Assembly: GCA_017502845.1 (NCBI GenBank)
Contig: JAFVUE010000003.1
Location: 52,025 to 116,024, forward strand
Direction of reading: 5' to 3'
Length of the DNA: 64,000 bases
Source: Clostridia bacterium
Lineage (GTDB): Bacteria > Bacillota > Clostridia > UMGS1810
Shown here: positions 1-64,000 of the stretch, piece by piece
How the letters are laid out: every line of letters begins with the position of its first letter
Numbering within the stretch: position 1 is the stretch's first letter
Translations under genes and position numbers: made by a program
The notes under the pieces: model-generated
What the model saw: the letters and a program-made list of their open reading frames with translations, nothing else
Told to the model about the DNA's origin: nothing
Database searches by the model: none

Positions 1-1980
1 TGTATTGTCGACAGGTAAGAAAAATTCCATCGTTGATCCTTTCGGAACATCCTTTGAACGTATATACATAAGTCCTTTGAACTGGTTGTCTGCTGTATAT
101 TGAGCAAGTACGATTACAGCATCTCTGTTTGTTTCAATATTTGTAAAGGAAATTGAGGCAAGGAACTCTCCTTTCGGGATTGCTCCCAATGAATTGCCCG
201 ACATATCACAAACAGAAAGGTCATTTATCAAATAATCTCCCATCTCTTCTGTTACGAATACAAATGAACCTGTTCCACTGTACAATTTTATACCGATATA
301 ATATGTTTGTCCTGCTGTTAAGTCATATTCGATCATGAAATTATTTCCATCGCCATCATCGTCATCAGAGGTAATCTGTGATTTACTACTGCTGTATAAA
401 TACCCTAATGTATCTTTGCTTCCTGTTGTGTAGAAACGATATGTTTTGTTTCTATTTGGTACAAACTCAAAATATACCATCTGACCACTTGATGTGGTTG
501 TTATGGATTGTTGCTGATTGGCATTTATTATTAACGCATCCTCGAAGCTTTCGCCTGTTCTGTCTGTCCAACCGGCATAAAGTGTTGTGGCATCACCAAA
601 ATAAGGGAAAGTAACAGGATCTCCGCTTAAAGCCGCATTGTCGTACCACCCGATAAGAATCATTTCACCATTTGCCACAGTAGGCATAGTGAAAATCCCA
701 TAACTTGTAATATCATCAAGTGTTGCTTCGCAGTTTGTCTCAAAGCGGTAAGTTTTCTTCACTGCGTTGTAAATTATATCCGCATTTGTGAGATTTTCAT
801 TTCTGTTGTAGAAAAGAATCTCGTTCCACTCTTCTTCACTGCCTTCATAATATACCGTTTCAATATTGTTGCAACCATTAAATGCATCATTTCGTATGTA
901 CTTGATATTTGCGGATATGGCAACGATTTTTAAGTTTTTGCATCCATAAAACGCATTTTCAGTGATTAACTCTACACTATTACCAATAGTTACACTCGTA
1001 AGACCATCGCAATAAGAAAACGCACTATCGCCAATAGTTGTTACACTATTACCAATAGTTACACTCGTAAGATCATCGCAATCAAAAAACGCACTATCGC
1101 CAATAGTTGTTACGCTGTCAGGAATTGTGATGCTTGTGAGGCCGGTGCAATAATAAAACGCTCTATCGCCAATTGTTGTTACGCTGTCAGGAATTGTGAT
1201 GCTTGTGAGGCCGTCGCAATGATAAAACGCACTATCGCCAATTGTTGTTACACTGTCGGGAATTGTGATGCTTGTAAGACTGTCGCAACTATAAAATGCA
1301 TAATCTTTGATGGAAGTAATCCCATCAGGGACAGTGAGGTTTGTTACTAATGTGCCGTTAAGGTACAAGTTTGCGCCACAACAAGAGGGAGTTGAGGTCC
1401 TATTTGAAAAATCTATGTTAAGCCAAGCTTCTATATCAGTTATATAAACGCTTTCAATATGAGCGGTCAAATTATCCGCATTTCCAAACGCATTATAGCC
1501 AATTGTTGTTACTCCATTACCAATGGTTACACTTGTAAGACCGTCGCAATAATAAAACGCACTAGCGCCAATTGTTGTTACACTGTCGGGGATTGTGATG
1601 CTTGTAAGGCCGTCGCAACCAGAAAACGCACCATCTCCAATTGTTGTTACTCCATTACCAATGGTTACACTTGCAAGAAAGGCACAATCGGAAAACGCAC
1701 TATCGCCAATAGTTGTTACACTATCGGGGATTGTGATGCTTGTGAGACCGGTGCAATATTCAAACGCGCTATCGCCAATGGCAACCACCTTATAATTACC
1801 TAATTTATTTGGTATAGTGATCGCTCCCGATGCCGATGTATCGCAATCGGTGATTGTGGCTTTACTGCCCGAGACAGTATATGTATATATCCCGCTGGTT
1901 GCCGCTGATGCAGTTACCACGCCAATGGCAAGTACACCCAGTATAAGAGTGATAATGGTTAATAAAAGTTTCTTTTTCAT
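1..1980 (-). CDS. Secreted surface protein with BspA-type leucine-rich repeats, a Listeria-Bacteroides-type repeat and a PPC-like region (5' part of gene; 3' end lies beyond window start)
   Basis: Own minus-strand translation from ATG 1980-1978 (RBS GGAGAA upstream) gives the signal peptide MKKKLLLTIITLILGVLAIGVVTASA, then ~23-aa units ...LTSITIPDSVTTIGDSAFYYC..., later LIGWYDNAALSGDP...LYAGW. The frame is open to position 1, so it is absent from the ORF track. Confidence 0.85.
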   Translation of the reverse strand, partial: MKKKLLLTIITLILGVLAIGVVTASAATSGIYTYTVSGSKATITDCDTSASGAITIPNKLGNYKVVAIGDSAFEYCTGLTSITIPDSVTTIGDSAFSDCAFLASVTIGNGVTTIGDGAFSGCDGLTSITIPDSVTTIGASAFYYCDGLTSVTIGNGVTTIGYNAFGNADNLTAHIESVYITDIEAWLNIDFSNRTSTPSCCGANLYLNGTLVTNLTVPDGITSIKDYAFYSCDSLTSITIPDSVTTIGDSAFYHCDGLTSITIPDSVTTIGDRAFYYCTGLTSITIPDSVTTIGDSAFFDCDDLTSVTIGNSVTTIGDSAFSYCDGLTSVTIGNSVELITENAFYGCKNLKIVAISANIKYIRNDAFNGCNNIETVYYEGSEEEWNEILFYNRNENLTNADIIYNAVKKTYRFETNCEATLDDITSYGIFTMPTVANGEMILIGWYDNAALSGDPVTFPYFGDATTLYAGWTDRTGESFEDALIINANQQQSITTTSSGQMVYFEFVPNRNKTYRFYTTGSKDTLGYLYSSSKSQITSDDDDGDGNNFMIEYDLTAGQTYYIGIKLYSGTGSFVFVTEEMGDYLINDLSVCDMSGNSLGAIPKGEFLASISFTNIETNRDAVIVLAQYTADNQFKGLMYIRSKDVPKGSTMEFFLPVDNT
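960..1790 (-). repeat. Tandem ~69-nt (23-codon) LRR-coding repeats inside the surface-protein gene, some neighbours >90% identical
   Basis: Repeated strings such as gcactatcgccaattgttgttacactgtcgggaattgtgatgcttgt at 69-nt spacing, interrupted around 1300-1480. Confidence 0.8.
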
Positions 1981-2106
1981 TTTGTTTTCTCCTTTTTGCG
2001 TAACGTTGGTTATAACAAAATTTAATTGATAATATTGTACCATATATTTTCAGATTTTTCAACAAAGGTTTTCCTCGCAGAGAAATGTAGAGAGATATGT
2101 ATTAGC

Positions 2107-2280
2107 GGTTCGTCGGAAACCGCCGAACCCTACGATAACTCTATTATAGCTAGTGCGATTGTAGGGAACGGATTGATCCGTTCCGAATAATATTGTACAA
2201 GAACATAACGGGAGGGATTAATCCCTCCCCTACGATATCTCTATTACCGGCAGGTCGTAGGGGACATTCACGAATGTCCC
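2107..2280. repeat. GTAGGG-anchored hairpin array 1 (4 units, mixed orientation)
   Basis: Units are ggttcgtcggaaaccgccgaaccctac (2107-2133, inverted), gtagggaacggattgatccgttcc (2161-2184), ggagggattaatccctcccctac (2211-2233, inverted) and gtaggggacattcacgaatgtccc (2257-2280). Confidence 0.8.
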
Positions 2281-2325
2281 GCTAACTCCCATGCACTACG
2301 TCACGAATAATAGAAAAACAAAAAA

Positions 2326-2387
2326 GTACCTACGGCAAGTGCAAGGGTTCAGAATAATCCTAGCCCAGTCACAAGTACCGTAGGTAC
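2326..2387. repeat. 10-bp perfect inverted repeat GTACCTACGG / CCGTAGGTAC flanking a 42-nt loop
   Basis: Read directly; contains a GTAGG core; function unknown. Confidence 0.5.
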
Positions 2388-2431
2388 AATAGAAAATATA
2401 CCATATTTATTCAATATTGTCAACGTTTTAC

Positions 2432-2466
2432 ACAAAAAGGTTGCAGTGGATTTCGCTGCAACCTTT
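2432..2466 (-). terminator. Rho-independent terminator of the seven-gene operon
   Basis: Stem aaggttgcag / ctgcaacctt with a 9-nt loop, followed by a T-run on the minus strand, 14 nt after the stop at 2480. Confidence 0.75.
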
Positions 2467-2479
2467 TAATTTTTTACTC

Positions 2480-3613
2480 TCAGTTTTTCTCCATTACATC
2501 CTGCATAAAGTAACCCTTGTGGCCGGTATCAGCACACCACTTACATGCAGTCCATACGATTTCTTTGAATTCGGGGATATAGTTCACATAGTCCTCATAG
2601 AAGTACTGCTCGTGAATCATAATCTCAACGCAACCGAAGTTACCGTCCTTTGCTTTAACTTCTTCAAGCTTGGGAACGATCTCCTCCAACGGATAAGAGT
2701 TAAGTACGAGGTCAATCTTACCGCAAAGGATATCTTCTTCTGTATCCATCCAGAAATCACGTGTATCAATATGCTCAATAAGATATTCGGGATAATGATA
2801 ACTTACAAATGGTTTTCCCTCTCTCAAGTAGAAGTAACCGTACAAGCCACGTGTTCCCAGATTGCTCATAGCGCGTACGCCGTCCAATGTGCACTCGCCC
2901 CAGTGGATTGTTGTGTTATGTTTGCTGAGCGTTTCCTCACCTGCGAAACGGATAACCTCACGGTAGATTTTCTTTGCATCTTCTGTGATAGTTTTCATAT
3001 CTGTAAACTCATAAGGTTTGCAAGTCTGGGGTTCTCTCGCATGGAAAGAGAGACGGAGCCAGTTGGAGTTTGCAATAAATTCGTCTTTGAATTTATCTGT
3101 CATCATAGAAAGATTAAAATCTTTTCTTGTGGGATCGCTGAAATACGGGTTGTCTGCTTCATACTCCCAATGGATATTGAGCTGAACAGTTGCACCGAAA
3201 TCGTCGTGTGCTTTCTTGTACATCGCAAGATAGGGGTTATCAAAGATAGATGTGTATGTATCTTTGTGGTCATTGATATCCTGCAGGAAAAGGATGTTGT
3301 CATCAGATGACAAACGATATATACCTGTGGGGTTTATGAGTTTGTAAACCACGATTTTTTCCTCGTTGCCGTCTTTGTCTTTTGCAACAAGGTTTGTGCG
3401 GTATGCATCAAATGGCATCTCCACTTCAAAGCATTCGCCGTTCCATGTTGCAGGAATCTGGTTTACTTCGATTGCACTGTCCTTGTCGGCTTCAACCTTT
3501 ACCTTAACCCACAGAGCACCGTCTTTTTCAACGCCGTCATAGATATTAAGGCAATCTCCGTCAATCGGGAAAGCGAAACGAATCTTGTTGCCACGTCTTA
3601 AATAGTCTCTCAT
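2480..3613 (-). CDS. Cytoplasmic protein: ~110-aa N-terminal beta-rich extension plus a ~265-aa domain homologous to the four tandem paralogs at 45171-48988 (uncharacterised family; deacetylase/hydrolase-like barrel is only a guess)
   Basis: Motifs shared with the paralogs: SDDN/IDDN, IFDxPY, QLN, NSxWLxLxxH, EVIRFAGE, HW, HEQYFxxxYVNYxP. There is no signal peptide. The start is moved to ATG 3613 (GGAGGA 8 nt upstream), because the ORF-track ATG at 3628 overlaps that RBS. Confidence 0.75.
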   Translation of the reverse strand: MRDYLRRGNKIRFAFPIDGDCLNIYDGVEKDGALWVKVKVEADKDSAIEVNQIPATWNGECFEVEMPFDAYRTNLVAKDKDGNEEKIVVYKLINPTGIYRLSSDDNILFLQDINDHKDTYTSIFDNPYLAMYKKAHDDFGATVQLNIHWEYEADNPYFSDPTRKDFNLSMMTDKFKDEFIANSNWLRLSFHAREPQTCKPYEFTDMKTITEDAKKIYREVIRFAGEETLSKHNTTIHWGECTLDGVRAMSNLGTRGLYGYFYLREGKPFVSYHYPEYLIEHIDTRDFWMDTEEDILCGKIDLVLNSYPLEEIVPKLEEVKAKDGNFGCVEIMIHEQYFYEDYVNYIPEFKEIVWTACKWCADTGHKGYFMQDVMEKN

Positions 3614-3654
3614 AATTATATCCTCCATTCTGCTTTTATAGCAGTATAATTACA

Positions 3655-6558
3655 TTATCTTCCTATACCTGTAACTCTGTCAAGTGGTCTGAAATTGCTG
3701 TTCCAGATGAAAATCTGCATAAAACCCATATCAAGAGATGTCAGGTCTTCGTCAACGTATTTCTCTTTTTCGCCGTTTGCAAAGTTCACTTTTGTAATGT
3801 GCTGTACCTCGCCGTTTTTCACGAAATAAACAACCGCATCGGAAACCACGCCTGTTTTATTAACAACCTTGAAGCCCTTGTCGTCAAACATATATTCAAA
3901 ATCCGGTTCATCCGCAACATACAAGTTGAAATTATCAATAGTCAGTTCGCATTCGCCACTTCTTACTCTGCCGGGACCAATGTTTATATATGCAATCTCG
4001 TCAAATACAGTAGTTGCGACCTTTTCCTTTGCGCAGAGGACTTTGCCGTCAAATATAGCGGTAATATCCCCTCTCTCGGGATTGATAACGAGAGTAATAT
4101 GATACCAATTGCCGTCTTCAAAGTTGACATCCACCGTATAAGGTGTTTCACAGAAAGGAATTCTGATGTCTCTGTCTGCTGTGAACTCTACGGGGGAAAT
4201 AAAATCACCAGTTACACCGTTATTCAGAGTACGGAGAGAAAATACGGATCTGGAGCCGACCGTTGTGTTAAATTCATTAAAGCAGATATCTGCATCGATT
4301 ACAATATCCCCGCTTTTTCCACGCATTGCGGATGTTGTGAGGAATGGTTGTTTGTCGGGCAATGATGTGAATTTTGCAGATGTGCCGTATTTCGTAGTGG
4401 GGAAAGCCAGATCCTCTAAAGTTGTACTTCCGCTTAACCGCAAGTCTCCTATGGGATTTTCTTTACTTTCAAAATCACTTTCCGCAAGAACCTCGTCAAC
4501 ATAGAAATAGGGATGGCGCACGATAAGTTCGTTGCGTCCTGTTTCAACAGCATTTTTATCCTTTACAACCGCTGTGAAATTGTTGGAAAGATATTTAAGG
4601 GTAAATTCCCTGTCAAGATCAGGGAAATTCACACCGTTGTAGTAGTAACTGATTGTGCTGTTCTCGTCAATACGGTAACTGTCGCCTGAAACTGTAACAT
4701 TATCTCCCATCATCCCGTAGGGAATGCCGCTTAAAAGAACTCTTGGTGTGTCGTTGGCAACATATATATTGATATTGTCAAAAGATACTGATGAAATACC
4801 GCCTAAAACTCTGCCGGGACTGATAGTAAGATATGAAAATCTGTCGAAATTCTTATCCGCAAGTTCCTCTTCTGCACAGAGGACTTTGCCGTCGAATATA
4901 ACTGTGTATACCTTACGTTCACTGTTTACAGACAAGAGAATATGATACCACTTGCCCTGTTCAAAATTAACATCCAAAGTTCTGGGATTTGCACTTGAAT
5001 AAAGTCTGATATCCCCCTCTTTTGTAAATTCAACAGGGAATATGAACTCTGCCTGTGCACTTCCGTTCTTCGGACGGATCTGGAAAACAGATCTTGATGC
5101 GGTAGATGTATTTATTTCGTTAAAGCAGATATCCGCCTCAATTACAAGGTCGCCTTTAACACCCTCTATGGTATGGGCAACAATACTCGGCTGGTTTTCC
5201 GCATCAGATGTGAGAGTAAGTGCTGTGCCGTAGGGACTTTCGGTAAGTTCGGCAAATTCATTATCCGTACCTGCACCGTTTACTGATAATCCTGCAAGAG
5301 GTGTTTCTCCCTCAAAATCAAACAAACGAAGTTTTCGCTCTTCTTCAATGAATACGGTGTATACCATATATTTCGTTCTGCCGATTTCTCTTGCCGTTTC
5401 ATCAAGGATAACCGCCTCAAAAGTATTGGTAACTTTAGTAAGGGTAAATTCCCCCTCAAGAGAATCAACTTCCGCGCCATTGAAATAATACTTGATTTCA
5501 GCACCGTCGGGGATATTTGTTGCAGTTGTGCTCACATTCACACTCTCGCCAATGAGCGCATACTTGCGGTCAGAGGAGATTGCAACTTTCGGACTGTTGT
5601 TTACGGTGTAGGGAGAACTTTCTGTTCCGTCTCCACTGACAACAGACACATTTTCGGAATTTATGTAAATGGCAGGGCGTACACCTACGCCGCCGTTATA
5701 TGCAATGTTACTGTTTACGGTTGGTACACCGTAACCGTTGAAATTGGCTTTTCGTATATCGTTTGAGGTGTGGTACATAGTACGAACCTCACTTCCGTCT
5801 GCAAAGGAAACTGCATCACGGAGCCAGTAATGGTAGTATTTATCGGCAGAAAGATTGCCGTAACTGTATGTGCTCTGTGTAACTGCCGACGATGTGGGTT
5901 TTGCAAGGAAATATTCCTTGCCGAGGACATCTTCATTCGATTTGATTGCCTCTATCTCCTCTATACCAAGGAGAAACACCTTGTCTGTAGTGGTAATCAC
6001 ATAAGCATTTGCTATATTTGTTGCAGTAGCACCTACCTCTGCAACGTATTTATGAAGTTCGTTGCCCGATGCAGCAAGTGAAGTATCGTGTCTGCTGATA
6101 ACAGATGAAATATTAACGGGAACGATTATATTCCGTTCCATTTCGGTAAAGTTGCCGTTACTTAAAAATCCCGCTTCTGCGCTATACCCGTTGATTGCTT
6201 CTAAAACATTATCATCGGTGGGGTTATGACTGTTTGGATACGAAACGGTTGCAGCAGAAGAATTAAGCCACAAGCGTATTGCAGAATCCGACCAGTTGTC
6301 GCTTCCGCCCGCAGCACGAAAACCCTTGGGATCGTTTGTCTTTGCACCTGCGGCATCGAAACTCTTTAAGGTAATAATCCTGTCGGCAACCATAAGAGAA
6401 CCATTTTCATTGACATCAACACAACGCCATACGATAGGTTCGCCCATGTAACTTCCGAGTTGGATATAATCCCCAAGTTCCACAGATGAAGCAAAAACAC
6501 CCAAAGGCATAATTATTATAACCGCTATGAGCAGTATTTTCAATATAATTTTGCGCAT
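3655..6558 (-). CDS. Secreted 967-aa protein: N-terminal DUF6273-like domain, then two (Ig-like + LamG/concanavalin-like) modules and a short C-terminal beta domain
   Basis: Signal peptide MRKIILKILLIAVIIIMPLGVFASS. DUF6273-type motifs GDYIQLGSY...IVWRCVDV, YWLRDA and GVRPAIYIN (family name from memory). Two LamG-like cores, GKWYHILLSVNSERKVYTVIFDGKVLCA and GNWYHITLVINPERGDITAIFDGKVLCA. Confidence 0.8.
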   Translation of the reverse strand: MRKIILKILLIAVIIIMPLGVFASSVELGDYIQLGSYMGEPIVWRCVDVNENGSLMVADRIITLKSFDAAGAKTNDPKGFRAAGGSDNWSDSAIRLWLNSSAATVSYPNSHNPTDDNVLEAINGYSAEAGFLSNGNFTEMERNIIVPVNISSVISRHDTSLAASGNELHKYVAEVGATATNIANAYVITTTDKVFLLGIEEIEAIKSNEDVLGKEYFLAKPTSSAVTQSTYSYGNLSADKYYHYWLRDAVSFADGSEVRTMYHTSNDIRKANFNGYGVPTVNSNIAYNGGVGVRPAIYINSENVSVVSGDGTESSPYTVNNSPKVAISSDRKYALIGESVNVSTTATNIPDGAEIKYYFNGAEVDSLEGEFTLTKVTNTFEAVILDETAREIGRTKYMVYTVFIEEERKLRLFDFEGETPLAGLSVNGAGTDNEFAELTESPYGTALTLTSDAENQPSIVAHTIEGVKGDLVIEADICFNEINTSTASRSVFQIRPKNGSAQAEFIFPVEFTKEGDIRLYSSANPRTLDVNFEQGKWYHILLSVNSERKVYTVIFDGKVLCAEEELADKNFDRFSYLTISPGRVLGGISSVSFDNINIYVANDTPRVLLSGIPYGMMGDNVTVSGDSYRIDENSTISYYYNGVNFPDLDREFTLKYLSNNFTAVVKDKNAVETGRNELIVRHPYFYVDEVLAESDFESKENPIGDLRLSGSTTLEDLAFPTTKYGTSAKFTSLPDKQPFLTTSAMRGKSGDIVIDADICFNEFNTTVGSRSVFSLRTLNNGVTGDFISPVEFTADRDIRIPFCETPYTVDVNFEDGNWYHITLVINPERGDITAIFDGKVLCAKEKVATTVFDEIAYINIGPGRVRSGECELTIDNFNLYVADEPDFEYMFDDKGFKVVNKTGVVSDAVVYFVKNGEVQHITKVNFANGEKEKYVDEDLTSLDMGFMQIFIWNSNFRPLDRVTGIGR

Positions 6559-6625
6559 GGTTTTCTCCTGTTAAACGAAAGCAGGTATAACCGCCGCACA
6601 TCTGCAGCAGTTATACCAATAAATA

Positions 6626-7885
6626 TTATTCGCTGAAAATGTCAAGCAACTCAAATGTTCCGTCGCTTGTCATAAGGTAAAATACTGTTCTGTCGCCGCC
6701 TGTTGCAAGAGTAACGTCATAGTCATCCGCTGCAGAAACAGGTGTAAGACCAACGGAATTCATCTTATCCCCGTCATAACTTACTGCAACAACATAACCT
6801 GTTGCCTCTGTAGTGTTCTGAACCGTTACTGTGTATGTAACATTACTGCTTGAAACAGTTCCGTCGGATACAGATGCAATTGAGAAAGGTGCGCCAACTG
6901 TCTTTACAACAACACCTTCGTCGCTATCGGCATTTGCACCGAGTGCAGTTTTCAGCCCTGTTGCAGAAATTGTGTACTCACTGCGGGGAGCAAGGTCCTC
7001 AGAGGGAGTGATAACATATACATTATCGGTGGAATTGAATGTGCCTGTGAAAGGAATTTCTCTGCCGAATCCGTTTGTGATAGTGAAGTTGGCATCAACA
7101 ACTGTTTCTGCGCTCATTGGCTCTGTGAAAGAAACTTCAATCTTACCTCCATCCCAGAGAACGCCGTCTGCACCGAGACCATTTCCGTCATCATCAATAC
7201 CCTCTGCACTCATAAGGAAGTTAGGTGCTTTATAGTATGCTTTCGCATTGTCGATGTAGTAAGGGCTATCGCCAAGCGCGGTTGGTTCTTTATAAACACG
7301 GATAACTGATGTGAATGTAAGTTCAGGATACATTGCCACATCTTCAACAGATGCTGTGAAATCTTCGCCATCTATAGTACCTGAAATGGTCATACTTGCA
7401 GTGACGCTTACAAAATCAAACTCGGCGTGGATATGATACCAGCCCTCTTCAGAGAAAACCATATTGGAGCCGTCAAGCTGCAATAAATTTCCGCAGAAAG
7501 ACATAGTTCCGTTTGTGTTCATACCTATAACGCTTTTTGCTGCGCTTCCGCGGAGGTAAAGCAATGTGTAACTCTTGTTGAATACAGAAAGATATGTATC
7601 AATGTCATACACAAGTGTACCGCTGTAATCATTAAGCCCCGTTGCAATATCAGTAGTCGTAGAACCGGGAACGAATACAGTGTTGTCTTCATCACCGTCG
7701 GGACCTGCCACAGTGGGGAATGATACGCCGGCAATGTCTGACAATATACCGTTACCTGTCTGGACAGTTTCAAAGTCATAGTCAAAAAGTGAAACTGTAG
7801 TTGTGTAGCCAACATCTGCAAAAGCAAATGATGGCACACAGCAAAGCACAGCAATCGTAAGTGCAAGTGCAATAATTTTCTTCAT
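6626..7885 (-). CDS. Secreted 419-aa protein: LamG-like jelly-roll plus Ig-like (SbsA/Big-type) domain
   Basis: Signal peptide MKKIIALALTIAVLCCVPSFAFA; GWYHIHAEFDF core; VSFTEPMSAETVVDANFTI...EYTISATGLKTALG Ig-like segment. Confidence 0.7.
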   Translation of the reverse strand: MKKIIALALTIAVLCCVPSFAFADVGYTTTVSLFDYDFETVQTGNGILSDIAGVSFPTVAGPDGDEDNTVFVPGSTTTDIATGLNDYSGTLVYDIDTYLSVFNKSYTLLYLRGSAAKSVIGMNTNGTMSFCGNLLQLDGSNMVFSEEGWYHIHAEFDFVSVTASMTISGTIDGEDFTASVEDVAMYPELTFTSVIRVYKEPTALGDSPYYIDNAKAYYKAPNFLMSAEGIDDDGNGLGADGVLWDGGKIEVSFTEPMSAETVVDANFTITNGFGREIPFTGTFNSTDNVYVITPSEDLAPRSEYTISATGLKTALGANADSDEGVVVKTVGAPFSIASVSDGTVSSSNVTYTVTVQNTTEATGYVVAVSYDGDKMNSVGLTPVSAADDYDVTLATGGDRTVFYLMTSDGTFELLDIFSE

Positions 7886-7967
7886 AATATAATCAACCTT
7901 TCGTGTGATTGAATCTCATCCCCATCCCGTGCAGCATGGCCACACGGGATGAAGAATCTAAAAAACA

Positions 7968-10900
7968 TTATTTCTTAACGATAATTGTCTCTGTGATAGA
8001 GTTGTATGTGTTTACGGTATTACCATAGCACTTGAATCTCAAGTGACGAACACCGTTGCTGTTCTGAATGTAGAACTGCTCAAATTCATCGGTTGTACCA
8101 CTTGACTGACCTGACCATGCAGGGAGCCAGTTCACACCATCTTTTGAAACTTCGATATCAAAGATTGTAGCACGTTTATGACCACTGTAGAATGACATCA
8201 GGATATAGTCAATATCATACTCGGCACCGAGGTCAAGTGTAAACCACTCGTTCCTACCGTTACCTGTCCATCTTGTCTCACGGTTAAGGTCGAGCATACC
8301 CTCTACAACGTTACCGTCATCACTGCTTGCAACTGCTTCTGCAGGGCTTACAATCTTGTCAAACTGTGTATTTGTTGCCTCAAAGAGACGCTCAATATCG
8401 TCGAGGATTACAACCTTCATCAGGTATGCAAGTTCGTCGTAAGTGATGTTGCAGTTGATTGTGCTCTGAACATCAATGGGGTTCACATAAAGCTTACCGT
8501 CAATGAGGAGTGAGGGGTTGGGAAGTTCTGCGTTTCTGACTTTATCAAACAACGCCTTCTTTGTTCCCGGCCAGAGCTGAACACTCTTGAACTGACCGTT
8601 CTTGATTGTCCATGTGCCGTCACCGTTATCAATGATTTCGATGTTCTCACCATATGCAGGTAAGTAATCTTCTGCTGCAAGATAGGGAACGCCGTCGATA
8701 AGCTTTGTAGGAGATTTCTGTGAACGGAAGAGACCGTCAGAACCGTAAATCTGATAATCGCCTATAAGTGCTTTTTCTGTTCTGGGGTATTCAATCTTAT
8801 CAGCCATTGCTTTGTCGTTCCTTGTGATTGTGTACTTGCCGGGCTTACCCTTAAAATAAAGTGCACACGCCTCTTCGGTTACTTCGATATTCTGTGTCTT
8901 GTCAGGGCCTGTTACCATCCATACACCGGGTGTAACGTCAGCAACCATAACGCTCATATCTGCTCCATTGTTATTATCACGGATGTTAAGGGAGAATGAG
9001 CCGGTTACATCATTTGCATCTCTGTCAAAGAACACAGTTCTGTCCATAATGGTTACACCCACGAAGTTACCCTCAACTTCTTTATACATAGGAAGTTCGG
9101 GGAGATTGCGGTCGTGGTCTGTAACATACATAGCGTGGAGGAAGATGTCATTCTCTGCCGCAACAGAGGGAGATGTCTCAAATCTCCAACCTGCACCCTC
9201 TTCAAAGTCATCTGCGGGATCGCCGTAGTTCTTACCGTCTACCCAAGTACCTTTGCCTTCGCCACCGATAACCTCAATGTCGGGATTTTCGGGGAAGAGT
9301 GCCTTAACAACCATCTTACCGTTGTGTCCGTCTGTTGTACGGGAAACTGTAACCTTATCACCTTCAACAATCGGCTCTTCAAGTGTGTGGAGAACGAAGT
9401 TCTTCTCAAATGCTTTGTTTGTGGATGTTACTTTATCGAATACTACAAATGCCGCAGGATAATCGTCATTGAAAAGGTCAATGAATACCATTGAACGGGT
9501 GTTGTCTGTAAGTTTGGGAACTACAGGGTATTTCTCATTAAGTTCGGGATAGAAATCTCTCCTGGGGTTATCAGAGAATCCAAGTGCCTCAAAGAGTGCA
9601 TCACGGGTAACAATTGTGCCTGATACATTTTCAAATTTCAGGTCGTCCTGCATAAGAATACCTGTTTCTGCATTAACTCTTCTGCCGGAGTATGCCGCAG
9701 TAGTATTTGTCTGCAAGTAAGAGAACTCGGGAGTGAGTTCGTTAGGACCTGAATAGATACCCTCTGTTACTGCAAGTTGAGGACGAGCAAGAAGGTCTTC
9801 GTATGTTTCCATTCCAATAGCATCAAGGAGATGTCTCCAGTCCATACCGCCGTCGTTTGAAACAACTGTCCAGTCTCTTGAATCAATATAATAGTTATCG
9901 AAATACACTTCTTCGGGGTCTTTAACTGTTATGATATTGTGCGCGATAGCACGGCGAGCCCAGTTAGCATCCATTTCTGTAAGCCAACCTGCTCCGTCTT
10001 GCGGTCCGCGGGCATCTGCCGCCAATGTACCTTTATAATAAAGCTGGAATGAACCAAGGTCGGGGTGGTCGTGAGTATCTGTCAGTGTCTCACGTCCCTG
10101 CATATAAGCAACGGCTACGGGAGCTTCCAGACCTTTCTGCCAGCTTGTTCTTGCATACATCTGTGTCAAAGGATATGTGGAGTGATAAGACAGGGGCATA
10201 TTCTGACCAAGGTCTGCCTTATTGGGATGGTCTTTGTCCCAGATAAGGAGCATATAAACGGGCATATTACCCCAATCCTGCAAGGATTCGTTCATAAGCC
10301 ACTCGCCATATACCAATGCATTAAGAGGAGCATCGGGGTAAAGGTTTGCAGTGATAGCCATCATAGCGGGAGTACGGTTGTACTGGTATACGAAGTACTT
10401 CATATATGATGAGTCACCTTCAGCAAACATACCACCTGCGGGGTTTCTTGCGTAAAGCCATCTTAAAGGAACGTTCCATGCGCCTTCGCCGATTCTCTTT
10501 TCCATAGGAATTTCCATAGCGTCCATCATAATCTCGGACATAAGCTCACAATGGAATCTCCATGTACCGTAGGATGAGCCGGAGGGGTGGTTACCTGCCG
10601 CATTGAACATTCTTCTGGAGGGAACCATCTTCTCATAAGCACCTGCTGCAACATTCCATACCTCAGGGTCTTCATCATAGATTGCGATACCTACAGAAAG
10701 CATATCCTGAAATACTTCCTTCTCGCCGTCGTGCCCGTAGATATAGTTACCAACGGGAGGATAGTGCATCTCTTTCCAGGTACAGAGTTTCTTAAGGTGT
10801 GCTACGAAAAATTCTTTCTCTTCTTCTGTAAGCAATGGATACAGCCAGTCATAAACAACTGCCGCCGCTTCCATTTCAGAACCGACCTGACGGGTGATAT

Positions 10901-11912
10901 CTCCTGCTTTTAAGTTGTATTCTGCTGTTTCAAGGTATGTCTTGCAGTGCTCGATTGTCTCTCTCGCGTGAGCATCGTCAACATAACCTAAAAGGTAAGC
11001 CATTGAACGGCCCATAAGACGAACGGGAACTGTCGCATTGTAAGTGCCGTCCTGCTTTGATTCGATTGGCCAGCGAGCGTTATTCTTGACATTCTCAACG
11101 AAAGGAGCCATCTCGGGCTGAGCCGCATTTTCACGGAGCTGGTCGAGGTCTTTTGCCGCAATGTAAAGACGGGGGTGACCTTCGATAGGTTTAATTGAGG
11201 GAATGGGATGAACGTGAGAAGTATCGCCGTTGGGGATGGGGTTAGGACCCTTTGGCTCAAATGCAAGGTCTGTTGTGAAGATCATCTTGTCAAGGTTTAC
11301 ATCCTTGTATCTGTGCTCAAAGTAGATGTTGAGCTGTGAACCGGGTTCTGCAAGGAATGCTGTCTTGTTTCTTGCAGTAAGGTATGTAAGCTTAACCCAC
11401 TCAAAGTTGGGATCTTCGGGGTCTGTGTAGCCATTGTAGGGTGTTGTACGTGTTACGTTATTGTCATAGGAATAGAACACATTTGTACCCTTGGCATAAC
11501 GGAGCCACATATTGTATGCACCGTAATCGTTGAAATTAACAGTGAGAGTTATGTCGGCTACACCTGCAAGAGCATCGTCGTTACCTGTATTGTGCGCTGC
11601 CGCACGGATACCCATAACCTTACCGCCTGATGCACCGTTGTATGCAATAGGTTTTACGATTCTCCCGTCAATATCTGTAATATCCTCAAATTCCACAATA
11701 AGTGTGGAGATATTCTGAGATACTGTACCCTGACCGTCTGTACCTGCCGCTTCTGTTGTAACAGTCTCCGCTACAGGAATAGTAGACGGATCGGGGGGGA
11801 TTACCAGATCGGGGTTTTCCACAACTTTGTAATACTGAATATCAGCCGCAGATACAGCAACCTGCGTAAACAGCATTACAATAGCGGAAACTACTGCAAT
11901 AATTCTTTTCAT
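7968..11912 (-). CDS. Secreted heparinase II/III-like polysaccharide lyase family protein with N-terminal CBM-like domain and C-terminal F5/8 type C (discoidin) domain
   Basis: Signal peptide MKRIIAVVSAIVMLFTQVAVSAA; HPRLYIAAKDLDQLR (alginate-lyase/DUF4962-type N-domain); HDHPDLGSFQLYYKG (Hepar_II_III motif); C-terminal RWTGNGRNEWFTLDLGAEYDIDYILMSF. The start is ambiguous (TTG 11921, ATG 11918, ATG 11912); 11912 has the best RBS spacing. Confidence 0.8.
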   Translation of the reverse strand: MKRIIAVVSAIVMLFTQVAVSAADIQYYKVVENPDLVIPPDPSTIPVAETVTTEAAGTDGQGTVSQNISTLIVEFEDITDIDGRIVKPIAYNGASGGKVMGIRAAAHNTGNDDALAGVADITLTVNFNDYGAYNMWLRYAKGTNVFYSYDNNVTRTTPYNGYTDPEDPNFEWVKLTYLTARNKTAFLAEPGSQLNIYFEHRYKDVNLDKMIFTTDLAFEPKGPNPIPNGDTSHVHPIPSIKPIEGHPRLYIAAKDLDQLRENAAQPEMAPFVENVKNNARWPIESKQDGTYNATVPVRLMGRSMAYLLGYVDDAHARETIEHCKTYLETAEYNLKAGDITRQVGSEMEAAAVVYDWLYPLLTEEEKEFFVAHLKKLCTWKEMHYPPVGNYIYGHDGEKEVFQDMLSVGIAIYDEDPEVWNVAAGAYEKMVPSRRMFNAAGNHPSGSSYGTWRFHCELMSEIMMDAMEIPMEKRIGEGAWNVPLRWLYARNPAGGMFAEGDSSYMKYFVYQYNRTPAMMAITANLYPDAPLNALVYGEWLMNESLQDWGNMPVYMLLIWDKDHPNKADLGQNMPLSYHSTYPLTQMYARTSWQKGLEAPVAVAYMQGRETLTDTHDHPDLGSFQLYYKGTLAADARGPQDGAGWLTEMDANWARRAIAHNIITVKDPEEVYFDNYYIDSRDWTVVSNDGGMDWRHLLDAIGMETYEDLLARPQLAVTEGIYSGPNELTPEFSYLQTNTTAAYSGRRVNAETGILMQDDLKFENVSGTIVTRDALFEALGFSDNPRRDFYPELNEKYPVVPKLTDNTRSMVFIDLFNDDYPAAFVVFDKVTSTNKAFEKNFVLHTLEEPIVEGDKVTVSRTTDGHNGKMVVKALFPENPDIEVIGGEGKGTWVDGKNYGDPADDFEEGAGWRFETSPSVAAENDIFLHAMYVTDHDRNLPELPMYKEVEGNFVGVTIMDRTVFFDRDANDVTGSFSLNIRDNNNGADMSVMVADVTPGVWMVTGPDKTQNIEVTEEACALYFKGKPGKYTITRNDKAMADKIEYPRTEKALIGDYQIYGSDGLFRSQKSPTKLIDGVPYLAAEDYLPAYGENIEIIDNGDGTWTIKNGQFKSVQLWPGTKKALFDKVRNAELPNPSLLIDGKLYVNPIDVQSTINCNITYDELAYLMKVVILDDIERLFEATNTQFDKIVSPAEAVASSDDGNVVEGMLDLNRETRWTGNGRNEWFTLDLGAEYDIDYILMSFYSGHKRATIFDIEVSKDGVNWLPAWSGQSSGTTDEFEQFYIQNSNGVRHLRFKCYGNTVNTYNSITETIIVKK

Positions 11913-11956
11913 CGTCATCAACCTTTCCGAATTGATTAATTACCATAATAAATCTG

Positions 11957-14900
11957 TTATTTCTTTATTATAAGACACTCTTTGATTGCATTCTGTGTGT
12001 TTGCGGTGTTGCCGTTACCCAGAAATTTCACAAACCGTACCCCGTTTGCATTTTCAAGAGTGAATTTTTCGAACAAATCTGTTGTTCCGCTGCTTCTTCC
12101 GGAAAACGCATCTTTCCATGTAACTCCATCGGAAGAAACCTGAATGTCAAATATTGTTTGTCTTGCATTTCCTGACACAAACGCCATCATCACACAATCA
12201 AGGTCGTATGAATTGCCAAGGTCGTAAGTTACGGTCTTATTAAGACCGCTTACTGTCCAGTTTGTGCCAAGTTGCCAGTCAAATGTATTTGAAACGGTGT
12301 CTGCTCCACTGTCTGCCGCGGCAGACACAGGGATTACAACCTTTTCGGGATTACCACCTGCCGCCGTGATAAGGTCTTCTATATCAGTAGAGATAGTTAC
12401 TTTAAGCATCTTCGATTCTGCAATGTACTTAGATGCTACATTAAGTGCATCCTCAAAGTCCATCGGGCAGATATAGAGTTTGCCGTTCAACATTTTTGTG
12501 GTGTGAGGGAGTATAGTTGCCGTACCATTTATTGTTGCCTGATTAGAATCGGGAGTTACTGTGGCATATCTTACACTACTCGTTCTGAATGTGTATGTTC
12601 CGTTGCTGTTTGCGCTAACTTCCGTTCCGTAGTATGGCAGGAAACTCTCTGCACACACATAAGGAACACCGTCCAAATCCGCTGTGGGGTATTTCTGATA
12701 ACGGTAAAGTCCGTCGGAAGAATAGATTGCAAAGTCGCCCACTTCTGATTTTTCTGTAGCGGGGTATGTAACTGCAGTTGCTGCGGTTTCTGTTGATGGG
12801 GATATTGTGTAAGTTCCCGATGCGCCTTTGAAATAAAGGGCGTTACCATCTTCTGTAACCTCAACAATCTGTGTTGATGTGCCGTTTTTAACCTGCCACA
12901 TTCCCGGTGCCACGTCTGTAATCAGCACAGACATATTTCCGCCATTGTTGTTATCGGGAATGTTTATTGCAAATGTTCCCTCAACGGGAAGTGCATCCTT
13001 TGAAAACATAACCACTCTGTCCTTAACCGTTACGCCCACGAACTTGTCTGTTTCAAGTTTTGTCATTGGGAGTTCAGGGAGATTGCGGTCATTATCTGTT
13101 ACATACATGGCGTGGAGGAACAGGTCGTTTTTCGCCGCAGCCGAGGGAGAAACCTCTATTCTCCAGCCGCCCTCTTCTCTTTCGCTGTCTGTAACATCAC
13201 CGTAGTTCTTGCCGTCTACATAAGTAGACTTACCTGCTCCGCCGATAATCTCAATATCGGGATTTGCGGGAAGCAGAGTTTTCATAACCATCTTGCCGTT
13301 ATGTCCCTGCAGGGTGCGGCGTACAACGGTTGTATTGCCGTTCACCACGGGCTCTTCCAGCATATGCAGGAGGAAGTTTTTCTCAAAATCTGCATTTGCG
13401 GAATCTACTTTGTCAAACACTACAAACGCCGCAGGATAATCCTCATCGAAGAGGTCAATGAACACCATCGAACGTTTATAGTCGCTTATCTTGGGGATAA
13501 CTACATACTGATTATGGTATAAGTCATCAGGTCCTACTATATCGGGTTGTTTTACTACTGTACCGGCTACATTGGCAAAACCGATATCTTCACGGAGGAG
13601 TTTGCCTGTGTCTTTGTTGACTCTTCTACCGCCGTATACATTAGTAAGGTCTGTCTTTCCGTAAGAAAACTCGGGTGTTTTCTTGTTAGGACCAATGTAG
13701 AGTCCTTCTTTAGTAGTGAGGTCGCCGTAAGCATAGAAATCTTCGTCACTCTTCATATCTTTTGTGCCGTACCAGAGTTCTATGTTCTGACCACCGTCAT
13801 TGGAGAGGACATTCCAGTCTTTCCAATCTACTTCATAATAGTAATTGTCAAAGAATACTTCTTCGGGGTCTTTAACTGTTATAACATTATGTGCGATGGA
13901 GCGTCTTGCCCAGTTGGCATCCATTGTGGTAAGCCAACCACCCGCGCTTTGCGGACCGGTGGAGTCGTTAGCGAGTGTTCCTTTATAATATATCTGAAAC
14001 TGACCGAGGTCGGGATGTGTGTGAACATCCACCATTGTCTCACGGAGCTGCATGAACGCCATTGCAGTCGGTGCATCAAGTCCTCTCTGCCAGCTTGTTC
14101 TCGCATAAACCTGTGAAAGGGGATAACCTGACGCATATGAAAGTGGCAGGTCTGTGCCAAGTGAAACTTCGTTAGGATTGTCCTTATCCCAGAGGAGTGC
14201 TATATGGAACATATCCACCTTGTTGTGTGAAGGAAGCAATGCCTCGTTCATTCTCCACTCACCATAGATGATATCATTGTTCGGTGCATCGGGGTACATA
14301 TTCGCAATCGCCGCTATAAGCTCGGGAGTGCGATTGAGCTGATACTCAAAATATTTGGGAGTTGAGGTGTCACCTTCGCGGAACACACCACCGGTGGGCT
14401 TTCTGGAATAAATCCAACGCATAGGAACATTCCATATGTCCTTACCGACACGCTCTTCAAGAGGAATATCGAGATTTCTGAGGAGCATCTCGGACATAAG
14501 TTCACAAGTCAGTCGCCATCCGCCGTAAGCATCACCTGATGGGTGGTTGCCTGCAGCGTTATACAGATGACGCGTTGACACCATATCTGCAAAGTATGCA
14601 CCTGCGGCAAGATTCCAAACCTCGGGATCTTCGTCGTAAATTGCGATACCTACGGAGAGAAGGTCTCGAAAGATTTCTTTCTCGCAGTTGTGACCATAAA
14701 CGAGGTTACCAACGATAGGATAATCGCCTTCCTTGGAGTTAGCCAAACTCTTGAGAGTTGCTATGAAGAGATGTTTCTCTTCCTCTGTGAGAAGGTCATA
14801 CATCCAGTCATAAATTACTGCGCCCATTTCCATAGCATCACCTGTCTGTCGGGTAATATCGCCAACATTGGGGTATTCTGCTGTGGTGAGGTATTCGAGA

Positions 14901-15781
14901 GCATAACGGATGGTATCTCTCGCAAAATTATACGCCGTTTCGCCCTCGCCTGCATTACCTGTGATCCACCAGAGTGCTCTTGCACGGATTCTGGCGGGGG
15001 TAGACGAATCGAATGAACCGTTCATAACGGAATTAACCGTATACCTTGCCTGATTGCGAAGATATTCTTTATGGGGAGCAAGGATTGGTTCATTTAAGTT
15101 CGCTGTGATGCGGGGAATATCCTCTTCCGAAATATACACTCTCGGATGCACGTTTGCAGGGGGATTATAAGGTGGTAAGGGATAATACCCCGTAGTGTCG
15201 TATGTGGGATAGTCGTCCTTAAACTTTGGCTGAAATGCCGCATCTGTTGTGATAAGAATCTTATCAATACGTGTAGTGCTGTATCTGTGCGCAAAGCATA
15301 TATCAAGTTTGCCGCTGAACACTCCGGGATGACCGAGTTTAACCCAGGAATATGGTTCATCGGATGTTGCTCCGCCCCATGCGGCAGTATAAGTTTTTCC
15401 GCCATCAAGGGAGTAGTAGAAAGACGCATTCTTTATAACCCTTGCCCAGACTTCGTACATACCGGGTTTGTCGAAATGCACTGTGTAGCGGATTTCCGCA
15501 TTGGGAACAGCCGCCCCACCGTCAAGATTGTGGGCAGAGGCATCAATTGATATATATTTACCGCCGGAAGCATTTGAATCGGACTTCACCGAAACCACAC
15601 GGGAGTCCACGATGGTCATATCCTCCCCCTCAATAACTATAGTGTTACCCGCCGCAACGGATTGGGGGTTAACGGGATATTTCAGCGGAGCTTCTTCGGG
15701 GGGATATGTATCAGGTGCGGCAATAACTGTGGTCTGTACCATCATCAATGCCACACACAGAAAAGCCAGAAATCTTTTCAT
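11957..15781 (-). CDS. Secreted heparinase II/III-like polysaccharide lyase family protein, tandem paralog of 7968-11912
   Basis: HTHPDLGQFQIYYKG, HPRVYISEEDIPRI and a C-terminal discoidin-like NWTVSGLNKTVTYDLGNSYDLDCVMMAF. The start is moved to MKRFLAFLCVALMM at 15781 (GGAGAA RBS); the ORF-track start 15847 adds 22 non-signal residues. Confidence 0.8.
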   Translation of the reverse strand: MKRFLAFLCVALMMVQTTVIAAPDTYPPEEAPLKYPVNPQSVAAGNTIVIEGEDMTIVDSRVVSVKSDSNASGGKYISIDASAHNLDGGAAVPNAEIRYTVHFDKPGMYEVWARVIKNASFYYSLDGGKTYTAAWGGATSDEPYSWVKLGHPGVFSGKLDICFAHRYSTTRIDKILITTDAAFQPKFKDDYPTYDTTGYYPLPPYNPPANVHPRVYISEEDIPRITANLNEPILAPHKEYLRNQARYTVNSVMNGSFDSSTPARIRARALWWITGNAGEGETAYNFARDTIRYALEYLTTAEYPNVGDITRQTGDAMEMGAVIYDWMYDLLTEEEKHLFIATLKSLANSKEGDYPIVGNLVYGHNCEKEIFRDLLSVGIAIYDEDPEVWNLAAGAYFADMVSTRHLYNAAGNHPSGDAYGGWRLTCELMSEMLLRNLDIPLEERVGKDIWNVPMRWIYSRKPTGGVFREGDTSTPKYFEYQLNRTPELIAAIANMYPDAPNNDIIYGEWRMNEALLPSHNKVDMFHIALLWDKDNPNEVSLGTDLPLSYASGYPLSQVYARTSWQRGLDAPTAMAFMQLRETMVDVHTHPDLGQFQIYYKGTLANDSTGPQSAGGWLTTMDANWARRSIAHNVITVKDPEEVFFDNYYYEVDWKDWNVLSNDGGQNIELWYGTKDMKSDEDFYAYGDLTTKEGLYIGPNKKTPEFSYGKTDLTNVYGGRRVNKDTGKLLREDIGFANVAGTVVKQPDIVGPDDLYHNQYVVIPKISDYKRSMVFIDLFDEDYPAAFVVFDKVDSANADFEKNFLLHMLEEPVVNGNTTVVRRTLQGHNGKMVMKTLLPANPDIEIIGGAGKSTYVDGKNYGDVTDSEREEGGWRIEVSPSAAAKNDLFLHAMYVTDNDRNLPELPMTKLETDKFVGVTVKDRVVMFSKDALPVEGTFAINIPDNNNGGNMSVLITDVAPGMWQVKNGTSTQIVEVTEDGNALYFKGASGTYTISPSTETAATAVTYPATEKSEVGDFAIYSSDGLYRYQKYPTADLDGVPYVCAESFLPYYGTEVSANSNGTYTFRTSSVRYATVTPDSNQATINGTATILPHTTKMLNGKLYICPMDFEDALNVASKYIAESKMLKVTISTDIEDLITAAGGNPEKVVIPVSAAADSGADTVSNTFDWQLGTNWTVSGLNKTVTYDLGNSYDLDCVMMAFVSGNARQTIFDIQVSSDGVTWKDAFSGRSSGTTDLFEKFTLENANGVRFVKFLGNGNTANTQNAIKECLIIKK

Positions 15782-15853
15782 ATATTTCTCCATACCTGTG
15801 TTACAGGAATTGCGAACAGAAAGGCAACACGAACCTTTCTGCCGCATTTTGAA

Positions 15854-18511
15854 TTATTCGTATATATATACTACTCGTCCACGACCACTGGCTGTGTGTA
15901 CAAGTACATCAGAGCCGTTGCCGGGGAAATCATTCTCGCCTACGAGGTCGTCTGTGGAACCTATTGAAATAATGTCTTCTCTGCCGTTATTTGTAATCTT
16001 AACTACAGAGAATGTTCTCTTAGGATAATGATATATAAGGGGTGCTCCCTCTGTTTCAATACGAACAGTAAATGTAGAATCATCTGTGCGGATGATCTTA
16101 CCCCACATATATCTGGGAGCTGCATTGAAGTTTGCATCATTGGGGTTTGTTGTGGGAGTGCTTATGCCCTCGCCGTTGGTCTGGTAGATTGTCTTTGTTT
16201 CATCGTCAAATGCAAATTCAACTATATCGGGCTGACTCTCAACATATGTGAGACGGAGAATATCTCCTTTGTCAGGCAATGTCTGACCGGGGCCAACTAA
16301 GAGTTTTTCTTCCTTGTCGATATACTCTACTGCAGATGTACCTGCAATACCTGTAATTCTGTAAGCGATTTCGCCGTCTTCGTCAAGGAATGTTTCTGCC
16401 ACATCCACAATCATAGACATCTGCGCCAATGGCTGTGTTCTGCCGCCGCCTGTAACCGCCTTGACAACGAGGATTGAAGCCATGGGAGATTCGCTTGTGC
16501 CATATGCTTCAAAGGGGAACTGTGTGCTGTCTGTTGTTGTGAAGATGTTGCAGGGTTTTACGGAATATTTTTTGTCATCGTTTCTGTCTTCGTCCGCAGG
16601 AACGGAGAAGATGACTGTGTCGTCATCGCTTATAAGGAGCTTACCTAAAAATGTAAGGTCGCCGCTTCTGATAGAAACTACGCTTGTTTCTGTTCCGTCA
16701 AATCCCTCATACATATAGAGAGGATCGGTATTTGTTGTTGTTTTCTGCAGATGAATGTCTCGTACCTTGCCTTTACCGTCAAGTTTGAACACGATTGGCT
16801 GACGTTTGATAAGGTCGCCCTCCATACCTGCCTCATCGGAGAATTCCTCTACAGGTGTGTAATCGGTTGAGTCGTTGATGTAGAGTTTCTCAGCAAGTTC
16901 ATAAACTGTCCATTTGCTGTCTGCACCAAACACACGGATGATATGTGCGCTGTCAAGTCCGGGTGTCTGCTTGTAGCCGGTGAGATAACCGATAGTCCAG
17001 GATTCGAATTCTTCCTGCTCAATATCGGATACCAGACCGTCTTTGTTGAACATAAGGCGTGTTCTTGTGTTGAACTTGATAGTTGCTACCTGTGGATTGA
17101 GGGAAAGGGCATTTGATGATTCAAATGTAACACTTCCCATTGTGATGAACATCTTGCCGTTGCGTGATTCAATTGCTTCGATGTTGCCCATAGCGGTGTC
17201 CGCTGTAACAACGATTCGTGTAATCTTACCTGCTTTATCTCTTGAGATAGAAAGTGTGTTACCTGCTTTAACCTCGGAAAGTTTGATTGGCTGACCAATT
17301 ACGTTGTAAAGGAGAGGTTCCTGTGCTTCATCATAATGAGAAATATCAAGAACTGCACCGCCACGGTATTTTGTGTAGAGTTTTGTGTCAGTAACGCTGC
17401 TTACAACGTATGTGTCATAAGCATCAATCATGATAACGTCGTATTTGCTATCGCCGTCATTGTCAATGGCAGTAATGCTGCCGTCTTTGAACGAACCGGG
17501 GAAAGGATTGATGTCTGCTTCTGTGTAATTTGCGCAAACTGTACCGTTGTAGATAACAAATGTTTCGTCGCCTATCTCAACCTTTTTCTTCTTGCCGCTT
17601 TCGTTATAATATTCGATATTGTTGCCGTTAAGGCCTATGATGTCGCTGTCGTCAATTACAAACGATTTGTTGCCTACAGATTCTGCGAAGATAATTTCTT
17701 TTGTATCTGCGTCATAGTAAGCATCAACTGTATGAGCAAAGAGGTCAGAAATATCCATAGTGCCTACGTCGTATGTGTAGAGTGCACCGTCGATTCTTAT
17801 CTGGTCATAGCCGGTCTTACCGTCGCCTGTGATGTCAGTTGTGCTGTTTGATGCGATGACGCCTCTTACGCGTTTGATATTTCTGTGGTATTCAAGGTAT
17901 GTAAGACCGTCTCTTACTTTATACTGTGTGTCGGGGTTGAAGTTTACGGGTTCACGGTAATCCACATTAATTGCAAGTTTGAAAAGCTCTGCCGCTTTCT
18001 CATATGTGATTGCAGAATCCATGTCAGCAGGTGCATTGTCATCAAGTCCAAGCTGAATTGCCATCATATAGTAACCGTAAGGATAACCGCCCATATCCTC
18101 TGCATTTTGTGCATAGCCGAGGAATGTTACCATTGTCTTAATTGCCTGAATATATGTAACAGGTGCTTCGGGGGCAAAAAGTCCGCCGCCAACACCGTTC
18201 ATAAGTCCTGCCTGAGAAACGTTTGCAACTACAGGTGCCGCATCAGATGGCACATCTGTGAAAGAGATACCCTGATTTCTTGAAAGGCCTATGTCAGTGC
18301 GCATAACAGCGCAGTACATTTTTGCAAAGGCAAGGCGCGTAACCGTATCAGTACCGATTGCCTCGTCTTCTATAATTCCCAGAGCTTTGGCAAATTCCAT
18401 ATTGCCGCTGTCGGGAAGAACCACAGTTTCTACCTCTTCGTCAGATGCAAATGCAGTAACGGAGAAGAGCATGGTTACGATTATTAACAGAGAAACTATT
18501 TTCTTAAGCAT
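15854..18511 (-). CDS. Secreted 885-aa protein with N-terminal SLH-like domain(s); remainder beta-rich, function unknown
   Basis: Signal peptide MLKKIVSLLIIVTMLFSVTAFA; the segment ISFTDVPSDAAPVVANVSQAGLMNGVGGGLFAPEAPVTYIQAIK resembles an S-layer homology motif; RBS AAGGAGAG. Confidence 0.6.
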   Translation of the reverse strand: MLKKIVSLLIIVTMLFSVTAFASDEEVETVVLPDSGNMEFAKALGIIEDEAIGTDTVTRLAFAKMYCAVMRTDIGLSRNQGISFTDVPSDAAPVVANVSQAGLMNGVGGGLFAPEAPVTYIQAIKTMVTFLGYAQNAEDMGGYPYGYYMMAIQLGLDDNAPADMDSAITYEKAAELFKLAINVDYREPVNFNPDTQYKVRDGLTYLEYHRNIKRVRGVIASNSTTDITGDGKTGYDQIRIDGALYTYDVGTMDISDLFAHTVDAYYDADTKEIIFAESVGNKSFVIDDSDIIGLNGNNIEYYNESGKKKKVEIGDETFVIYNGTVCANYTEADINPFPGSFKDGSITAIDNDGDSKYDVIMIDAYDTYVVSSVTDTKLYTKYRGGAVLDISHYDEAQEPLLYNVIGQPIKLSEVKAGNTLSISRDKAGKITRIVVTADTAMGNIEAIESRNGKMFITMGSVTFESSNALSLNPQVATIKFNTRTRLMFNKDGLVSDIEQEEFESWTIGYLTGYKQTPGLDSAHIIRVFGADSKWTVYELAEKLYINDSTDYTPVEEFSDEAGMEGDLIKRQPIVFKLDGKGKVRDIHLQKTTTNTDPLYMYEGFDGTETSVVSIRSGDLTFLGKLLISDDDTVIFSVPADEDRNDDKKYSVKPCNIFTTTDSTQFPFEAYGTSESPMASILVVKAVTGGGRTQPLAQMSMIVDVAETFLDEDGEIAYRITGIAGTSAVEYIDKEEKLLVGPGQTLPDKGDILRLTYVESQPDIVEFAFDDETKTIYQTNGEGISTPTTNPNDANFNAAPRYMWGKIIRTDDSTFTVRIETEGAPLIYHYPKRTFSVVKITNNGREDIISIGSTDDLVGENDFPGNGSDVLVHTASGRGRVVYIYE

Positions 18512-18524
18512 TTATTTACTCTCC

Positions 18525-20225
18525 TTATTTCAGATTCATAATAGAGTTTAAGAGTTTTGCTGTTTCTGCTCTTGTGAGTGAGTCAGCTGGACAGAAATTG
18601 TTGCCATCGCGACCGGAGATGATGTTTGCACCTTTAAGCGCTGTAACTGATTCTTTAGCCCAGTCGCTTACTGTGTCTATATCTGCAAATGTATTTGCAG
18701 CCATCTCAAATTTATAACCCTTTGCCTGAAGTGCTCTGTAGATGATAACCGCCGCCTGTTCTCTTGTAACAAGGCCGTCGGGAGCAAATTCTGTTGCGGT
18801 CATACCATTTACGAGTGTTGCCGCTGCTGCTGTTGCGATGTATTCTTTTGACCAGTGTCCGTCAATATCAGTGAAATCTGATTTTGCATCTTTATTCACT
18901 TCGCCGATGATGCCCATTACAATAACCTTGGCAAGTTCGCCTCTTGTAATTGTTCCGTCAGGATCAAAGTTTCCGTCGCCTCTGCCGGAGATAACTCCTG
19001 CTTCACTGAGAGCTTTAACATCTGCACTTGCCCAGTGATTGTCTGCCACATCGTAGTAGCCGGATGAAGGAAGAACGGGTGTTGCTGGTATATCGGGAGT
19101 AAGGTCGGGTTCTTCTTTTTCATAGTAAGGATTGTTTGGAACATAACTCCCTGTGTTACCGGAAGATGAACCGCCATCGCCATCTAAAAGTCTGTTAAAC
19201 TCGTTTTTGAGTTTTGTAATATTCGTAGCGGAGGAAGATGCAACTTTGGAATAGATTGTGTTCTTACCACTTTTACCTGCGAATTTGTCAAGGTCAAAGC
19301 CCACATCTTCATAGAATGTTTCGTATCTGTCGAAGTAGTACTCAACGTGGCCGTAACCACGTTCGTCATAATCAACGAGAACGTAGAAAGGAATTAGATC
19401 CCTGAATGCCTCTTCGATTTCTTCTGTACTTTCGTATGTATCGTCGAAGAGGTCATCTGTAAGTTTATCTTTACCGGAATCGGAAATGCAGTTTTCGTAA
19501 TCATACAATTCGTCAGTACCGTCGAGATTCATGATGTCTGCAAGATATTTAAGTCCATCGTCCCCTACGAGAATTTCCTCATTGTCAGTATTGAACGCTG
19601 CAATAAGACACGCTTCTTTGAGAACAGCATACATATTGTCAAGGTCTTCAGCAGTTGACGCACCGAACTCTCCGCCGTTCTCTGTTTTCATAATATCAAT
19701 AATCTCAGCCACAGCACCAACATCGTTGAGTGCATAGAGGGGATCACGGCTTAATGAGAATTTTTCCATAACGTCGTCGAGGATGAGAGTAATGGCATCT
19801 GCATCTGCGGCATCGTTGATGTCATCAATTGCATCAAATTTCAAATCAGACGGATAGAACGGGAATGCCTGGGATGTTTTATCTCCGTCAGCATTTACGA
19901 TAATTGTATAATCTCCACCTTCGCCTGTAAGTTCTATATGGAAGCAGTAATTACCCCCGTGTCCGCAATCAGTAAGAGCTGTTGCATATGTACCGCTGAA
20001 ATACTGAATTGCCGACTGTGGGGATGTGGTAAAGTCTGCCTCTGTATAATCAGGATTGAGCACAGTAACCGATACAAATGTCTCCGGAGCAGAATTGCCC
20101 GTTACTGCGATTTTGTTGTCGATTGATGAGATAATCTGTACATCCGGTGCCGCCGCAAAGCAGGTAGTAACCATAGTGCAGATAACACACAATGCAATCA
20201 AAGTTGTTGATAATACTTTTTTCAC
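18525..20225 (-). CDS. Secreted protein with three C-terminal SLH (S-layer homology) domains
   Basis: SLH segments are YYDVADNHWASADVKALSEAGVISGRGDGNFDP, FTDIDGHWSKEYIATAAAATLVNGMTATEFAP and FADIDTVSDWAKESVTALKGANIISGRDGNNFCP. The start is moved to GTG 20225 (GGAGGAAA 5-6 nt upstream), giving VKKVLSTTLIALCVICTMV. Confidence 0.8.
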   Translation of the reverse strand: MKKVLSTTLIALCVICTMVTTCFAAAPDVQIISSIDNKIAVTGNSAPETFVSVTVLNPDYTEADFTTSPQSAIQYFSGTYATALTDCGHGGNYCFHIELTGEGGDYTIIVNADGDKTSQAFPFYPSDLKFDAIDDINDAADADAITLILDDVMEKFSLSRDPLYALNDVGAVAEIIDIMKTENGGEFGASTAEDLDNMYAVLKEACLIAAFNTDNEEILVGDDGLKYLADIMNLDGTDELYDYENCISDSGKDKLTDDLFDDTYESTEEIEEAFRDLIPFYVLVDYDERGYGHVEYYFDRYETFYEDVGFDLDKFAGKSGKNTIYSKVASSSATNITKLKNEFNRLLDGDGGSSSGNTGSYVPNNPYYEKEEPDLTPDIPATPVLPSSGYYDVADNHWASADVKALSEAGVISGRGDGNFDPDGTITRGELAKVIVMGIIGEVNKDAKSDFTDIDGHWSKEYIATAAAATLVNGMTATEFAPDGLVTREQAAVIIYRALQAKGYKFEMAANTFADIDTVSDWAKESVTALKGANIISGRDGNNFCPADSLTRAETAKLLNSIMNLK

Positions 20226-20272
20226 GAAAGTTTCCTCCGTTTCCGTGTAGTGCGGCAAATCGCCACATATAA

Positions 20273-20302
20273 ATATTAAAATTGTCTGCCGCCTGTTTTC
20301 AA
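20273..20302 (-). promoter_or_regulatory. Candidate sigma-70-type promoter of the seven-gene operon (TTGAAA-18-TAATAT)
   Basis: Minus-strand reading; -35 at 20297-20302, -10 at 20273-20278, ~45 nt upstream of the GTG start. Confidence 0.3.
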
Positions 20303-20664
20303 GATTTTTCAGCCAAAACAGAACATTAAAACTCCATAAAAGCCGTACAAAGCGACAACAACCTATATTAATAGTTTACCCTATGAATTATATGCATGTC
20401 AATAGCTCATTTTTTGGAGAGAAATCCCGAAATCAAAAATGGTATATTTCAAGCAATAATGCGGTTTTGGGCAGCTTTAACATGGTGTAAAAATCATTTT
20501 TGAAACATAATGGGGTATTTTTCCTCAATTGTGAATTTTCAGCCCAAAACCAGAACTTTTTTCAGGACGTAAATATAGCGTGATTTCAGCACTTCAAATT
20601 TCCATTTATCATATTCCGGCAGGATCAAGCCCCTGCTCTCGGAATAATATAGATAATACATTTT

Positions 20665-21054
20665 GTAGGGGACGATGCCCACATCGTCCCGCAATGGTTT
20701 TTCCTCGCAGATAAAGGTTGTTGGAATACGCATATAACGGGACATTCGTCGTGTACCCGTTTAGGGTGGAATGTCCCCTACAGGTTAAACACATGGAGCG
20801 CGCACCGTAGGGGACGGCGTCCTCGACGTCCCGTAATGTTTTTCTCAAAATATATGTAGCGCAGACATCCACGCCGATTACATCGGCTACACCTCATCCG
20901 AGTTGCTTCGCAACCCACCTTCCCCTTGCACCCACAGGGCACAGGCGGGGAAGACATATGTGGTGCACACCGTAGGGGCGACCAGCGGTCGTCCGCATGA
21001 CAACCACAAAACATATGTAGTGCGCATTGTAGGGGACGATGCCCACATCGTCCC
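20665..21054. repeat. GTAGGG-anchored hairpin array 2 (5 units plus one unrelated GC hairpin at 20919-20953)
   Basis: Units at 20665-20690, 20739-20781 (inverted, enlarged loop), 20807-20832, 20972-20995 and 21029-21054. Confidence 0.85.
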
Positions 21055-21091
21055 GTATATACAATTTCCGGCAAACATTTTCCACACACGC

Positions 21092-21125
21092 AAAAAAGCA
21101 AGAGGAAAAATTCCTCTTGCTTTTT
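21092..21125 (-). terminator. Rho-independent terminator of the 21152-23392 gene (A/T runs on both sides)
   Basis: aaaaaagcaagagg aaaaatt cctcttgcttttt. The same hairpin recurs at 36430-36460 and, split, at 31072-31316. Confidence 0.85.
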
Positions 21126-21151
21126 AGGTGTTTATTCGTAAATATTACGGA

Positions 21152-23392
21152 TTAGTTGATTTCAAATACCTCTGTGATAGGTGCAATGGTATCCCAAGCC
21201 CATACAAAGATCTTTTCTGCAGGTTTTGCAAATTTGATAAATTTGTATTCAGCTTCACTTGCTGCTGCATCAAACTTATTGATATTTACAGAACCATCTG
21301 CTGCGATGGCTACAACTGCCATATCAGCAACTTTTTCTGCGGCTGTCATGTTTTCGAGAACAAGACCGATACCGTTTGCAGAATCATTTACAAATGCATC
21401 AGTTGTTTTTGCTTCAAGACCATCAGCATAAGTTGCGAAGCGGAAGTTATCTATAGAGTTTGTAACTCTCAGATAAGCATCGCTGTAGCATGCTGTACCT
21501 GATGCCTGAGGCCAGAAGATATAATCTACATCGCGGGATGCTGTATTGTCGGTGTAAGCACTACCGGAAGCAACGAGCGCACCGTCCAGATAGAGGTACA
21601 TCTTGTTGTTATCAGTATCTACTACTGTCTTGTAGTTGTGCCACTCGCCCATATCAACATCCATGGTTTTAACAGTACTTGTGATACCGCTTGATTTTTT
21701 CACATAATCAGTTCTCAGTTCAAGCAGACCTGTAGTGCCATTATACTGGAAGGGAGAAAGACTTTCTCTTATATAGTTTGTTTCATCAGCATAGTAAGTC
21801 ATCCAGAGAGCCATAATTGGCATAGCGGAAATACCGCTTACATTACTCTTGGGATGAACGAGAGTTCTTACTGCCTGTGCGTCAGCAATATCAGCTTCGG
21901 CAAGAACATCGCCTGTAGCAGAGTCGATAGCATAGTAGTTATCATAACGATAATCTACGCTTACCTCAACCATACCGCTTACATCCTTAGAAGTTGATAT
22001 GAAGTTTATACGGCCGGCATTACCTGCGCCGTCGAAGCCGGAAGATGCTGCGATACCCCATGAAGTAGCAGTCAGGTAAGTATTACCGTTTTCCTGAACT
22101 TCCTCAAAGCCAAGAGCTATCACGCTATCATCCCAGTTGGGGTTCACACCAGTAAATTTTCTGGAACCAACAGGCCATTGGGTTGTAGCATCTTCTTCTG
22201 TATACTTATCTTCTTCCCATGTGGCAGATGCTGCAATTGTTTCTTCTCCTACGGGAGTAAGGCGGTAATATACAACTTCTTCACTTGTCCATGCAGTATT
22301 ACCTGCTGCTGTTACGATAGCAACAGAAACAGCGGAATATCCTTCAGGAAGAGTGATTGAAGCAAAACCGTCTGCAGTTGCAATGTCAGAGGGAACACCG
22401 TTTACATAAGCAACAGCTTTCTCACCGGGAGCAATACCGCGGATATTTACGCCAACTTTATCGCCATATACATCACCTGCGGGTGCGAGGAAGTCAACAT
22501 CAGTATATGTTACGAAGTTTGCTTCAAAGTTCTTTCTGTAAACACCTGTGTTAGCAGTTACTACTCCATCCGTAAGAGTAACATCAGTGCTGAGGTGTGC
22601 CTGGATGCTGTCCTTTGACCATGTTGCGTGTTTTCTGTCTTTAAGAACGAGAACATCATCAACATACATATCATACACACCTGTGTCGATATCTGTTATT
22701 ACCATTCTTACATTATACCACTTGTTAGCAACAAATCTGAAACTGTCATAAAGCTGACCGTCAGAACCCTGACTCAGGCCGATTGTTCCGTTTGCATTAA
22801 CTCTGAAATTGTTGTGAAGCCATCCGCCACAGTACAAAGAGAGAACTGTTTCGGCTGAAAGTGCGCCATCAAAGTAAATGTCTGTTTTGTACTCAAATGT
22901 CTCTCCTGCAGCAGGAGCACCGATACCCCAACGGCCGGAAACAGTTCCCTGCCAGGTATCTGTTACGCCGCCGATTGCTCCGTCAACTGCAATACCCTTA
23001 CCGGCGTGTTTCTGGGAGAGGATATCCTCGTCTGCCACTTTGTTCCATACAGTGCCGATACCTTTACCATTCAATACAACGGGAGCACTGGTATTTGTAC
23101 CGTCAGAAACTGTGAATGAGTTTTTGCCGGAAACAACAGGAAGTGCAACTACACTGCCGTCATCATTCATAGCTTCAGCTGCTACAGCAACACCGTTGTT
23201 GTAGTATGTGAGTTCTGCACCTGCAGGAGCAGCTACATTGAAAAGAACTTTTGTACCTGCTACAGCAATGTCGCCTTCAGCAAAAGTCATAACAGTAGAA
23301 AGTGTAATTTCAGATGAATCAGCAAATGCTACTGTTGTCATGGCACTCATAACAAGGAGCACAGACAAAAGAATTGATAAAAATCTTTTCAT
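21152..23392 (-). CDS. Secreted (Ig-like + LamG-like)x2 protein with conserved C-terminal ~60-aa domain; paralog of 31338-33836 and 36483-39191
   Basis: Signal peptide MKRFLSILLSVLLVMSAMTTVAFA. LamG-like cores NKWYNVRMVITDIDTGVYDMYVDDVLV and GEWHNYKTVVDTDNNKMYLYLDGALV. C-terminus ...EKIFVWAWDTIAPITEVFEIN. The start is ATG 23392 or 23398. Confidence 0.75.
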   Translation of the reverse strand: MKRFLSILLSVLLVMSAMTTVAFADSSEITLSTVMTFAEGDIAVAGTKVLFNVAAPAGAELTYYNNGVAVAAEAMNDDGSVVALPVVSGKNSFTVSDGTNTSAPVVLNGKGIGTVWNKVADEDILSQKHAGKGIAVDGAIGGVTDTWQGTVSGRWGIGAPAAGETFEYKTDIYFDGALSAETVLSLYCGGWLHNNFRVNANGTIGLSQGSDGQLYDSFRFVANKWYNVRMVITDIDTGVYDMYVDDVLVLKDRKHATWSKDSIQAHLSTDVTLTDGVVTANTGVYRKNFEANFVTYTDVDFLAPAGDVYGDKVGVNIRGIAPGEKAVAYVNGVPSDIATADGFASITLPEGYSAVSVAIVTAAGNTAWTSEEVVYYRLTPVGEETIAASATWEEDKYTEEDATTQWPVGSRKFTGVNPNWDDSVIALGFEEVQENGNTYLTATSWGIAASSGFDGAGNAGRINFISTSKDVSGMVEVSVDYRYDNYYAIDSATGDVLAEADIADAQAVRTLVHPKSNVSGISAMPIMALWMTYYADETNYIRESLSPFQYNGTTGLLELRTDYVKKSSGITSTVKTMDVDMGEWHNYKTVVDTDNNKMYLYLDGALVASGSAYTDNTASRDVDYIFWPQASGTACYSDAYLRVTNSIDNFRFATYADGLEAKTTDAFVNDSANGIGLVLENMTAAEKVADMAVVAIAADGSVNINKFDAAASEAEYKFIKFAKPAEKIFVWAWDTIAPITEVFEIN

Positions 23393-24048
23393 CGTCATCT
23401 TTTCCTTTCTAAATTTTTTGTCTTTTTTCTGCATACAGTGGCGAAATCCTGAATGCACCGATTCTCTGTTCGTACCAAACAGAGCACGGGATGAGCCAAT
23501 ACAAAAGTATCACTCGATTATACAGCACACAAATTCCGCATATGCCATCCGCACACATCATTTCAAAAAAGGACATACGTGGATTTAATACACCGAACAG
23601 TTTACCGCATAACTTTTGCACTACATACACAAGTACCCTATATACCCAATATATCGGAAAGAGGAAGACTTTGTTGTCTTATCCGATACACTCATCTGCA
23701 TACAAGTGCAGTGTTTTTTGAAATTTAAGTTTTTCTGTTTTCGATATGTACGGGTTAAGTACATATACGAACTTTTGGTTTCGGGCGGCGAAATGCCCTA
23801 TACCGAACACATATAAAGTCAGATTCAGTATATGTGAACTTTTCGGGATACATCTGCCATGCAACGCTATATGACGGAGAGTCTGCCCCATCGGGAGAAC
23901 GGGCATATTTCCGTTTTTTGTACGGTGCAAAAACAAATATATCGCCTTTTATATCTCAACCGCCTGACACAGTGCTATCGGGAGTAAACAAAGTGTTTTA
24001 GCGGAGGATATCAAAAGTAAATAAAAAATACAACGTGCGAACATCATC

Positions 24049-24193
24049 GGAACGTCGACAAGCGCCGTTCCCTACGACGGTTGAACATAAATAGTGCGCA
24101 TCGTAGGGGCGACCAGTGGTCGTCCGTATCATACACCACAAAACATATGTAGTGCGCATCGTAGGGTGTGGCGGTTTCCGACACACCGCAAGG
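24049..24193. repeat. GTAGGG-anchored hairpin array 3 (3 units)
   Basis: Units at 24049-24075 (inverted GGAACG...CGTTCCCTAC), 24103-24126 and 24161-24193, followed by the bridge motif tttcctcgaagataagg. Confidence 0.85.
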
Positions 24194-24431
24194 GTTTTTC
24201 CTCGAAGATAAGGTTGTGCGAACATTAACGGAATACATTACTAATCTTAAAATCCCGCGCACAACCGCAAGGTTAGAAAACCCAAAATTCCACCAATCAG
24301 TCAACCAACAGTTGGCGTAATTCTTTTCATAGGCAACCTTGCCGGACAATTGAACTATCAACTGTCCGGCACGGAGATTAAATATTTAATTGAAACATAC
24401 TGCCGTAAAGACGCTAACAGAAGAGAAACTT

Positions 24432-25997
24432 TTATTTAGCCATGAATCTGTCGTATGCTGTCTGATAAATAGCAATCATCTCGTCAATACCACGGTTCCT
24501 GAGTTCAGCCATGTGTTTGCCATAGTTGGAGATGGGCTCTGTTCCCATTACCATCTTTGTGAACACTTCGTTTTCATATGTTGTAATTGCACCCTCGATT
24601 TCAGAGAGTTTTGCTTTCTCGTCAGCTGTGAGAGGCCACTCAAGTGTCATAAGTGATCTGTCGCCTTCGTTCCATACGATTGAAGCTTCCTTCTGCTGAG
24701 GTGTACCATACTGTACTGCTGCAAATGCATCAGCAGCCATAATCTTCTGGGGAGCACCTGAAGATGTGTTAGCATAGAGTCCCATTGCCTGGTTACGTGA
24801 TTTGCCATCGGGGTTGTTTGTAACGAAATCTGTGAGTTTTTTCTCACCGTTTTCAACCACATAAGATTTACCCTCAATACCCCAGTTAAGAAGAACTGTT
24901 GCTTCTTCTGTATAGAAGTAGTCCATGTATTTGAATGCTGAGTCAAGATCCTGACATTTTGTTGTAATAACACCGCCTGAATCTGTAGATGTGATTCTGT
25001 CGAAGTCCTGAGGAATGTAAGCTTTGCCGCCTTTTTCAAGTGAAGGCCAGGGAGCAGCGACCAGGTTGTAACCTGGAATAGACTGACCTGCTGCAAGATA
25101 TGTACCCATACCGCTGCCTACCCAACCCATACAAGCACCGGATGTATCATTTGACATATAAGCATCTGCAGTTGTTTTATCAAGTGCAGCGAACTCGGAG
25201 TCGATAAGACCCTCCTTATACCATTTGTTCATTTCAGTAACAAATGCTTTGTATTCGGGCTGCATAAAGCCGTAAACAACTTTGCCGTTCTTTACATAGA
25301 TACCGTTTCTTGTACCGAAAGCACCTGCAAAGTTCTTAAATCCGGGGGACTTTGTAGCAGCCATAGGAATCTCATCTGCTTTGCCGTTGCCGTTGGGGTC
25401 GCCTGTCTTGAATGCTTTAAGAACTGTGTACCACTCATCAATTGTGGTAGGCATCTCAAGGCCGAGTTTGTCGAGCCAGTCCTTACGGATCATAGGACCG
25501 TAGCAGGAGTTGAGTGATGTGTCTTCTTTAACAGTTGCGAAGAAGAGTAATTTGCCGTCTGTTGTACGGATTGTTTTGTCAACATCGGGGTTATCTGCAA
25601 GAATCTTTGAGTAGTTGGGGAGCTTATCCGTTTTGTCGGTGAGATCGAGAATGATACCGTCATTGAGAGCGCCCTCATAACCACCAGTATACTTGCTAGC
25701 CCAATTCCAGTAGATCATATCAGTATAGTCGCCTGAAGCGATCATAATGTTGAAGTTTTCTTCCCAAGCAGCAGATGAAGGATGAACGTATTCAACTTCA
25801 ACGCCAACTGCCTCATGGATTTTCTGTACAGATTCCATTTTGCCGTAGTTGTCGAGTTCACTTGCACCTGCATAGTTACCCATCCAATAAGTGAGGTGTC
25901 CTGTTGCCTGTTGTTTTTTGTCGCCTCCGCAGCCTGCCAGTGAAGAAACTGCAAGGAGTGCAACGATTGCAACACAAATAATTTTTCTGAGTTTCAT
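24432..25997 (-). CDS. Extracellular solute-binding lipoprotein of a carbohydrate ABC importer (large LplA-type SBP)
   Basis: Lipobox LAVSSLAGCGG; ~520-aa SBP downstream of two LplB/LplC-type permeases. Confidence 0.85.
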   Translation of the reverse strand: MKLRKIICVAIVALLAVSSLAGCGGDKKQQATGHLTYWMGNYAGASELDNYGKMESVQKIHEAVGVEVEYVHPSSAAWEENFNIMIASGDYTDMIYWNWASKYTGGYEGALNDGIILDLTDKTDKLPNYSKILADNPDVDKTIRTTDGKLLFFATVKEDTSLNSCYGPMIRKDWLDKLGLEMPTTIDEWYTVLKAFKTGDPNGNGKADEIPMAATKSPGFKNFAGAFGTRNGIYVKNGKVVYGFMQPEYKAFVTEMNKWYKEGLIDSEFAALDKTTADAYMSNDTSGACMGWVGSGMGTYLAAGQSIPGYNLVAAPWPSLEKGGKAYIPQDFDRITSTDSGGVITTKCQDLDSAFKYMDYFYTEEATVLLNWGIEGKSYVVENGEKKLTDFVTNNPDGKSRNQAMGLYANTSSGAPQKIMAADAFAAVQYGTPQQKEASIVWNEGDRSLMTLEWPLTADEKAKLSEIEGAITTYENEVFTKMVMGTEPISNYGKHMAELRNRGIDEMIAIYQTAYDRFMAK

Positions 25998-26084
25998 AAT
26001 TAATTCTTCCTTTCTTGGAATTTGCTTTTATTATTCACGTGCATCCTGTACCCTTTTGACACAAACGCACATAAAAGACATTTA

Positions 26085-26963
26085 TTAACCCTTAACCGCG
26101 CCGATCATAACGCCTTTTACAAAGTATTTCTGGAGGAAGGGATATACACAGAGGATAGGAGTGATTGTTACAATAACTGTAGCGTATTTAAGTACGTCAT
26201 CATAACCTACTTTATCTTCTGTACCTGCACCGTCGCCCATGTTACTTACGTTATCGATAAGAATCTCACGAAGAATGAGCTGGAGCGGATACTTGCTGCG
26301 GTCTGTCAAATAGATCATAGGGTTGAACCACTGGTTCCAGATACCAACGGCATAGAACAGAACCTGTACCGCGATAGCCGCTTTTGAAAGAGGAACGATA
26401 AGACTCCAGAGAACTTTCCAGCTACCCGCACCATCGATATGAGCGGATTCTTCAATTTCATTGGGAACGGAGTCGAATGCACTCTTCAACACGATTACGT
26501 TATATGTACTCAGCATTGAGAGGAAAACAAGTGCCCATCTTGAACCGTAAAGACCAATTGATTTTACAACAAGGAATGTGGGGATAAGACCGCCACCGAA
26601 GAACATTGTAACGAGGATGAACTTCATAATCCAGCCCTTATATTTAAGGTAAGGTCTTGAAAGTGTGAATGCAAACAAGCAACCAACAAAGATTGAAAGT
26701 GATGTACCTACAACGATGTAGAAGATTGAGTTTGCGAAACCTGTGTAGATGTCTTTGTTAGCGAAAACTTCCTGGTAGCCCTTCGTGGAGAAACCCTGGG
26801 GACTTAAGAGGATACCGGTGACTTTCATAAGTTCCTTGGCATCACTAAATGAGCCGAAAAGTACATATATAAAAGGATACAAACAGATAACAATCATAAA
26901 GAGCATGAACAGTACATTGAAAACGTCGAATATACGTTCAGCAGCGCTGATTTTAATTTTCAT
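26085..26963 (-). CDS. Carbohydrate ABC transporter permease (LplC/YtcP-like)
   Basis: Multi-TM protein with EAA-loop ESAHIDGAGSWKVLWSLIVPL. Confidence 0.85.
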   Translation of the reverse strand: MKIKISAAERIFDVFNVLFMLFMIVICLYPFIYVLFGSFSDAKELMKVTGILLSPQGFSTKGYQEVFANKDIYTGFANSIFYIVVGTSLSIFVGCLFAFTLSRPYLKYKGWIMKFILVTMFFGGGLIPTFLVVKSIGLYGSRWALVFLSMLSTYNVIVLKSAFDSVPNEIEESAHIDGAGSWKVLWSLIVPLSKAAIAVQVLFYAVGIWNQWFNPMIYLTDRSKYPLQLILREILIDNVSNMGDGAGTEDKVGYDDVLKYATVIVTITPILCVYPFLQKYFVKGVMIGAVKG

Positions 26964-26977
26964 TCCGACTCACCTCC

Positions 26978-27985
26978 TTACCACAAGCTTGTTTCTGCAA
27001 CTTTTCTACTGATAGCGTTACCGGCAGTAAGGAAGCAGATGTTTACCAATGAGTTGAACAGACCGATTGCCGTAGAGTAACTGTAATTTGTACCCTCGTA
27101 GAAACTCTTACGGTATACATATGTAGAAATTACGTCCGCTGTTTCCATTGTCATATCGTTGTAGAGCAGAAGGACTTTATCGGAGCCAACGCTGATCATT
27201 GAACCCAGACGCATAATGAACAATGTAACGATTGTGGGGATAATGGCGGGAAGTGTAACTGTGAATACCTGTCTGAACTTACCTGCGCCGTCGATAGATG
27301 CCGCCTCATACAAGGTGGGGTCAATACCACTGAGTGCCGCAAGATAAATGATGGAGTTCCAGCCAATCTGCTGCCACAGGTCAGAGAGAACGTATATCCA
27401 CTTAAACGCTTCCGGTTTAAGCAGTAAGTTTTCTGCGGGGAAACCGAACCATCCGAGTACGGCATTGAAAAGACCTGCTTTCATAGAGAATCTAGAGATC
27501 ATACCGCAGATAATAACTGTTGAAATAAAGTGAGGGATGTATGTAATAGTCTGTACCACTCTCTTGTAACCGCTGCTCTTGATTTCGTTAAGGAGCAATG
27601 CAAGAATGATAGGTGCAGGGAAGCCGATAATCAGATTCATAAAACTGATAACGACGGTGTTACCAACAGTACGAACAAAGTCAGGGTTTATAACTGAATA
27701 GTTAATAGCAGTACCCTTGGACTGAAATATAAATTTGAAGATATGTTTGAGACCTACCCAGTCGCTGTTTGTAATACCCGAAGCGTACTTGAAGTCCTGA
27801 AAACCGATGAGAACACCGAACATGGGCGCATAGCAGAATACCAGATAATAGATGATACCGGGGAGAGCCATGAAGTATACCCATTTGTACTTGCTGAATT
27901 CTCTGGAAAAGCCGTCCTTTTTCCGAAGCGCACGTGCTCTGTCATTAACAACGGTTTTGTCGTTTTTTTGCTTAGTTGCAATCAT
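26978..27985 (-). CDS. Carbohydrate ABC transporter permease (LplB/YteP-like)
   Basis: Multi-TM protein with EAA-loop EAASIDGAGKFRQVFTVTLP; RBS GGAGG 10 nt upstream. Confidence 0.85.
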   Translation of the reverse strand: MIATKQKNDKTVVNDRARALRKKDGFSREFSKYKWVYFMALPGIIYYLVFCYAPMFGVLIGFQDFKYASGITNSDWVGLKHIFKFIFQSKGTAINYSVINPDFVRTVGNTVVISFMNLIIGFPAPIILALLLNEIKSSGYKRVVQTITYIPHFISTVIICGMISRFSMKAGLFNAVLGWFGFPAENLLLKPEAFKWIYVLSDLWQQIGWNSIIYLAALSGIDPTLYEAASIDGAGKFRQVFTVTLPAIIPTIVTLFIMRLGSMISVGSDKVLLLYNDMTMETADVISTYVYRKSFYEGTNYSYSTAIGLFNSLVNICFLTAGNAISRKVAETSLW

Positions 27986-28039
27986 TTAATGAAAACCTCC
28001 TAACCAGAATTGCACATTATTGCAGAATAATATATTATG

Positions 28040-28068
28040 ATTATACTCCATTTTTGAACAGATATCAA
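28040..28068 (-). promoter_or_regulatory. Promoter of the ABC importer operon (TTGATA-17-TATAAT)
   Basis: Minus-strand reading; -35 at 28063-28068, -10 at 28040-28045, ~50 nt upstream of ATG 27985. Confidence 0.6.
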
Positions 28069-28211
28069 TAGCCCGTTTTTGCTTTTGATTGTCTTTTTTA
28101 TACTCAAAATGATGTGTTTGTCCTTAAAATGCACCCCTACGGGTTGTGTTTTAGTTTGCTTTTCCATAAATCTGATTGATTAAATCCAAATCACAGTTGA
28201 TCAATATACCA

Positions 28212-28240
28212 TTGACAGGATTTGTGTTTTTTAGTATAAT
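28212..28240 (+). promoter_or_regulatory. Consensus sigma-70 promoter of the AraC-family regulator (TTGACA-17-TATAAT)
   Basis: TTGACA at 28212-28217, a 17-nt spacer, then TATAAT at 28235-28240. Confidence 0.7.
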
Positions 28241-28331
28241 GGGCTCAACTAAAGGCGATTTGCGTCCGGCATTGCCCAAGTATATACCTACATTTACTTA
28301 TTCTAAACAGCCGTTCGGAGGGATTCTCTAT

Positions 28332-30593
28332 ATGTTCAAAAAACTTTCTGACAATTTCAAAAGAAGAAGCTTTCTCTTCAAATATATATCCGTTATGTTT
28401 GTGATTATGCTTATACCTACATTTTTCGGATATGCCGTTTCGGAAATGTCCCTCCAGGCAACCATTGCCGAAATAAAAAAAGAAAACTACAAATCCACTG
28501 CGCACATACAGCGTAGTATGGATTCCAGTTTTACAACCATAAAACAGACTGCCATTGACATTGCCTCCGGAGAAAGTCTTGCCGCTTATGCTAACGCCCC
28601 TTCGTCTTATACAGGTTACGATCTGACCCAGGAATCTTTCTTCCCCCACACAGCCATGATGCGCAATTACGTTGACGGTGTAATTATATATAATGAAGAA
28701 ACAGGAACAATAATAAACGATTACATGGCTATTTACTCTGCGGAGAATTATCTTGATTGGGTTCTTGATCTTCACGGACAAGACAGGGATGAATTTTTAA
28801 GAATAATAAATACTCCCTCATTCAATAAATTATATCCAGCCAAGAACATCAAAACATACAACCAACTGATAAACAAGCCGTTGGTTTTCCACACACAATC
28901 CTACCCCTTTATGGGCGAACACAAGGGTACGGTTATTACCATTGTTGATGTAGAAGACATGCTCTACGATTTTTCCGACAGGATTTCAGAGGACAGTTGC
29001 TTTTATATCGTTGACGAAAACGGACAGATTATTATCTCCACAGGAAATACACAATATATAGGCAACGAACTTTTTTCCGCTGAAGAGGGCTACGGCGAAT
29101 CTCGCATAAATGGCGAGAAAGTTATGTACAGCGTTCGCGATTCCACGTACGGAAAATTCAAATACGTATTTGTGGAAAATTTTAATTCCATAAACAGTGC
29201 AGTTGCACCTGTGCGAACTGCTTTAACTCTTTACGTTATACTTATATTGATATTCGGCTCTCTGGCTATATATTATATTGGTAAGAAAAATACTCAACCC
29301 GTCCGCGAACTCTCCGGTATGCTCGGTGCAAATAAGGAAAGTGATACGGATGACGAATTCGAAAATATCCAGAGTGCCATCCGCAGCATCTTAAGCGAAA
29401 AAGCACGTATGGAACCACTTATTGCAGAAAGCGGTTCTGCACTCAGGAAAATCCTTATTTCAAACATTCTGCGCGGAAACTTTTTGTCAGCCGACCAGAT
29501 TGAAGAGGCATGTGAAAAAGCAGAAGTTTCTTTCCTTCACGACAATTTCTGTGTCATATATTTCAATCTTATAGAGATTGAACAGGAGGATATTCCCGTT
29601 ATCAAATACGCTATATCCAATATCGTAACGGAACTTTTTGCTTCTGTTGGTGAAGTGTTTACAGACGATTTTGAACTTCATTCCATGGTTGGTATACTGA
29701 ATCTTGAAAACTCAACAACAGAGATAGAATTGCAGATATTGTCGCAACTCAGTTTTATAAGAAACTTCTTTATTGACAACTTTGAAACGGTTATCAACAT
29801 CGGCGTGGGCAATATCTTAAGCAGCGCAGAGCAGATTTCTGTTTCTTATTCCCAGGCAAAAGAAGCCGCTGAATACTGCGCACTTACGGGTTCAAAGGAG
29901 GTTTTCTCCTACTCCAATATCAAAATCGCCGATTACCGCTATGCTTATCCCCTTGAGGTGGAAGACAAACTTAACAGCGCAGTTATTAACGGCGATATTG
30001 AACTTGTTCGACAGTTGCTCGACCAGGTTATTGATGCAAACGCTTCACTATCTCTTGATATGAGCAGGTGCCTGTTCTTTGACCTTACGGCTACGGCGCT
30101 CAAGATCATGTCTAATAAAACCATCAACCTCTCCGCTGTATTCGGCAGCGCAAATTCACCTTTTGAGAAGTTGATGGAGTGCAAAAATATCAGCGAACTG
30201 GTTGACACCATTCACGCTATATTTGATAAGATTTGTTCACAGATTACGGAATCCCATGGTGCGAAGAAAGAAAAACTGAAGATAGCGGTTACTGATTATA
30301 TTAAAGATAATTACAGCAACCCAACTATGTCCCTGGGTACTCTTGCAGATGAATTCGACATGAATTATACGTATATGTCCCATTTCTTCAAAGATTATAT
30401 CGGTGCTAATTTCGTGGATTATATTTCTGAAATCCGCGTTAAAAAAGCAGCAGAACTCTTGAGAACCACCGATATGCAGATTAACGATATTGCAACGGCT
30501 GTCGGATATGCCAACGCCACGGTGCTGATTAAGATATTCAAGAAGATTACAAAAACCACTCCGGGTAATTACAGAAAAAATTCAAGAGGATAA
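28332..30593 (+). CDS. Membrane-anchored AraC-family transcriptional regulator with extracytoplasmic sensor-like region between two TM segments
   Basis: C-terminal HTH_AraC segment LGTLADEFDMNYTYMSHFFKDYIGANFVDYISEIRVKKAAELLRTTDMQINDIATAVGYANATVLIKIFKK. TM segments are near residues 15-35 and ~300. The start is moved to ATG 28332 (GGAGGGA RBS), downstream of the promoter that lies inside the ORF-track extension. Confidence 0.8.
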   Translation: MFKKLSDNFKRRSFLFKYISVMFVIMLIPTFFGYAVSEMSLQATIAEIKKENYKSTAHIQRSMDSSFTTIKQTAIDIASGESLAAYANAPSSYTGYDLTQESFFPHTAMMRNYVDGVIIYNEETGTIINDYMAIYSAENYLDWVLDLHGQDRDEFLRIINTPSFNKLYPAKNIKTYNQLINKPLVFHTQSYPFMGEHKGTVITIVDVEDMLYDFSDRISEDSCFYIVDENGQIIISTGNTQYIGNELFSAEEGYGESRINGEKVMYSVRDSTYGKFKYVFVENFNSINSAVAPVRTALTLYVILILIFGSLAIYYIGKKNTQPVRELSGMLGANKESDTDDEFENIQSAIRSILSEKARMEPLIAESGSALRKILISNILRGNFLSADQIEEACEKAEVSFLHDNFCVIYFNLIEIEQEDIPVIKYAISNIVTELFASVGEVFTDDFELHSMVGILNLENSTTEIELQILSQLSFIRNFFIDNFETVINIGVGNILSSAEQISVSYSQAKEAAEYCALTGSKEVFSYSNIKIADYRYAYPLEVEDKLNSAVINGDIELVRQLLDQVIDANASLSLDMSRCLFFDLTATALKIMSNKTINLSAVFGSANSPFEKLMECKNISELVDTIHAIFDKICSQITESHGAKKEKLKIAVTDYIKDNYSNPTMSLGTLADEFDMNYTYMSHFFKDYIGANFVDYISEIRVKKAAELLRTTDMQINDIATAVGYANATVLIKIFKKITKTTPGNYRKNSRG

Positions 30594-30605
30594 TAAAACA
30601 TTAAA

Positions 30606-30634
30606 ACGGCTATGCATTATGCATAGCCGTTTTT
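30606..30634 (+). terminator. Rho-independent terminator of the AraC-family gene
   Basis: Hairpin acggctatgca ttat gcatagccgt followed by tttt. Confidence 0.8.
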
Positions 30635-30647
30635 GTGTGTACACATT

Positions 30648-31033
30648 GTAGGGTGTGGCGGTTCCCGACACACCGCAAGGGGTTTCCTTCGCAGATAAGG
30701 CAATGCAACCATCAACGGAACGTCGACAAGCGCCGTTCCCTACAACCGTTGAATATATGCAGTGCGCAACGTAGGGGCGACCAGCGGTCGTCCGTATCGT
30801 ACACCGCAAACATAAATAGTGCACATCGTAGGGGCGACCAGCGGTCGTCCGTATCGTACACCACAAACATAAATAGTGTGCATCGTAGGGTGTGGCGGTT
30901 TCCGACACACCGCAAGGGATTTCCTCGCAGATAAAGGTTGTTGGAATATGCATACAACGGGACATTCATGAATTCCCCATACAGGTTAAATATATGTAGT
31001 GCGTATTGTAGGGTACGGCGTCCTCGACGTCCC
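30648..31033. repeat. GTAGGG-anchored hairpin array 4 (7 units including two inverted doublets and a tandem 57-nt duplication)
   Basis: Units at 30648-30680, 30717-30743 (inverted), 30771-30794, 30828-30851, 30885-30917, 30959-30982 (inverted, degenerate) and 31008-31033. Confidence 0.85.
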
Positions 31034-31091
31034 GCCCATACAATTCCTTTCAAACATTTTCCACATCACGCAAAAAAGCAAGAGGAAAAAT

Positions 31092-31299
31092 ACGGTGCCT
31101 TCACATAGGGAATATTCGCCTTAAAACTTTATGAGAAGAACATAAAGTTTTGAGGTACAGCGCAGTTTTGAAAGAGAAATTTTGTCGTAAATAGGAATAA
31201 GAAAAAATCCCGTTATACTTTCGTATTACGGGATTTTTTATGAACTATTTACGGTAAATTGCCTTCCAAAACCGTTTCTTCTCTATGTGAAGGCACCGT
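31092..31299. mobile_element. 208-bp non-coding MITE-like element with 17-bp perfect terminal inverted repeats, inserted in the loop of the cassette terminator
   Basis: TIRs are ACGGTGCCTTCACATAG (31092-31108) and CTATGTGAAGGCACCGT (31283-31299). Internal hairpins lie at 31123-31151 and 31202-31239 (terminator-like). Intact empty-site homologs of the flanks occur at 21092-21125 and 36430-36460. Confidence 0.75.
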
Positions 31300-31337
31300 T
31301 AGTCTTGCTTTTTTAATTAACTATTCGTAATTATTGA

Positions 31338-33836
31338 TTATTCAATAACATCAACGATAGGAGCAAGCGTTGCCCAATCCCATACGAATACTTTTTCGAT
31401 ATCTGCCATATCGAATGCAAATGCTTTGTAAGCAGATTCGCTTGTTACGTCTTCGTATTTCTGGATTTCAACTGCACCTGCAGCTGTGCGAGCAACTACT
31501 GCGATATCCATTACTTCGCTCTCTGCAAGACCGAGGTTTGCAGGAACGATAGCGAGTGATGCACCACTTGCTGTGATTGCAGCATTTACAACTGCTTCTG
31601 TAGGAGCATCTGCAAATGAACCAATCTCAGCGAGGTATACGTTATCGAAGCCCCATGTTACCTGATGGTTAGCACCTGTAAAGGGATCAATTATACCATT
31701 GTATGTTCTGGGCGCACCTATAGCAGCATACTCCAAGCTTGTGATAGTGTCAACTGTTTTGTCTGCTTTCTGGAAGATATAACCACTCTGAACAAACTCA
31801 CCATCAAAGTAGATATAAGCTGTGTTGCTTTCTATATCAAGGATTGCCTTGTAATTGTGCCAATCATAGAAATCAGCATCGATAACAGCTTTCTTTGTAG
31901 TACCGTCGAGGTTTCGTGTCTGTGCCTGAAGTTCCTGACCGTAACGGGGGATACCGAACAATGAAACCTGCTCTCTGAATGTAGAACCGTCAGTGTATGT
32001 ACCTCTAACAAAGATGTTCATAAACTGACCTTCAGCAGTACCTGTGAAGTAAGAATATGTTGTCTGATCTTCGGGTTTGCCTTCAACTCTCATATCAGCG
32101 CTGAACTCAACAGCTCCGAGACCGGATGCTGTACTGGGAGCGTTCATTGCACCACCGGCTTCTGTGTTTGTTACAGCCATATATTTGCCTGTGTTACCAC
32201 CTGCAGTTTTGTACTCAACATAAGCACTTTCGCTGTAATCATAATGCTTGAGCTCCTCAGCAACATCGTCTTCAAAGCTATCATTTGTGAGAACTTCTAC
32301 TTCGCCTGCAGCTTCAAGACCGAAGATGAAGTATTCGTCAGAAACGAGTTCGTCACCTTCATATACTGCGACATCGCCATTAGCATCAACGATTTCAAAT
32401 CTGATTGAGTTGTAACCTGCTGCCAGAGGAGCATTATAGTTGTAAGCGCCATCTACGAGTGTGATAGGTGTCTTAACGCCATTTACATTAGCAACTGCTT
32501 TGCAACCTGCAGGGATGTTTGCTGCATTTACAGCAATCTGCATCTTTGTACCTGCGGGGAGAGTTGTCTCTGCGATAGCATTTGTTGCAAAAATAGCAGG
32601 CTCTGTGGGAGCAAAATCGTCATATACATCGGCCATAAAGTTGTCAACTGATGTGTATGTTCTAACTTTTCTAGGGTTGTAAGCTGTAGTCTTACCAACG
32701 CTCATGTTTTCGATAGAAGTAACTACAGCAGGAACCCATTTGTTCTTATCGGGATCACCGTCAGCTCTTGTAAGCTGGAAGCCGGCAATACAACCTGAAC
32801 CAACATAGATATCGTTGATATAACCGTATATTTTGTTGTTGGGCATATCGAAGATAACGCTGTAGTTGTTCCAGTCATCGTTGTAGTTATCAACAGTGAA
32901 TTTTACAGGAGTACCATCTGCAGCATAAGCAGTAAATGTGGGTTTACCTGTGTTTGTTGCGATTTCCCAGTAGTTAAGAGATCTTCTGTTCACCTCTGCT
33001 GTGTCGCCATCGTTATCAACGTCATAAGTATCAACGGATCTTGTGTAAGAACCTAAGATATTACCGTTTCTTGTTGTTGCAACGCCTGCATCACCAATAG
33101 CCATTGCTTTGAAACCGTCAGCTGTGCCTGCATCAATTGTGTTTACAACTGCGCCTGTATCATCAACGATTTCAGCATAGTCAGCACGCCAGTCAACGCT
33201 GAGCTTTACGATACCTGTGTAGCCACCCAAATTAGTACAAAATTCTGTGTTAGCACCTGCCTTCTTTGTGTAACCTTCAGCGGAGTTGGGGTCAGCTATC
33301 GCACCACCCCAGCCGATAAGCTGAACGTGAGTGTTTGTGCCTTCTGTAACTACATTAACATCGCGGGGAATCACACCGGGTGCATCATACCATGTGTTCT
33401 TCATACCTACGTCGTTGTAGCCGAATTTGTTACCAAGTTCGCCCGTAGCGTCGGGTTCGAATGTGGTGTCGATCACGTGCTGACCTGCACCGAGGTAAGA
33501 AAGACCGAATACTTTGATTGTTGCTGTCTGAGCAACAACTGTGTCGCCGTTCTTTACTGCAACGGAGATGTTGTTGTCACCTGCAGGAACTGTTACTGCA
33601 TAGTAACCGTCTGCTTTGGTAAGAGGAGCTGCTACACCATTGATTGTAGCAACTACTGTGTTACCCTCTGCAACATCACCTGTGTTTACGATGATCTTGG
33701 AACCAGCGGGAAGCTGTGCAAGATATTCACCGAAAGTGATAGTTGCGGGTGCAGCTGCTTCGTCAGCGAAAGCAACTGTTACCATACTGCTCATAACGAG
33801 TAATGCGCAGAGCAGCATTGATAAAATTTTCTTCAT
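31338..33836 (-). CDS. Secreted (Ig-like + LamG-like)x2 protein, paralog of 21152-23392 and 36483-39191
   Basis: Signal peptide MKKILSMLLCALLVMSSMVTVAFA. Cores DWNNYSVIFDMPNNKIYGYINDIYVGSG and DWHNYKAILDIESNTAYIYFDGEFVQSG. C-terminus ...EKVFVWDWATLAPIVDVIE. The start is moved to ATG 33836, because the ATG at 33845 sits 1 nt from the GAAAGGG RBS. Confidence 0.75.
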   Translation of the reverse strand: MKKILSMLLCALLVMSSMVTVAFADEAAAPATITFGEYLAQLPAGSKIIVNTGDVAEGNTVVATINGVAAPLTKADGYYAVTVPAGDNNISVAVKNGDTVVAQTATIKVFGLSYLGAGQHVIDTTFEPDATGELGNKFGYNDVGMKNTWYDAPGVIPRDVNVVTEGTNTHVQLIGWGGAIADPNSAEGYTKKAGANTEFCTNLGGYTGIVKLSVDWRADYAEIVDDTGAVVNTIDAGTADGFKAMAIGDAGVATTRNGNILGSYTRSVDTYDVDNDGDTAEVNRRSLNYWEIATNTGKPTFTAYAADGTPVKFTVDNYNDDWNNYSVIFDMPNNKIYGYINDIYVGSGCIAGFQLTRADGDPDKNKWVPAVVTSIENMSVGKTTAYNPRKVRTYTSVDNFMADVYDDFAPTEPAIFATNAIAETTLPAGTKMQIAVNAANIPAGCKAVANVNGVKTPITLVDGAYNYNAPLAAGYNSIRFEIVDANGDVAVYEGDELVSDEYFIFGLEAAGEVEVLTNDSFEDDVAEELKHYDYSESAYVEYKTAGGNTGKYMAVTNTEAGGAMNAPSTASGLGAVEFSADMRVEGKPEDQTTYSYFTGTAEGQFMNIFVRGTYTDGSTFREQVSLFGIPRYGQELQAQTRNLDGTTKKAVIDADFYDWHNYKAILDIESNTAYIYFDGEFVQSGYIFQKADKTVDTITSLEYAAIGAPRTYNGIIDPFTGANHQVTWGFDNVYLAEIGSFADAPTEAVVNAAITASGASLAIVPANLGLAESEVMDIAVVARTAAGAVEIQKYEDVTSESAYKAFAFDMADIEKVFVWDWATLAPIVDVIE

Positions 33837-33906
33837 TTTTATCATACCCTTTCTAAAAATAATTACTTAAGGTAATGGGCACATACGGACACAATACCAT
33901 ACTAAA

Positions 33907-33935
33907 ATTTTATACTATTTTTTGGCTTATGTCAA
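33907..33935 (-). promoter_or_regulatory. Candidate promoter of the 31338-33836 gene (TTGACA-17-TAAAAT)
   Basis: Minus-strand reading; -35 at 33930-33935, -10 at 33907-33912. A homologous arrangement occurs upstream of the 36483-39191 gene. Confidence 0.5.
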
Positions 33936-34140
33936 CGAACAGTTGACGATTATTTGTTTTTTGGTAATTGTGCTCAAAATTTCATATGAACAGTTGTGCT
34001 TTTTTACTTTTTCAGGTTGTTAAAATTCACTCACCTCCCTATTTTTCAAAGGAAATCGGGAATATTTGTGCAAATGGTTGTTTTTTGCTTTTTCTTGTCA
34101 AAATAAGCGGTGTCTTGAAAAATTGTGCTCATTTTGTATC

Positions 34141-34351
34141 GTAGGGTGTGGCGATTTCCGACACACCGCAAGGGATTTCCTCGCAGATAAGGCAATTCAA
34201 CCATCAACGGAACGTCGACAAGCGCCGTTCCCTACAACCGTTAAACATATGTAGTGCGCATCGTAGGGGACGGCGTCCTCGACGTCCCGCAATGTTTTCC
34301 CTCAAAACATATGTAGTGCGCATTGTAGGGTGGGCGTAGCAGATCTACACC
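34141..34351. repeat. GTAGGG-anchored hairpin array 5 (4 units)
   Basis: Units at 34141-34173, 34209-34235 (inverted), 34263-34288 and 34325-34351. Confidence 0.85.
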
Positions 34352-34370
34352 ATTTATGTTTTCCCGCAAA

Positions 34371-34398
34371 ACAAAAAGGTGTCTCTAAAAGAGACACC
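34371..34398 (-). terminator. Rho-independent terminator of the tandem-AbrB gene
   Basis: Stem ggtgtctc / gagacacc with loop taaaa, followed by a T-run on the minus strand. Confidence 0.75.
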
Positions 34399-34421
34399 CG
34401 AAAATTCAATATCCGACTATA

Positions 34422-34823
34422 TTACAGTTTTGATAACTGCTCTTTACATACTGCGCAGATACGCTTGTTCTTGAAATCCATAAGATCTGCAGAACTGCCA
34501 CAGAACACACATTTCTCCTCGTACTCCTTGAGCACGATGGCATCGCCCTCAACAAATATCTGCATAGCCGCTTTAAGTGGCAGAGAGAGCATCTTGCGAA
34601 GTTCCATAGGGATAACAGTTCTGCCAAGAGCATCAAGGGGTCTTACAATGCTTGTGGTTGCCTGACCCATAGCGGGAACATATTTCTTACAGACAATCTT
34701 ATTATCTGTAACATAAATCTCCATCTTGTCGCCCTCTTCGATACCAAGAGTTCGGCGAATCTCAATGGGAAATACAAGACGACCGAGGTCGTCAATTCTT
34801 CTGATAATGCCTGTTGCTTTCAT
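34422..34823 (-). CDS. AbrB/SpoVT-family DNA-binding protein with two tandem swapped-hairpin domains and a C-terminal CxxC...CxxC zinc-ribbon-like tail
   Basis: Domain 1 is TGIIRRIDDLGRLVFPIEIRRTLGIEEGDKMEIYV. Domain 2 is TSIVRPLDALGRTVIPMELRKMLSLPLKAAMQIFV. The tail is CVFCGSSADLMDFKNKRICAVC. Confidence 0.8.
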   Translation of the reverse strand: MKATGIIRRIDDLGRLVFPIEIRRTLGIEEGDKMEIYVTDNKIVCKKYVPAMGQATTSIVRPLDALGRTVIPMELRKMLSLPLKAAMQIFVEGDAIVLKEYEEKCVFCGSSADLMDFKNKRICAVCKEQLSKL

Positions 34824-34899
34824 ATTACTACCTCCGTTATATAAGCGGCATCACAATCCGGTGCCACCAATAAATACCCAATATTTAATTATCAAGTAT

Positions 34900-34928
34900 A
34901 TTATAGCACAAATTGTAAAAATATGTAA
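34900..34928 (-). promoter_or_regulatory. Candidate promoter of the tandem-AbrB gene (TTACAT-17-TGcTATAAT, extended -10)
   Basis: Minus-strand reading; -10 at 34900-34905 preceded by TGc, -35 at 34923-34928. Confidence 0.5.
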
Positions 34929-34996
34929 TGGCAAATATTGACAAAGTTTTATGGAAAATATTGTAGAAAATTATCCAAAATATTCCAAATTGGCAG

Positions 34997-35034
34997 AAAA
35001 AAGCTGCCACACAGGTTTACCCTGCCGCGGCAGC
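34997..35034 (-). terminator. Rho-independent terminator after yqeY
   Basis: Stem GCTGCC / GGCAGC (35003-35008 and 35029-35034) followed by TTTTTT on the minus strand. Confidence 0.6.
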
Positions 35035-35055
35035 CAAACTTTCTTCCTAAATCGC

Positions 35056-35502
35056 TTAAAGACCTAACAACTTCTTAACTGTTACATTAACAGCACCGCC
35101 GTCTGCTCTGCCGGTAATCTTCGGCATAACATCAGCCATAATCTTGCCCATATCTTTCATAGAAGTTGCGCCGAGTCGATCGATTGCTTCTTTAACAATC
35201 CCGTCTAATTCCTCCTGCGTTAATTGGGAAGGAAGATACCCAGTTAATACTTCGATTTCTCTCTTAAGCTCTGCGATCAGCTCATCACGGCCGCTCTTTT
35301 CATATTCGGGCAAAACGTCTTTACGTTTCTTGACTTCTTTAGCGATAACACCGATAACACCGTCATCATCAAGAGTGGTTTTAGAATCTTTCTCCACCTG
35401 AAGTACGGCGGCACGAACACTCTGAACAGCGTTCTTGCGGATGGTGTCCTTGTCCTTCATGGACTCTTTCAAATCCTGTGCAAGTTGTTCTTTCAAACTC
35501 AT
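35056..35502 (-). CDS. yqeY: GatB/YqeY domain-containing protein
   Basis: 148 aa, MSLKEQLAQDLKESMKDKDTIRKNAVQSVRAAVLQ..., in the typical position directly after rpsU. Confidence 0.85.
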   Translation of the reverse strand: MSLKEQLAQDLKESMKDKDTIRKNAVQSVRAAVLQVEKDSKTTLDDDGVIGVIAKEVKKRKDVLPEYEKSGRDELIAELKREIEVLTGYLPSQLTQEELDGIVKEAIDRLGATSMKDMGKIMADVMPKITGRADGGAVNVTVKKLLGL

Positions 35503-35524
35503 TGTTGCACCTTCTCAATATCGA

Positions 35525-35701
35525 TTATTTATAAGATCTTTTTCTTGCTGCTTCTGACTTCTTCTTGCGTTTTACGCTGGGCTTCTCATAGTGTTCTCTT
35601 TTTCTGAGTTCTGACAAAACACCGGCTTTCGCACACTGACGCTTAAATCTACGAAGCGCACTATCTAAAGACTCATTGTCCTTAATTCTGATTTCTGACA
35701 C
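35525..35701 (-). CDS. rpsU: 30S ribosomal protein S21
   Basis: (V)[57 protein letters not shown] start at 35701 with a GGAGGGAGGGA RBS; the ORF-track extension to 35770 is rejected. Confidence 0.9.
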
Positions 35702-35901
35702 AAAAATCCCTCCCTCCGATATTGCAATTAGCGAAAATCGCTCCAATAATGGGATTAGACAAAATTGCACTTTATTATTATACTATTAAAAGTCAATATT
35801 GTCAACACTTATTTATAAAGAATATTCAATTAGTTGCAAGGGAGGTCTCCGTGCCAGCCCGAATGGAAATCCCCCGCAGATAAGGAGGTGCGGACATGAG
35901 C

Positions 35902-36404
35902 GGACAGTCGAGGACGCCTGTCCCTACAACGGTTGAACATAAATAGTGCGCATTGTAGGGTGTGGCGGTTTCCAACACACCGCAAAGATTTCCTCGCAGA
36001 TAAGACAATGCAACCATCAACGGAACGTCGACAAGCGCCGTTCCCTACAACCGTTAAATATATGTAGTGCGCATTTGTAGGGGATAATGCCCACATCGTC
36101 CCGCAATGGTTTTCTCAAAACATAGGTAGTGCACAACGTTGGGGCGACCAGCGGTCGTCCGTATCGTACACCACAAACATAAATAGTGTGCATCGTAGGG
36201 TGTGGCGGTTTCCGACACACCGCAAGGGGTTTCCTTCGCATATAAAGGTTGTTGGAATATGCATACAACGGGACATTCATGAATGTCCCCTACGGGTAAA
36301 TATATCCAGAGCACCTTTGTAGGGGACGGCGTCCTCGACGTCCCGTAATGTTTTTCTACAAAACATGTGTAGTACACATCGTAGGGAATGGATTTATCCA
36401 TTCC
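35902..36404. repeat. GTAGGG-anchored hairpin array 6 (9 units), colinear with array 4 over its gene-proximal part
   Basis: Units at 35902-35927 (inverted), 35955-35987, 36022-36048 (inverted), 36077-36102, 36138-36161 (GTTGGG variant), 36195-36227, 36270-36293 (inverted), 36319-36344 and 36381-36404. Confidence 0.85.
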
Positions 36405-36429
36405 GTTATTTAATCCAACCAAAAAAAGA

Positions 36430-36460
36430 AAAAGCAAGAGGAAAAATCCTCTTGCTTTTT
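36430..36460 (-). terminator. Rho-independent terminator of the 36483-39191 gene (same hairpin as 21092-21125)
   Basis: aaaagcaagagg aaaaat cctcttgcttttt. Confidence 0.85.
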
Positions 36461-36482
36461 ATTCACTTTGAATTATTACAGA

Positions 36483-39191
36483 TTACTCAATAACTGCGAT
36501 ATTCTTCAATGTATCCCAGTTCCATACGAACACTTTGTCTATGCCTTCCATTTCAAAGCCGAATGCTTTGTAAGAAGATTCCGCTGTTACATCTTCGTAT
36601 TTCTGCATCTCGATTTCACCGGATGCTGCACGTGCGATAACAGCGATTGTCATAACCGCATCTTCAGCAAGACCGAGGTTTGCAGGAATGATACCGAGTG
36701 TAGCACCTTCTGCTGTGATAGCAGCATTGATAATTGCTTCTGTGGGAGCATCGCCAACGCCATAACTTACCACTTTCCAGTTATCAAAGTTTGCTGTTAT
36801 ACGTTTGCTGTATGTCCAGTTACCTGTTGCCGCCTCTGTATCAGCTGCATACTGACGTGCGTTGATTACGTGAGGCCAGAGGAACTCTGTAACATCTGTT
36901 GTAGATGTTTTGTAAGTACCTAATGAACCCTGAGCAACGAGAACATCGTCTACAAGGAGATATATCTCATCTTCTACAATATCAATAATTGCACGGTAGT
37001 TATGCCACTCACCGGGGTTAACATCAACTACTGTGGGAACAGCAGTTGTGCCATTAAATGTGTTAGCATAAACTTTACCCTGGTTATTTATACCGAAGAG
37101 TGTTTTTGTACCTCTGAGACCTGAATAGTCGCTGTCCCATACGAGCTGAGTATCCATAATGTTCCACTCTGCCCATCTCCACTCATTCTTAATGTCTTCA
37201 GAAGATGTGATAACTGTTGTCTTTTCAAGTACACCTGTTGTAACAGTTGTAGTTTCAATCTTTTCTGCACGGTAATCAATGCTCATATCAAAGAAACGAT
37301 CAACAGTTGCGCTTCCTGTGTCGCCACTGCGGTAACTTGATACGAATACAGGACCTGCACCGTCTTTTCTTGCAGCAGAGGGGTTTGTTGTGTATACAGG
37401 GTCTGCATATTTACTACCCCATGATGTGATTGTGAAGTACTTATCATCTGTACCTGCTACATTAACTTTGTTTGAAGCACCTGCTACTGATTTATATGCT
37501 GCATAATCAGTATGTGTAAAGTATTCTGTTGAACCGATACCTACAGCAGCAAAGAGTGCATTATACCCTCTCAATGTGTCTCCGGAAGATGCGCTGTATT
37601 CAGCATATGTGGGGAAATCAGTTGCAGCATTGAAATCATGTCTTGTTGTTACATCGCCCTCGGGAGCAAATGCATAATATGCCCACTCATCTGATTTAAC
37701 TTCATTGCCGTCGCTGTCTACAACAATATTGCCGTCAGCATCTACCATAGCAACATAAATGCTTGTGTAACCTGCCGCCAGAGGAGTATTGTAATTGTAT
37801 GTAACGCCTGTAGCAGTAAGGTCGCATCTTACGCCATTTACAAATGCAGCAACTGCACCGCCTGCAGGAATATTTGCTGCAACTGCAGAAAGCTGAAGTT
37901 TTGAACCGGCGGGAAGAACTTCTGCTGTAGTACCGTTAGTTACTTCAACAGTGGGCTCAGTAGAAGCAAAGCCGTTTGCATAAACATCTACAATAAAGTC
38001 ATCTGCAGAAGCGTATGCAACAACATCTGTGCTGTTGTAAGGTCTTAAGTTTTTAATATAAGGCCATGTTGCTGCTCTGGGTTCAACGAGAAGTGTCTGA
38101 CCTTCTTTTTCATGACCTGTTGCATATTTAACACCTGCAAGGTGGCCTGAAGCAACAAAGATATCATTGATATAACCGTAAACTGTATCGTTGGGGATAT
38201 CAATTATAACTTTGTAATTGTTCCATCCGGCATTGAAGTTGTCAATAAGAACTGTTTTTGCAGAACCGTCTGCATTGTATGCAGTAAACTGGGGTTTACC
38301 CTGTGTAAGGTTAAGTGTCCAGTATGAGAATCCAACTCTTTCTTCGCCTGTATCGTTACCGTTATCATAGTCAGTCGGATCGGAGAAAAGATACTGAACT
38401 GTAAGCACCTGACAGTCAGCGAGAGTTGCAGTGCCATTATCAGCAGTTCTTGCTGCTTTGATCTCATCAGGAGTTGTCATAGTAAATGTCTGTGTTGTAG
38501 CACCTGTTTCGGGATCAATAACATCTACCTTATCAAAACGATAGTCAACGCTGATTTCAGCAACATTGTTAAGTTTTCCGGAGTCTACTGCTGATGCGAG
38601 CTGTGTACCGCCGCCGTTTACTACTTTTGTGTAGCCCTCGCCTGTATGGGGGTCAGAAGCAGCAGTACCCCATGTGAAGATGGAAAGGTACTGATTACCT
38701 TCTTCGTTTGCAATAGCAACTCTGGGAGATGTAATATTGAGGTTGCCATCGTACCACGCTTTGTTCATACCAAAATCGTAGTAACCTAATTTGTTACCAA
38801 CTTCTCCTGTGGTATCCGTTTCCCATGTTGTTTCCTGTGTGCGTTCTGCTTCGCCCATATAAGAAACGCCAAACACTTTTATTGTTTCTGTCTGTGCTAC
38901 AACTGCATCGCCGTTCTTAACTGCAACGGAGATAGAGTTATCACCTGCAGGAACTGTTACTGCATAGTAACCGTCTGTGAGAACAAGCGTTCTCTCAGAG
39001 CCGTTGATTGTAGCAACAACTGTATTACCCTCGGCAACATCGCCTGTGTTTACGATGATCTTGGAACCAGCGGGAAGTTTTGCAAGATACTCACCGAAAG
39101 TAATAACTTCAGGTGTATCAGCAAAAGCAACAGTTGCCATGGAACTCATTATGAGTAATGAGCAGAGTAATAATGACAATACTTTTTTCAT
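36483..39191 (-). CDS. Secreted (Ig-like + LamG-like)x2 protein, largest paralog of the cassette family
   Basis: Signal peptide MKKVLSLLLCSLLIMSSMATVAFA. Cores GWNNYKVIIDIPNDTVYGYINDIFVASG and GEWHNYRAIIDIVEDEIYLLVDDVLVAQGS. C-terminus ...DKVFVWNWDTLKNIAVIE. Confidence 0.75.
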   Translation of the reverse strand: MKKVLSLLLCSLLIMSSMATVAFADTPEVITFGEYLAKLPAGSKIIVNTGDVAEGNTVVATINGSERTLVLTDGYYAVTVPAGDNSISVAVKNGDAVVAQTETIKVFGVSYMGEAERTQETTWETDTTGEVGNKLGYYDFGMNKAWYDGNLNITSPRVAIANEEGNQYLSIFTWGTAASDPHTGEGYTKVVNGGGTQLASAVDSGKLNNVAEISVDYRFDKVDVIDPETGATTQTFTMTTPDEIKAARTADNGTATLADCQVLTVQYLFSDPTDYDNGNDTGEERVGFSYWTLNLTQGKPQFTAYNADGSAKTVLIDNFNAGWNNYKVIIDIPNDTVYGYINDIFVASGHLAGVKYATGHEKEGQTLLVEPRAATWPYIKNLRPYNSTDVVAYASADDFIVDVYANGFASTEPTVEVTNGTTAEVLPAGSKLQLSAVAANIPAGGAVAAFVNGVRCDLTATGVTYNYNTPLAAGYTSIYVAMVDADGNIVVDSDGNEVKSDEWAYYAFAPEGDVTTRHDFNAATDFPTYAEYSASSGDTLRGYNALFAAVGIGSTEYFTHTDYAAYKSVAGASNKVNVAGTDDKYFTITSWGSKYADPVYTTNPSAARKDGAGPVFVSSYRSGDTGSATVDRFFDMSIDYRAEKIETTTVTTGVLEKTTVITSSEDIKNEWRWAEWNIMDTQLVWDSDYSGLRGTKTLFGINNQGKVYANTFNGTTAVPTVVDVNPGEWHNYRAIIDIVEDEIYLLVDDVLVAQGSLGTYKTSTTDVTEFLWPHVINARQYAADTEAATGNWTYSKRITANFDNWKVVSYGVGDAPTEAIINAAITAEGATLGIIPANLGLAEDAVMTIAVIARAASGEIEMQKYEDVTAESSYKAFGFEMEGIDKVFVWNWDTLKNIAVIE

Positions 39192-39258
39192 TTCTTTCCA
39201 TACCCTTTCGTAAAAAATATAATGTCTTTAAGCACAAAAATGCTTATATCATAGTTCT

Positions 39259-39288
39259 ATTTTACACCTATATAACAGTGGGTGTCAA
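39259..39288 (-). promoter_or_regulatory. Candidate promoter of the 36483-39191 gene (TTGACA-18-TAAAAT)
   Basis: Minus-strand reading; -35 at 39283-39288, -10 at 39259-39264. Confidence 0.45.
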
Positions 39289-39453
39289 CGATAAAAAGAT
39301 ACCTCTGTAATCATTTTGTAACATTGCTCAAAATTGAGATTTTAATATATACAATTTGTACAAAATCGGGTTGTCGTTTTTTGTAAAATTCATAGCCGGA
39401 TGTGATAATATTTCATATGTCGTTCCTCGCAGGTAATGCAGTGCAAACCTAAC

Positions 39454-39811
39454 GGAACGTCGACAAGCGCCGTTCCCTACGATTCCCCCTATTTGAGTTA
39501 GTGCACATTGTAGGGTGTGGCGGTTCCCGACACACCGCAAAGATTTCCTTGCAGATAATGTTGTGCGAACATAACGGGACATTCGTAAATGTCCCCTACG
39601 GTTAAACAATGTTAGTGTAAACAATCACAATCCCTCCGCCACCTTACGGTGGTCCCCCTCTCCGACTTTGCATGTATAAGTTCCACCATGCCAAATCAAA
39701 GATTTGGGGTGTCACTTACCTCTACACGAGGGAGGCATACAGTTGAGCATAGGTGGTGCGGATATAACAGAACGGATACCCATACTGGGCACGCGTAAAT
39801 CCGTTCCCTAC
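39454..39811. repeat. GTAGGG-anchored hairpin array 7 (4 units) plus a block of other GC palindromes (39630-39769)
   Basis: Units at 39454-39480 (inverted), 39510-39542, 39576-39599 (inverted) and 39770-39811 (inverted, long loop). Confidence 0.8.
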
Positions 39812-39822
39812 AGTTGAACGTA

Positions 39823-39857
39823 CAAAAAAGACCTACCGCAAATCAATGCGGTAGGCC
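39823..39857 (-). terminator. Rho-independent terminator after rplL
   Basis: Stem cctaccgc / gcggtagg with a 7-nt loop, followed by TTTTTT on the minus strand. Confidence 0.8.
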
Positions 39858-39880
39858 TTAATTTTTTTAGGAAAATGTGA

Positions 39881-40249
39881 TTATTTAAGCTCAACAGTTG
39901 CGCCTGCTTCTTCGAGAGCTGCCTTAAGTTTTTCAGCATCTTCTTTAGCAACGCCTTCTTTAACTGTGCTGGGAGCACCATCAACGAGGTCCTTAGCTTC
40001 TTTGAGGCCGAGACCTGTAAGCTCTCTAACAGCTTTAACAACCTTAAGCTTAGCATCGCCAGCGCTAGCGAGTACTACTGTGAAGTCTGTTTTCTCTTCA
40101 GCAGCAGCGCCACCCTCAGCAGCAACGCCCATAACAGCTACAGGAGCAGCTGCGCTTACACCGAACTCTTCTTCCATAGCTTTTACGAGTTCAGCAACTT
40201 CTAACAATTTAAGTTCTTTAATTTCTGCAATGATTGATTCAATACTCAT
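39881..40249 (-). CDS. rplL: 50S ribosomal protein L7/L12
   Basis: [36 protein letters not shown]...[41 protein letters not shown]. Confidence 0.95.
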
Positions 40250-40283
40250 TTTAGTTTACCTCCTATTTGGAATTTAATAAAAA

Positions 40284-40943
40284 TTATTCTTCTGTTGTTT
40301 CTGCAGCTTCTTCAGCGGCAGGTGCTTCTGCAGCAGCTTCCTCAACTACGGGAGCTTCTTCAGCAGCGGGTGCAACTTCTTCTGCGGGTGCAGCTTCAGC
40401 AGCGGGTGCAGCTTCAGCAGTGGGAGCATCAATCTTAATATCAGCGGGTTCTACGCCGTTATCGATAAGTGCCTGTAATGTACGTACCAACTTGGATACG
40501 GGTGCGTTCAAGCTGCCCATGATCTTAGCGATAAGAACTTCTCTGGAGGGAGTATTAGCCAGAGTTTTAATCTCGTCTAAGCTAATTACTTTACCATCTA
40601 AGAAACCTGCTTTGATCTCAACCTTGTCGTTACCTTTTGCAAAATCAGCAATGATTTTTGCAGGAGCAACGGGGTCAGAATCACTGATAGCCAATGATGT
40701 GGGGCCGTGAAGCGCGCCGTCCAGCTCGTCAAGACCAACTTCCTTAGCAGCAAATCTTGTGAGAGTGTTCTTTACAACTGTGTATTCAACACCTGCCTCA
40801 CGGAACTTCCTGCGGAGTTCTGTATCTTCACCAACTGTCAAGCCACGGTAGTCAACAAGTACACCGGCCTGTGCTGATTTCAATTTCTCGATCAGTTCGG
40901 CAACTGTAACCTTTTTCTGTTCTAAAACTTTTGCGCTTGGCAT
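40284..40943 (-). CDS. rplJ: 50S ribosomal protein L10 with a ~54-aa acidic Ala/Glu/Pro-rich C-terminal extension
   Basis: MPSAKVLEQKKVTVAELIEKLKSAQAGVLVDYRGLTVGEDTELRRKFREAGVEYTVVKNTL.... The start is moved to ATG 40943 (GGAGGTG RBS). The tail is PTAEAAPAAEAAPAEEVAPAAEEAPVVEEAAAEAPAAEEAAETTEE. Confidence 0.9.
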   Translation of the reverse strand: MPSAKVLEQKKVTVAELIEKLKSAQAGVLVDYRGLTVGEDTELRRKFREAGVEYTVVKNTLTRFAAKEVGLDELDGALHGPTSLAISDSDPVAPAKIIADFAKGNDKVEIKAGFLDGKVISLDEIKTLANTPSREVLIAKIMGSLNAPVSKLVRTLQALIDNGVEPADIKIDAPTAEAAPAAEAAPAEEVAPAAEEAPVVEEAAAEAPAAEEAAETTEE

Positions 40944-41151
40944 GTAATCACCTCCTAAAAATTCATGAATGGTGAGAAACCTCACCGGGCGAACAAGCAT
41001 ATCCGCCTCATCCAAAGAAACGAAAAAAGGGTTCCAATGCGAAAGACACACAGGAACCCATAAAAAATCATACTAAAAAATATGGTTAAGTTCCTCGGCA
41101 GGATTTACTTTAAGTATTACTTAACACCTGCTGTCTTTGGACAACGTATAT
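40944..41151 (-). promoter_or_regulatory. rplJ 5' leader (ribosomal protein L10 leader-like) containing an intrinsic attenuator
   Basis: A ~200-nt untranslated leader lies between the internal promoter and rplJ. It contains the hairpin gggttcc...ggaaccc plus TTTTTT at 41033-41069. Assignment to the L10-leader family rests on position and architecture only. Confidence 0.5.
41033..41069 (-). terminator. Leader attenuator (intrinsic terminator) upstream of rplJ
   Basis: Minus strand reads GGGTTCC tgtgtgtctttcgcatt GGAACCC TTTTTT. Confidence 0.55.
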
Positions 41152-41180
41152 ACTGTATCATAAATTTTTTTGCTTGTCAA
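41152..41180 (-). promoter_or_regulatory. Candidate internal promoter for rplJ-rplL (TTGACA-17-TACAGT)
   Basis: Minus-strand reading; -35 at 41175-41180, -10 at 41152-41157, just downstream of the rplA stop. Confidence 0.45.
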
Positions 41181-41205
41181 GATAAAATTGTACTTTCAGC
41201 AAAAA

Positions 41206-41898
41206 TTATGAAAGTTTACCGGGGTTGAGTTTGATACCGGGGCCCATTGTAGAAGCAACGGCAACACTCTTAAGATACTGACCTTTTGCAGCAGCGGGTT
41301 TTGCTTTGATGATAGCGCCCATAAGTGCATTGAAGTTGTCAGCGAGTTTCTCGGGACCAAATGATTTCTTGCCGATGGGGCAGTGAATGATGTTGGTCTT
41401 GTCGAGACGGTATTCAATTTTACCTGCTTTGATGTCAGCGATAGCTTTAGCAACATCGGGAGTAACTGTACCGGCTTTGGGGTTAGGCATAAGACCTTTA
41501 GGACCGAGCACTCTACCGATACGGCCAACGAGACCCATCATATCGGGTGTAGCTACTACTACATCAAAATCGAACCAGTTTTCATTCTGGATTTTTGCAA
41601 CCAGCTCTTCGCCACCTGCATAATCAGCACCTGCATCTTCAGCGATTTTAACATTGTCGCCTTTGCAGAATACCAATACACGAACGGTTTTACCTGTACC
41701 GTGGGGCAATACGATAGCGCCACGAACCTGCTGGTCTGCGTGTCTTGAGTCAACACCGAGTTTTACGTGAACTTCGATTGTTTCGTCAAATTTTGCCTTA
41801 GCTGTCTTGACTGCAAGGTCAAGAGCTTCGTCCAGATCGTAAAGCTTTGATTTCTCAATAAGCTTTGCGCTGTCTAAATAATTCTTTCCTTTACGCAA
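41206..41898 (-). CDS. rplA: 50S ribosomal protein L1
   Basis: (L/M)[59 protein letters not shown].... TTG start at 41898, 8 nt after AGGAGG; the ORF-track start 41955 is rejected. Confidence 0.9.
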
Positions 41899-42000
41899 TT
41901 TTATTTCCTCCTTTGTGGTTACACGGAATTCCCTTATATTTGAAATCCCTCCCACGAATTTACCTTACACTCCTTATGGGCGTAAGGGCCCTTCAAATGA

Positions 42001-42426
42001 TTAGTCCTCTACAACTACGCCCATGCTTCTTGCAGTACCTGCGATCATGCTCATTGCAGATTCGATACTTGCAGCGTTGAGGTCAGGCATTTTGAGCTCA
42101 GCGATTTCTTTCACTGCGTCTTTGCTGATTGTAGCGACTTTTGTCTTGTTCGGAACGCCCGAACCGCTCTGGATCTTACAAGCTTTCTTAATCAATACAG
42201 CTGCGGGGGGAGTCTTTGTGATGAAAGAGAAAGATCTGTCCTGATATACTGTGATAACTACAGGAATAACAAGACCTGCATCCTTCTGAGTTTTCTCGTT
42301 GAACTCTTTGCAGAACTGCATGATGTTAACACCGTGCTGACCTAATGCGGGACCAACAGGGGGGGCAGGAGTAGCTTTACCTGCTTCGATCTGAAGCTTA
42401 ATGTAACCCATTACTTTCTGTGCCAT
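42001..42426 (-). CDS. rplK: 50S ribosomal protein L11
   Basis: [46 protein letters not shown]...; start at ATG 42426. Confidence 0.95.
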
Positions 42427-42509
42427 TTGGAAACACCTCCTTAATAACAAGATGTGGTCATACAGACGCTAAATACGTCCTCCCACTATAACAAACGGAA
42501 AACCGCTTA

Positions 42510-43028
42510 TTAAACTAATTTGATGAATACAGGATCAACCTCAACGGCTGTAACCTGACCGAACACATTAAGAGAAACCTTAACGGTCTTGTGTTCTTCG
42601 TCAATCTCGACAATATTGCCGACCTGACCTTCAAATGCACCGCCTGAAATTTTGACGGTGTCGCCGATGTTGAATTCGGACTTGCTCTCCTCGGAAATGA
42701 GGCCCATTGAAGCAACTTCTGCTTCTGTAAGGGGAATGGGCTTGGTTGTAGTGCCAACAAAACCTGTGATACCGGTTGTATTACGAACTACGTACCATGT
42801 GTCGTCGGTCATAACCATCTTAATCAGAACATAGCCGGGGAAAATCTTTCTGGTAACGATTTTTTCTTTACCGTTCTTTTCCTCCACAACATCTTCTGTG
42901 GGCACCAGCACCTCCAAGATAAAATCTTCAAGATGGCGGTTCTCCACGATTTTTTCTATGTTTGTCTTAACCTTATTCTCATAGCCGGAATAGGTGTGCA
43001 CAACATACCATTTCGCGTTATTAGCCAT
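42510..43028 (-). CDS. nusG: Transcription termination/antitermination factor NusG
   Basis: 172 aa, WYVVHTYSGYENKVKTNIEK...FPGYVLIKM...KOW region GDTVKISGGAFEGQVGNIVEID, in the secE-nusG-rplK context. Confidence 0.95.
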   Translation of the reverse strand: MANNAKWYVVHTYSGYENKVKTNIEKIVENRHLEDFILEVLVPTEDVVEEKNGKEKIVTRKIFPGYVLIKMVMTDDTWYVVRNTTGITGFVGTTTKPIPLTEAEVASMGLISEESKSEFNIGDTVKISGGAFEGQVGNIVEIDEEHKTVKVSLNVFGQVTAVEVDPVFIKLV

Positions 43029-43062
43029 ATTATGAAGTTCTCCTCTCCGTTTTCAGCCGGTA

Positions 43063-43287
43063 TTATTTCTTGATCAACTGCAACAAACCGAACTGGAACA
43101 CAGCATCGAGTATCCAGATAATGATACCGATGATGAGAACTGCGGCGATAACAACCAAAGTGTTGTTGACAATCTGCTTACGTGAGGGCCATACAACCTT
43201 CTTCATCTCAGATTTAACTTCTCTGAAATATCTTGCAATTGCTTTGAAGGGATTCTTGCTCTTCTTGTTTGCATTTGCTTCTGCCAT
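43063..43287 (-). CDS. secE: Preprotein translocase subunit SecE
   Basis: MAEANANKKSKNPFKAIARYFREVKSEMKKVVWPSRKQIVNNTLVVIAAVLIIGIIIWILD. The start is moved to ATG 43287 (GAGAGGTG RBS). Confidence 0.9.
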   Translation of the reverse strand: MAEANANKKSKNPFKAIARYFREVKSEMKKVVWPSRKQIVNNTLVVIAAVLIIGIIIWILDAVFQFGLLQLIKK

Positions 43288-43362
43288 ACTGTTCACCTCT
43301 CTAACAATCTTGCCTACCTTATATATAAAGGTAAGTTTGTAAAACAACAAGCACCGGGCTCA

Positions 43363-43512
43363 TTATTTTGTTTCTTTGTGCATTGTGTGTTCACGACAGA
43401 AACGGCAATATTTGTTCATTTCAAGTCTGTCGGGATTGTTTTTCTTATTCTTCATAGTGTCATAGTTTCTCTGTTTGCATTTGCTGCAAGCCAATGTAAT
43501 CTTTACTCTCAT
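43363..43512 (-). CDS. rpmG: 50S ribosomal protein L33 (49 aa; below the ORF-track length cutoff)
   Basis: Own translation gives [49 protein letters not shown]. It has a GGAGG RBS 9 nt upstream and CxxC...CxxC. Confidence 0.9.
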
Positions 43513-43556
43513 CGCTGTGCACCTCCTTAAGTAACTCATAGCATATATTACGTATT

Positions 43557-43584
43557 AGTATATATCACTACATATTTTTTGCAA
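43557..43584 (-). promoter_or_regulatory. Candidate promoter for rpmG-secE-nusG (TTGCAA-16-TATACT)
   Basis: Minus-strand reading; -35 at 43579-43584, -10 at 43557-43562. Confidence 0.4.
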
Positions 43585-43682
43585 CACAAAAAAAACCGAT
43601 ACTCGGCTCATATACTATAGCACACCTAAAAGGCGTTGTCAAGCATTATTTTCAAAAAAATTACGGTTTATTATAATAATGG

Positions 43683-43711
43683 TTGATTTTTTAGAATCTT
43701 TGTGATAGAAT
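43683..43711 (+). promoter_or_regulatory. Candidate promoter for citrate synthase (TTGATT-17-TGaTAGAAT, extended -10)
   Basis: TTGATT at 43683-43688 and TAGAAT at 43706-43711, preceded by TGa. Confidence 0.5.
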
Positions 43712-43768
43712 AATGACTTAATAAACCCTGTTAAAAAATTTACATTATATATAAAGGAATGATTTATT

Positions 43769-45124
43769 ATGGCATACAGACATGACCAGGAGATAGACCA
43801 TCTCTACAGTACCATACTGGAGACATATTCTATCCCATCAGAAAATTACAGCAAATTCGAGGTTAAACGCGGCCTTCGTAACCTTGACGGTTCCGGTGTA
43901 CTTGCAGGACTTACAAAAGTCAGCGAAGTTCAGGGTTATATTATTTCTCAGGACGAGAAGGTTCCCGTTGACGGAACACTTGCTTACCGCGGTTATGACA
44001 TCGGCGATCTCGTAGAAAATTGCAATGTGGGCGGACGATACCGTTTTGAACAGGTTTGCTTCCTTCTTCTTGAAGGCCGTCTCCCCTCATCCCAGGACGA
44101 ATTCGATGAGTTTCTCGAATTTTTGAATGAAAGCAGCACTCTGCCCGATTCATTTACAGAGGACATGATATTGAAACAGCCATCAAAGGATATCATGAAC
44201 AAGTTGGCGCGTTCTGTTCTTACCCTCTATTCTTATGACGAAGATCCCGATAATTGTGAGATTAGAAATATCCTCCGTCAGTCTGTTCAACTTATAGCAC
44301 AGATGCCTATCCTCGGTGCATATGCTTACCGCGCAAAGAGACATTACTTTGACGGTTCAAGTTTGATTCTCCACTCTCCCAAGAGAGAATTTTCAATAGC
44401 CGAGAATCTTCTCCGTATGCTCCGTTCAAACAAAACATTTGATCCACAGGAAGCGGAAATCCTCGACCTTGCACTTATGCTCCACGCGGAACACGGCGGC
44501 GGTAACAACTCAACCTTTACATGCCGTGTGCTGTCATCTTCGGGAACTGATACTTATGGTGCAATTGCTGCCGCTATCAGCGCATTGAAAGGCCCGCGCC
44601 ACGGTGGTGCGAATGCAAAAGTTATTCAGATGTTTGACCACATCAAAGCCAATGTGAACGAATGGACAGACGAGCAGGAAGTTTATGATTTCCTTACAAA
44701 GATTGTGCGCAAGGAAGCATTTGACCATTCAGGTCTTATCTACGGTATGGGACACGCAGTGTACACTTCATCCGATCCGAGAGCCGTTATATTAAAGGAA
44801 AAGGCGCGTATCCTTGCAGAGAAAACAGGCAATCTTGAGGAATTCAACCTTTATGAACTTGTTGAACGACTCGGTAAGGAAGTTCTCAAAAACGAAAAAG
44901 ACCCCACAAAGGTTGTCTGTGCAAACGTTGACTTCTATTCCGGTTTTGTTTACAGAATGCTCAATATCCCACCTGAAATGTTTACTCCCATATTCGCTAT
45001 GGCGCGTGTTGCCGGTTGGTGTGCACACCGTATTGAGGAAGTTATCTCCGGCGGAAGAATTATCCGTCCTGCATACAAAGCAATCTGCAAAGGCGGTTCA
45101 AAGAAAGTTAATGAAGATAAATAA
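43769..45124 (+). CDS. Citrate synthase family protein
   Basis: Motifs HAEHGGGNNSTF, GPRHGGANAKV and GMGHAVYTSSDPRA match the citrate (Si)-synthase catalytic His/Asp regions. Confidence 0.85.
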   Translation: MAYRHDQEIDHLYSTILETYSIPSENYSKFEVKRGLRNLDGSGVLAGLTKVSEVQGYIISQDEKVPVDGTLAYRGYDIGDLVENCNVGGRYRFEQVCFLLLEGRLPSSQDEFDEFLEFLNESSTLPDSFTEDMILKQPSKDIMNKLARSVLTLYSYDEDPDNCEIRNILRQSVQLIAQMPILGAYAYRAKRHYFDGSSLILHSPKREFSIAENLLRMLRSNKTFDPQEAEILDLALMLHAEHGGGNNSTFTCRVLSSSGTDTYGAIAAAISALKGPRHGGANAKVIQMFDHIKANVNEWTDEQEVYDFLTKIVRKEAFDHSGLIYGMGHAVYTSSDPRAVILKEKARILAEKTGNLEEFNLYELVERLGKEVLKNEKDPTKVVCANVDFYSGFVYRMLNIPPEMFTPIFAMARVAGWCAHRIEEVISGGRIIRPAYKAICKGGSKKVNEDK

Positions 45125-45131
45125 TGAAACT

Positions 45132-45165
45132 AAAAAATCCAAGGTGCAATTACCTTGGATTTTTT
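45132..45165. terminator. Bidirectional terminator between convergent citrate synthase and the paralog operon
   Basis: aaaaaatccaaggt gcaatt accttggattttt. Confidence 0.8.
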
Positions 45166-45170
45166 GCGTC

Positions 45171-46127
45171 TTATACTATTTCATCTATAAAGAAAAATTC
45201 ATAGCCGTGTTCGTGGAAGAACTTTGCCATAGAGAGAATTTTTTCGGGTGTTTCAGGTTGGTAGTTCACATACTCTTTATTGAAATACTGCTCGTGTGTA
45301 CCTACACAAACGTAGTCATACTGCAACTGCTGTTCATATCTTTCCTGAAGATTTTCCACGGGAACGAGATTTAAGCAGATACCTGTGGAGAATGTTTTGA
45401 ATATCATACCTGTCTCTTCATCCTTAACAAACTCTAATGTTCCTTTCTGTTTGTTTTTAATGTCGGTGGGGATGTGGTTATAAGCACAGAGCATGGTCTG
45501 TGGATAGATTCCGCCAACGAGAGTGTCATAAAATCTTGTCTCGGGCTGTCTGTTCTCCAAAAATACTTTTCTCCAGCTTTCGTGATGAATCACCGTTGTT
45601 TCGGGATCGTAATCATAAGCATCGCCCGACGAACAGTTGAGGATTCTTACTCCGCAATCGTAAAGGGCTTTGACTCCTGCTTTGCTTACGGGCATCCAAT
45701 GAGCCGTAATACCCTCGGTAAATGATTTTTCTCCTGCAAATCGGATAATCTCGTTCTTAACCGCCATATAGGATTCTTTCATGGCATCATATGTAATATT
45801 AATGTGGAGAAAATCGGGATATTCCCGCTTACTGTGCCATGCAAGTTTCAGCCAGTCGGAATTTTCCTCCCATTCCGCTTTATATGTATCGGGCATATCG
45901 GCAAGGGTAAACATACTGTCGTCATCGCCGAAGTCGAAAACACCGTCTCTGTAGGATTCCTCTGTCTGATAGAAGAGGTTGAGCTGAACTTTCATACCGT
46001 ATTTGTCGTGTGCCTCTTTGAGCATAGCAAAATACGGCTCGTCAAAGATAGATGCAGGTTTGTTTTTCGCAAGTTTGCGCAATGTCCAGATATGGTCGTC
46101 TATATAGAAATATATTTTCTTTGCCAT
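45171..46127 (-). CDS. Uncharacterised cytoplasmic protein, tandem paralog 4 of 4 in transcription order (HEQYF family)
   Basis: 318 aa with YIDDHIW, IFDEPYFAMLKEAHDKYG, NSDWLKLAWHS, EIIRFAGE, AHW and THEQYFNKEYVNYQPE; no signal peptide. Confidence 0.8.
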   Translation of the reverse strand: MAKKIYFYIDDHIWTLRKLAKNKPASIFDEPYFAMLKEAHDKYGMKVQLNLFYQTEESYRDGVFDFGDDDSMFTLADMPDTYKAEWEENSDWLKLAWHSKREYPDFLHINITYDAMKESYMAVKNEIIRFAGEKSFTEGITAHWMPVSKAGVKALYDCGVRILNCSSGDAYDYDPETTVIHHESWRKVFLENRQPETRFYDTLVGGIYPQTMLCAYNHIPTDIKNKQKGTLEFVKDEETGMIFKTFSTGICLNLVPVENLQERYEQQLQYDYVCVGTHEQYFNKEYVNYQPETPEKILSMAKFFHEHGYEFFFIDEIV

Positions 46128-46139
46128 AATGATTTCTCC

Positions 46140-47099
46140 CTATTTTATAAGTTCATCCACAAAGAAAAATTCATATCCGTTATCGTGGAAGAATTTTGCC
46201 ATTGAATGGAATTTCTCTGCAGTGTCGGGCTGATAATTGCAATACTCCTCATTGAAATACTGCTCGTGTGAGCCGACGCACACATAATCGTACTTGAGTT
46301 GACTTTCGTACACCTGCGGGAGAGTTTCAAGGGGAGAAAGATTCAGGATGATTTCAGGGCAGAACTCCTTAAATTTCATTCCCGTCTCTTCATCAGTCAT
46401 ACAATCAAATGTGCCCAGCTGTTTGTTTCCGATTTCGGAGGGCAGATGGTTTTGTCCGCAGAACATTGTCTGGGGGTAGATTCCTCCGACAATCGTGTCA
46501 TAGCATCGTGTTTCGGGTTGTCTGTTTTTAAGGAAAACCTCTCGCCACGCTTCGTGGTGGATAACAGTTGTATCGGGATCATAATCGTAGGCATCACCTT
46601 TTGATGCGTTGAGGATTCGAACTCCGCAATCGTAAAGTGCCTTAACACCATCTTTACTTACGGGAAGCCAATGTGCAGTTATTCCCTCTGTTAATGATTT
46701 CTCCCCTGCAAATCGGATGATTTCGTTCTTAACCTTCATATACGATTCCTTCATCTCATCATAAGTAACGTTGAGGTAAAGGAAAGGCGGGTACTCCTTC
46801 GTGGAATGCCACGCAAGTTTAAGCCAGTCGGAATTTGCTTCCCATTCGCTCTTATATGTATCGGGCACTTCGGCAAGGGTAAACATACTGTCGTCATCGC
46901 CGAAATCAAAAACTCCGTCTCTGTAAGATTCCTCTGTCTGATAGAAAAGATTTAACTGGACTTTCATACCGTATTTGTCGTGTGCCTCTTTGAGCATAGC
47001 AAAATACGGCTCGTCAAAGATAGATGCAGGTTTGTTTTTCGCAAGTTTGCGGAGTGTCCAGATATGGTCATCAACATAGAAATATATTTTCTTAGACAT
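46140..47099 (-). CDS. Uncharacterised cytoplasmic protein, tandem paralog 3 of 4 (HEQYF family)
   Basis: 319 aa. The N-terminal ~75 aa are almost identical to 45171-46127, the rest is diverged; 12-nt gap to the next gene. Confidence 0.8.
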   Translation of the reverse strand: MSKKIYFYVDDHIWTLRKLAKNKPASIFDEPYFAMLKEAHDKYGMKVQLNLFYQTEESYRDGVFDFGDDDSMFTLAEVPDTYKSEWEANSDWLKLAWHSTKEYPPFLYLNVTYDEMKESYMKVKNEIIRFAGEKSLTEGITAHWLPVSKDGVKALYDCGVRILNASKGDAYDYDPDTTVIHHEAWREVFLKNRQPETRCYDTIVGGIYPQTMFCGQNHLPSEIGNKQLGTFDCMTDEETGMKFKEFCPEIILNLSPLETLPQVYESQLKYDYVCVGSHEQYFNEEYCNYQPDTAEKFHSMAKFFHDNGYEFFFVDELIK

Positions 47100-47114
47100 A
47101 GTTTTTTCTCCTTA

Positions 47115-48044
47115 TTATATTATATCCTCTGCGAAGATAAATTCATAGCCGTGTTCTGTGAAATATTTCGCCATCAATGCCATCTTTTCTTTAGTATCGG
47201 GTTGATAGTAATCATAGAAATCGTGGAAATATTGCTCGTGGGTAATCATACCAACAAGTTCGTCATCCTTGATTTTCTCAAACAGACTTTCGAGATGATC
47301 CAACTTAAAACTGTTGAGGATAACGCCCGAACAGAATGTCTTGAATATCATACCTGTATCTTCGTCCTCCACATAATTGAATGTTCCTTTTATCTTGCTG
47401 TCATAAATATCGGAGGGGATATGGTTCCAACTACAAAGGTTATATCCCTCGGATTCGAATGTGATTTCGTTGGTGCTTACTTTTGATTCAGGTTTTCTGT
47501 TGCTCATAAGTGCTTCCTTATAAGAGGAGTGGAGTTCGCCTGTAAATTCCTCATAATCGCAAGCAGTGCCGTGGGTTGAATCAAGAACTCTTACTCCGCA
47601 ATCGTAGAGTGCCTGAACACCCTCTTTGCTTACGGGGAGCCAGTGAGCACAGGTTGCATAAGTAAATGTCTTCTCCCCTGCGAAGCGGAATACTTCACGC
47701 TCAATATTTTTGAATGTTTCATGCATCTCATCATAGTCAATATTCACGTGTGGAACATTGGGGAATTCTTTCTTCGCGTGGTAGGCAAGCTTCAGCCAAT
47801 TGCTGTTTTCTTCCCATTCCGCCTTGTATGTATCGGGAACTTCAGACAAATCGAACTTGCCCATATCATAGCTTTCGTCAAGTTCATAGAAAAGGTTGAG
47901 CTGGAGTTTTAAGCCGTATTTGTCGTGAATATCCCTGAGCATCCCGAAGAACGGAATATCAAATATGGAATCGGGTTTTCTTTCCGCCAACTGCTTGAAT
48001 GCGAAAATATTATCGTCGATGTAGAAAAAGAATTTTTTTGACAT
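47115..48044 (-). CDS. Uncharacterised cytoplasmic protein, tandem paralog 2 of 4 (HEQYF family)
   Basis: 309 aa with YIDDNIF, NSNWLKLAYHA, EVFRFAGE, AHW and THEQYFHDFYDYYQPD. Confidence 0.8.
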   Translation of the reverse strand: MSKKFFFYIDDNIFAFKQLAERKPDSIFDIPFFGMLRDIHDKYGLKLQLNLFYELDESYDMGKFDLSEVPDTYKAEWEENSNWLKLAYHAKKEFPNVPHVNIDYDEMHETFKNIEREVFRFAGEKTFTYATCAHWLPVSKEGVQALYDCGVRVLDSTHGTACDYEEFTGELHSSYKEALMSNRKPESKVSTNEITFESEGYNLCSWNHIPSDIYDSKIKGTFNYVEDEDTGMIFKTFCSGVILNSFKLDHLESLFEKIKDDELVGMITHEQYFHDFYDYYQPDTKEKMALMAKYFTEHGYEFIFAEDII

Positions 48045-48061
48045 ATCGTTATCTCCTTATA

Positions 48062-48988
48062 TCACAGAATCTCGTCAAGGAAGAAAAATTCAAAGCCGTG
48101 CTCTGTGAAGTATTTTGCCATAAGGTTATATTTTTCGGCAGTGTCGGGCTGATAGTTTACATAAAAATCGTGGTAGTACTGTTCGTGTGTGAAGATGCAG
48201 ACATATTCCTGATCCTTCTGCTTTTCAAAGCGCTCGGGGAGACTCTCAAGTGTTGAACTGTTGAGGCAGATGCCTGTACTGTAGCACTTGAATTTCATTC
48301 CCGTTTCCTCGTCAGTGATATAATCAAAAGTTCCGTATATTCTCTTTTCATCTTCGGATGAGATATTGTTATATGAACACAGAGAGGTAAGGTAATAATC
48401 TCTGTTTATAAATTTTTTATAGCACTTTGATTCGGGTTTTCTGTTGTCGAGAAGCAATTCCACACAATCGGGTGTGAGGTCGGAGGTTTCGGGATCGTAT
48501 TCAAACGGATCTCCATAAGAAGCATAAAGCAACGGTACTCCGCAGTCATAGAGTGCCTGAACTCCATCTTTGCTGACAGGAACCCAGTGAGCACAGGTAA
48601 CGTAAGTAAATGACTTTTCCCCTGCAAAGCGGAATACTTCGCGTTCGATATTTTTGAATGTATTATACATATCGTCATAGTCGATATTAAGATGTGGGAA
48701 ATTGGGGAATTCCTTCTTCGCGTGGTAGGCAAGCTTCAACCAGTCGGAGTTTGCTTCCCATTCTGATTTATATGTATCGGGGACTTCGGCTAAAGTGAAT
48801 GTTCCCTCTCCGTATGACTCGTCTGTCTGATAAAACAAATTGAGCTGAACCTTTAATCCATAGTTGTCGTGGGCACCTTTGAGCATACCAAAGAAAGGCA
48901 CATCAAATATTGATTCGGGCTTTCTCTCCGCCAACTGACGGAACGCCCAGATATTGTCATCGATGAAAAAATATATTTTTTTTGACAT
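48062..48988 (-). CDS. Uncharacterised cytoplasmic protein, tandem paralog 1 of 4 (HEQYF family)
   Basis: MSKKIYFFIDDNIW.... The start is moved to ATG 48988 (GAAGGAGTG RBS). Confidence 0.8.
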   Translation of the reverse strand: MSKKIYFFIDDNIWAFRQLAERKPESIFDVPFFGMLKGAHDNYGLKVQLNLFYQTDESYGEGTFTLAEVPDTYKSEWEANSDWLKLAYHAKKEFPNFPHLNIDYDDMYNTFKNIEREVFRFAGEKSFTYVTCAHWVPVSKDGVQALYDCGVPLLYASYGDPFEYDPETSDLTPDCVELLLDNRKPESKCYKKFINRDYYLTSLCSYNNISSEDEKRIYGTFDYITDEETGMKFKCYSTGICLNSSTLESLPERFEKQKDQEYVCIFTHEQYYHDFYVNYQPDTAEKYNLMAKYFTEHGFEFFFLDEIL

Positions 48989-49009
48989 ATAAATCACTCC
49001 TTCAATGTT

Positions 49010-49037
49010 ATTATAACAACATCGTACGGAAAGTCAA
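49010..49037 (-). promoter_or_regulatory. Strong promoter of the four-paralog operon (TTGACT-16-TGtTATAAT)
   Basis: Minus-strand reading; -35 at 49032-49037, -10 at 49010-49015 with an extended TG. It lies between the msmX terminator and the first paralog. Confidence 0.6.
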
Positions 49038-49133
49038 GAAAATCTTGGGCTAAAGGCGGTGCTTCATAGGGAGAAGTCGGTTTTGAAAGGCAATTTACCG
49101 CAAATTTACCAAAAAACAAGCATAGTTCAGTGC

Positions 49134-49173
49134 ACAAAAAACAGTGCGCCTTGCCATATGCAAAGCGCACTGT
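49134..49173 (-). terminator. Rho-independent terminator after the ABC ATPase gene
   Basis: Stem acagtgcgc / gcgcactgt followed by TTTTTT on the minus strand. Confidence 0.8.
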
Positions 49174-49221
49174 CTATGTTCTTGTAAAAAATTAACCAAC
49201 CGATTAATCTGATACCTAAAA

Positions 49222-50334
49222 TTAGTTAAGAATTGCCAACTCTGTCTCTTTATCGAAGAGGTGAATCTTGTTGGAATCAAATACAATCTTGATATCGTCG
49301 CCGTGTTTAGCAGTACTTCTGGGGTTAACTCTTGCTGTGAAAGCAACCTCACCAATCTTGAGATAGAGGTATGTCTCAGCACCCATCATTTCAGTAAGTT
49401 CAACATAAGCGTCGATCTGATTTTCTTCGTTGGCTGCAAGGAAAGCTTCCTCGTCGTGGATATCCTCAGGACGAACGCCGAGAACAACTGTCTTGCCAAT
49501 CACACCTGCTTCTCTTACTTTAGCAGCTTTACCCTCGGGGAGTTTTACGCTGAAGCCGTTACCTTTAAGGTAGATGTCTTTGTTACCTTCTTCAACACGA
49601 GCGTCAACGAAGTTCATCTGGGGGCTGCCGATGAATCCTGCAACAAACATGTTAACAGGGTTGGAGTAAAGGTTAGCAGGGGAATCGATCTGCTGTACAA
49701 AACCGTCTTTCATAACTATGATTCTGGAACCCATTGTCATAGCTTCTGTCTGGTCATGTGTTACATAGATAAATGTAGTCTTCAATCTCTTGTGGAGTTT
49801 ACCGATCTCTGTTCTCATCTGAACACGGAGTTTAGCGTCCAGGTTGGAGAGAGGTTCGTCCATAAGGAATACTTTTGGCTCACGAACGATAGCACGACCG
49901 AGAGCAACACGCTGTCTCTGACCACCGGAAAGCGCCTTGGGCTTTCTGTCGAGAAGGTGCTCGATGTCGAGAATCTTTGCTGCTTCATTAACTCTTCTTC
50001 TGATCTCATCCTTGGGAGTCTTTCTGAGTTTGAGACCGAATGCCATATTTTCAAATACAGTCATATGAGGATAAAGAGCATAGTTCTGGAAAACCATCGC
50101 AATGTCTCTGTCCTTGGGTGCTTTGTCATTAACGAGTTCGCCGTCAATGTAGAGTTCACCTTCTGAAATTTCTTCAAGACCGGCAATCATTCTGAGAGTA
50201 GTTGACTTACCGCAACCGGAAGGACCAACCAGAACGATAAACTCCTTATCCTGAATATCCAGTGTGAAATCTGATACTGCAGTAACGCCACCTGCGTATC
50301 TTTTGTAAATGTGGTCTAACTTCAAACCTGCCAT
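49222..50334 (-). CDS. msmX: Sugar ABC transporter ATP-binding protein (MsmX/MsmK/MalK-type, stand-alone)
   Basis: Walker A GPSGCGKST, signature LSGGQRQR, Walker B FLMDEPLSNLD and a C-terminal TOBE-like region; no permease or SBP genes adjacent. Confidence 0.9.
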   Translation of the reverse strand: MAGLKLDHIYKRYAGGVTAVSDFTLDIQDKEFIVLVGPSGCGKSTTLRMIAGLEEISEGELYIDGELVNDKAPKDRDIAMVFQNYALYPHMTVFENMAFGLKLRKTPKDEIRRRVNEAAKILDIEHLLDRKPKALSGGQRQRVALGRAIVREPKVFLMDEPLSNLDAKLRVQMRTEIGKLHKRLKTTFIYVTHDQTEAMTMGSRIIVMKDGFVQQIDSPANLYSNPVNMFVAGFIGSPQMNFVDARVEEGNKDIYLKGNGFSVKLPEGKAAKVREAGVIGKTVVLGVRPEDIHDEEAFLAANEENQIDAYVELTEMMGAETYLYLKIGEVAFTARVNPRSTAKHGDDIKIVFDSNKIHLFDKETELAILN

Positions 50335-50594
50335 TGTTTTTACCTCCTATATGTGTGTTAAAAACATAATTTAACTAATATATCATAACTATAATAACAC
50401 AAACTGAAAATATTGACTATTAGTTATATGCACAAAATAATTTTTCATTATTTAGTAACATTCGACAATTCCCTCAATTTCGTTGGTTTTCAAAGAGTTT
50501 TTATGCCCACTTTTTGTCTCTGTTTTGTTTATATTTTATCTAAACCGCTATATGTTGTGGTATTTTCTTTGGCTATTTTGTATGACAATATTTT

Positions 50595-52727
50595 TTACAA
50601 ATCTCTCATAGACAAGGAAATCCGCTTTTTATTAAGGTCAACGCCTATAACTTTAACTTTTACCACATCCCCTACATTTAGTATCTCCATGGGGTGTTTG
50701 ATGTATTTATCGCAAATCTGTGATATGTGGACAAGTCCGTCCTGATGTACGCCGATATCAACAAATGCACCAAAGTCAATTACGTTGCGGACAGTACCTG
50801 TCATTATCATACCCTCTTTAAGGTCTTCCATACTCATAACATCAGTTGAAAGAACAGGGGATTCCATATCTTCACGTATATCTCGTCCGGGACGTGCAAG
50901 TGAATCTGCAATATCCTCTACCGTGGGAAGTCCTACATCATTATCAGTACAGAATTTCTTTGTGTCGAAATCTTTCATTCGCTCTTTTATATCTGCAAAA
51001 TTATCGCCTTTGCCGTTGTAGCCAAGGGCAGATATGAGTTTTTCCGCAACCTCATAGGATTCGGGATGAACGGAAGTGTTATCGAGCATCTCATCTCCCC
51101 CGGGTATACGGAGAAAACCTGCACACTGAACATACGCCTTGGGACCGAGTTTGCCTACTTTGAGAAGTTGACTGCGTTTTTTGAATTTGCCGTTTTCTTC
51201 ACGGTACTTAACAATATTTTTCGCAACCGCACCGCTGATACCCGAAATGTACGAAAGAAGCGCTGCACCTGCAGTATTAAGGTCAACGCCGACAGCATTA
51301 ACACAATCCTCTACAACACCGCCTAAAGATTCGCCCAGACGTTTCTGATTCATATCGTGCTGATACTGTCCTACACCGATTGATTTCGGGTCAATCTTAA
51401 CAAGTTCGGAAAGGGGATCCTGAATTCGTCTTGCAATGGAAGCTGCGCTTCTCTGCTCAACCGTAAAATCAGGAAATTCCTCTGCGCCCAGGTCTGATGC
51501 GGAATATACTGACGCACCCGCCTCGTTTACTATGGCGTATTTAACTGTTCTTCCTGCCCCTTTGATCACATCTGCAACAAAAATCTCGCTTTCTCTCGAA
51601 GCAGTACCGTTGCCGATAGCAATAAGATCAACGCCGTATTTATCAATAAGTCCGAGAACGTATTTTTTTGACTTTTCCTTATCATGATGCTCCAAAGTGC
51701 AGTATATAATACCTGTGTCGCAAACCTTACCGGTTTCATCAACTACCGCAACTTTACAGCCGGTACGGTAACCGGGGTCGACACCCAGAACTGTTTTGCC
51801 CTTGACGGGCGGCTGTAAAAGCAAATTATGCAAATTTTTTGAAAAAAGAACTATTGCCGCTTCTCCCGCTCTCTCCGTAAGCGAGGACCGGATTTCCCTC
51901 TCAATTGAGGGCGCAATAAGGCGGCCGTAGGCATCTGTTGCAGCATCCTTTACATAATTTTCAAATATATTGCCCGTCGACACCTGCTTGTGAAGATAAT
52001 CTGTGATTCTCTCCTCGTCCACATCTATGCGGACTTTGAGAAATCCCTCTCTCTCGCCACGGTCAATTGCAAGAATTCGGTGGTTGGCAATCTTTGAGAT
52101 GCTTTCGGAAAATTCGTAATACATCTCATAAACCTTACCCTCGTCGCCATCCCCGGATGTGTTTATAATACCTGTGCGGAGGGAAACATCATAAATCTTC
52201 TTGCGGTAATCAGCATTGTCGGAGATGTTCTCTGCAATTATATCCATTGCACCCGCCGCTGCGTCTTCCTCGGTGAGGACTTCCTTTTCGGGGTTAATAT
52301 ACGATGAGAGTATTTCACTCACATTGCCTGTTGTGGCAGGGTCAAGCATAATCTCTGCCAACGGTTCTAAACCCTTTTCCTTTGCAATAGTTGCACGTGT
52401 GCGGCGTTTCTGCTTATAAGGACGGTAAAGGTCCTCGACCTCCCGCAAAATTTCTGCTTCACGGATTTTCGCCTCTAATTCCTCCGTGAGTTTTCCCTGT
52501 CCGTCAATTAAGCGGATAACCTCTTCCTTTCTCTCTTCAAGATTGCGGAGGTAGGTAAGCCGGTCATTGAATGTACGGAGAACGCCGTCATCAAGACCGC
52601 CTGTAACCTCTTTGCGGTAACGGGCGATAAACGGAATGGTGTTGTCCTCATCAATAAGGCGGATAGTGTTTACCGCCTGTTCCACTTTAATGGAAAGTTC
52701 TGATGCAAGTTTTTCTGCAATGTTCAT
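50595..52727 (-). CDS. tex: Tex-like transcription accessory protein (YqgF-like, HHH and C-terminal S1 domains)
   Basis: MNIAEKLASELSIKVEQAVNTIRLIDEDNTIPFIARYRKEVTGGLDD.... C-terminal S1 segment GMIMTGTVRNVIDFGAFVDIGVHQDGLVHIS. The start is moved to ATG 52727, because the ORF-track start overlaps the upstream terminator. Confidence 0.9.
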   Translation of the reverse strand: MNIAEKLASELSIKVEQAVNTIRLIDEDNTIPFIARYRKEVTGGLDDGVLRTFNDRLTYLRNLEERKEEVIRLIDGQGKLTEELEAKIREAEILREVEDLYRPYKQKRRTRATIAKEKGLEPLAEIMLDPATTGNVSEILSSYINPEKEVLTEEDAAAGAMDIIAENISDNADYRKKIYDVSLRTGIINTSGDGDEGKVYEMYYEFSESISKIANHRILAIDRGEREGFLKVRIDVDEERITDYLHKQVSTGNIFENYVKDAATDAYGRLIAPSIEREIRSSLTERAGEAAIVLFSKNLHNLLLQPPVKGKTVLGVDPGYRTGCKVAVVDETGKVCDTGIIYCTLEHHDKEKSKKYVLGLIDKYGVDLIAIGNGTASRESEIFVADVIKGAGRTVKYAIVNEAGASVYSASDLGAEEFPDFTVEQRSAASIARRIQDPLSELVKIDPKSIGVGQYQHDMNQKRLGESLGGVVEDCVNAVGVDLNTAGAALLSYISGISGAVAKNIVKYREENGKFKKRSQLLKVGKLGPKAYVQCAGFLRIPGGDEMLDNTSVHPESYEVAEKLISALGYNGKGDNFADIKERMKDFDTKKFCTDNDVGLPTVEDIADSLARPGRDIREDMESPVLSTDVMSMEDLKEGMIMTGTVRNVIDFGAFVDIGVHQDGLVHISQICDKYIKHPMEILNVGDVVKVKVIGVDLNKKRISLSMRDL

Positions 52728-52744
52728 ATTTGAAATTCCTCTCT

Positions 52745-52779
52745 GCAAAACAAGACCGCCATGGTAAATGACGGCGGTC
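52745..52779 (-). terminator. Rho-independent terminator after the lipoprotein gene
   Basis: Stem gaccgcc / ggcggtc followed by TTGTTTT on the minus strand. Confidence 0.65.
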
Positions 52780-52816
52780 CTGCGTGATTATTACCTGATT
52801 ATATCTTTATTCTCTA

Positions 52817-53416
52817 TCAGTACTGACTGAGGATTGCCTTGATTGATTCGTTTCCGTAAAGACCGGTGAACGTTACTATGTACCAGTTGCCCTGAATCTT
52901 CGCAACTACTATCTCTCCGCTTTGTGTTTCCTCGGAAACATCGCCTTTCACAGTAACCCCAACCTCAAAAACATGGAGTTCGCTCACATAATTTGCAGGG
53001 TACTCGCAGTTGTCATAAAGATACTTGTTGATTTTCTCAACATCTTCTGGGTTGTATTCCGTAATCGACTTCTGCTCTACCTCAATCTTAAGATTATTTC
53101 CGTATGTACCCTCAAGAGAAGACCTGGTCCTCATGGCATCTTCGTTAAATTTATCAATGGCATCGGCTTCGTCTGCAAACAGTTCTTCCAAAACGGCCTG
53201 TTCAAAGAGAAAAGGATGAATGGACACCCTGAACATAGTTTCGCCGTCTGCATTCTCAAGAGAATCGTAATATCTTGTTACCGTTCCCCATGAATTTTCG
53301 ACTGTTGCTTCCTCTGCAGGTTCAACTGCAGGAGTTACTGCGGGTTCTTTAGTGCCACAAGCACAAAGGGATAAAAGCATAAGTGCCGATAAAACAAATG
53401 ACAATACTTTTTTCAT
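52817..53416 (-). CDS. Lipoprotein, function unknown; paralog of 53980-54531
   Basis: Lipobox LLSLCACG. Shared block YNPEDVEKINKYLYDNCEYPANYVSEL versus YNKDDAKKINIYLKEAHGYPANYVTEV. Confidence 0.7.
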   Translation of the reverse strand: MKKVLSFVLSALMLLSLCACGTKEPAVTPAVEPAEEATVENSWGTVTRYYDSLENADGETMFRVSIHPFLFEQAVLEELFADEADAIDKFNEDAMRTRSSLEGTYGNNLKIEVEQKSITEYNPEDVEKINKYLYDNCEYPANYVSELHVFEVGVTVKGDVSEETQSGEIVVAKIQGNWYIVTFTGLYGNESIKAILSQY

Positions 53417-53438
53417 GATGAATTCCTCACTGTAAAAA

Positions 53439-53957
53439 TCAATTCACAAACAAATGTTTTCTCTTGGAGAAATATATATGCGACAGGCACACTATACTGC
53501 TCGTTACGGCTATGTTTGCAAGGATTCCGGGAACTACGGCAAACACCTTGCCCACAGCAAAACCACAACAAAGGTTATACACAACACTTGGGATAACAGG
53601 AGCAACATAAAGAACGATTATCAGCAAAGGCACATTCTTCTTCATACCTTTTAACTGCCACCATACATATCCCTTGAAAAGCGCAAACAGCAACACCACT
53701 ATGCCATACACAACATCGAAGATTTTAACCATCGGGTAAGTAGCGTATATAGCAGAGGGATCCAACCCTTCGGCAGCATAGATCAAACCCGTCAAAAACT
53801 GAAGGCCTTTGGATATGTCATCAAGTGTGCCGAAAATAAGGATTATAAGCAAAAGCTTGTACCATTTCATTCCTATGCCGGACTCAGCTCTTCCTGCCCC
53901 GCCAAGACCGTTTCTTCCATCAACACTTAAAACTCTTTCTTTCTTTTCGTTTTTCAT
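53439..53957 (-). CDS. Integral membrane protein (about 4 TM), function unknown
   Basis: Hydrophobic segments WYKLLLIILIFGTL, VVYGIVVLLFALF, PLLIIVLYVAPVIPSVV and ILANIAVTSSIVCL; GAGGA RBS 5 nt before ATG 53957. Confidence 0.6.
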   Translation of the reverse strand: MKNEKKERVLSVDGRNGLGGAGRAESGIGMKWYKLLLIILIFGTLDDISKGLQFLTGLIYAAEGLDPSAIYATYPMVKIFDVVYGIVVLLFALFKGYVWWQLKGMKKNVPLLIIVLYVAPVIPSVVYNLCCGFAVGKVFAVVPGILANIAVTSSIVCLSHIYFSKRKHLFVN

Positions 53958-53979
53958 ATTTGTCCTCGTTTATTTTTTA

Positions 53980-54531
53980 TTAGTGCTTTTTAATAATTCT
54001 TTCAAGCGCTTCCTTGTCGGGAACACCGGGAAGATTGTTCACATACCACTTGCCGTCAATCTTTGACACAATATATTCTTCTGTGTGGGAACGCCGACCG
54101 CGGCTTCCGGTAATTGTGATTTTTGCAGTTACGACTACAACTTCTGTTACATAATTTGCCGGATAGCCGTGCGCTTCTTTAAGATATATGTTAATCTTTT
54201 TCGCGTCATCTTTATTGTATCTGGTGGAGTTCTTTTTCTCTACGCTGACACTCAAATCCTCACCGAGGTCTTCCTCATAGCTGTCGCATAAGTCCTTTGC
54301 AGTTCTGTCGTACGCGGTATGTATATCGTTTTCGTTCAGGTAAACACTGTCGTCCAGTCGGTCTTCAAGGCGCTGTGGGTCTTCATTAACCTCGAATAAT
54401 GCTTCTCCGTCGCGGTCGATAATGGCCTGATAGTATTTTTTGATTGCACCGACAGCACCATTGTTAAAAGAACATGAACAAAGAGAAACAGCCAGAACAA
54501 TCACAAGCATAAGCGAAATTATTCTTTTCAT
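53980..54531 (-). CDS. Lipoprotein, function unknown; paralog of 52817-53416
   Basis: Lipobox AVSLCSCS; see 52817-53416. Confidence 0.7.
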   Translation of the reverse strand: MKRIISLMLVIVLAVSLCSCSFNNGAVGAIKKYYQAIIDRDGEALFEVNEDPQRLEDRLDDSVYLNENDIHTAYDRTAKDLCDSYEEDLGEDLSVSVEKKNSTRYNKDDAKKINIYLKEAHGYPANYVTEVVVVTAKITITGSRGRRSHTEEYIVSKIDGKWYVNNLPGVPDKEALERIIKKH

Positions 54532-54668
54532 ATAGGATTGCCTCCGTCAAAACGTTGTTCGCCTAATTTTATCATTTATAAAAATGCATGTCAAGGTTTG
54601 CAGGGTGTTTGTAAAGTTATCGCAACAAACCGCCCCACAGAGGCGAAAAACGGGTTTATATATTACCT

Positions 54669-54732
54669 AAAAAGCCCGACGAAAGGCGGGGGGTGCTCCA
54701 TAGGGATAAATCGCCTTTCGTCGGGCTTTTTT
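54669..54732. terminator. Long-stem bidirectional terminator after the EF-G paralog
   Basis: aaaagcccgacgaaaggcg ...24-nt loop... cgcctttcgtcgggctttt. Confidence 0.8.
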
Positions 54733-54733
54733 A

Positions 54734-56791
54734 TTATTCTTTCGCGTCCTCTATAATCTTATCATAAAGGTTTCTGGGTGTTTCTTCATAGTGGTCAAAT
54801 TCGAAATCAAAACTGCCTCTGCCGTTTGTGATAGCGCGGAGATCCGTTGCATAGCCAGTCATCTCGGATACGGGAACTTCCGCCACAACCTCGGTCATAT
54901 CGCCATCAAGAGGATTCATACCGAGGATTCTGCCGCGACGTTTGTTGATATCGCCAACAATGTCGCCTGTGTAAGCATTCTTTGCAAGAGCTTTCAGCAT
55001 ACCAATGGGTTCCAGCAGAATAGGATCTGCCTGTGCAAGACCTGTCTTATAAGCAATGGATGCCGCTGTCTTGAACGCCATTTCGGATGAATCTACCGGG
55101 TGGTAAGAACCGTCAAGGAGTGTTGCCTTAAGTCCAACCATGGGATAACCTGCCACAACACCCTGCTTCATGCATTCCTGCAGACCCTTTTCAACCGCGG
55201 GGAAGTAATTCTTGGGTACGCTTCCGCCGAATACTTTTTCTTCAAACACGAGACCGTCTGCACTGTCGCAGGGTTCAAATTCAATCCAGACATGACCGTA
55301 CTGACCATGACCGCCGGACTGTTTCTTGTGCTTTCCTTCAACCTTAACTTTTTTCTTGATTGCCTCACGGTAAGCGATACGCGGCGCGATGAGGTCAACC
55401 GCCACACCGAATTTGCTTGTGAGTTTGCTTGTGATAATAGCAAGGTGCTGGTCGCCTGTACCGGAGATAACCATCTGCTTTGTTTCTTTATTATTCTCAA
55501 CCTTAAAGGTGGGATCTTCTTCCATAAGTTTGGAAAGACCTGCGCTGATCTTCTCTTCATCGCCCTTTGCCTTGGGAACAATCGCCATAGAAAGAACGGG
55601 TTTGGGGAATTTGATTGCCTCTGCCTTAACAACGTTCTTGGGAGAGCAGAGAGTGTCGCCTGTGTCGGTGCAGATAAGTTTTGTTGTAGCACCGATATCA
55701 CCTGCCGCAAGAGAATCAACCTCTACCTGTTTCTTACCGCAGAGAGTGTAGAGTTTCGCAATCTTCTCGTTCTCGCCCTTGTTGGCATTTAAGAGCGTGT
55801 CGTCTTTCTTAACTGTGCCTGAAAGAACTTTGAATATGCTCATCTTACCAACATAGTTATCTACGACTGTCTTGAATACCTGCAGACAAACAGATGCGCC
55901 GCTGTCTGCCTTAACCTCAACAGGTTCGCCCTTTGCATCCTCGCAGGATACATGGTTAATCTCGTTTGGTGCGGGCATATATTCATACATCATATGGATA
56001 AGGCGGTGGATACCGATCTGCTCTGTTGCACTGCCGCAGATAACGGGAACGAGAGAACCGTCTTCAACACCCTGTTTGATAGAAACACGGATTTCTTCAT
56101 CTGTGAATTCTTCGCCGTTGAAGTATTTTTCCATCATTTCTTCGCTAACCTCGGCAACTGCTTCCAGGAGCATATCTCTGCCTTCGTTTGCAAGAGCCAT
56201 CATGTTGTCTGGAATTTCTTTATACACTGGGTCTTTTGCAGTAAAATCTTTCTGCTGCATTGTAACGATATCAATATAACCTGTGAATGTATCGCCGTTC
56301 TTGATAGGATATGTAAAGGGAGCAACGGATTTACCGAAAGTTTCCTTTAACTGATGGATAACGTTGTCATAGTCTGCCTTAGGGCTATCCATTTTGTTTA
56401 CGAAGAATACAACGGGGATGCCGTGCGCCTTCGCAAGTTCCCACGCCTTTTCTGTACCTGCAGAAACGCCTGATTTACCGCTGACAACGATAATTGCACC
56501 GTCTGCTGCAGTAACTGCCTGAATCTGTTCTCCAACGAAATCGAAATATCCGGGAGCATCTATAAGATTAATCTTGTGGTCTTTCCACATAATCGGAATA
56601 ACAGATGAATTAATGGATGTCTGTCTCTTAATCTCTTCTGCATCATAGTCAGATACAGTATTTCCGTCCATGATATTACCTTTGCGCTCGATTGCCTTTG
56701 TCTCAAAAAGCATTGCCTCGCACAGAGTTGTCTTACCTGCATTGCCATGGGAGAGCAAACATACATTTTTAATTTTGTCGGTACTTATCAT
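54734..56791 (-). CDS. Elongation factor G paralog (EF-G2-like translational GTPase) with non-canonical G3 motif
   Basis: G1 SHGNAGKTT, G3 DAPGYFDF (canonical EF-G has DTPGHVDF) and G4 NKMD; domains II-V recognisable (GKMSIFKVLSGTV..., GDQHLAII, EPI...). Confidence 0.85.
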   Translation of the reverse strand: MISTDKIKNVCLLSHGNAGKTTLCEAMLFETKAIERKGNIMDGNTVSDYDAEEIKRQTSINSSVIPIMWKDHKINLIDAPGYFDFVGEQIQAVTAADGAIIVVSGKSGVSAGTEKAWELAKAHGIPVVFFVNKMDSPKADYDNVIHQLKETFGKSVAPFTYPIKNGDTFTGYIDIVTMQQKDFTAKDPVYKEIPDNMMALANEGRDMLLEAVAEVSEEMMEKYFNGEEFTDEEIRVSIKQGVEDGSLVPVICGSATEQIGIHRLIHMMYEYMPAPNEINHVSCEDAKGEPVEVKADSGASVCLQVFKTVVDNYVGKMSIFKVLSGTVKKDDTLLNANKGENEKIAKLYTLCGKKQVEVDSLAAGDIGATTKLICTDTGDTLCSPKNVVKAEAIKFPKPVLSMAIVPKAKGDEEKISAGLSKLMEEDPTFKVENNKETKQMVISGTGDQHLAIITSKLTSKFGVAVDLIAPRIAYREAIKKKVKVEGKHKKQSGGHGQYGHVWIEFEPCDSADGLVFEEKVFGGSVPKNYFPAVEKGLQECMKQGVVAGYPMVGLKATLLDGSYHPVDSSEMAFKTAASIAYKTGLAQADPILLEPIGMLKALAKNAYTGDIVGDINKRRGRILGMNPLDGDMTEVVAEVPVSEMTGYATDLRAITNGRGSFDFEFDHYEETPRNLYDKIIEDAKE

Positions 56792-57062
56792 GATAAATCA
56801 TCCTCTCTTGATTAGGGGTATATCCCCTTTGTGTTGATATATTTCGTCCTTTAATAGGTTATATAAAATATGAATTGGTTATATAAACATATAAAAAGGT
56901 GCCGATACTTAAATAAATTCTATATCAGCAGAAAAACTCCTTTTTTATTCAGCACTTTGGCATGACGAAATATAGAGCGTTTTTATGTGCATATTGCACA
57001 AAACCCGTTTACAAAGATTATGATAAATAAGCAGAAAATTACAAAGATTTCCCCACAAAAAT

Positions 57063-57100
57063 AAAGAAACGGGGTGCTTCCGCACTCCGTTTCTTTATTT
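57063..57100 (-). terminator. Rho-independent terminator after cotH
   Basis: Stem aaagaaacgg / ccgtttcttt with additional inner pairing, followed by a T-rich run on the minus strand. Confidence 0.75.
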
Positions 57101-57102
57101 AC

Positions 57103-58716
57103 CTATTCACTATTCACTTTTTCACTATTACTTCTTACCTCAAGAGGTTTTCCGCCCATCATCTGTCCCATTATATTTATATCTATTGAAGATGCATCAA
57201 CAAGTGCAGAACTGTCTGTTCGTTGTCCCTCGGTGGTGGAGGGGATTGTTCCTGCAAGTTGTCCACGGACACTTTCGGCACGGAACTTGAGCACATCATA
57301 GAGCATATCTGCGGCCATCACGTACTCATCATAACTGTACATAGCGGTGGGATCTGCCTTCACAAGTTCGTCAATCTGTGAGCGAATGCGATTATATGTG
57401 GCATCAAATCTTCCGCTGTCGAAATACCCCGAAATCAGTTCATTATAATATTCGTGGTATTTTGCTCTGTAGGCCTCAGTGTTCAACAGGGGATCAAAAA
57501 ATGTTGTGGAACTGTATGAGTCGTCTATGGGATCGTTTACCATAGACGATGCATCACGGCTATGCATACCGCCAAATGCGAGATTATAATCCCAGGGGAG
57601 GATGTTCAGTTTTCCCCCTGATTCGTAAAGGTAGTAGTTATGTGCCATTCCTCCGCTTAAACTGTCCTCGTTGACAGCGAAATTGTGCACCGCCATATAT
57701 CTCAAAATATTGTCAACATCCATATATTTCTCTATATTGGTGGAAGTGCCGATATTTTTAAGCGCCTCTACCACACGAAGCTTTGCCGCATCGTCAACGG
57801 ATGTTTTTGCGCTGTTCCATATTGCAGAGTAACTGTCGGGATTGTCGTCGATATAGTTAAGGTTGGCACCGTTTCCGCTTCCCCGTGCGCCAAAACCGCC
57901 GAAGTTACCGCCGTCGGGACGTTTGAATTCTCCGTTCTCTCGGATTTGGCGGAATTCTTCTTCCGTTTCTTCTCTTGTCATACCCCCAAAGGGGTTTTCG
58001 CCGTTATTGCGCCTCTCGCCTCCCGTCATCTGTGGTGGCTGAAAATTATTGCTTTCGCCTTTTTCGCCACGGTTACTGAAGCCCATATTGTCGGGTTTGT
58101 AGAGATTTCCTTTTTCTCCGCCGTAATTGCGAAGCAAAAAACTGTCCTCAACGCCCTCTAATGCAAGGTATACCCCCCAATACTCGCCGTTTACGGACAC
58201 TTTGGCAAAATTATAAAGAGGGGCATCTGCACCTAGATACGAGAACATATCGTATATTATTGCCTCTTTCATAAAAGTGGCATCGGCGTATCCGTTATTG
58301 AGCACCAGTTTGTCAAGACCAAAGCAAGTCTGCCCGTCTACAAAACGGTCAAACTCCACCTTGAAACTGTAACGGTTGTTGTCGGGATCTCTCGCAATGG
58401 TAGAAAGACTCGTGTTTCCCTTGGGACGTATGCCAACTTTATAAAAACTCTCGCCGTTGATGGAAATATCACACTCATAGTATTCCTCCGCCATAGCGTT
58501 ATTCATCATTTCCTCCCACTTGGCAGATTCAATGGTAATATTTATATCAATACCGTTTTCCGTATTGAAGAGTTTTTCTTCATACTCCATGGCGTAACCC
58601 TGCACACCTACCGTAACGGCAAGTTGCTCGGAATAAATCATTCCAACTATGCACAGCACAAGTACAATGGATATTAAAACTATGCCAATCTTCGTTATAT
58701 GTTTGCTTGAAATCAT
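57103..58716 (-). CDS. cotH: CotH-family atypical protein kinase, N-terminally membrane-anchored (extracytoplasmic)
   Basis: TM segment ITKIGIVLISIVLVLCIVGMIY. CotH-type blocks LVLNNGYADATFMKEAIIYDMFSYLGADAPLYNFAKVSVNGEYWGVYLALEGVEDSFL, NLYKPD and HNYYLYE...LNILPWDYNLAFG. Confidence 0.8.
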   Translation of the reverse strand: MISSKHITKIGIVLISIVLVLCIVGMIYSEQLAVTVGVQGYAMEYEEKLFNTENGIDINITIESAKWEEMMNNAMAEEYYECDISINGESFYKVGIRPKGNTSLSTIARDPDNNRYSFKVEFDRFVDGQTCFGLDKLVLNNGYADATFMKEAIIYDMFSYLGADAPLYNFAKVSVNGEYWGVYLALEGVEDSFLLRNYGGEKGNLYKPDNMGFSNRGEKGESNNFQPPQMTGGERRNNGENPFGGMTREETEEEFRQIRENGEFKRPDGGNFGGFGARGSGNGANLNYIDDNPDSYSAIWNSAKTSVDDAAKLRVVEALKNIGTSTNIEKYMDVDNILRYMAVHNFAVNEDSLSGGMAHNYYLYESGGKLNILPWDYNLAFGGMHSRDASSMVNDPIDDSYSSTTFFDPLLNTEAYRAKYHEYYNELISGYFDSGRFDATYNRIRSQIDELVKADPTAMYSYDEYVMAADMLYDVLKFRAESVRGQLAGTIPSTTEGQRTDSSALVDASSIDINIMGQMMGGKPLEVRSNSEKVNSE

Positions 58717-58729
58717 ACAAATCTTCCTA

Positions 58730-59197
58730 TCAGTAATTCTTTCTCTTATAGAATATCACGAACACAAACGCCAATCCAAGCAAAACAACCGAGGTAATTG
58801 GAGTGGCGTATGTAGTCAGAAATCCGTAAAAAGTCATTGGCTGTGTTTCTGTCGGTTGTTGCTGCTGTTGCTGTTCCCAGGGTGCACCGCCTCTTGGGGG
58901 CTGCATACCAAACTGACCGCCGCCTTGTGAATTTCCCTCCGGCGGTGTCTGTGGATTTTGCGTGTTTTCCGCGGGTGTTACGGGTTGAACCGGTTGTGGA
59001 TTTTCTGCAGGTTCACCATTCTGCGGCATCTGCGGTCTCTCGACCTGAGGCATATTCTCGGGGTTGAATTGACCTCTGCGGGGCATATTTTCTCCTGAAA
59101 ACTGCGGCATTTCACCTGTAACAACTTCTTCGGCAGAAACAACCGCTACAGAAAGCATAAGGCATATACACAGGGCAATGGTAAATATCTTCTTCAT
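58730..59197 (-). CDS. Secreted Pro/Gln-rich low-complexity protein with C-terminal TM anchor
   Basis: Signal peptide MKKIFTIALCICLMLSVAVVSA, repeats like ENMPQ/PQMPQ/NPQPVQP, a QQQQQQ run and the C-terminal ITSVVLLGLAFVFVIFYKRKNY. The start is moved to ATG 59197 (AAGGGGA RBS). Confidence 0.65.
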   Translation of the reverse strand: MKKIFTIALCICLMLSVAVVSAEEVVTGEMPQFSGENMPRRGQFNPENMPQVERPQMPQNGEPAENPQPVQPVTPAENTQNPQTPPEGNSQGGGQFGMQPPRGGAPWEQQQQQQPTETQPMTFYGFLTTYATPITSVVLLGLAFVFVIFYKRKNY

Positions 59198-59210
59198 ATC
59201 CGTTTTCCCC

Positions 59211-59882
59211 TTACGCCATGTATTCGCCGTTGTAAGTAACCAATACGGCATTGGAAACACCTGCACTTGCAGAAAGTTTGTTTATAAAATCCGTGTTATT
59301 GTCTTTGAGACGAACTTCATAAGTAAGTTCGATACCTGTAGCATTAACTGTCTTTGCCTTGAGCAGATGTTTCTTTGCAGAAGCCGTTACCATTTCTCTG
59401 ACGGTATTCTCTGTGTCATCATCAGAACAATTCACTACAAGGATGTAGGGGGTATTGCCCACTTTTCGGGTGGAAAAAAGAACGATTATAATACCGATAA
59501 TAACAGAGCCGATAATCGCAAGTGGCAGAAGTCCTGCACCGAGAACGATACCCGCACCGATTGCCCAGAAAAGGAAAGCAATATCCATCGGTTCTTTAAC
59601 AGCCGTTCTGAAACGTACGATAGAAAGAGCACCCACCATACCGAGGGAAAGAACTACGTTGGATGTTACTGCGATAATCACAAGGCAGGTAATCATTGCC
59701 ATTGCAATCAGCGAAACGCCGAATGAATCGGAATACATTACGCCTGAATAGGTCTTTTTGTAGATGATGAATATGAACAGTCCCAGCACAAAGGCAAGAC
59801 CGAGTGCAAGGAGCACATCTACCGTTGAGAACGAATTGATGTTCGCCAGAAAACTTGATTTGAATACATCACTGAAAGTCAT
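59211..59882 (-). CDS. DUF4956 domain-containing membrane protein
   Basis: Four to five TM segments and the characteristic LSIVRFRTAVKEPMDIAFLFWAIGAGI block (family name from memory). Confidence 0.75.
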   Translation of the reverse strand: MTFSDVFKSSFLANINSFSTVDVLLALGLAFVLGLFIFIIYKKTYSGVMYSDSFGVSLIAMAMITCLVIIAVTSNVVLSLGMVGALSIVRFRTAVKEPMDIAFLFWAIGAGIVLGAGLLPLAIIGSVIIGIIIVLFSTRKVGNTPYILVVNCSDDDTENTVREMVTASAKKHLLKAKTVNATGIELTYEVRLKDNNTDFINKLSASAGVSNAVLVTYNGEYMA

Positions 59883-59900
59883 AATATTTTTCCTCTCTTT

Positions 59901-60566
59901 TTATATTCTTACTGCGGCGTACTTGGAGAATGCACCGCTACGCCGACTTTTAATCTGCACACAATTGCGGATGATTTCGGGAAGGAACTCATCCCATTTG
60001 ACCTCAATCACTGCCGTGGTCATAAGCGTTGAACAGGGCAAGTCGGGATTTAAGAATTCCCTCACGTTTGCCGAGCCGCTTATGTGGGAATCAATTGTAA
60101 CCCGAACATTTCCCGGTGCATACACAAAACTTTCACGGGTGTATGTTACGATAGACTTGGGGCGGAGCAACTGATACCGCATCTTGGCGTATAATTCCTG
60201 TTTTAAGGGGGCTCCGCTTTCTTTTAAGAAATCTATATCCCCGTCAATTATCTTACTGCACTCTTCTGCAGTAAGAGGTGCGCTAACTTTGTTGCATAAT
60301 CCGTTTATCTTGCTCTTTTTCTCAAGGCGGATAAAGGTTAAGTCATTGCCGTAGTACCGTATACGGAACTTTTCGCGGTTTCGCACACCGTCAACCTTTT
60401 CCCGAAGTGCTTTGTCGATGTAATTGTCAAAATACAAACTCTTTACCGTATATGTACCGTCTTCTCCGCAATGCTCATCTCTTTTCATCACGGCACATAG
60501 ACGGGTTTGGAGTTCTTTCATATCCGCACCGTTTATAATGTGTTTGTGTTCATGTCGGAATTTCAA
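59901..60566 (-). CDS. VTC domain-containing protein (polyphosphate-polymerase-like triphosphate tunnel fold)
   Basis: N-terminal FRHEHKH (RxExK tunnel motif), YTVKSLYFDN and REKFRIRYYG. TTG start at 60566, 8 nt after a GGAGG RBS. Confidence 0.7.
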   Translation of the reverse strand: MKFRHEHKHIINGADMKELQTRLCAVMKRDEHCGEDGTYTVKSLYFDNYIDKALREKVDGVRNREKFRIRYYGNDLTFIRLEKKSKINGLCNKVSAPLTAEECSKIIDGDIDFLKESGAPLKQELYAKMRYQLLRPKSIVTYTRESFVYAPGNVRVTIDSHISGSANVREFLNPDLPCSTLMTTAVIEVKWDEFLPEIIRNCVQIKSRRSGAFSKYAAVRI

Positions 60567-60658
60567 AGGTTTGCCTCCTTTCGCACAATTTCAACTGTAC
60601 TTATAATAACACACTTTTTCAACAGTTTTGTGAAAATAATGTAAATTTTTCGTAAATA

Positions 60659-60692
60659 CAAAAAATCCCACAGGGGTGAATTCCTTTGGGAT
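60659..60692 (-). terminator. Rho-independent terminator after the yczE-like gene
   Basis: Stem atcccacagg / cctttgggat (one mismatch) followed by TTTTTT on the minus strand. Confidence 0.7.
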
Positions 60693-60693
60693 T

Positions 60694-61368
60694 TTATCTT
60701 TTCTTTGACGATATAATTTTTGTAATTGGTTTTGTAAGTACCGCCGTGAAGAATTTTACGAATATTCCCGTTGTAAGTGCTACAATCAGCGTTCCCTCAC
60801 GGATTCCGTGAATTTCTCCACCGAAAAGGAGCATTGATATAATAGCAGATGCCGCCACATAACATATATCAAATACTATTTTTACCATTCCGAATTCTTT
60901 TTTGAGAGTATCGCCAAACACTTTTACAAGTGCTTCACCCGAACTCATCATAACATTTGCAATCACCGCAAGAGAGATACCGAATCCGAGAACAGCCGCA
61001 CCGATTACGGACATGGCAAGTTGCATATAGTATGAATCAACCTCGATAAGCGATGTTATCATCATCCCTATATCGGTAAAATATCCGAATACCGCCGCAA
61101 GAGGTACTTGCAGAAACTGATAAGGTTTGAATTTTTTTCGGAGAATGGCAATCTGGCAGAGGAGCATAAGGAGATTAGTCAGTATAAGCCATGTTCCCAT
61201 TGTCAGAGCAGGGATTTTAATGCTCAATACATTGGCAAGTGATGACACGGGAGATACACCGAGTCCGCCCGCCTTAGTAAAGGCGATTCCAAGCCCCGAG
61301 AAAAACAGACTTATCACAAAGGTGGCGTGTCGTTTTGCTTTTTCTTTCGTTTGCATTGATTCTTTCAC
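60694..61368 (-). CDS. YczE/YitT-like (DUF6198-type) membrane protein
   Basis: FVISLFFSGLGIAFTKAGGLGVSPVSSLANVLS plus about 5 further TM segments. Confidence 0.65.
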   Translation of the reverse strand: MKESMQTKEKAKRHATFVISLFFSGLGIAFTKAGGLGVSPVSSLANVLSIKIPALTMGTWLILTNLLMLLCQIAILRKKFKPYQFLQVPLAAVFGYFTDIGMMITSLIEVDSYYMQLAMSVIGAAVLGFGISLAVIANVMMSSGEALVKVFGDTLKKEFGMVKIVFDICYVAASAIISMLLFGGEIHGIREGTLIVALTTGIFVKFFTAVLTKPITKIISSKKR

Positions 61369-61374
61369 TTCCGT

Positions 61375-61887
61375 TTATTTGTTAAAAGTTCTTACTATCA
61401 CGGGGATAAGTATAAACTGTGTGATAATACCGGGGAGTCCATACAGGAATCCATCTACAACAAACACCTGATAAGAAAACGCCTTGAATCCCATACCAAC
61501 CACAAAGGCCTTTACGATAACACGGACGATTCTGCCGACAATTATAGCAACTGTAAGGGAGCCGAACAAGCCGAAGATATTTCTCTTTCCCCACAGGTAA
61601 TACAGACTTCCTGCCACGGTGGCGTAGGTTGCGAGTTCAAACGCCATGGAGAGCGCGTCAGGCATCTGCGGCATACCGAATATGTACATACGGAGCAGGG
61701 GCGTTGCAAAGCCAACTACAAGTCCGTATTTCCAGCCGCAGATAATTCCGCACAGGATAATCGGCAGGTGCATCGGAAGAAGCGCCTCTCCTAAAAACTC
61801 AATCTGCCCCGTAAGGAACGGAAGAGTAAGTCCCAAACACATAAACATTGCGGAAAGGACAGTATTTTGCATAGTTTTCTTTCTCAT
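61375..61887 (-). CDS. ECF transporter S component (substrate unknown)
   Basis: Six-TM small protein with LPMHLPIILCGIICGWKYGLVVGFATPLL. The start is moved to ATG 61887 (GTGAGGA RBS). Confidence 0.65.
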   Translation of the reverse strand: MRKKTMQNTVLSAMFMCLGLTLPFLTGQIEFLGEALLPMHLPIILCGIICGWKYGLVVGFATPLLRMYIFGMPQMPDALSMAFELATYATVAGSLYYLWGKRNIFGLFGSLTVAIIVGRIVRVIVKAFVVGMGFKAFSYQVFVVDGFLYGLPGIITQFILIPVIVRTFNK

Positions 61888-61898
61888 ATTATATATCC

Positions 61899-62588
61899 TC
61901 ACTTAATTGTTGGCTCTACCTCAATCATATCCCCAAGGGGAAGATCGTCGGGCAGGTCGAATTCGCCGAATTTTACTCGTTTCAAGTATGTTACTGTTTT
62001 GCCGACGGCTTTGAACATCAGTTTTACCTGATGAAATTTTCCTTCACAGATTCTCACAAGGGCAGAGGGCTCTTCTTCGTGAAGTAGTGTGAGTTCCGCC
62101 TCTTTGCAGGTGTAACCACCCTCTATGGTTATGCCCTCTGCAAAGCGTTTAATATCGTCTTCTGTGGCAAGTGCATCCAGCTTGGCATAATATGTTTTGT
62201 ATACGTGCTTTTTGGGGGATAACATATTGTGTGCGTATGCCCCGTCATTTGTAAGGATGAGAAGTCCCTCTGTGTCAATATCAAGCCGTCCCACAGGGAA
62301 CAGATTAAAATGGCTGTATTCTTCGGGCACGAGGTCTATAACCGTTGGGTATTTGAAATCCTCGGTAGCACTTATGTACCCTGCAGGTTTGTTAAGCATA
62401 AGGTAGATAAATTCCCTGTATATAACAGGTTCGCCGTTTACGCATACCGTGTCAGCATTTTCGTTAATCTGCATATCGCTTTTACGGGCAATCTCGCCGT
62501 TTACAGTAACAACTCCGGATTTTACCATTGTTTTAATATCTTTTCTGCTTCCCACACCGCTGTTGCCGAGAAGTTTGTCAAGCCGCAT
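61899..62588 (-). CDS. rsuA: Pseudouridine synthase, RsuA/RluB family (S4 domain plus catalytic GRLDxxTxGL)
   Basis: MRLDKLLGNSGVGSRKDIKTMVKSGVVTVNG and VGRLDIDTEGLLILTNDG; start at ATG 62588. Confidence 0.85.
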   Translation of the reverse strand: MRLDKLLGNSGVGSRKDIKTMVKSGVVTVNGEIARKSDMQINENADTVCVNGEPVIYREFIYLMLNKPAGYISATEDFKYPTVIDLVPEEYSHFNLFPVGRLDIDTEGLLILTNDGAYAHNMLSPKKHVYKTYYAKLDALATEDDIKRFAEGITIEGGYTCKEAELTLLHEEEPSALVRICEGKFHQVKLMFKAVGKTVTYLKRVKFGEFDLPDDLPLGDMIEVEPTIK

Positions 62589-62647
62589 ACAATTCACCAC
62601 CTTGATATATTATACAATAGCGGAAAAGATTTTTCAATACGGTCATA

Positions 62648-62675
62648 TTGACAAAATCAAATATTGTGGTATACT
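62648..62675 (+). promoter_or_regulatory. Promoter of ssrA (TTGACA-16-TGgTATACT)
   Basis: TTGACA at 62648-62653 and TATACT at 62670-62675 with an extended TG; about 30 nt of precursor precede the mature 5' end. Confidence 0.6.
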
Positions 62676-62707
62676 TTATAATGCACTTGACAATAATTCA
62701 AATATCC

Positions 62708-63056
62708 GGGGGCGTAAAGGTTTCGACGGGGTATCTGAAACATTGGGTGCGGGCAGCGGCGGAGACCGCTTTACTAACTCCAAAACTTAAATATAAAAGC
62801 TAACAAAAATTTAGCATACGCTGCCTAATTTAGAGGCGGCCGTCCTCCCTGTGAGTACCGCGGCATAGGCAAGGGCGTCAGAGAGCGGTGAACGTGAACG
62901 ACATTCTTTAGTCCCGGAAGTCGGCACGGAGTAGGGACTGACCGGATTGATATGTTTTGTCTGTGTTCAGTCAATTCGGTTTTTTAACACAGACTACGCC
63001 CGTAGTACCCGGTGTGGACGGTGTTTCGGACGGGAGTTCGACTCTCCCCGCCTCCA
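62708..63056 (+). ncRNA. ssrA: tmRNA (SsrA), tag peptide ANKNLAYAA
   Basis: The 5' end GGGGGCGTAAAGGTTTCGACGGGG pairs with the 3' end ...GGACGGGAGTTCGACTCTCCCCGCCTCCA (G3-U wobble in the acceptor stem; CCA not encoded). The resume frame is GCT AAC AAA AAT TTA GCA TAC GCT GCC TAA. Confidence 0.95.
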
Positions 63057-63067
63057 TACACAAAGAA

Positions 63068-63092
63068 AGGCATCCGTAAGGGTGTCTTTTTT
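63068..63092 (+). terminator. Rho-independent terminator of ssrA
   Basis: Stem aggcatcc gtaa gggtgtct (two G-U pairs) followed by TTTTT. Confidence 0.7.
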
Positions 63093-63184
63093 GTGTATAT
63101 TAAGAACAGAGTCGAACTCCTGCCTCAGGCACGAGCGTTTAAGAAAAACAATCCGTGGATTGTTTTTTTGTGTATATTAAGAAC
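63087..63184 (+). repeat. 21-nt perfect direct repeat TTTTTTGTGTATATTAAGAAC (63087-63107 and 63164-63184) bracketing a 56-nt segment
   Basis: Read directly. The bracketed segment contains an inverted 13-nt copy of the tmRNA T-arm (63108-63120). Confidence 0.8.
63148..63169 (+). terminator. Second terminator-like hairpin with the same 3' flank as the first
   Basis: Stem caatc cgtg gattg followed by TTTTTTT. Confidence 0.5.
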
Positions 63185-63193
63185 CTTTGAATA

Positions 63194-63222
63194 TTGACAC
63201 AAGCACAAAAATGCAGTATTAT
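63194..63222 (+). promoter_or_regulatory. Candidate promoter of the PHP-domain gene (TTGACA-17-TATTAT)
   Basis: TTGACA at 63194-63199 and TATTAT at 63217-63222. Confidence 0.55.
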
Positions 63223-63246
63223 ATTAACATCACATTGACAGAGAGA

Positions 63247-64000
63247 GGGAGAGATTATGGGTTTCGTTTACTATCCGATGCACATGCACATTCACGCAGG
63301 ATGCGACTACGGTTCGTCTATGGCGCTTGATATGTACAATGCCCATCAGCTCGGTATGCGCTACATCTGGTTTACCGATCACGACACAAGAATGGGTATT
63401 ATGAAAAACCGTGTAGGCGGATTTTCCTTTGACACTCCCGACCTTATAAGAATGGATGTTGTGGGCAGATACGGGTTTGAACTCGTAAACGAAGATGTTA
63501 AATATTCCGTAGATACGGACAATAAATCCCTCACATTATATTCAAAAGAAAGTGCTGATGAATGGAACAGCACAGGGGTATATTTCGTTTCACGTGGAAC
63601 ACGCCACACAAGTGCACTTGCCTCCGAAATAACCCTTTCCGTCGACCTTAAAGAATTTACTCCCACGGCGGACAGCCGACTGATATTTGCTATAAAACTA
63701 TCCCAGCGTCCACCCGAGATGAAAAACGCCTATATGCTCTATGTGTTGGGCGACACAGAGGGGCTTGAGGGAGAACATATACAGGTGCTTAACATCGACG
63801 GATGCGGTAAGATTACAATGCCCATATCTGCAGATGTTTCCGAAAGGGACGATATTGGCGGTAAGGACAATGCCTTTGACACTATGTACATAATACTCCA
63901 GACACGAAATGATGCGGAAGCACACGCCGTAGTGGGCGATTTTGATATTCACAAAGAAAAAATTGCAGAAGAACTCCATATCGCACTCAAAGAAGTGGCA
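63247..64000 (+). CDS. PHP (polymerase/histidinol-phosphatase) domain protein, 5' part; runs off the window end
   Basis: Own translation from ATG 63247 (GGGAGAG RBS) gives MGFVYYPMHMHIHAGCDYGSSMALDMYNAHQLGMRYIWFTDHDTRMG... (HxH ... DHD metal-site pattern). The frame is open to 64000, so it is absent from the ORF track. Confidence 0.7.

Follow-up and report, generated by a model that had tools for sequence, protein, structure and literature searches.

The seven intergenic arrays of the analyzed window, a stretch of 64,000 nt from a Clostridia bacterium, are most probably BIME-like mosaics of GTAG-tagged REPs of uncultured gut Clostridia, spread by a RAYT enzyme together with recombination. The hairpins are members of the known REP/BIME class of bacterial intergenic repeats. 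These results support the sequence-only reading of this DNA, which had described the repeats as REP-like and had drawn the RAYT analogy.

The hairpin units of the window are confirmed as real. Over the two strands there are 43 copies of the motif GTAGGG. Dinucleotide shuffles give 15.4 ± 4.0 (at most 25; none out of 100 reached 43), and 32 of the 43 copies fall inside the seven arrays. Reading of the sequence and an anchored hairpin finder gave 36 units (table 1), exactly the number counted before, with every subtype and coordinate listed at that time recovered. The earlier statement that each unit begins with GTAGGG holds for 32 of the 36. The other four are decayed, through a GTAT anchor and an indel (30960), a stem mutation (31008), stem mutations (36077), or a GTTG anchor (36139).

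The layout of a unit is that of GTAG-type REPs, as proposed, that is, an unpaired 5′ GTAG, a G+C-rich hairpin and then a 3′ G. The loop gcggtttccga is present as listed, and units with such an "11-nt loop" are better described as a 6-bp stem, a G.A mismatch, an inner stem of 2–3 bp (CGG/CCG or CG/CG) and a loop of 3–5 nt. In single-strand DNA folding, the expected hairpin is the minimum-energy structure, with z-scores from −2.7 to −4.9; the fold of the unit at 20739..20781, which has a 21-nt loop, is less clear (z −1.8), and the 36195/36270 doublet of array F reaches −5.4. The left flank CATAWRTAGTGYRCAWY, previously attributed to about 14 forward units, is common to 10 units with up to four substitutions, while approximately five further copies are more diverged; all copies lie on the + strand.

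Table 1. Arrays, REP units and adjoining features of the window
Feature	Position	Strand	Sequence or remark
Array A	2107-2280		4 units
REP unit, class I	2107..2133	-	GTAG GGTTCG g-cgg-ttt-ccg-a CGAACC
REP unit, 8-bp stem	2161..2184	+	GGAACGGA ttga TCCGTTCC
REP unit	2210..2233	-	GGGAGGGA ttaa TCCCTCCC
REP unit	2257..2280	+	GGGACATT cacg AATGTCCC
Array B	20665-21054		5 units
REP unit, class II	20665..20690	+	GGGACGATG ccca CATCGTCCC
REP unit, 21-nt loop	20739..20781	-	GGGACATTC ... GAATGTCCC
REP unit	20807..20832	+	GGGACG g-cg-tcct-cg-a CGTCCC
139-nt block without GTAG hairpin	20833..20971		
REP unit, one G.T pair	20972..20994	+	GGGCGACC agc GGTCGTCC
REP unit, class II	21029..21054	+	GGGACGATG ccca CATCGTCCC
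Intrinsic terminator of 768-aa gene	21093..21125	-	Array B begins 39 nt past
Array C	24049-24187		3 units
REP unit, class I	24049..24075	-	GGAACG g-cg-cttgt-cg-a CGTTCC
REP unit	24103..24125	+	GGGCGACC agt GGTCGTCC
REP unit, class I	24161..24187	+	GGTGTG gcggtttccga CACACC
Terminator 3′ of AraC-type gene	30603..30633	+	Array D begins 15 nt past
Array D	30648-31033		7 units
REP unit, class I	30648..30674	+	GGTGTG
REP unit, class I	30717..30743	-	GGAACG
REP unit	30771..30793	+	GGGCGACC
REP unit, tandem copy, 57-nt period	30828..30850	+	GGGCGACC
REP unit, class I	30885..30911	+	GGTGTG
Decayed GGGACATT unit	30960..30982	-	GTAT anchor, indel
Mutated GGGACG/gcgtcctcga unit	31008..31033	+	
Array E	34141-34351		4 units
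REP unit, class I	34141..34167	+	GGTGTG
REP unit, class I	34209..34235	-	GGAACG
REP unit	34263..34288	+	GGGACG gcgtcctcga
Degenerate unit	34325..34351	+	GTAGGGTGGGCGTAGCAGATCTACACC
Terminator of AbrB/MazE-type gene	34377..34399	-	Array E begins 26 nt past
Array F	35902-36404		9 units
REP unit	35902..35927	-	GGACAG gcgtcctcga CTGTCC
REP unit, class I	35955..35981	+	GGTGTG
REP unit, class I	36022..36048	-	GGAACG
Mutated class II unit	36077..36102	+	GGGATAATGcccaCATCGTCCC
GGGCGACC unit, anchor mutated to GTTG	36139..36161	+	
REP unit, class I	36195..36221	+	GGTGTG
REP unit	36270..36293	-	GGGACATT catg AATGTCCC
REP unit	36319..36344	+	GGGACG gcgtcctcga
REP unit	36381..36404	+	GGAATGGA ttta TCCATTCC
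Terminator of 902-aa gene	36429..36460	-	Array F begins 25 nt past
Array G	39454-39811		4 units
REP unit, class I	39454..39480	-	GGAACG
REP unit, class I	39510..39536	+	GGTGTG
REP unit	39576..39599	-	GGGACATT tacg AATGTCCC
169-nt block without GTAG hairpin	39600..39768		
REP unit, 21-nt loop	39769..39811	-	GGAACGGAT ... ATCCGTTC
rplL terminator	39828..39859	-	Array G begins 17 nt past

Within the arrays, units alternate in orientation or stand in tandem, with three conserved types of linker between them. Doublets with the GTAG ends facing outward and spacers of 39–48 nt occur six times in the window, for instance 30648 and 30717 of array D, with a 42-nt linker. The block without GTAG hairpin in array B holds a 37-nt motif, a repeat of another kind that other Clostridia MAGs share, and the corresponding block of array G is almost invariant between two strains.

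The enrichment outside genes was borne out. In the window, 31 of the 32 strictly defined units lie in the 15% outside ORFs of at least 130 aa, and none of the 27 units of arrays A and D–G touches any gene predicted by the pipeline of the source assembly. Among the related loci (815 kb), 249 of 283 units are extragenic, the extragenic share of the sequence being 15–19% for the window and the related loci.

Stem differences between units are compensatory and pairing is kept, in agreement with the selection on structure suggested earlier. When a collection was scanned with a pattern leaving eight stem positions free, all four free pairs were Watson–Crick in 101 of the 116 matches (0.4% expected by chance), and at least 11 stem types were found among them. 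The covariation score (pair count, 51 distinct units) was 0.367 versus 0.124 in shuffles, a value reached by none of 500. The anchor is equally specific: the 815 kb of related loci contain 268 units of GTAGGG plus hairpin, against seven in shuffled sequence and 6–16 with permuted anchors, and a G directly follows the stem in 247 of these 268.

The clade encodes predicted single-strand DNA enzymes of the RAYT-like HUH/Tyr type. Hairpins of the same classes lie within the reading frames of their genes and often alongside them. As stated before, there is no RAYT gene in the window, and none was found in 11 kb of scaffold next to it; the search among relatives that had been proposed, however, located such genes. 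An ORF of ~165 aa with HuH and Tyr motifs is present in 12 of the 114 listed pattern loci. The proteins match NCBIfam REP_Tyr_transpos (E about 1e-15) but stay under the curated cut-offs (57 bits vs 80; Pfam Y1_Tnp 20 vs 23). The only sequence match in the PDB is 4ER8, the TnpA-REP of E. coli (E 4.8e-7), which is also the top Foldseek match (4er8_A; E 4e-8, TM 0.61). The HuH and Tyr residues are invariant.

Hairpins are located at two fixed sites of these genes, one on each side of the HuH motif, the first being in the β1–αA hairpin, and codons at both sites show reverse-complement covariation. Some units of the window are identical to such in-frame hairpins. For instance, 20665..20690 equals the site-1 hairpin (VGDDAHIVP) of type II RAYT genes, 20807..20832 has 100% identity with the site-1 hairpin of four RAYT loci (L138, L144, L145, and L169), and the 27-mer 24161..24187 is the site-2 hairpin (GVSETATPY) of genes P0073/L126 and P0052/L127. 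Among 80 further RAYT loci, 67 have internal and 39 flanking hairpins, and 34 of the 102 extragenic units have exactly the sequence of an internal hairpin of their own locus. A few MAGs have loci of both kinds, and there the type I internal stem (GGTGCG in most cases) is often not the one most frequent among extragenic units; the correspondence is therefore one of hairpin class and not of exact sequence. An origin of the arrays from decayed RAYT genes, which such identities with in-frame segments could indicate, is highly improbable and contradicted by tblastn, where five RAYT proteins matched only hairpin-encoded peptides of ~10 aa in the window, with no HuH/Tyr region and no linker match.

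The collection scan gave at least 114 loci in about 65 assemblies, and every one listed belongs to Clostridia MAGs. Faulty assembly does not account for the arrays, since their sequence recurs in independent assemblies, 100% identical in one (L002) and as another strain in a second (L121). The number of units varies between close strains. The L121 strain (93.5% identity) has an additional two-unit block of 118 nt in array G, adjoining the unit at 39576..39599, and synteny breaks at the array. This was the one indel seen, and no clean pair of filled and empty sites was found; because it is bounded by direct repeats, it may reflect recombination instead of transposition.

Recombination as the sole cause is improbable, although besides these direct repeats several features point to it. 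In this reading no dedicated enzyme takes part: intergenic DNA is multiplied by segmental duplication, unequal crossing-over and gene conversion, and the hairpins persist as recombination-prone palindromes. Arrays D and F have a common multi-unit block with 87.5% identity over 400 nt, so that part of the 36 units results from whole-block copying and not from 36 independent events; some of the likeness between arrays is due to such copying or to gene conversion. Arrays B, D, and F each lie behind one of three paralogs that have one terminator in common, and array D contains 57-nt tandem repeats. However, the paralogous genes adjoining D and F have diverged much further (42% protein identity) than the arrays themselves, and duplication leaves unexplained the invariant unpaired GTAG beside freely varying, compensated stems, the identical units of 26–27 nt in genomes of 30–62% G+C, and the tight link to RAYT genes, which contain the hairpins.

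It is less probable still that the hairpins function as RNA, in the form of 3′ stabilizers, processing sites, backup terminators or insulators, with selection acting on RNA structure. The conserved pairing with occasional G.T pairs would fit this, as would a position at gene 3′ ends like that of E. coli REPs, which can stabilize upstream mRNA (PMC3733652). On the contrary, five of the seven arrays (B, D, E, F, and G) begin 15–40 nt past a strong intrinsic terminator, where little transcription is expected, and both orientations occur within one array. No T-run follows the units (a terminator scan flagged 2 of the 36), no Rfam family matches the hairpins, and an unpaired GTAG is the signature of a DNA enzyme.

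The closest counterpart of these REPs and their putative RAYT enzyme is the REP/BIME and TnpA-REP (RayT, subclass 2.2; 4ER8) system of E. coli. Both show the unpaired 5′ GTAG and an imperfect G+C-rich hairpin, with an internal mismatch in some units, alternating orientation, few conserved linker motifs and an extragenic position at gene 3′ ends, and the enzymes have the HUH/Tyr fold. The Clostridia, a different phylum, differ in having far more stem variants per genome, arrays past terminators and not before them, and REPs within the reading frame of proteins that are only about 22–27% identical to RayT and under the NCBIfam equivalog cut-off.

In-frame REPs have already been described in TnpA-REP subclass 2.4 (Quentin et al. 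2018, PMC6006769), or RAYT Group 4 (Bertels et al. 2017, PMC5581495), which also shares motifs of the N-H-[IFV]-H, WQ, and Y-I-x-x-N-P type, low copy number, GTAG feet and G–C pairs at the REP stem base. Its published taxa are Cyanobacteria, Bacteroidetes, and "various phyla," Clostridia not being named (PMC6006769; PMC5581495). In subclass 2.4, insertions are generally placed between HuH and Y (PMC6006769), whereas the Clostridia genes have two fixed sites flanking HuH, one of them before it, and their type II proteins bear DHIH and FQ in place of NH.H and WQ. Pseudomonas REPINs (Bertels and Rainey 2011, PMC3116915) are likewise inverted REP pairs with a short spacer, in both orientations. 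The likeness is clear in MAG SIG575, where inverted doublets recur in both orientations with a spacer of 24–25 nt; here, however, doublet partners have unlike stems, and those of the window are embedded in longer mosaics.

IS200/IS605 elements (IS608 and ISDra2) share the enzyme fold and the recognition of small DNA hairpins on single-stranded DNA, but those elements are autonomous and multi-copy, their subterminal hairpins keep to one orientation and their motif is Y...Q, whereas the Clostridia proteins have Y-I-x-x-N-P, the hairpins are dispersed on their own and the gene clusters are mostly seen on a single contig each. Short intergenic repeats of Gram-positive genomes include BOX, RUP, and SPRITE in Streptococcus and STAR in Staphylococcus; to our knowledge none has a GTAG-tagged hairpin or a Y1 transposase partner, and they are unrelated to the Clostridia REPs in sequence and presumed mechanism. 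The surveys consulted report GTAG REPs from Proteobacteria, Cyanobacteria, Chloroflexi, and the PVC group alone (PMC3733652). No description from Firmicutes, Clostridia included, was found in the literature searched, in line with the earlier note, which knew of no formal one.

A RAYT (TnpA-REP) enzyme encoded elsewhere in the genome would bind the hairpin in single-stranded DNA, read the GTAG, and cut and rejoin DNA, as TnpA-REP of E. coli does in vitro. We know of no organism in which RAYT-driven REP mobilization has been shown in vivo. Such cutting and rejoining would seed units or doublets into intergenic DNA, and duplication and recombination between units would then let the arrays grow, shrink and homogenize. 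The position just past terminators is most likely due to insertions being harmless there, and the variety of hairpin classes in the window may reflect several RAYT lineages, current or former.

The hexamer GTAGGG occurs 43 times on the two strands of the window, as compared with 15.4 ± 4.0 copies expected from 100 dinucleotide-preserving shuffles of the window, none of which reached 43. Thirty-two of these copies are located inside seven short intergenic stretches (arrays A–G). Reading of the sequence, combined with an anchored hairpin finder, gave 36 repetitive extragenic palindrome (REP) units in total in the window, and every one of the 36 GTAGGG hairpins that the sequence-only reading had assigned to seven arrays was recovered at its position. 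Two more units lie in the 6.3 kb upstream, within the 75 kb of this genome in which units could be read. The GTAG is exact in 32 of the 36 window units, and decay is visible in four (30960, 31008, 36077, and 36139).

The units share one plan, that is, an unpaired GTAG, a stem opening with GG, a loop, the closing CC and a G. In detail, class I units consist of a 6-bp stem, a G.A mismatch, a 2–3-bp inner stem and a 3–5-nt loop (e.g., GTAG GGTGTG G CGG ttt CCG A CACACC), and the remaining units have perfect stems of 8–9 bp with 3–4-nt loops; 21-nt loops are found in two units. When the units were folded as single-stranded DNA, the expected hairpin was the minimum-energy structure (z-scores −2.7 to −4.9). 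A palindromic unit of 20–40 nt with an unpaired terminal GTAG is the form known from the GTAG-tagged REP superfamily. A possible decayed long-loop unit, with a GTAGG included, is located between array A and the upstream gene's terminator; the arms of this inverted repeat (GTACCTACGG ... CCGTAGGTAC; 10 bp) are spaced by approximately 43 nt.

Positions in the window of the REP arrays, the terminators adjoining them and other features
Feature	Position	Strand	Remark
Array A	2107-2280		4 units
Array B	20665-21054		5 units
Array C	24049-24187		3 units
Array D	30648-31033		7 units
Array E	34141-34351		4 units
Array F	35902-36404		9 units
Array G	39454-39811		4 units
Intrinsic terminator	21093-21125		Intact copy of AAAAAGCAAGAGGAAAAAT..CCTCTTGCTTTTT
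Intrinsic terminator	30603-30633		
Intrinsic terminator	34377-34399		
Intrinsic terminator	36429-36460		Intact copy of AAAAAGCAAGAGGAAAAAT..CCTCTTGCTTTTT
Intrinsic terminator	39828-39859		
Inverted repeat	2326-2390		
Block within array B	20833-20971		Contains the 37-nt motif
Block within array G	39600-39768		169 nt
Insertion	31084-31300		~220 nt
Partial match to the insertion	49078-49105		28 nt
Stop-free frame	20778-21101	−	
Stop-free frame	24044-24361	−	
Stop-free frame	30582-30965	−	
Stop-free frame	36054-36437	−	
Paralogue	21152-23458	−	
Paralogue	31338-33845	−	
Paralogue	36483-39191	−	
L10 leader	41014-41158	−	Ribosomal protein L10
tmRNA gene	62708-63059	+	

A collection holding one genome per species was scanned with the pattern GTAGGGNNNNGCGRTTYCCRANNNNCCGC, in which eight stem positions were left free. 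At least 114 stretches matched, and all matches listed were from Clostridia metagenome-assembled genomes (MAGs), approximately 65 assemblies mostly of animal guts, with the labels Oscillospiraceae, Acutalibacteraceae, “Ruminococcus sp.,” Eubacteriales, Congzhengia, Ructibacterium, Feifaniaceae, and Ornithomonoglobus. The four free pairs were all Watson–Crick in 101 of the 116 matches listed (0.4% by chance), among which at least 11 different stems were represented. For 51 distinct units, the pair count gave 92.8% paired cells with 17–28 double-sided changes at each of three pairs; the covariation score was 0.367 against 0.124 in shuffles (none of 500 reached the real value), and slid controls were far lower, all being exceeded by the real alignment. 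The stem differences are thus compensatory, as the sequence-only reading had suspected, and the sub-families differ through complementary stem changes in the manner of the GTAG-tagged superfamily. Across species, the loop and the inner stem are the most conserved parts and the outer stem is variable.

The GTAG anchor is specific. In 815 kb of related loci, 268 units of GTAGGG plus hairpin were found, compared with seven in shuffled sequence and 6–16 hairpin units with permuted anchors. In one related MAG (SIG575), 50 or more units were counted in 13 loci of 8 kb; these form classic inverted doublets with 24–25-nt spacers, seen in both orientations. Between the window and the fetched related loci, no nucleotide match was found beyond the REP units themselves.

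Y1 transposase-like ORFs are absent from the window, as had been noted before, and from the 6.3 kb upstream and the 4.7 kb downstream of it. A search with Escherichia coli RayT through all ORFs of the 114 loci listed yielded 12 ORFs of approximately 165 aa that resemble RAYTs, the Y1/HUH transposases tied to REPs. Their match to the NCBIfam REP_Tyr_transpos profile (NF047646; E ~1e-15) scored 56.5–57.7 bits, below the curated cut-off of 80 bits, and thus the Clostridia proteins are relatives of E. coli RayT and not equivalogs; Pfam Y1_Tnp was matched weakly. A profile of 40 homologues had E. coli TnpA-REP (4ER8) as its sole match among PDB sequences (E 4.8e-7). The same structure was the top Foldseek match (4er8_A, E 4e-8, TM 0.61) of an AlphaFold model (pLDDT 82.7), followed by the ISDra2, IS608, and IS200 transposases. 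No variation is seen in the HuH histidines or in the Tyr of Y-I-x-x-N-P. Two lineages were recognised, type I (NHFH/NHIH, WQ, YIDTN(V/P)) and type II (DHIH, FQ, YIENNP), and the two lineages queried had 2,194 and 2,686 database matches, some members carrying the JGI label “REP element-mobilizing transposase RayT.” The clade therefore has a RAYT homologue with the HuH motif, the catalytic Tyr in Y...NP and a RayT-like fold, and Y1/RAYT-like genes with hairpins inside and near them occur in the relatives to which the sequence-only reading had pointed. Its interpretation of the repeats as GTAG-type and REP-like is supported by the specificity of the anchor, the compensatory stems, the extragenic location and these genes. 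In the mechanism that we propose, a RAYT whose gene lies elsewhere in the genome would bind the hairpin in single-stranded DNA, read the GTAG, cut and rejoin; this action is suggested by the E. coli counterpart, for which 4ER8 gives the structure together with a REP hairpin.

The linkers between units fall into three classes set by the orientation of the adjoining units, namely 39–48 nt between a + and a following − unit (e.g., GCAAGGGATTTCCTCGCAGATAAGGCAATGCAACCATCAAC), 25–29 nt between − and + (e.g., AACCGTTGAACATAAATAGTGCGCATC), and 33–36 nt between + and + (e.g., GTATCGTACACCACAAACATAAATAGTGTGCATC). The “left flank” described earlier as common to many forward units corresponds to the 3′ part of the latter two classes. 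Alternating and tandem oriented REPs with a small set of conserved linkers are the layout of bacterial interspersed mosaic elements (BIMEs). The GTAG/CTAC ends of doublets with outward GTAG are able to pair, closing a larger structure (folding z −2.1 to −5.4). A CRISPR array was rejected, since the would-be repeats are variable, conserved linkers stand in place of spacers and the orientation alternates.

Arrays D and F have in common a 400-nt multi-unit block with 87.5% identity, whereas the genes beside them show just 42% protein identity. Whole blocks were thus recently copied or homogenised, and the 36 units do not represent 36 independent events. Turnover is also evident between strains. 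L121, a contig of a related strain from another sample, is 93.5% identical to the window across 4.7 kb of ribosomal-protein genes and has in array G an extra 118-nt block (linker, GGAATGGA unit, linker, GGGAGATT unit) directly beside the unit at 39576-39599. It contains additional units where the window enters a promoter, and synteny stops there. The indel, flanked by direct repeats, makes gain or loss of units evident, whichever the mechanism. It is improbable that recombination alone accounts for the arrays; in the RAYT mechanism, it would act afterwards, expanding and homogenising them. In metagenomes, short contigs of this species start or stop inside arrays (L002 from 34263, L130 at the 2107-2133 unit, and L123), which would be expected of true multi-copy repeats, and REP arrays thus fragment metagenome assemblies.

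Other sequences accompany the arrays. The block within array G lacks a GTAG hairpin, an Rfam match and a significant fold on either strand, and differs from L121 by one mismatch in approximately 220 nt, although the genes are just 93.5% identical. The 37-nt motif of array B (CACCTCATCCGAGTTGCTTCGCAACCCACCTTCCCC) is 97–100% identical in three other Clostridia MAGs (L007:7249-7285, L013:930-966, and L061:1038-1074), where it precedes the hairpin CCTTCCCCtcaaGGGGAAGG with GATGAGGTGTAG located ~50 nt upstream; it is a second dispersed repeat family. The insertion, with 17-nt terminal inverted repeats (ACGGTGCCTTCACATAG / CTATGTGAAGGCACCGT), interrupts a copy of the terminator AAAAAGCAAGAGGAAAAAT..CCTCTTGCTTTTT and looks like a MITE.

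Gene calls and flanks of the window were taken from ENA scaffold XIEF21-1_SAMN15830033_METAG-scaffold_134, with window position 1 at scaffold position 62485. The genes, nearly all on the − strand, include S-layer homology domains, an AbrB/MazE-type protein, YqeY and ABC permeases, and fit a Firmicute. On account of these domains, an origin in Bacteroidetes, which the base composition had first suggested, was rejected. According to the source-pipeline calls, none of the 27 units of arrays A and D–G overlaps a gene, and 31 of the 32 strictly defined units are placed in the 15% of the window without ORFs of at least 130 aa. The same holds for the related loci, where 249 of 283 units (slightly relaxed loop rule) fall in the 19% outside long ORFs, and thus the extragenic bias claimed from the window alone is confirmed. 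This predominantly extragenic location, between unidirectional or convergent genes, is again that of the GTAG-tagged superfamily.

Five arrays start 15–40 nt past a strong intrinsic terminator and stop before the next promoter-like site, and array A begins 155 nt past a terminator recognised by eye. With a terminator on one side and a promoter on the other, the arrays are not within transcription units; the position would reflect tolerance of insertions there. The units themselves are not intrinsic terminators, as only two of the 36 were flagged, weakly, and the true terminators adjoin the arrays. Known RNA families were also rejected, because the arrays gave no relevant Rfam match at gathering or E-value thresholds. 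A role of the hairpins at the RNA level is even less probable than recombination alone, because the arrays follow terminators, contain units in both orientations and lack T-runs. The tmRNA gene and the L10 leader of the window score above the Rfam gathering threshold. Behind each of three distant paralogues, which share 27–42% protein identity and have no clear Pfam assignment, lie the same terminator sequence and a REP array. The arrays create stop-free frames of 105–127 aa, and a 167-aa “gene” was called within an array of L121 (4623-5126); these are repeat artefacts.

RAYT-like genes that carry and adjoin the same hairpin classes exist in the clade. Inside the genes, GTAG hairpins stand in frame at two fixed sites in inverted orientation, one on either side of the HuH motif. 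In type I, site 1 encodes IVG-x-GDFD-y-P and site 2 G-x-SETA-y-PY; in type II, the respective peptides are VGDDAHIVP and G-x-MWAS-y-PT. Both segments are missing from E. coli RayT, and in the predicted model they form a beta-hairpin turn and a disordered loop. That the arrays are remnants of a RAYT gene or pseudogene is hardly credible and was rejected, since tblastn similarity is limited to these hairpin peptides.

The residues x and y are encoded by reverse-complement codon pairs. At site 2 of type I, the pairs (x/y) are A/A in 95 cases, L/K in eight, S/E in seven, V/T in two, and T/V in one; site 1 of type I shows C/A, C/T, G/A, D/V, F/E, Y/V, and R/A, and site 2 of type II S/T, P/A, T/S, and A/P. 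Pairing is therefore preserved at the expense of amino-acid changes. Two or three tandem in-frame units at one site are found in P0052 (L127:459-977) and in several type II homologues (e.g., ...VGDDARIVPKIPRCNVGDDAYIVPKISRYNVGDDAHIVP...), showing that unit number varies within the RAYT gene too.

Among 80 further RAYT loci from metagenomes, 67 have internal REPs, with a hairpin at site 1 in 57, at site 2 in 55, and at both in 47. Within a gene, the two hairpins match exactly in 22 cases and to within 3 nt in 21, and 65 distinct hairpin sequences were found in all. In 39 of the 80 loci, units also lie less than 400 nt outside the gene, and of 102 extragenic units 34 have an exact counterpart inside the gene at their own locus; RAYT genes and their cognate REPs are thus physically associated (worked examples, loci L010 and L126). 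In the window, GTAGGGGACGATGCCCACATCGTCCC is identical to site 1 of type II, GTAGGGTGTGGCGGTTTCCGACACACC to site 2 of the RAYT-like genes P0073 and P0052, and GTAGGGGACGGCGTCCTCGACGTCCC to site 1 of L138, L144, L145, and L169. These identities tie the hairpin class to the RAYT lineage. The stricter proposal that the internal stem is always the commonest extragenic stem of the genome fails for type I in JAZNOA01, JAZQJX01, and JAZQUU01; internal and extragenic stems often agree in the wider metagenome sample.

A tentative proposal, which we consider possible but doubtful, is that the in-gene pair is a selected functional part and not tolerated junk. As a master copy, it would seed or correct the extragenic REPs or doublets; as an operator, it would allow the enzyme to sense its own gene. 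The conservation of the two sites, the maintenance of codon pairs, the variety of hairpin sequences and the frequent extragenic identities would be in keeping with such a function. If so, enzyme and substrate would co-evolve, being one piece of DNA, and the mixed-class arrays of the window would bear the traces of several RAYT lineages, current or former.

The system belongs to the known REP/RAYT kind and is not a new one. The account of the GTAG-tagged superfamily in the parts of Di Nocera et al. (2013; PMC3733652) drawn on here includes complementary stem sub-families, clusters, dimers (head-head, tail-tail, and head-tail) and RAYT genes flanked by REPs, with hosts in Proteobacteria, Cyanobacteria, Chloroflexi, and the PVC group. 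In-frame REPs within tnpA-REP genes are the hallmark of subclass 2.4, that is, Bertels Group 4 (Quentin et al. 2018; PMC6006769), with the motifs NH[IFV]H, WQ, and YIxNNP and hosts in Cyanobacteria, Bacteroidetes, and “various phyla.” The Clostridia genes resemble this subclass in their in-frame REPs; type I proteins fit its motifs, whereas type II have DHIH and FQ. Inverted doublets recur as units in SIG575 and partly in the window, and may replicate as such, like REPINs (Bertels and Rainey 2011). Bertels et al. (PMC5581495) name Clostridia for Group 1 only, and in our literature search neither REPs nor REPINs were found described for Clostridia. Points that appear to go beyond published descriptions are the hosts in Clostridia, a second fixed site ahead of HuH, covariation at the codon level and the large number of enzyme–hairpin pairs.

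For practical work, the arrays are a cause of broken metagenome assemblies and of false ORFs of 100–170 aa; familiarity with the family should make these MAGs easier to assemble, annotate and type at the strain level. The range of GTAG-type REP/BIME and RAYT systems is apparently extended to Clostridia of animal guts, a phylum for which the surveys found do not report them. The distinct in-gene hairpins at two fixed sites provide dozens of natural enzyme–hairpin pairs, which could help to resolve how RAYTs choose their substrates.

Follow-up and report, generated by a model that had tools for sequence, protein, structure and literature searches.

In a 64,000-nucleotide stretch of contig JAFVUE010000003.1 from a Clostridia bacterium (assembly GCA_017502845.1), here called the window, four paralogous genes lie on the minus strand between positions 45171 and 48988 and encode products of 308 to 319 amino acids. 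A profile search of all six-frame open reading frames found exactly five copies of this family in the window. The genes, and the signals around the tandem set, are as follows.

2480..3613, minus strand: fifth copy; 377 aa from the ATG at 3613; N-terminal beta-sandwich plus barrel; pLDDT 95.5.
45132..45165, minus strand: terminator-like hairpin 3' of the last tandem gene; 14-pair stem followed by a T-run.
45171..46127, minus strand: tandem paralog 1, last gene of the operon; 318 aa; open reading frame and family-profile match.
46140..47099, minus strand: tandem paralog 2; 319 aa; open reading frame and family-profile match; 80% identical to paralog 1 (dN/dS 0.083).
47115..48044, minus strand: tandem paralog 3; 309 aa; open reading frame and family-profile match; AlphaFold pLDDT 95.8; Foldseek matches to NodB/GH57-type barrels.
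48062..48988, minus strand: tandem paralog 4, first gene of the operon; 308 aa; ATG at 48988 with GGAG upstream; 465 bits against the family profile.
49010..49037, minus strand: predicted sigma-70-type promoter of the four-gene operon; TTGACT-16 nt-TATAAT with an extended −10 TG; 11 of 12 positions matched.
About 49136..49173, minus strand: GC-rich hairpin and T-run after msmX, read by eye (acagtgcgc, 15-nt loop, gcgcactgt, TTTTT).

The four tandem genes are separated by spacers of 12, 15 and 17 nt, each containing a GGAG ribosome-binding site. For paralog 4, the position of the GGAG box makes a GTG three codons upstream of the ATG the less likely start. The initial annotation had described these four closely spaced genes behind a near-consensus promoter, and both features were confirmed in the sequence. 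The promoter at 49037-49010 was the best promoter-like site of the scanned region, in which the total of 15 such sites was not above that of shuffled sequence (mean, 13.1). Upstream, the hairpin and T-run separate msmX from the operon; its 15-nt loop places this hairpin outside the range of our scanner, which had a loop limit of 8. With a common strand, short spacers carrying ribosome-binding sites, one promoter and one terminator, the four genes are predicted from sequence to form a single transcription unit.

The tandem copies are old duplicates under purifying selection. Their pairwise amino acid identities range from 50 to 80% and their dN/dS ratios from 0.08 to 0.17, and the divergence is concentrated in residues 159 to 262, where identity is 41 to 49%, compared with 62 to 73% in the core. 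The same tandem arrangement recurs in another genome's locus, L096.

The fifth homolog, said to carry an extra N-terminal domain and to lie 42 kb from the tandem set, proved to be real, and the extra domain is a beta-sandwich. Its open reading frame spans 2480-3628, but the ATG at 3613 is the likely start, since close homologs are 376 to 378 aa long and share the consensus start MRDYF. It is 34 to 35% identical to the tandem copies, has about 100 additional N-terminal residues and lacks an insertion of about 55 aa found in the tandem type. In Pfam searches, the N-terminal domain was Glucodextran_B-like in 16 and BiPBP_C-like in 7 of 116 family representatives. Domains of this type are common among carbohydrate enzymes.

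The catalytic domain had no match in Pfam, NCBIfam, PADLOC or PDB sequence searches, and all named homologs are annotated "hypothetical protein," in keeping with the earlier description of the family as uncharacterized. The Pfam profile Polysacc_deac_1 (PF01522) gave no match to the five window proteins at E values up to 1 or to the 116 representatives at E values up to 0.1; the YdjC profile and every other Pfam model likewise missed the catalytic domain in both sets. The family is nevertheless large: clustering at 50% identity gives 1,797 clusters or more, every one of them from gut Clostridia that are uncultured (Oscillospiraceae and relatives), and two peptide patterns place it in no fewer than 221 species-level genomes. 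None of the five copies has an N-terminal hydrophobic segment, as the claim that signal peptides are absent had implied, and strand 1 of the tandem-type barrel begins at residue 4. From the absence of a signal sequence, the family is predicted to be cytoplasmic.

We then compared the AlphaFold models of copy 3 and the fifth copy with the PDB using Foldseek. Taken together, the significant matches were mostly CE4/NodB deacetylases, the deformylase ArnD and GH57 enzymes, with a best E value of 2.6e-5. Many CE4 structures and ArnD matched with a probability of 1.00 and E values of 6.5e-5 to 1e-3, and TM scores normalized to target length were 0.41 to 0.62 for CE4/ArnD, reaching 0.62 for ArnD and 0.58 to 0.60 for Bc1960. 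Generic TIM barrels (KDO8P synthase, aldolase and allulose epimerase) also matched, lower in the lists. The likeness is remote (TM 0.4 to 0.62, rmsd 6 to 13 Å, about 10% identity). These models suggest that the catalytic domain belongs to the "glycoside hydrolase/deacetylase" superfamily and has a NodB-type distorted beta/alpha barrel, closest in shape to NodB/CE4-type enzymes and ArnD, a resemblance at the level of fold only. Of the earlier guess of a NodB/YdjC-like barrel, the NodB part therefore stood, but the YdjC part did not: no YdjC structure was among the top 50 matches of either model.

All of the motifs that the initial annotation had listed as invariant (DD, SIFDxP, QLN, WLxLxxH, RFAGE, HW and HEQY...Y..Y.P) are present, and most are at least 90% conserved in 102 members. 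Across these members, which include both branches of the family, D10, D11, N50, H89, R120, H134, D227, N244, H269 and E270 (copy 3 numbering) are conserved at this level, and in the copy 3 model the conserved residues sit at the C-terminal ends of successive strands or within three residues of them. Judging from these secondary-structure positions, the invariant residues probably cluster around one site. In barrel enzymes, the C-terminal ends of the strands are where the active site lies.

CE4 enzymes are defined by five motifs: MT1, two tandem Asp residues at the end of strand 1, which act as catalytic base and metal ligand; MT2, H-(S/T)-x-x-H, with two metal-binding His residues; MT3, R-P-P-Y-G, in which the Arg pairs with the catalytic Asp and the Pro can be hydroxylated; and MT4 and MT5, which together form an Asp-His relay whose catalytic His ends the last strand (I-I-L-M-H) (PMC10967932). 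The family's DD pair had been placed at the end of the first strand, and D10 and D11 are indeed among the last residues of model strand 1. They are 97 to 98% conserved, and every one of the 354 full-length members has a DD dipeptide; the tandem Asp pair of MT1 is thus present. After strand 3, 264 of 289 members have H-A-x-x-(E/D/N), with the spacing of the MT2 H-x3-H; H89 is invariant, and the residue at +4 is E in 171, N in 50 and D in 43 of the 289, with the second metal-binding His of MT2 not among the common residues there. The MT3 region has no Pro-Pro. A marginal HMMER match (E 1.5) to the chitin deacetylase 8he1 aligned RFAGE...HWG...G-x-x-GL with this region in the correct order, placing T-x-H-W-G at the position of RPPYG; the invariant R120, within RFAG, lies 14 residues upstream. 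At the end of strand 7, H269 is invariant, and D227 (91% conserved) is a candidate partner for a relay of the MT4/MT5 kind. Alignment to ArnD with hhalign paired IMIHEQ of the family with YTIHAE of ArnD at a probability of 0.08%; single-sequence and profile comparisons gave 0.08 to 0.15%, against an ArnD profile that is shallow (orthologs at least 66% identical). Three conserved elements resemble those of CE4 in their order and spacing: the DD pair of strand 1, the H-x3-(E/D/N) that follows strand 3, and HEQY, which comes after strand 7.

We looked at the surroundings of the family genes in about 75 other loci. The recurrent neighbors are GFO/IDH/MocA oxidoreductases, PIG-L deacetylases, NagB-like proteins and ROK or AraC regulators, and ABC importers and MsmX also occur nearby; a GFO/IDH/MocA gene adjoins the family gene on the same strand in 12 of 75 loci. 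An operon of ROK, family gene, GFO, PIG-L, NagB-like and CBM9-like genes is conserved in four genomes. Since a PIG-L N-deacetylase is already encoded in this best-conserved operon, the family gene may do something else there. Domain fusions within the family involve SGNH/GDSL esterases, alpha/beta-hydrolase, GNAT, BNR sialidase-like, SMP-30 and HAD domains. Many loci have housekeeping neighbors only. The earlier suggestion of intracellular processing of imported sugars is plausible from the recurrent neighbors and fusions, but the lyase link on which it had partly rested is not a reason to hold it.

That link, as a trait of the family, did not survive the neighborhood comparison. It would have the proteins process unsaturated oligosaccharides released by heparinase-like lyases, perhaps in place of the missing GH88/GH105 enzyme. 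In the window, the fifth copy does follow the last gene of the lyase/SLH run in the same direction, 26 nt downstream (41 nt from the ATG at 3613), and in locus L016 genes for an SLH protein, a HepII-like lyase and a Big_5 protein likewise precede a 79% identical ortholog. None of the 20 large neighboring ORFs scanned matched GH88/GH105, enzymes that are usually about 370 to 400 aa, and no unscanned ORF of at least 150 aa is of that size. However, L016 is the only one of the roughly 75 other loci with lyase homologs beside the family gene. Another ortholog, 78% identical to the fifth copy, occupies the same chromosomal site with the same downstream flank in locus L011 but has msmX-S21-YqeY-MazE-like genes upstream and no lyase genes, so the family gene seems to be the resident at this site and the lyase block a variable insertion next to it. 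Among housekeeping genes 42 kb from the lyases, the tandem copies are flanked by a promoter and a terminator of their own, and a family of this size far exceeds what a lyase context explains. We consider a function tied to the lyases improbable.

On the models and the conserved positions, we propose that this unnamed family consists of NodB-fold hydrolases that depend on a metal, follow the mechanism of a NodB deacetylase and serve sugar or amino-sugar catabolism in the cytoplasm, a reading to which we give a probability of about one-half. The analysis itself shows the genes with their operon signals, how large the family is and in which taxa it occurs, its fold, and where the conserved residues lie and how well they are kept; that the enzyme needs a metal, that it hydrolyzes, which class of substrate it takes and what the insertion does are inferred. 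Three residues would hold a metal-bound water: the DD pair's second Asp, the invariant His that follows strand 3, and the E, D or N at +4. The invariant His after strand 4 may contribute to this site. The first Asp of the pair would act as the base and the invariant His of HEQY, after strand 7, as the acid. As substrate we envisage an acyl group, probably acetyl, or else a related amide or ester, carried by an intracellular sugar, amino sugar or small oligosaccharide. Since the tandem copies differ mostly in the lineage-specific insertion, they probably take different but related substrates.

Two other chemistries deserve consideration, the likelier of which, though still unlikely, is that the protein is not an acyl hydrolase but a partner of the adjacent GFO/IDH/MocA enzyme in oxidative glycoside cleavage or sugar conversion, such as a lyase, hydratase or isomerase that needs a metal and converts a keto-sugar intermediate. 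GFO/IDH/MocA genes are the most frequent informative neighbor, always on the same strand and usually adjacent, and their products score against IolG, levoglucosan dehydrogenase and glycoside 3-dehydrogenase models, all below cutoffs; yet in 84% of loci no GFO gene is adjacent. Xylose-isomerase-like TIM barrels lie near the family gene in 4 loci and FAD oxidoreductases in 6, and SMP-30/lactonase fusions occur. Xylose-isomerase-like barrels have an E-D-H-E metal pattern, however, from which the conserved order DD, H, H, D, HE departs. The lowest-E Foldseek match of the fifth copy was a C-glycoside deglycosidase (8un2; E 1.3e-5), but with a TM of 0.30 and an rmsd of 23 Å this superposition is not credible, and allulose epimerase and similar barrels reached a TM of only about 0.35, with probabilities also below those of the NodB matches.

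A somewhat less probable alternative is that the family belongs with the GH57/GH38-type glycoside hydrolases or transglycosylases, which share the seven-stranded barrel, and cleaves imported oligosaccharides. The top Foldseek match of the tandem-type model was indeed a GH57 4-alpha-glucanotransferase (1k1x; E 2.6e-5, TM 0.52 of query length), with a GH57 amylopullulanase and GH38 mannosidase II also among its matches; for the fifth-copy model, GH57 fell outside the top 50 while NodB-type matches remained. The beta-sandwich and barrel of the fifth copy resemble the layout of many glycosidases, and the conserved carboxylates E76, E117, E124, E270 and D227 could supply a nucleophile and an acid/base, but the DD pair and three invariant His residues suggest a metal site rather than a two-carboxylate glycosidase. 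GH57 and GH38 have strand 1 motifs that contain His, whereas the family's DD is CE4-like, and the Pfam GH57 (Glyco_hydro_57) and GH38 models gave no match at any threshold.

Returning to the NodB-like hydrolase, we tentatively suggest, as a possibility we hold below even odds, that it founds a new family of carbohydrate-active enzymes, one whose metal site is Asp-His-(Glu/Asp/Asn) and in which an additional invariant His stands where CE4 enzymes have hydroxyproline. It would then carry out one step of a so far undescribed amino-sugar or glycoside pathway in the cytoplasm of gut Oscillospiraceae (that of the ROK, family gene, GFO/IDH/MocA, PIG-L and NagB-like operon), and the tandem copies would be substrate-diversified. 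The fold puts the family in a well-known superfamily, and its chemistry is likely to be conventional. Human and ruminant guts harbor Oscillospiraceae and related uncultured Clostridia in abundance, and much of the glycan metabolism of these bacteria is unannotated. The family carries no Pfam, NCBIfam or CAZy-type label. With an activity assigned to it, thousands of "hypothetical proteins" would gain an annotation, and the family, with its unusual metal site, could become a new one among the carbohydrate esterases or in another CAZy class. The conserved GFO oxidoreductase/PIG-L deacetylase/NagB-like operon offers a concrete, testable pathway.

Among known systems, the best structural neighbors of both models are CE4/NodB enzymes (PF01522), especially the divergent NodB1.2 group (3RXZ and 3QBU), and the ArnD deformylase 8T0J. 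They share with the family the distorted beta/alpha barrel, the strand 1 DD, a His after strand 3 with a potential ligand at +4 and a His at the end of strand 7, although sequence homology to CE4/NodB is not detectable. Unlike CE4, the family has E, D or N for the second MT2 His and T-x-H-W-G for RPPYG, an invariant His standing where CE4 has the hydroxylated Pro; its invariant RFAG helix end has no CE4 counterpart, and one branch adds the insertion of about 55 aa and the other the N-terminal beta-sandwich. Most characterized CE4 enzymes are secreted or periplasmic, whereas the family is predicted to be cytoplasmic. The seven-stranded barrel superfamily is shared with GH57 (Thermococcus litoralis 1K1X) and GH38, but 1K1X has 636 aa, of which only the barrel is matched (TM 0.28 of target length), and its strand 1 motif is unlike that of the family. 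YdjC/ChbG enzymes are sugar deacetylases of the cytoplasm that also belong to this broad superfamily and process oligosaccharides the cell has imported (PMC10967932); theirs is the functional analogy behind the YdjC-like guess of the initial annotation.

The four tandem genes proved to be complete ORFs, and their arrangement is accompanied by predicted transcription signals.

45171-46127, minus strand: tandem paralog 1, last of the operon, ORF of 318 aa
46140-47099, minus strand: tandem paralog 2, ORF of 319 aa
47115-48044, minus strand: tandem paralog 3, ORF of 309 aa
48062-48988, minus strand: tandem paralog 4, first of the operon, ORF of 308 aa
49037-49010, minus strand: predicted promoter of the tandem operon (TTGACT, 16 nt, TATAAT with TG extension; 11 of 12 positions)
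45165-45132, minus strand: terminator-like hairpin after the last tandem gene
about 49173-49136, minus strand: GC-rich hairpin and T-run after msmX, identified by eye from the sequence

The spacers between the genes are 12, 15 and 17 nt long, and each contains a GGAG box. Together with the ORFs and the 11/12 promoter match, this confirmed the initial annotation of a closely spaced (12 to 17 nt) four-gene array behind a promoter. The promoter was the top-scoring site across the 5.8 kb scanned, a region in which the total of promoter-like sites was not above that in shuffled sequence. Because of the predicted promoter, the terminator-like hairpin and the hairpin after msmX, the four genes appear to form a transcription unit of their own. 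This unit is flanked by msmX and a convergent citrate synthase gene, with ribosomal protein genes adjoining. A riboswitch or leader RNA 5' of the operon was rejected, there being no Rfam match at that position and a leader of only about 22 nt. Elsewhere in the window lie a tmRNA gene (62708-63059, plus strand) and a ribosomal protein L10 leader (41014-41158, minus strand), into which a mechanically called ORF (40284-41051) runs over.

One other metagenomic contig, L096, carries an array of four genes identical to this one, likewise in an msmX/citrate synthase setting, and a more distant relative, L097, has a single copy only. Between Tex and EF-G, the window also carries three small tandem ORFs of 199, 172 and 183 aa (52817-54531, minus strand); the counterpart trio in L096 has no Pfam match, and in a further family locus, L011, a PfkB kinase gene takes that place.

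The fifth homolog reported at the lyase locus is a real gene.

2480-3628, minus strand: fifth copy, ORF, likely start the ATG at 3613

We favor the ATG at 3613 because close homologs are 376 to 378 aa long and their consensus begins MRDYF. Searching all six-frame ORFs with the family profile returned exactly five copies in the window, so we rejected the idea that further copies are hidden in two large Glucodextran_B-containing proteins. These proteins, of 835 and 902 aa (31338-33845 and 36483-39191, both minus strand), lack the family domain and have no Pfam assignment except a sub-threshold Glucodextran_B match near residue 450-490 in each.

Amino acid identity is 80% between copies 1 and 2, 64% between copies 3 and 4, and 50 to 58% between the two pairs; the fifth copy is 34 to 35% identical to each of the four. 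Among the tandem paralogs, dS is 1.6 or more (high or saturated) and dN/dS is 0.08 to 0.17, values that mark them as old duplicates held by purifying selection. Every catalytic-looking residue is kept in all five window copies. Divergence among the tandem copies is focused on residues 159-262, where mean pairwise identity is 41 to 49% versus 62 to 73% elsewhere. This region takes in an insertion of about 55 residues that is missing from the fifth-copy branch.

We then asked how widespread the family is. A word-indexed search found 117 tandem-type and at least 987 fifth-copy-type relatives, all of them unnamed or labeled "hypothetical protein." An exhaustive scan of 1.84 billion cluster representatives with the family profile gave 1,797 clusters at an E value of ≤1e-3 and 1,329 at ≤1e-10. 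The majority are of the fifth-copy type, measuring about 260 aa when they consist of the barrel only or about 370 aa when the N-terminal domain is present. In a set of species-representative genomes, at least 221 stretches encode a relative, and the best 80 of these all come from metagenome-assembled genomes of ruminant and human gut origin, classed as uncultured Clostridia, Oscillospiraceae or "Eubacteriales." The catalytic domains of the five window proteins had no significant match in Pfam, NCBIfam or PADLOC, those of 116 family representatives had none in Pfam, and phmmer and hmmsearch comparisons of one paralog and two family profiles with PDB sequences gave nothing significant. A literature search for a characterized family or pathway matching these proteins likewise found none, and a role in defense systems or phage was without support. 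The description of the family as uncharacterized was thus borne out.

The same annotation had linked the family functionally to the neighboring lyases. The glycan locus in question (3655-33845) encodes an AraC regulator, an ABC importer, SLH proteins and two lyase-like HepII_C/F5-8C proteins of about 1,300 aa, and it is bounded by a MazE-like gene (34422-34823) on one side and the fifth copy on the other. Also within it, on the minus strand, are a 768-aa protein with just a sub-threshold Polysacc_lyase match (21152-23458) and a 521-aa protein without a Pfam match upstream of two ABC permeases (24432-25997), presumably, from its position, the solute-binding protein. At locus L016, the genes ahead of a 79% identical ortholog of the fifth copy encode an SLH protein, a HepII-like lyase with 66% identity to that at 7968-11921 in the window, and a Big_5 protein. 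At L011, a 78% identical ortholog has the same downstream flank, and directly upstream are msmX, S21, YqeY and MazE-like genes, whose window counterparts map to 49222-50334 and about 34.4-35.8 kb. In L011, the MazE-like gene and the ortholog are direct neighbors, and L016 has just part of the glycan block. The simplest reading of these gene orders would be that the gene is resident and that a variable lyase/ABC/AraC block beside it was gained by insertion or lost. Since homologs of the window lyases occur in L016 only among about 75 nonredundant loci, and the L011 ortholog lacks the lyase block, we rejected a lyase partnership as the family-wide function; the link is local.

Clustering of 517 neighbors within four genes of the family gene at these approximately 75 loci (counts that ignore shared ancestry) revealed other recurrent, non-housekeeping partners. 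A GFO/IDH/MocA oxidoreductase occurred at 12 loci, always on the same strand and mostly adjacent. FAD_oxidored and MsmX were each found at six loci, a ROK regulator and a distant NagB-like protein at five each, an AraC regulator at four or five, a xylose isomerase-like TIM barrel, a PIG-L deacetylase and a GtaA-like six-hairpin protein at four each, and a CBM9-like protein at three. Many family loci showed housekeeping synteny only. Single tandem-type genes often adjoin a divergent 279-aa AraC regulator, and at one locus the family gene follows a two-component/AraC regulator, an ABC importer and a GH109-like oxidoreductase. Four genomes share an operon of ROK, family, GFO, PIG-L, NagB-like and CBM9-like genes. 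It lies at positions of about 6.8-13.8 kb within each of these loci (L023, L024, L028 and L031); the GFO/IDH/MocA protein is IolG-like, the PIG-L protein BshB1-like, the distant NagB-like protein 316 aa long and the CBM9 protein CBM9_2-like, and a 344-aa unknown protein and a divergent FAD_oxidored gene are also present. This operon may represent an undescribed amino-sugar pathway.

Fusion partners of the family comprise SGNH/GDSL esterases, an alpha/beta-hydrolase, GNAT acetyltransferases (P0170 and P0212), a BNR sialidase-like domain, SMP-30/gluconolactonase and HAD. At locus L006, 720 nt separate the family gene from a GNAT gene upstream. The isolated fusion of a C-5 cytosine DNA methylase domain in P0219 (552 aa) is probably a gene-calling merge artifact.

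AlphaFold2 models were of high confidence for both paralog 3 (pLDDT 95.8, pTM 0.93) and the fifth copy (pLDDT 95.5, pTM 0.91). In Foldseek searches of the PDB, paralog 3 matched the GH57 4-alpha-glucanotransferase 1k1x (E value, 2.6e-5) and ArnD 8t0j (6.5e-5), with further significant matches to CE4/NodB proteins, namely HP0310, the Mycobacterium smegmatis putative deacetylase 3rxz, BA3943, Vibrio chitooligosaccharide deacetylases and insect chitin deacetylases. CE4/NodB proteins were again dominant for the fifth copy (TM scores, by target length, of 0.62 for ArnD and 0.58 to 0.60 for Bc1960), which also matched two-domain glycosidases, through its sandwich-plus-barrel layout, and generic TIM barrels. 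The NodB-like barrel guessed in the initial annotation was therefore right, and with TM scores of ≤0.62 and identity near 10%, the kinship is at superfamily level. The N-terminal domain of the fifth-copy type is all-beta in the model, with weak matches to Glucodextran_B in 16 of 116 representatives and to BiPBP_C in 7.

It is quite likely that these proteins are enzymes of the glycoside hydrolase/deacetylase barrel superfamily that form a new family. Our full and best-supported reading, to which we assign a probability of roughly 0.5, is that they constitute a new cytoplasmic family of NodB-fold metal hydrolases that would de-acylate sugar or amino-sugar derivatives hydrolytically, the most likely reaction being removal of an acyl group. 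It agrees with the fold, with the pattern of conserved residues, with the missing signal peptide and with partners related to acetyl groups and amino sugars. The recurrent GFO gene could instead point to a keto-sugar-processing partner of that oxidoreductase, which we consider doubtful, and the 1k1x match to a GH57/GH38-like glycosidase, which seems rather improbable. A role dedicated to processing lyase products, confined to the fifth copy and its nearest orthologs, is very unlikely, given the L011 ortholog. Of the original proposal, the observation, the fold and the uncharacterized status stand, and the lyase link does not extend beyond the locus. The family matters mainly because it leaves abundant gut Clostridia with a gap in their annotation and because it is a candidate, open to testing, for a new family in CAZy.

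In an alignment of 102 sequences that covers the two branches, the residues at least 90% conserved, numbered as in paralog 3, were D10, D11, S26, F28, K37, H40, N50, E76, W83, H89, E117, R120-F-A-G123, H134, G150, D227, N244, H269, E270, Y272, Y277 and Y280. In the paralog 3 model, strand 1 closes with D10 and D11, N50 lies within strand 2, H89 ends strand 3, H134 follows short strand 4, and H269 ends strand 7 with E270 next to it, positions that would place them on the active-site face of barrel enzymes. Compared with the CE4 motifs as defined previously (PMC10967932), the family has an equivalent of the tandem Asp of MT1, H-A-x-x-(E/D/N) in 264 of 289 members in place of the H-x3-H of MT2, and an MT5-like His at the end of strand 7. 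The family lacks the RPPYG of MT3, in whose place a marginal HMMER match to chitin deacetylase 8he1 (E value, 1.5) aligns T-x-H-W-G. Profile-profile comparison with ArnD, the nearest structural neighbor, using a single sequence or a shallow 25-sequence profile of close ArnD orthologs only, gave probabilities below 1%. The divergent NodB1.2 group includes 3RXZ and 3QBU, and the NodB-like domain of ArnD is described as lying outside CE4 (PMC10967932). Because the MT pattern is partial and the ArnD comparison was without signal, we place the family as NodB-like but outside CE4 by sequence; it folds like NodB and would work like it, yet falls outside the sequence-based definition of CE4.

Follow-up and report, generated by a model that had tools for sequence, protein, structure and literature searches.

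What could a minus-strand operon do at the cell envelope of a Clostridia bacterium if it combines a VTC-domain protein, a DUF4956 membrane protein, a proline/glutamine (P/Q)-rich protein and a CotH-family protein, in this order and with intergenic gaps of only 18, 13 and 13 nt? The window, by which we mean the whole analysed stretch of 64,000 nucleotides, contains the following features of relevance, listed in the direction of transcription.

About 60660 to 60695, minus strand: terminator of the upstream YczE/DUF6198-like gene (hairpin dG -14.4 kcal/mol, z -3.0, followed by a U-run)
60594 to 60622, minus strand: candidate promoter TTGAAA-17 nt-TACAGT, 5' of the VTC gene (9/12 in a consensus scan, a pattern match only)
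59901 to 60566, minus strand: VTC-domain protein, 221 aa (Pfam PF09359, E 3.6e-39, full length)
59211 to 59882, minus strand: DUF4956 membrane protein, 223 aa (Pfam PF16316, E 2e-9, 37.8 bits, cut-off 30.6)
58730 to 59197, minus strand: P/Q-rich protein, 155 aa (hydropathy and composition; ATG start, MKKIF)
57103 to 58716, minus strand: CotH kinase-family protein, 537 aa (Pfam PF08757, E 5.7e-64, 217 bits)
57059 to 57100, minus strand: intrinsic terminator at the operon end (hairpin dG -23.9 kcal/mol, z -5.75, followed by UUUUUG)

Direct reading of the three junctions gave TAA, 18 nt and ATG between the VTC and DUF4956 genes, TAA, 13 nt and ATG between the DUF4956 and P/Q-rich genes, and TGA, 13 nt and ATG between the P/Q-rich and CotH genes, each with a purine-rich ribosome binding site. 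The VTC gene itself begins with TTG, with AAAGGAGG located 7 nt upstream of the start; it is in frame with the DUF4956 gene, and a read-through linker between the two would span 7 residues. A longer, GTG-started version of the P/Q-rich reading frame that overlaps the DUF4956 gene was rejected, as homologues give it no support. At its 5' boundary the operon is delimited by the terminator of the YczE/DUF6198-like gene (assigned by Pfam), and the flanks are an EF-G paralogue and this YczE-like gene. All four genes thus appear, from their reading frames, junctions and folded hairpins, to form one tightly coupled operon. The initial annotation had described just this four-gene unit between two hairpin terminators, with a cytoplasmic VTC protein carrying an RxExK tunnel motif, a multi-TM DUF4956 protein, a secreted, disordered and C-terminally anchored P/Q-rich protein and an N-terminally anchored, extracytoplasmic CotH, and its architecture stood up in every one of these respects, as detailed below.

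The VTC protein matches PF09359 with 135.2 bits (cut-off 23) over profile positions 1-228 of 235, has zero TM segments by hydropathy, and carries the RxExK motif as R4-H-E6-H-K8. A PDB search with the single sequence came back empty; it required a profile of 39 homologues, which, aligned to the PDB, placed K8, R68, R70, K84 and K93 on Vtc4 K200, R264, R266, K281 and K294, Y142, R144 and R155 on Y359, R361 and R373, and E188, K190 and K215 on E426, K428 and K458, respectively. Equivalents of Vtc4 R196 and S457 are present as well, whereas position 198 is Thr in Vtc4 but Glu here. The mapped residues are invariant or nearly so across the 39 homologues, and each of the tunnel Lys, Arg and Glu residues mapped falls onto a catalytic residue of Vtc4; the functional importance of the Vtc4 tunnel residues was reportedly established by Hothorn et al. 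in 2009. We therefore take the VTC product to be a Vtc4-type tunnel polyphosphate (polyP)-polymerase domain, as predicted from its complete set of mapped catalytic residues. As in the yeast VTC complex (Vtc4/Vtc3/Vtc1; PDB 3G3Q, 7YTJ, 8I6V), the tunnel domain has an obligate membrane-protein partner. Unlike its yeast counterpart, the 221-aa protein consists of the tunnel domain only and lacks an SPX domain, and in place of a Vtc1-type 3-TM domain or subunit it is accompanied by an unrelated 5-TM protein. PPK1, PPK2 and PPX were not found in the source genome, a provisional result at 72% completeness, and VTC would thus be the sole recognisable polyP enzyme there.

That 5-TM partner, DUF4956, likewise gave no hit as a single sequence against the PDB. 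Its AF2 model (pLDDT 77) shows five TM helices and an alpha/beta cytoplasmic domain resembling ACT domains and the MgtC C-terminus, for which the MgtC C-terminal domain 2lqj was the best Foldseek match, and hhalign related it to an MgtC-like protein of the same genome with E 8e-4. The five helices and the ACT-like C-terminal domain are features shared with MgtC/SapB proteins, and the conserved glycine-rich TM3-TM4 core aligns weakly. Membership in the MgtC/SapB family was nevertheless rejected in favour of a remote similarity, as the NCBIfam score of 27.9 bits falls far short of the cut-off of 214; DUF4956 also differs by its own invariant and specific VRFRTAxKEP motif and by being always paired with VTC. 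The predicted topology puts the N-terminus on the outer side of the membrane, which, together with the 7-residue length of the linker, led us to discard a folded read-through VTC-linker-DUF4956 chain as a stand-in for the complex. The within-membrane part is devoid of charged residues, and K42, K43, R90, R92 and K96 are predicted to form a basic ring at the inner membrane face. DUF4956 is, in short, a 5-TM, MgtC-like, obligate partner of VTC, a characterization that is an addition of the present analysis.

The CotH protein aligns with B. cereus CotH 5jd9 (E 2.5e-13), and the catalytic D-x4-N and WD motifs, represented in B. subtilis by D228 and D251, fall on its D351, N360 and D376. A single N-terminal TM segment (residues 10-28), with K5 and K9 on its N side, predicts an outward orientation, and lipoprotein signals are found in some homologues. 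CotH is accordingly predicted to be an outward-facing kinase-family protein with intact catalytic residues. It shares with Bacillus CotH (PDB 5JD9/5JDA) the atypical kinase fold family and the catalytic and metal-binding Asp residues, but is membrane-anchored and exported rather than located in the spore coat, and has 537 instead of about 360 aa, including a roughly 65-residue G/N/E/R-rich insert. A spore-coat role was dismissed on account of this signal anchor and the lack of CotB/CotG-type substrate genes with Ser/Lys/Arg repeats nearby, none being present among the window ORFs. In the phylum sample, genomes with CotH only mostly contain the short sporulation type.

In related loci, CotH is repeatedly replaced. 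Among 74 close loci the product of the third gene is always exported, being CotH in 40 and Cthe_2159, a non-kinase, Ca-binding beta-helix protein, in 17; where both are missing, the third genes are apparently unrelated and lack the anchor. An HMM built from CotH N-termini recognised 17 of the 19 Cthe_2159 partners, at a best E of 8e-17, but none of 1321 other ORFs, and retrieved the window CotH at E 8e-8 from the whole-genome ORF set. One N-terminal membrane anchor is thus common to the two different ectodomains, as judged from these profile matches. Mapped onto the DUF4956 tree, CotH and Cthe_2159 replaced each other in at least 4-7 switches, as would be expected if the membrane dock is conserved and the ectodomains on it are exchangeable. 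Supplying a kinase with a phosphoryl donor, as proposed earlier for CotH, cannot therefore be what VTC and DUF4956 do in general, since a non-kinase repeatedly takes the place of the kinase on the same anchor.

The initial reading had staked its case on three points, namely conserved tunnel residues, an extracytoplasmic CotH and co-occurrence of the domains in other genomes. The first two agree with the alignments and the topology prediction above, and co-occurrence proved strong. Across 301 genomes sampled from the phylum, VTC and DUF4956 occurred in the identical set of 45 genomes (45/45, Fisher 1e-54), and 36 of the 45 VTC genomes also encoded CotH, usually adjacent (Fisher 7e-32), with the tests treating genomes as independent of kinship. 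DUF4956 adjoins VTC in 49/53 loci and CotH lies on the same strand within 5 kb in 32/53, although VTC-DUF4956 pairs without a nearby exported partner exist in some genomes. Identical gene order was found again in dozens of genomes, and synteny is kept across families, phyla and archaea; chance comes nowhere near explaining such an arrangement. Besides being common in Clostridia of gut and rumen, the module is present in methanogens and in Bacteroides, Corynebacterium and Methanosarcina control genomes. The window, with VTC and DUF4956 adjacent on the same strand and an anchor-bearing CotH in the operon, very probably holds a copy of this conserved module.

The gene set had been taken to be functionally uncharted, yet it is already in print. 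In Gram-positive pel loci, cotH, polyphosphate-polymerase (VTC) and DUF4956 are accessory genes (Whitfield et al. 2020, PMC7112168), C. perfringens NELoc-2 carries VTC, 'tubulin-like' and CotH genes (Lepp et al. 2010, PMC2879425), and SIR_1592-1594 are the cotH/VTC/DUF4956 genes of the S. intermedius pel locus, where deletion of VTC left aggregation unaffected, deletion of the DUF4956-like gene raised Pel and deletion of cotH lowered it (mBio 2025, PMC12345266). The latter study considered the triad absent outside pel loci; in our sample some copies reside within exopolysaccharide loci of the pel and GT2 types, but most lie outside pel loci. The present copy shares with the pel accessory genes the three families, namely a cytoplasmic VTC, an MgtC-like membrane protein and a secreted CotH. 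It differs in the extra P/Q-rich anchor gene, in lacking a DUF4832 or glycoside hydrolase gene and an FN3 domain in CotH, and in the missing pel genes: HMMs for PelG, PelF and DUF2194, trained on pel genes that Pfam had verified in related loci, found no match in the window or source genome. An assignment as a pel-locus accessory set was rejected, there being no contiguity with pelDEADAFG but only the two flanking genes named above. With NELoc-2 it has in common the row of VTC, a membrane protein of roughly 225 aa and CotH, but not the roughly 700-aa protein, HEAT-repeat protein and GT2 'chitin synthase' that come next in loci of that type (as in L023 and L026). The copy studied here is therefore a stand-alone version of the widespread VTC-DUF4956-CotH envelope module. 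What was known is the gene set; what we add is its abundance outside pel loci, the swap of CotH for Cthe_2159 on a shared anchor, and the detached stalk described further below.

How might such a module work? Our main reading, to which we assign a probability of roughly 35%, is that of a conserved envelope module in which polyP made by VTC is passed outward to a tethered ectoprotein. The VTC protein would dock on DUF4956 at the basic ring of the inner membrane face and use ATP to polymerise polyP; either the chain or phosphoryl groups taken from it would be passed to the outer face, where the tethered ectoprotein, a kinase here and a Cthe_2159 beta-helix binder in relatives, would act together with the delivered polyP on a cell-surface polymer or protein. 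In line with this are the domain calls with the Vtc4 tunnel residues and CotH catalytic Asp residues retained, the strict genomic coupling of VTC to DUF4956, the shared anchor with its repeated partner switches, the location of some copies in pel/GT2 loci, and the lack of detectable PPK1, PPK2 and PPX in the source genome. Yeast Vtc4 couples polyP synthesis to translocation via membrane subunits, and a similar coupling may by analogy apply here. The individual steps deserve different credence. The known role of MgtC is that of a regulator binding to other membrane proteins rather than that of a channel, and the MgtC-like DUF4956 has no intramembrane charged residues, so we consider it doubtful that polyP crosses the membrane via this protein. 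Export of polyP that feeds an ecto-kinase is plausible; that CotH itself uses polyP as donor seems improbable, no CotH-fold kinase being known to do so. The pairs devoid of an exported partner also sit uneasily with outward transfer, and the unequal effects of the three deletions in S. intermedius are not what a simple linear pathway would produce. We give correspondingly little credit to the boldest version, a split, PPK-independent prokaryotic VTC machine in which a Vtc4-like polymerase on an MgtC-like protein threads polyP out and swappable anchored ectoproteins use it, CotH as a polyP-driven ecto-kinase.

Only slightly less probable, in our view, is a regulatory or sensory device instead of an exporter. 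Here, the CotH or Cthe_2159 ectodomain would bind or modify an external polymer, DUF4956 would relay this state to VTC, and VTC would make or hydrolyse cytoplasmic polyP or triphosphate, thereby adjusting phosphate/energy balance or exopolysaccharide output. The MgtC-like fold with its ACT/ferredoxin-like cytoplasmic domain fits such a relay, receptors typically swap ectodomains on a conserved anchor, pairs lacking an exported partner are accounted for, and loss of the DUF4956-like protein and of CotH shifts Pel in opposite directions in S. intermedius. Moreover, 25/74 loci in one set and about 16/40 in another are flanked by an OmpR-type response regulator and histidine kinase pair. A pure sensor, on the other hand, would render the conserved CotH catalytic residues superfluous, the Vtc4-type residues indicate polymerase chemistry, and no dedicated two-component system was found in the window or source genome; the response regulator/kinase pair C3 was discarded as an orthologue of the operon-linked pair at about 40-45% identity and with a longer kinase.

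Rather unlikely, in our estimation, is that polyP is exported as a surface-bound or extracellular product, to be bound, anchored or trimmed by ectoproteins with G/P/Q/M-rich stalks, CotH phosphorylating with another donor. The repeated replacement of CotH by the Ca-binding non-kinase Cthe_2159 would suit this role, as would the low-complexity segments that are alike in CotH, the Cthe_2159 partners and the P/Q-rich protein. The P/Q-rich ectodomain, with a net charge of -8, would need cation bridges to bind polyP.

This brings us to the P/Q-rich protein, which matched no Pfam family and which the initial annotation had proposed as a substrate or scaffold. Its features are a signal peptide (VSA/EE), a disordered, P/Q/E/G/N-rich ectodomain of 98 residues with 39% P+Q, and a conserved C-terminal TM segment ending in KRKNY. 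Its gene lies directly upstream of cotH in one operon, its product is outward-facing and disordered, and B. subtilis CotH phosphorylates low-complexity coat proteins; all this would befit a dedicated substrate. But Ser and Thr are scarce in the ectodomain (2 and 6 residues), Ser/Lys/Arg repeats are missing, and most relatives carry the segment as a C-terminal tail on the CotH or Cthe_2159 protein. An HMM of the P/Q-rich C-terminus matched fused CotH tails in L053 (E 8e-5) and L032; separate orthologues adjoin CotH or Cthe_2159 in L043, L044, L046, L047, L049, L050 and L052, and in L044 and L052 the family member follows the non-kinase Cthe_2159. These closer relatives and the C-terminal HMM also displaced the notion of a lineage-specific insertion without relatives. 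By these sequence relationships, the P/Q-rich protein is a detached C-terminal stalk and anchor, equivalent to the part fused to CotH or Cthe_2159 in relatives. This weakens the reading as a dedicated kinase substrate to the point that we regard it as improbable, although the P/Q tail may be phosphorylated in cis or trans. That the four genes are functionally unrelated neighbours, merely co-transcribed, is effectively refuted by synteny across families, phyla and archaea and by the shared anchor module.

Returning to outward transfer of polyP: if polyP is indeed made and handed across the membrane, the module would represent a second, PPK-independent bacterial polyP route and the first known phosphoryl source for an extracellular kinase; a polyP-driven CotH would solve the problem of surface phosphorylation where ATP is absent. 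Given the presence of the module in Clostridia, methanogens and biofilm-polysaccharide loci of pathogens, its function bears on cell-surface biology generally. The window copy is a minimal case, with four genes in a small genome in which PPK1/PPK2/PPX, a pel locus and an adjacent regulator were not detected, and as such a compact set for reconstitution, for which the N-terminal anchor common to the ectoproteins, along with the detachable stalk/anchor, provides concrete handles on interactions. As a side observation, the only sequencing runs containing the stretch were runs of gut-metagenome DNA.

The four minus-strand genes constitute a real and well-delimited operon, and the arrangement described in the initial annotation, with gaps of 18, 13, and 13 nt between the genes and a hairpin at each end, was confirmed in every detail by ORF calls, direct reading of the junctions, hairpin predictions, and Pfam searches:

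57103–60566, minus strand: four-ORF operon (ORF calls), in gene order VTC protein, DUF4956 protein, P/Q-rich protein, and CotH
57059–57100, minus strand: hairpin plus U-run downstream of cotH (ΔG −23.9 kcal/mol, z −5.75)
about 60660–60695, minus strand: hairpin ending the upstream gene (fold scan)
60622–60594, minus strand: sigma-70-like site (pattern scan)

The junctions read, in gene order, TAA + 18 nt + ATG, TAA + 13 nt + ATG, and TGA + 13 nt + ATG, with a purine-rich ribosome-binding site at every one of the three. The VTC gene starts with TTG, preceded by AAAGGAGG, a start that is backed by homologues of 221 aa aligning at 100% coverage. For the third gene, the most likely start codon is the ATG at 59197 (protein start MKKIF), which all homologues of the P/Q-rich protein share; a longer GTG ORF was unsupported by these homologues. 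Pfam assigned the VTC (E 3.6e-39), DUF4956 (E 2e-9, which exceeds the cut-off), and CotH (E 5.7e-64) proteins, and returned no family for the third protein. Downstream of the operon lies the gene for a 685-aa EF-G-like GTPase (54734–56791, minus strand) in which DAPGYFDF replaces the usual DxPGH motif. Upstream (60694–61902, minus strand) are genes for a membrane protein resembling DUF6198/YczE and for the S component of an ECF transporter, the latter with no adjoining ECF ATPase or T genes in the examined stretch.

That VTC, DUF4956, and CotH co-occur in other genomes, as had been anticipated, was borne out in 301 genomes taken evenly from the phylum. VTC was present in 45 genomes and DUF4956 in the identical 45 (Fisher 1e-54), CotH in 42, and VTC together with CotH in 36 (Fisher 7e-32), both tests treating genomes as independent of phylogeny; the matches cover 40 genera. 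DUF4956 lies on the same strand within 1 kb of VTC at 49 of the 53 VTC loci, and CotH within 5 kb at 32. Both the identity of the operon parts and their linkage are established. Genomes with CotH only mostly encode the short sporulation type of roughly 360 aa. Among the control genomes, Bacteroides thetaiotaomicron, Corynebacterium glutamicum, and Methanosarcina acetivorans matched all three families, and B. subtilis matched CotH only.

Conservation of the VTC tunnel Lys/Arg/Glu residues, on which the initial annotation relied, is evident from an alignment of 39 homologues of the same phylum: K8, K66, R68, R70, Y72, E82, K84, K93, Y142, R144, R155, D159, E188, K190, and K215 are invariant, and R4, E6, and S214 nearly so. 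The alignment profile matches yeast Vtc4 (3G3Q, E 3.6e-20) with a score beating that of the inactive Vtc2/Vtc3. Profile alignment, after conversion to native Vtc4 numbering with the 5IIQ/8I6V chain offset, yielded R196, K200, R264, R266, E279, K281, K294, Y359, R361, R373, D377, E426, K428, S457, and K458 as counterparts, which we take to be the lining of the catalytic tunnel (Hothorn et al. 2009). The protein has no TM segment by hydropathy and, unlike the yeast VTC complex, no SPX domain according to Pfam. Our literature search found no biochemical test of any bacterial VTC protein.

The multi-TM character proposed for DUF4956 agrees with an AlphaFold2 model (pLDDT 77) of five TM helices followed by a C-terminal beta-alpha-beta-beta-alpha-beta domain. 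Mean identity is 70% across 55 sequences, with an invariant block ...SLGMVGALSIVRFRTAxKEP...FW.... The top Foldseek match in the PDB was the C-terminal domain of M. tuberculosis MgtC, ACT-like folds coming next; the NCBIfam match to MgtC/SapB was weak, and comparing its profile with that of the MgtC-like protein encoded in this genome aligned the glycine-rich TM3–TM5 core (E 8e-4, probability only 24%). We read DUF4956 as a distant MgtC relative outside the MgtC family proper. By the positive-inside rule, its N-terminus is predicted to lie outside and the ACT-like domain inside, which would place K42, K43, R90, R92, and K96 at the cytoplasmic face; no charged residues are found within the membrane. 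Elsewhere in the genome, beyond the window, contig C8:106037–106750 encodes a bona fide MgtC/SapB-like protein with a GAIIGYERK motif, and a GT4-like gene lies about 3 kb away; apart from the operon protein, this is the genome's only match to the DUF4956 HMM, and a weak one.

The window CotH aligns with B. cereus CotH (5JD9, E 2.5e-13). Mutating Asp D228 or D251 inactivates B. subtilis CotH; the window counterparts, D351 (within N-E-D, with N360 further on) and D376 (within P-W-D), show almost no variation across 26 CotH proteins linked to the operon. Hydropathy reveals a single N-terminal hydrophobic helix (residues 10–28) with lysines on its N side, from which the CotH domain is predicted to face outward, in line with the N-terminally anchored, extracytoplasmic topology originally assigned. 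Lipoprotein-type signals replace this helix in several homologues.

CotH is one of at least two interchangeable partners of the VTC/DUF4956 pair. After DUF4956, a Cthe_2159 (PF14262) beta-helix gene replaces cotH at 17 of 74 close and 6 of 40 sampled loci. In most lineages, both partners begin with a common segment, MSTHKxID+ICxxxxxxxLxxTxLFMNGExLGI, and in the window's clade with MISSKHITKIGI..., CotH and Cthe_2159 alike. An HMM built from 45 CotH N-termini alone recovered 17 of the 19 Cthe_2159 partners (best E 8e-17), with no match among the 1321 other ORFs, and partner type switches seven times on the DUF4956 tree, at least four switches being forced by well-supported branches. The shared segment and the repeated switches indicate that different ectodomains can be mounted on one conserved membrane anchor, which, on the simplest reading, would dock on the DUF4956/VTC core. 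In three genomes of the phylum sample (G008, G172, G236; loci L010, L011, L012), a gene for an exported leucine-rich-repeat plus lamin-tail-domain protein, which may be a third partner type, adjoins VTC/DUF4956; the CotH proteins of these genomes (860–1070 aa) are encoded 28–47 kb away. Similar G/N/Q/M/R-rich low-complexity inserts (GGFGG, GMGMRGG, PPQM) occur within folded domains of CotH and Cthe_2159, at 57720–57920 in the window (CotH residues about 215–290) and in the related loci L003 and L044, and such segments are also found in tails of both partners.

The P/Q-rich gene is best read, on sequence comparison, as encoding a stalk and anchor that have split off from the ectoprotein and carry their own signal peptide. 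In most other lineages the ectoproteins are longer (CotH 25/42, Cthe_2159 10/18), with a C-terminal extension that consists of a low-complexity stretch rich in G/P/Q/M, a TM helix, and a final Lys/Arg-rich segment; the window CotH ends after MGQMMGG, the exact point where these fused tails start. An HMM of the last 48 residues of the P/Q proteins matches the fused CotH tails of L053, the next-closest locus (E 8e-5), and L032, which supports the detachment. No homologues were found among the 40 distant loci. The gene occurs in the seven closest, before cotH in L043, L046, L049, and L050, after cotH in L047, and after Cthe_2159 in L044 and L052, and the C-terminus is nearly identical in all eight copies (...TYSTPI(I/T)SVVLL.FAFVFVIFYKRKNY). 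The initial suggestion of a dedicated CotH substrate is disfavored by the ectodomain composition (net charge −8, only 2 Ser and 6 Thr) and by the pairing with non-kinase Cthe_2159, phosphorylation of the tail being possible.

The window operon is a new copy of an already described gene set, with a locally split ectoprotein and a minimal genomic setting; biochemical characterization of the set was not found in our literature search. The three families have been described as accessory genes behind pelDEADAFG in streptococci, clostridia, and bifidobacteria (Whitfield et al. 2020, PMC7112168), are listed in C. perfringens NELoc-2 (Lepp et al. 2010, PMC2879425), and were said in a 2025 S. intermedius paper to be absent outside pel loci (PMC12345266). 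The latter statement does not hold for this phylum. We surveyed 40 loci from the phylum sample and 83 from public records, clustering ORFs and running Pfam on cluster representatives. Culturable carriers of the set include Ruminiclostridium papyrosolvens, Anaerosporobacter mobilis, and [Clostridium] aminophilum. Five of the 40 sampled loci contain pel genes (PelF, PelG, DUF2194). Two loci resemble NELoc-2 in having both GT2 'chitin-synthase-like' and HEAT-repeat genes, and a different GT2 set occurs in two further loci; neither pel nor GT2/HEAT-repeat sets lie near the operon in any of the 74 closest loci. While NELoc-2 has the GT2 and HEAT-repeat genes beside the triad, none stand beside the window copy, and HMMs from verified pel/GT2 genes found no such genes in its surroundings or in the genome (72% complete). 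An OmpR-type response regulator and a histidine kinase adjoin the operon at about 16 of 40 sampled and 25 of 74 close loci; the window copy lacks such a pair beside it. In S. intermedius, deletion of the CotH gene lowered Pel and that of the DUF4956-like gene raised it, both reducing aggregation, which VTC deletion did not visibly alter (PMC12345266).

The analogy with yeast, the fact that VTC and DUF4956 are obligately paired, and the outward orientation and anchoring of the third component suggest a mechanism in which VTC would make polyphosphate on DUF4956, the product would reach the outside, and CotH would use it there. Counting against this mechanism are the regulator-like, MgtC-like nature of DUF4956, the lack, to our knowledge, of any polyphosphate-using kinase of CotH fold, and the unequal S. 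intermedius deletion phenotypes. The chief alternative is that the operon forms a regulatory device: the ectodomain would sense or modify an external polymer, and the VTC/DUF4956 core would adjust cytoplasmic polyphosphate.

The genome (820 kb in 9 contigs, 72% complete) has a single gene each for VTC and CotH; searches of this assembly for PPK1, PPK2, and Ppx-GppA gave no match. PPK1 is present in only 52 of the 301 phylum genomes and absent from 29 of the 45 VTC genomes; it is commoner among VTC carriers (16/45 versus 36/256, Fisher 0.001), so that VTC and PPK1 are not mutually exclusive. VTC proteins 54–55% identical to that of the window are encoded in methanogens, at L059 (Methanimicrococcus stummii, NZ_CP131062.1) and L090 (a Methanocorpusculum MAG), and M. 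stummii carries two adjoining DUF4956/CotH/VTC sets, which suggests that the set has been transferred between Clostridia and methanogens of the gut.
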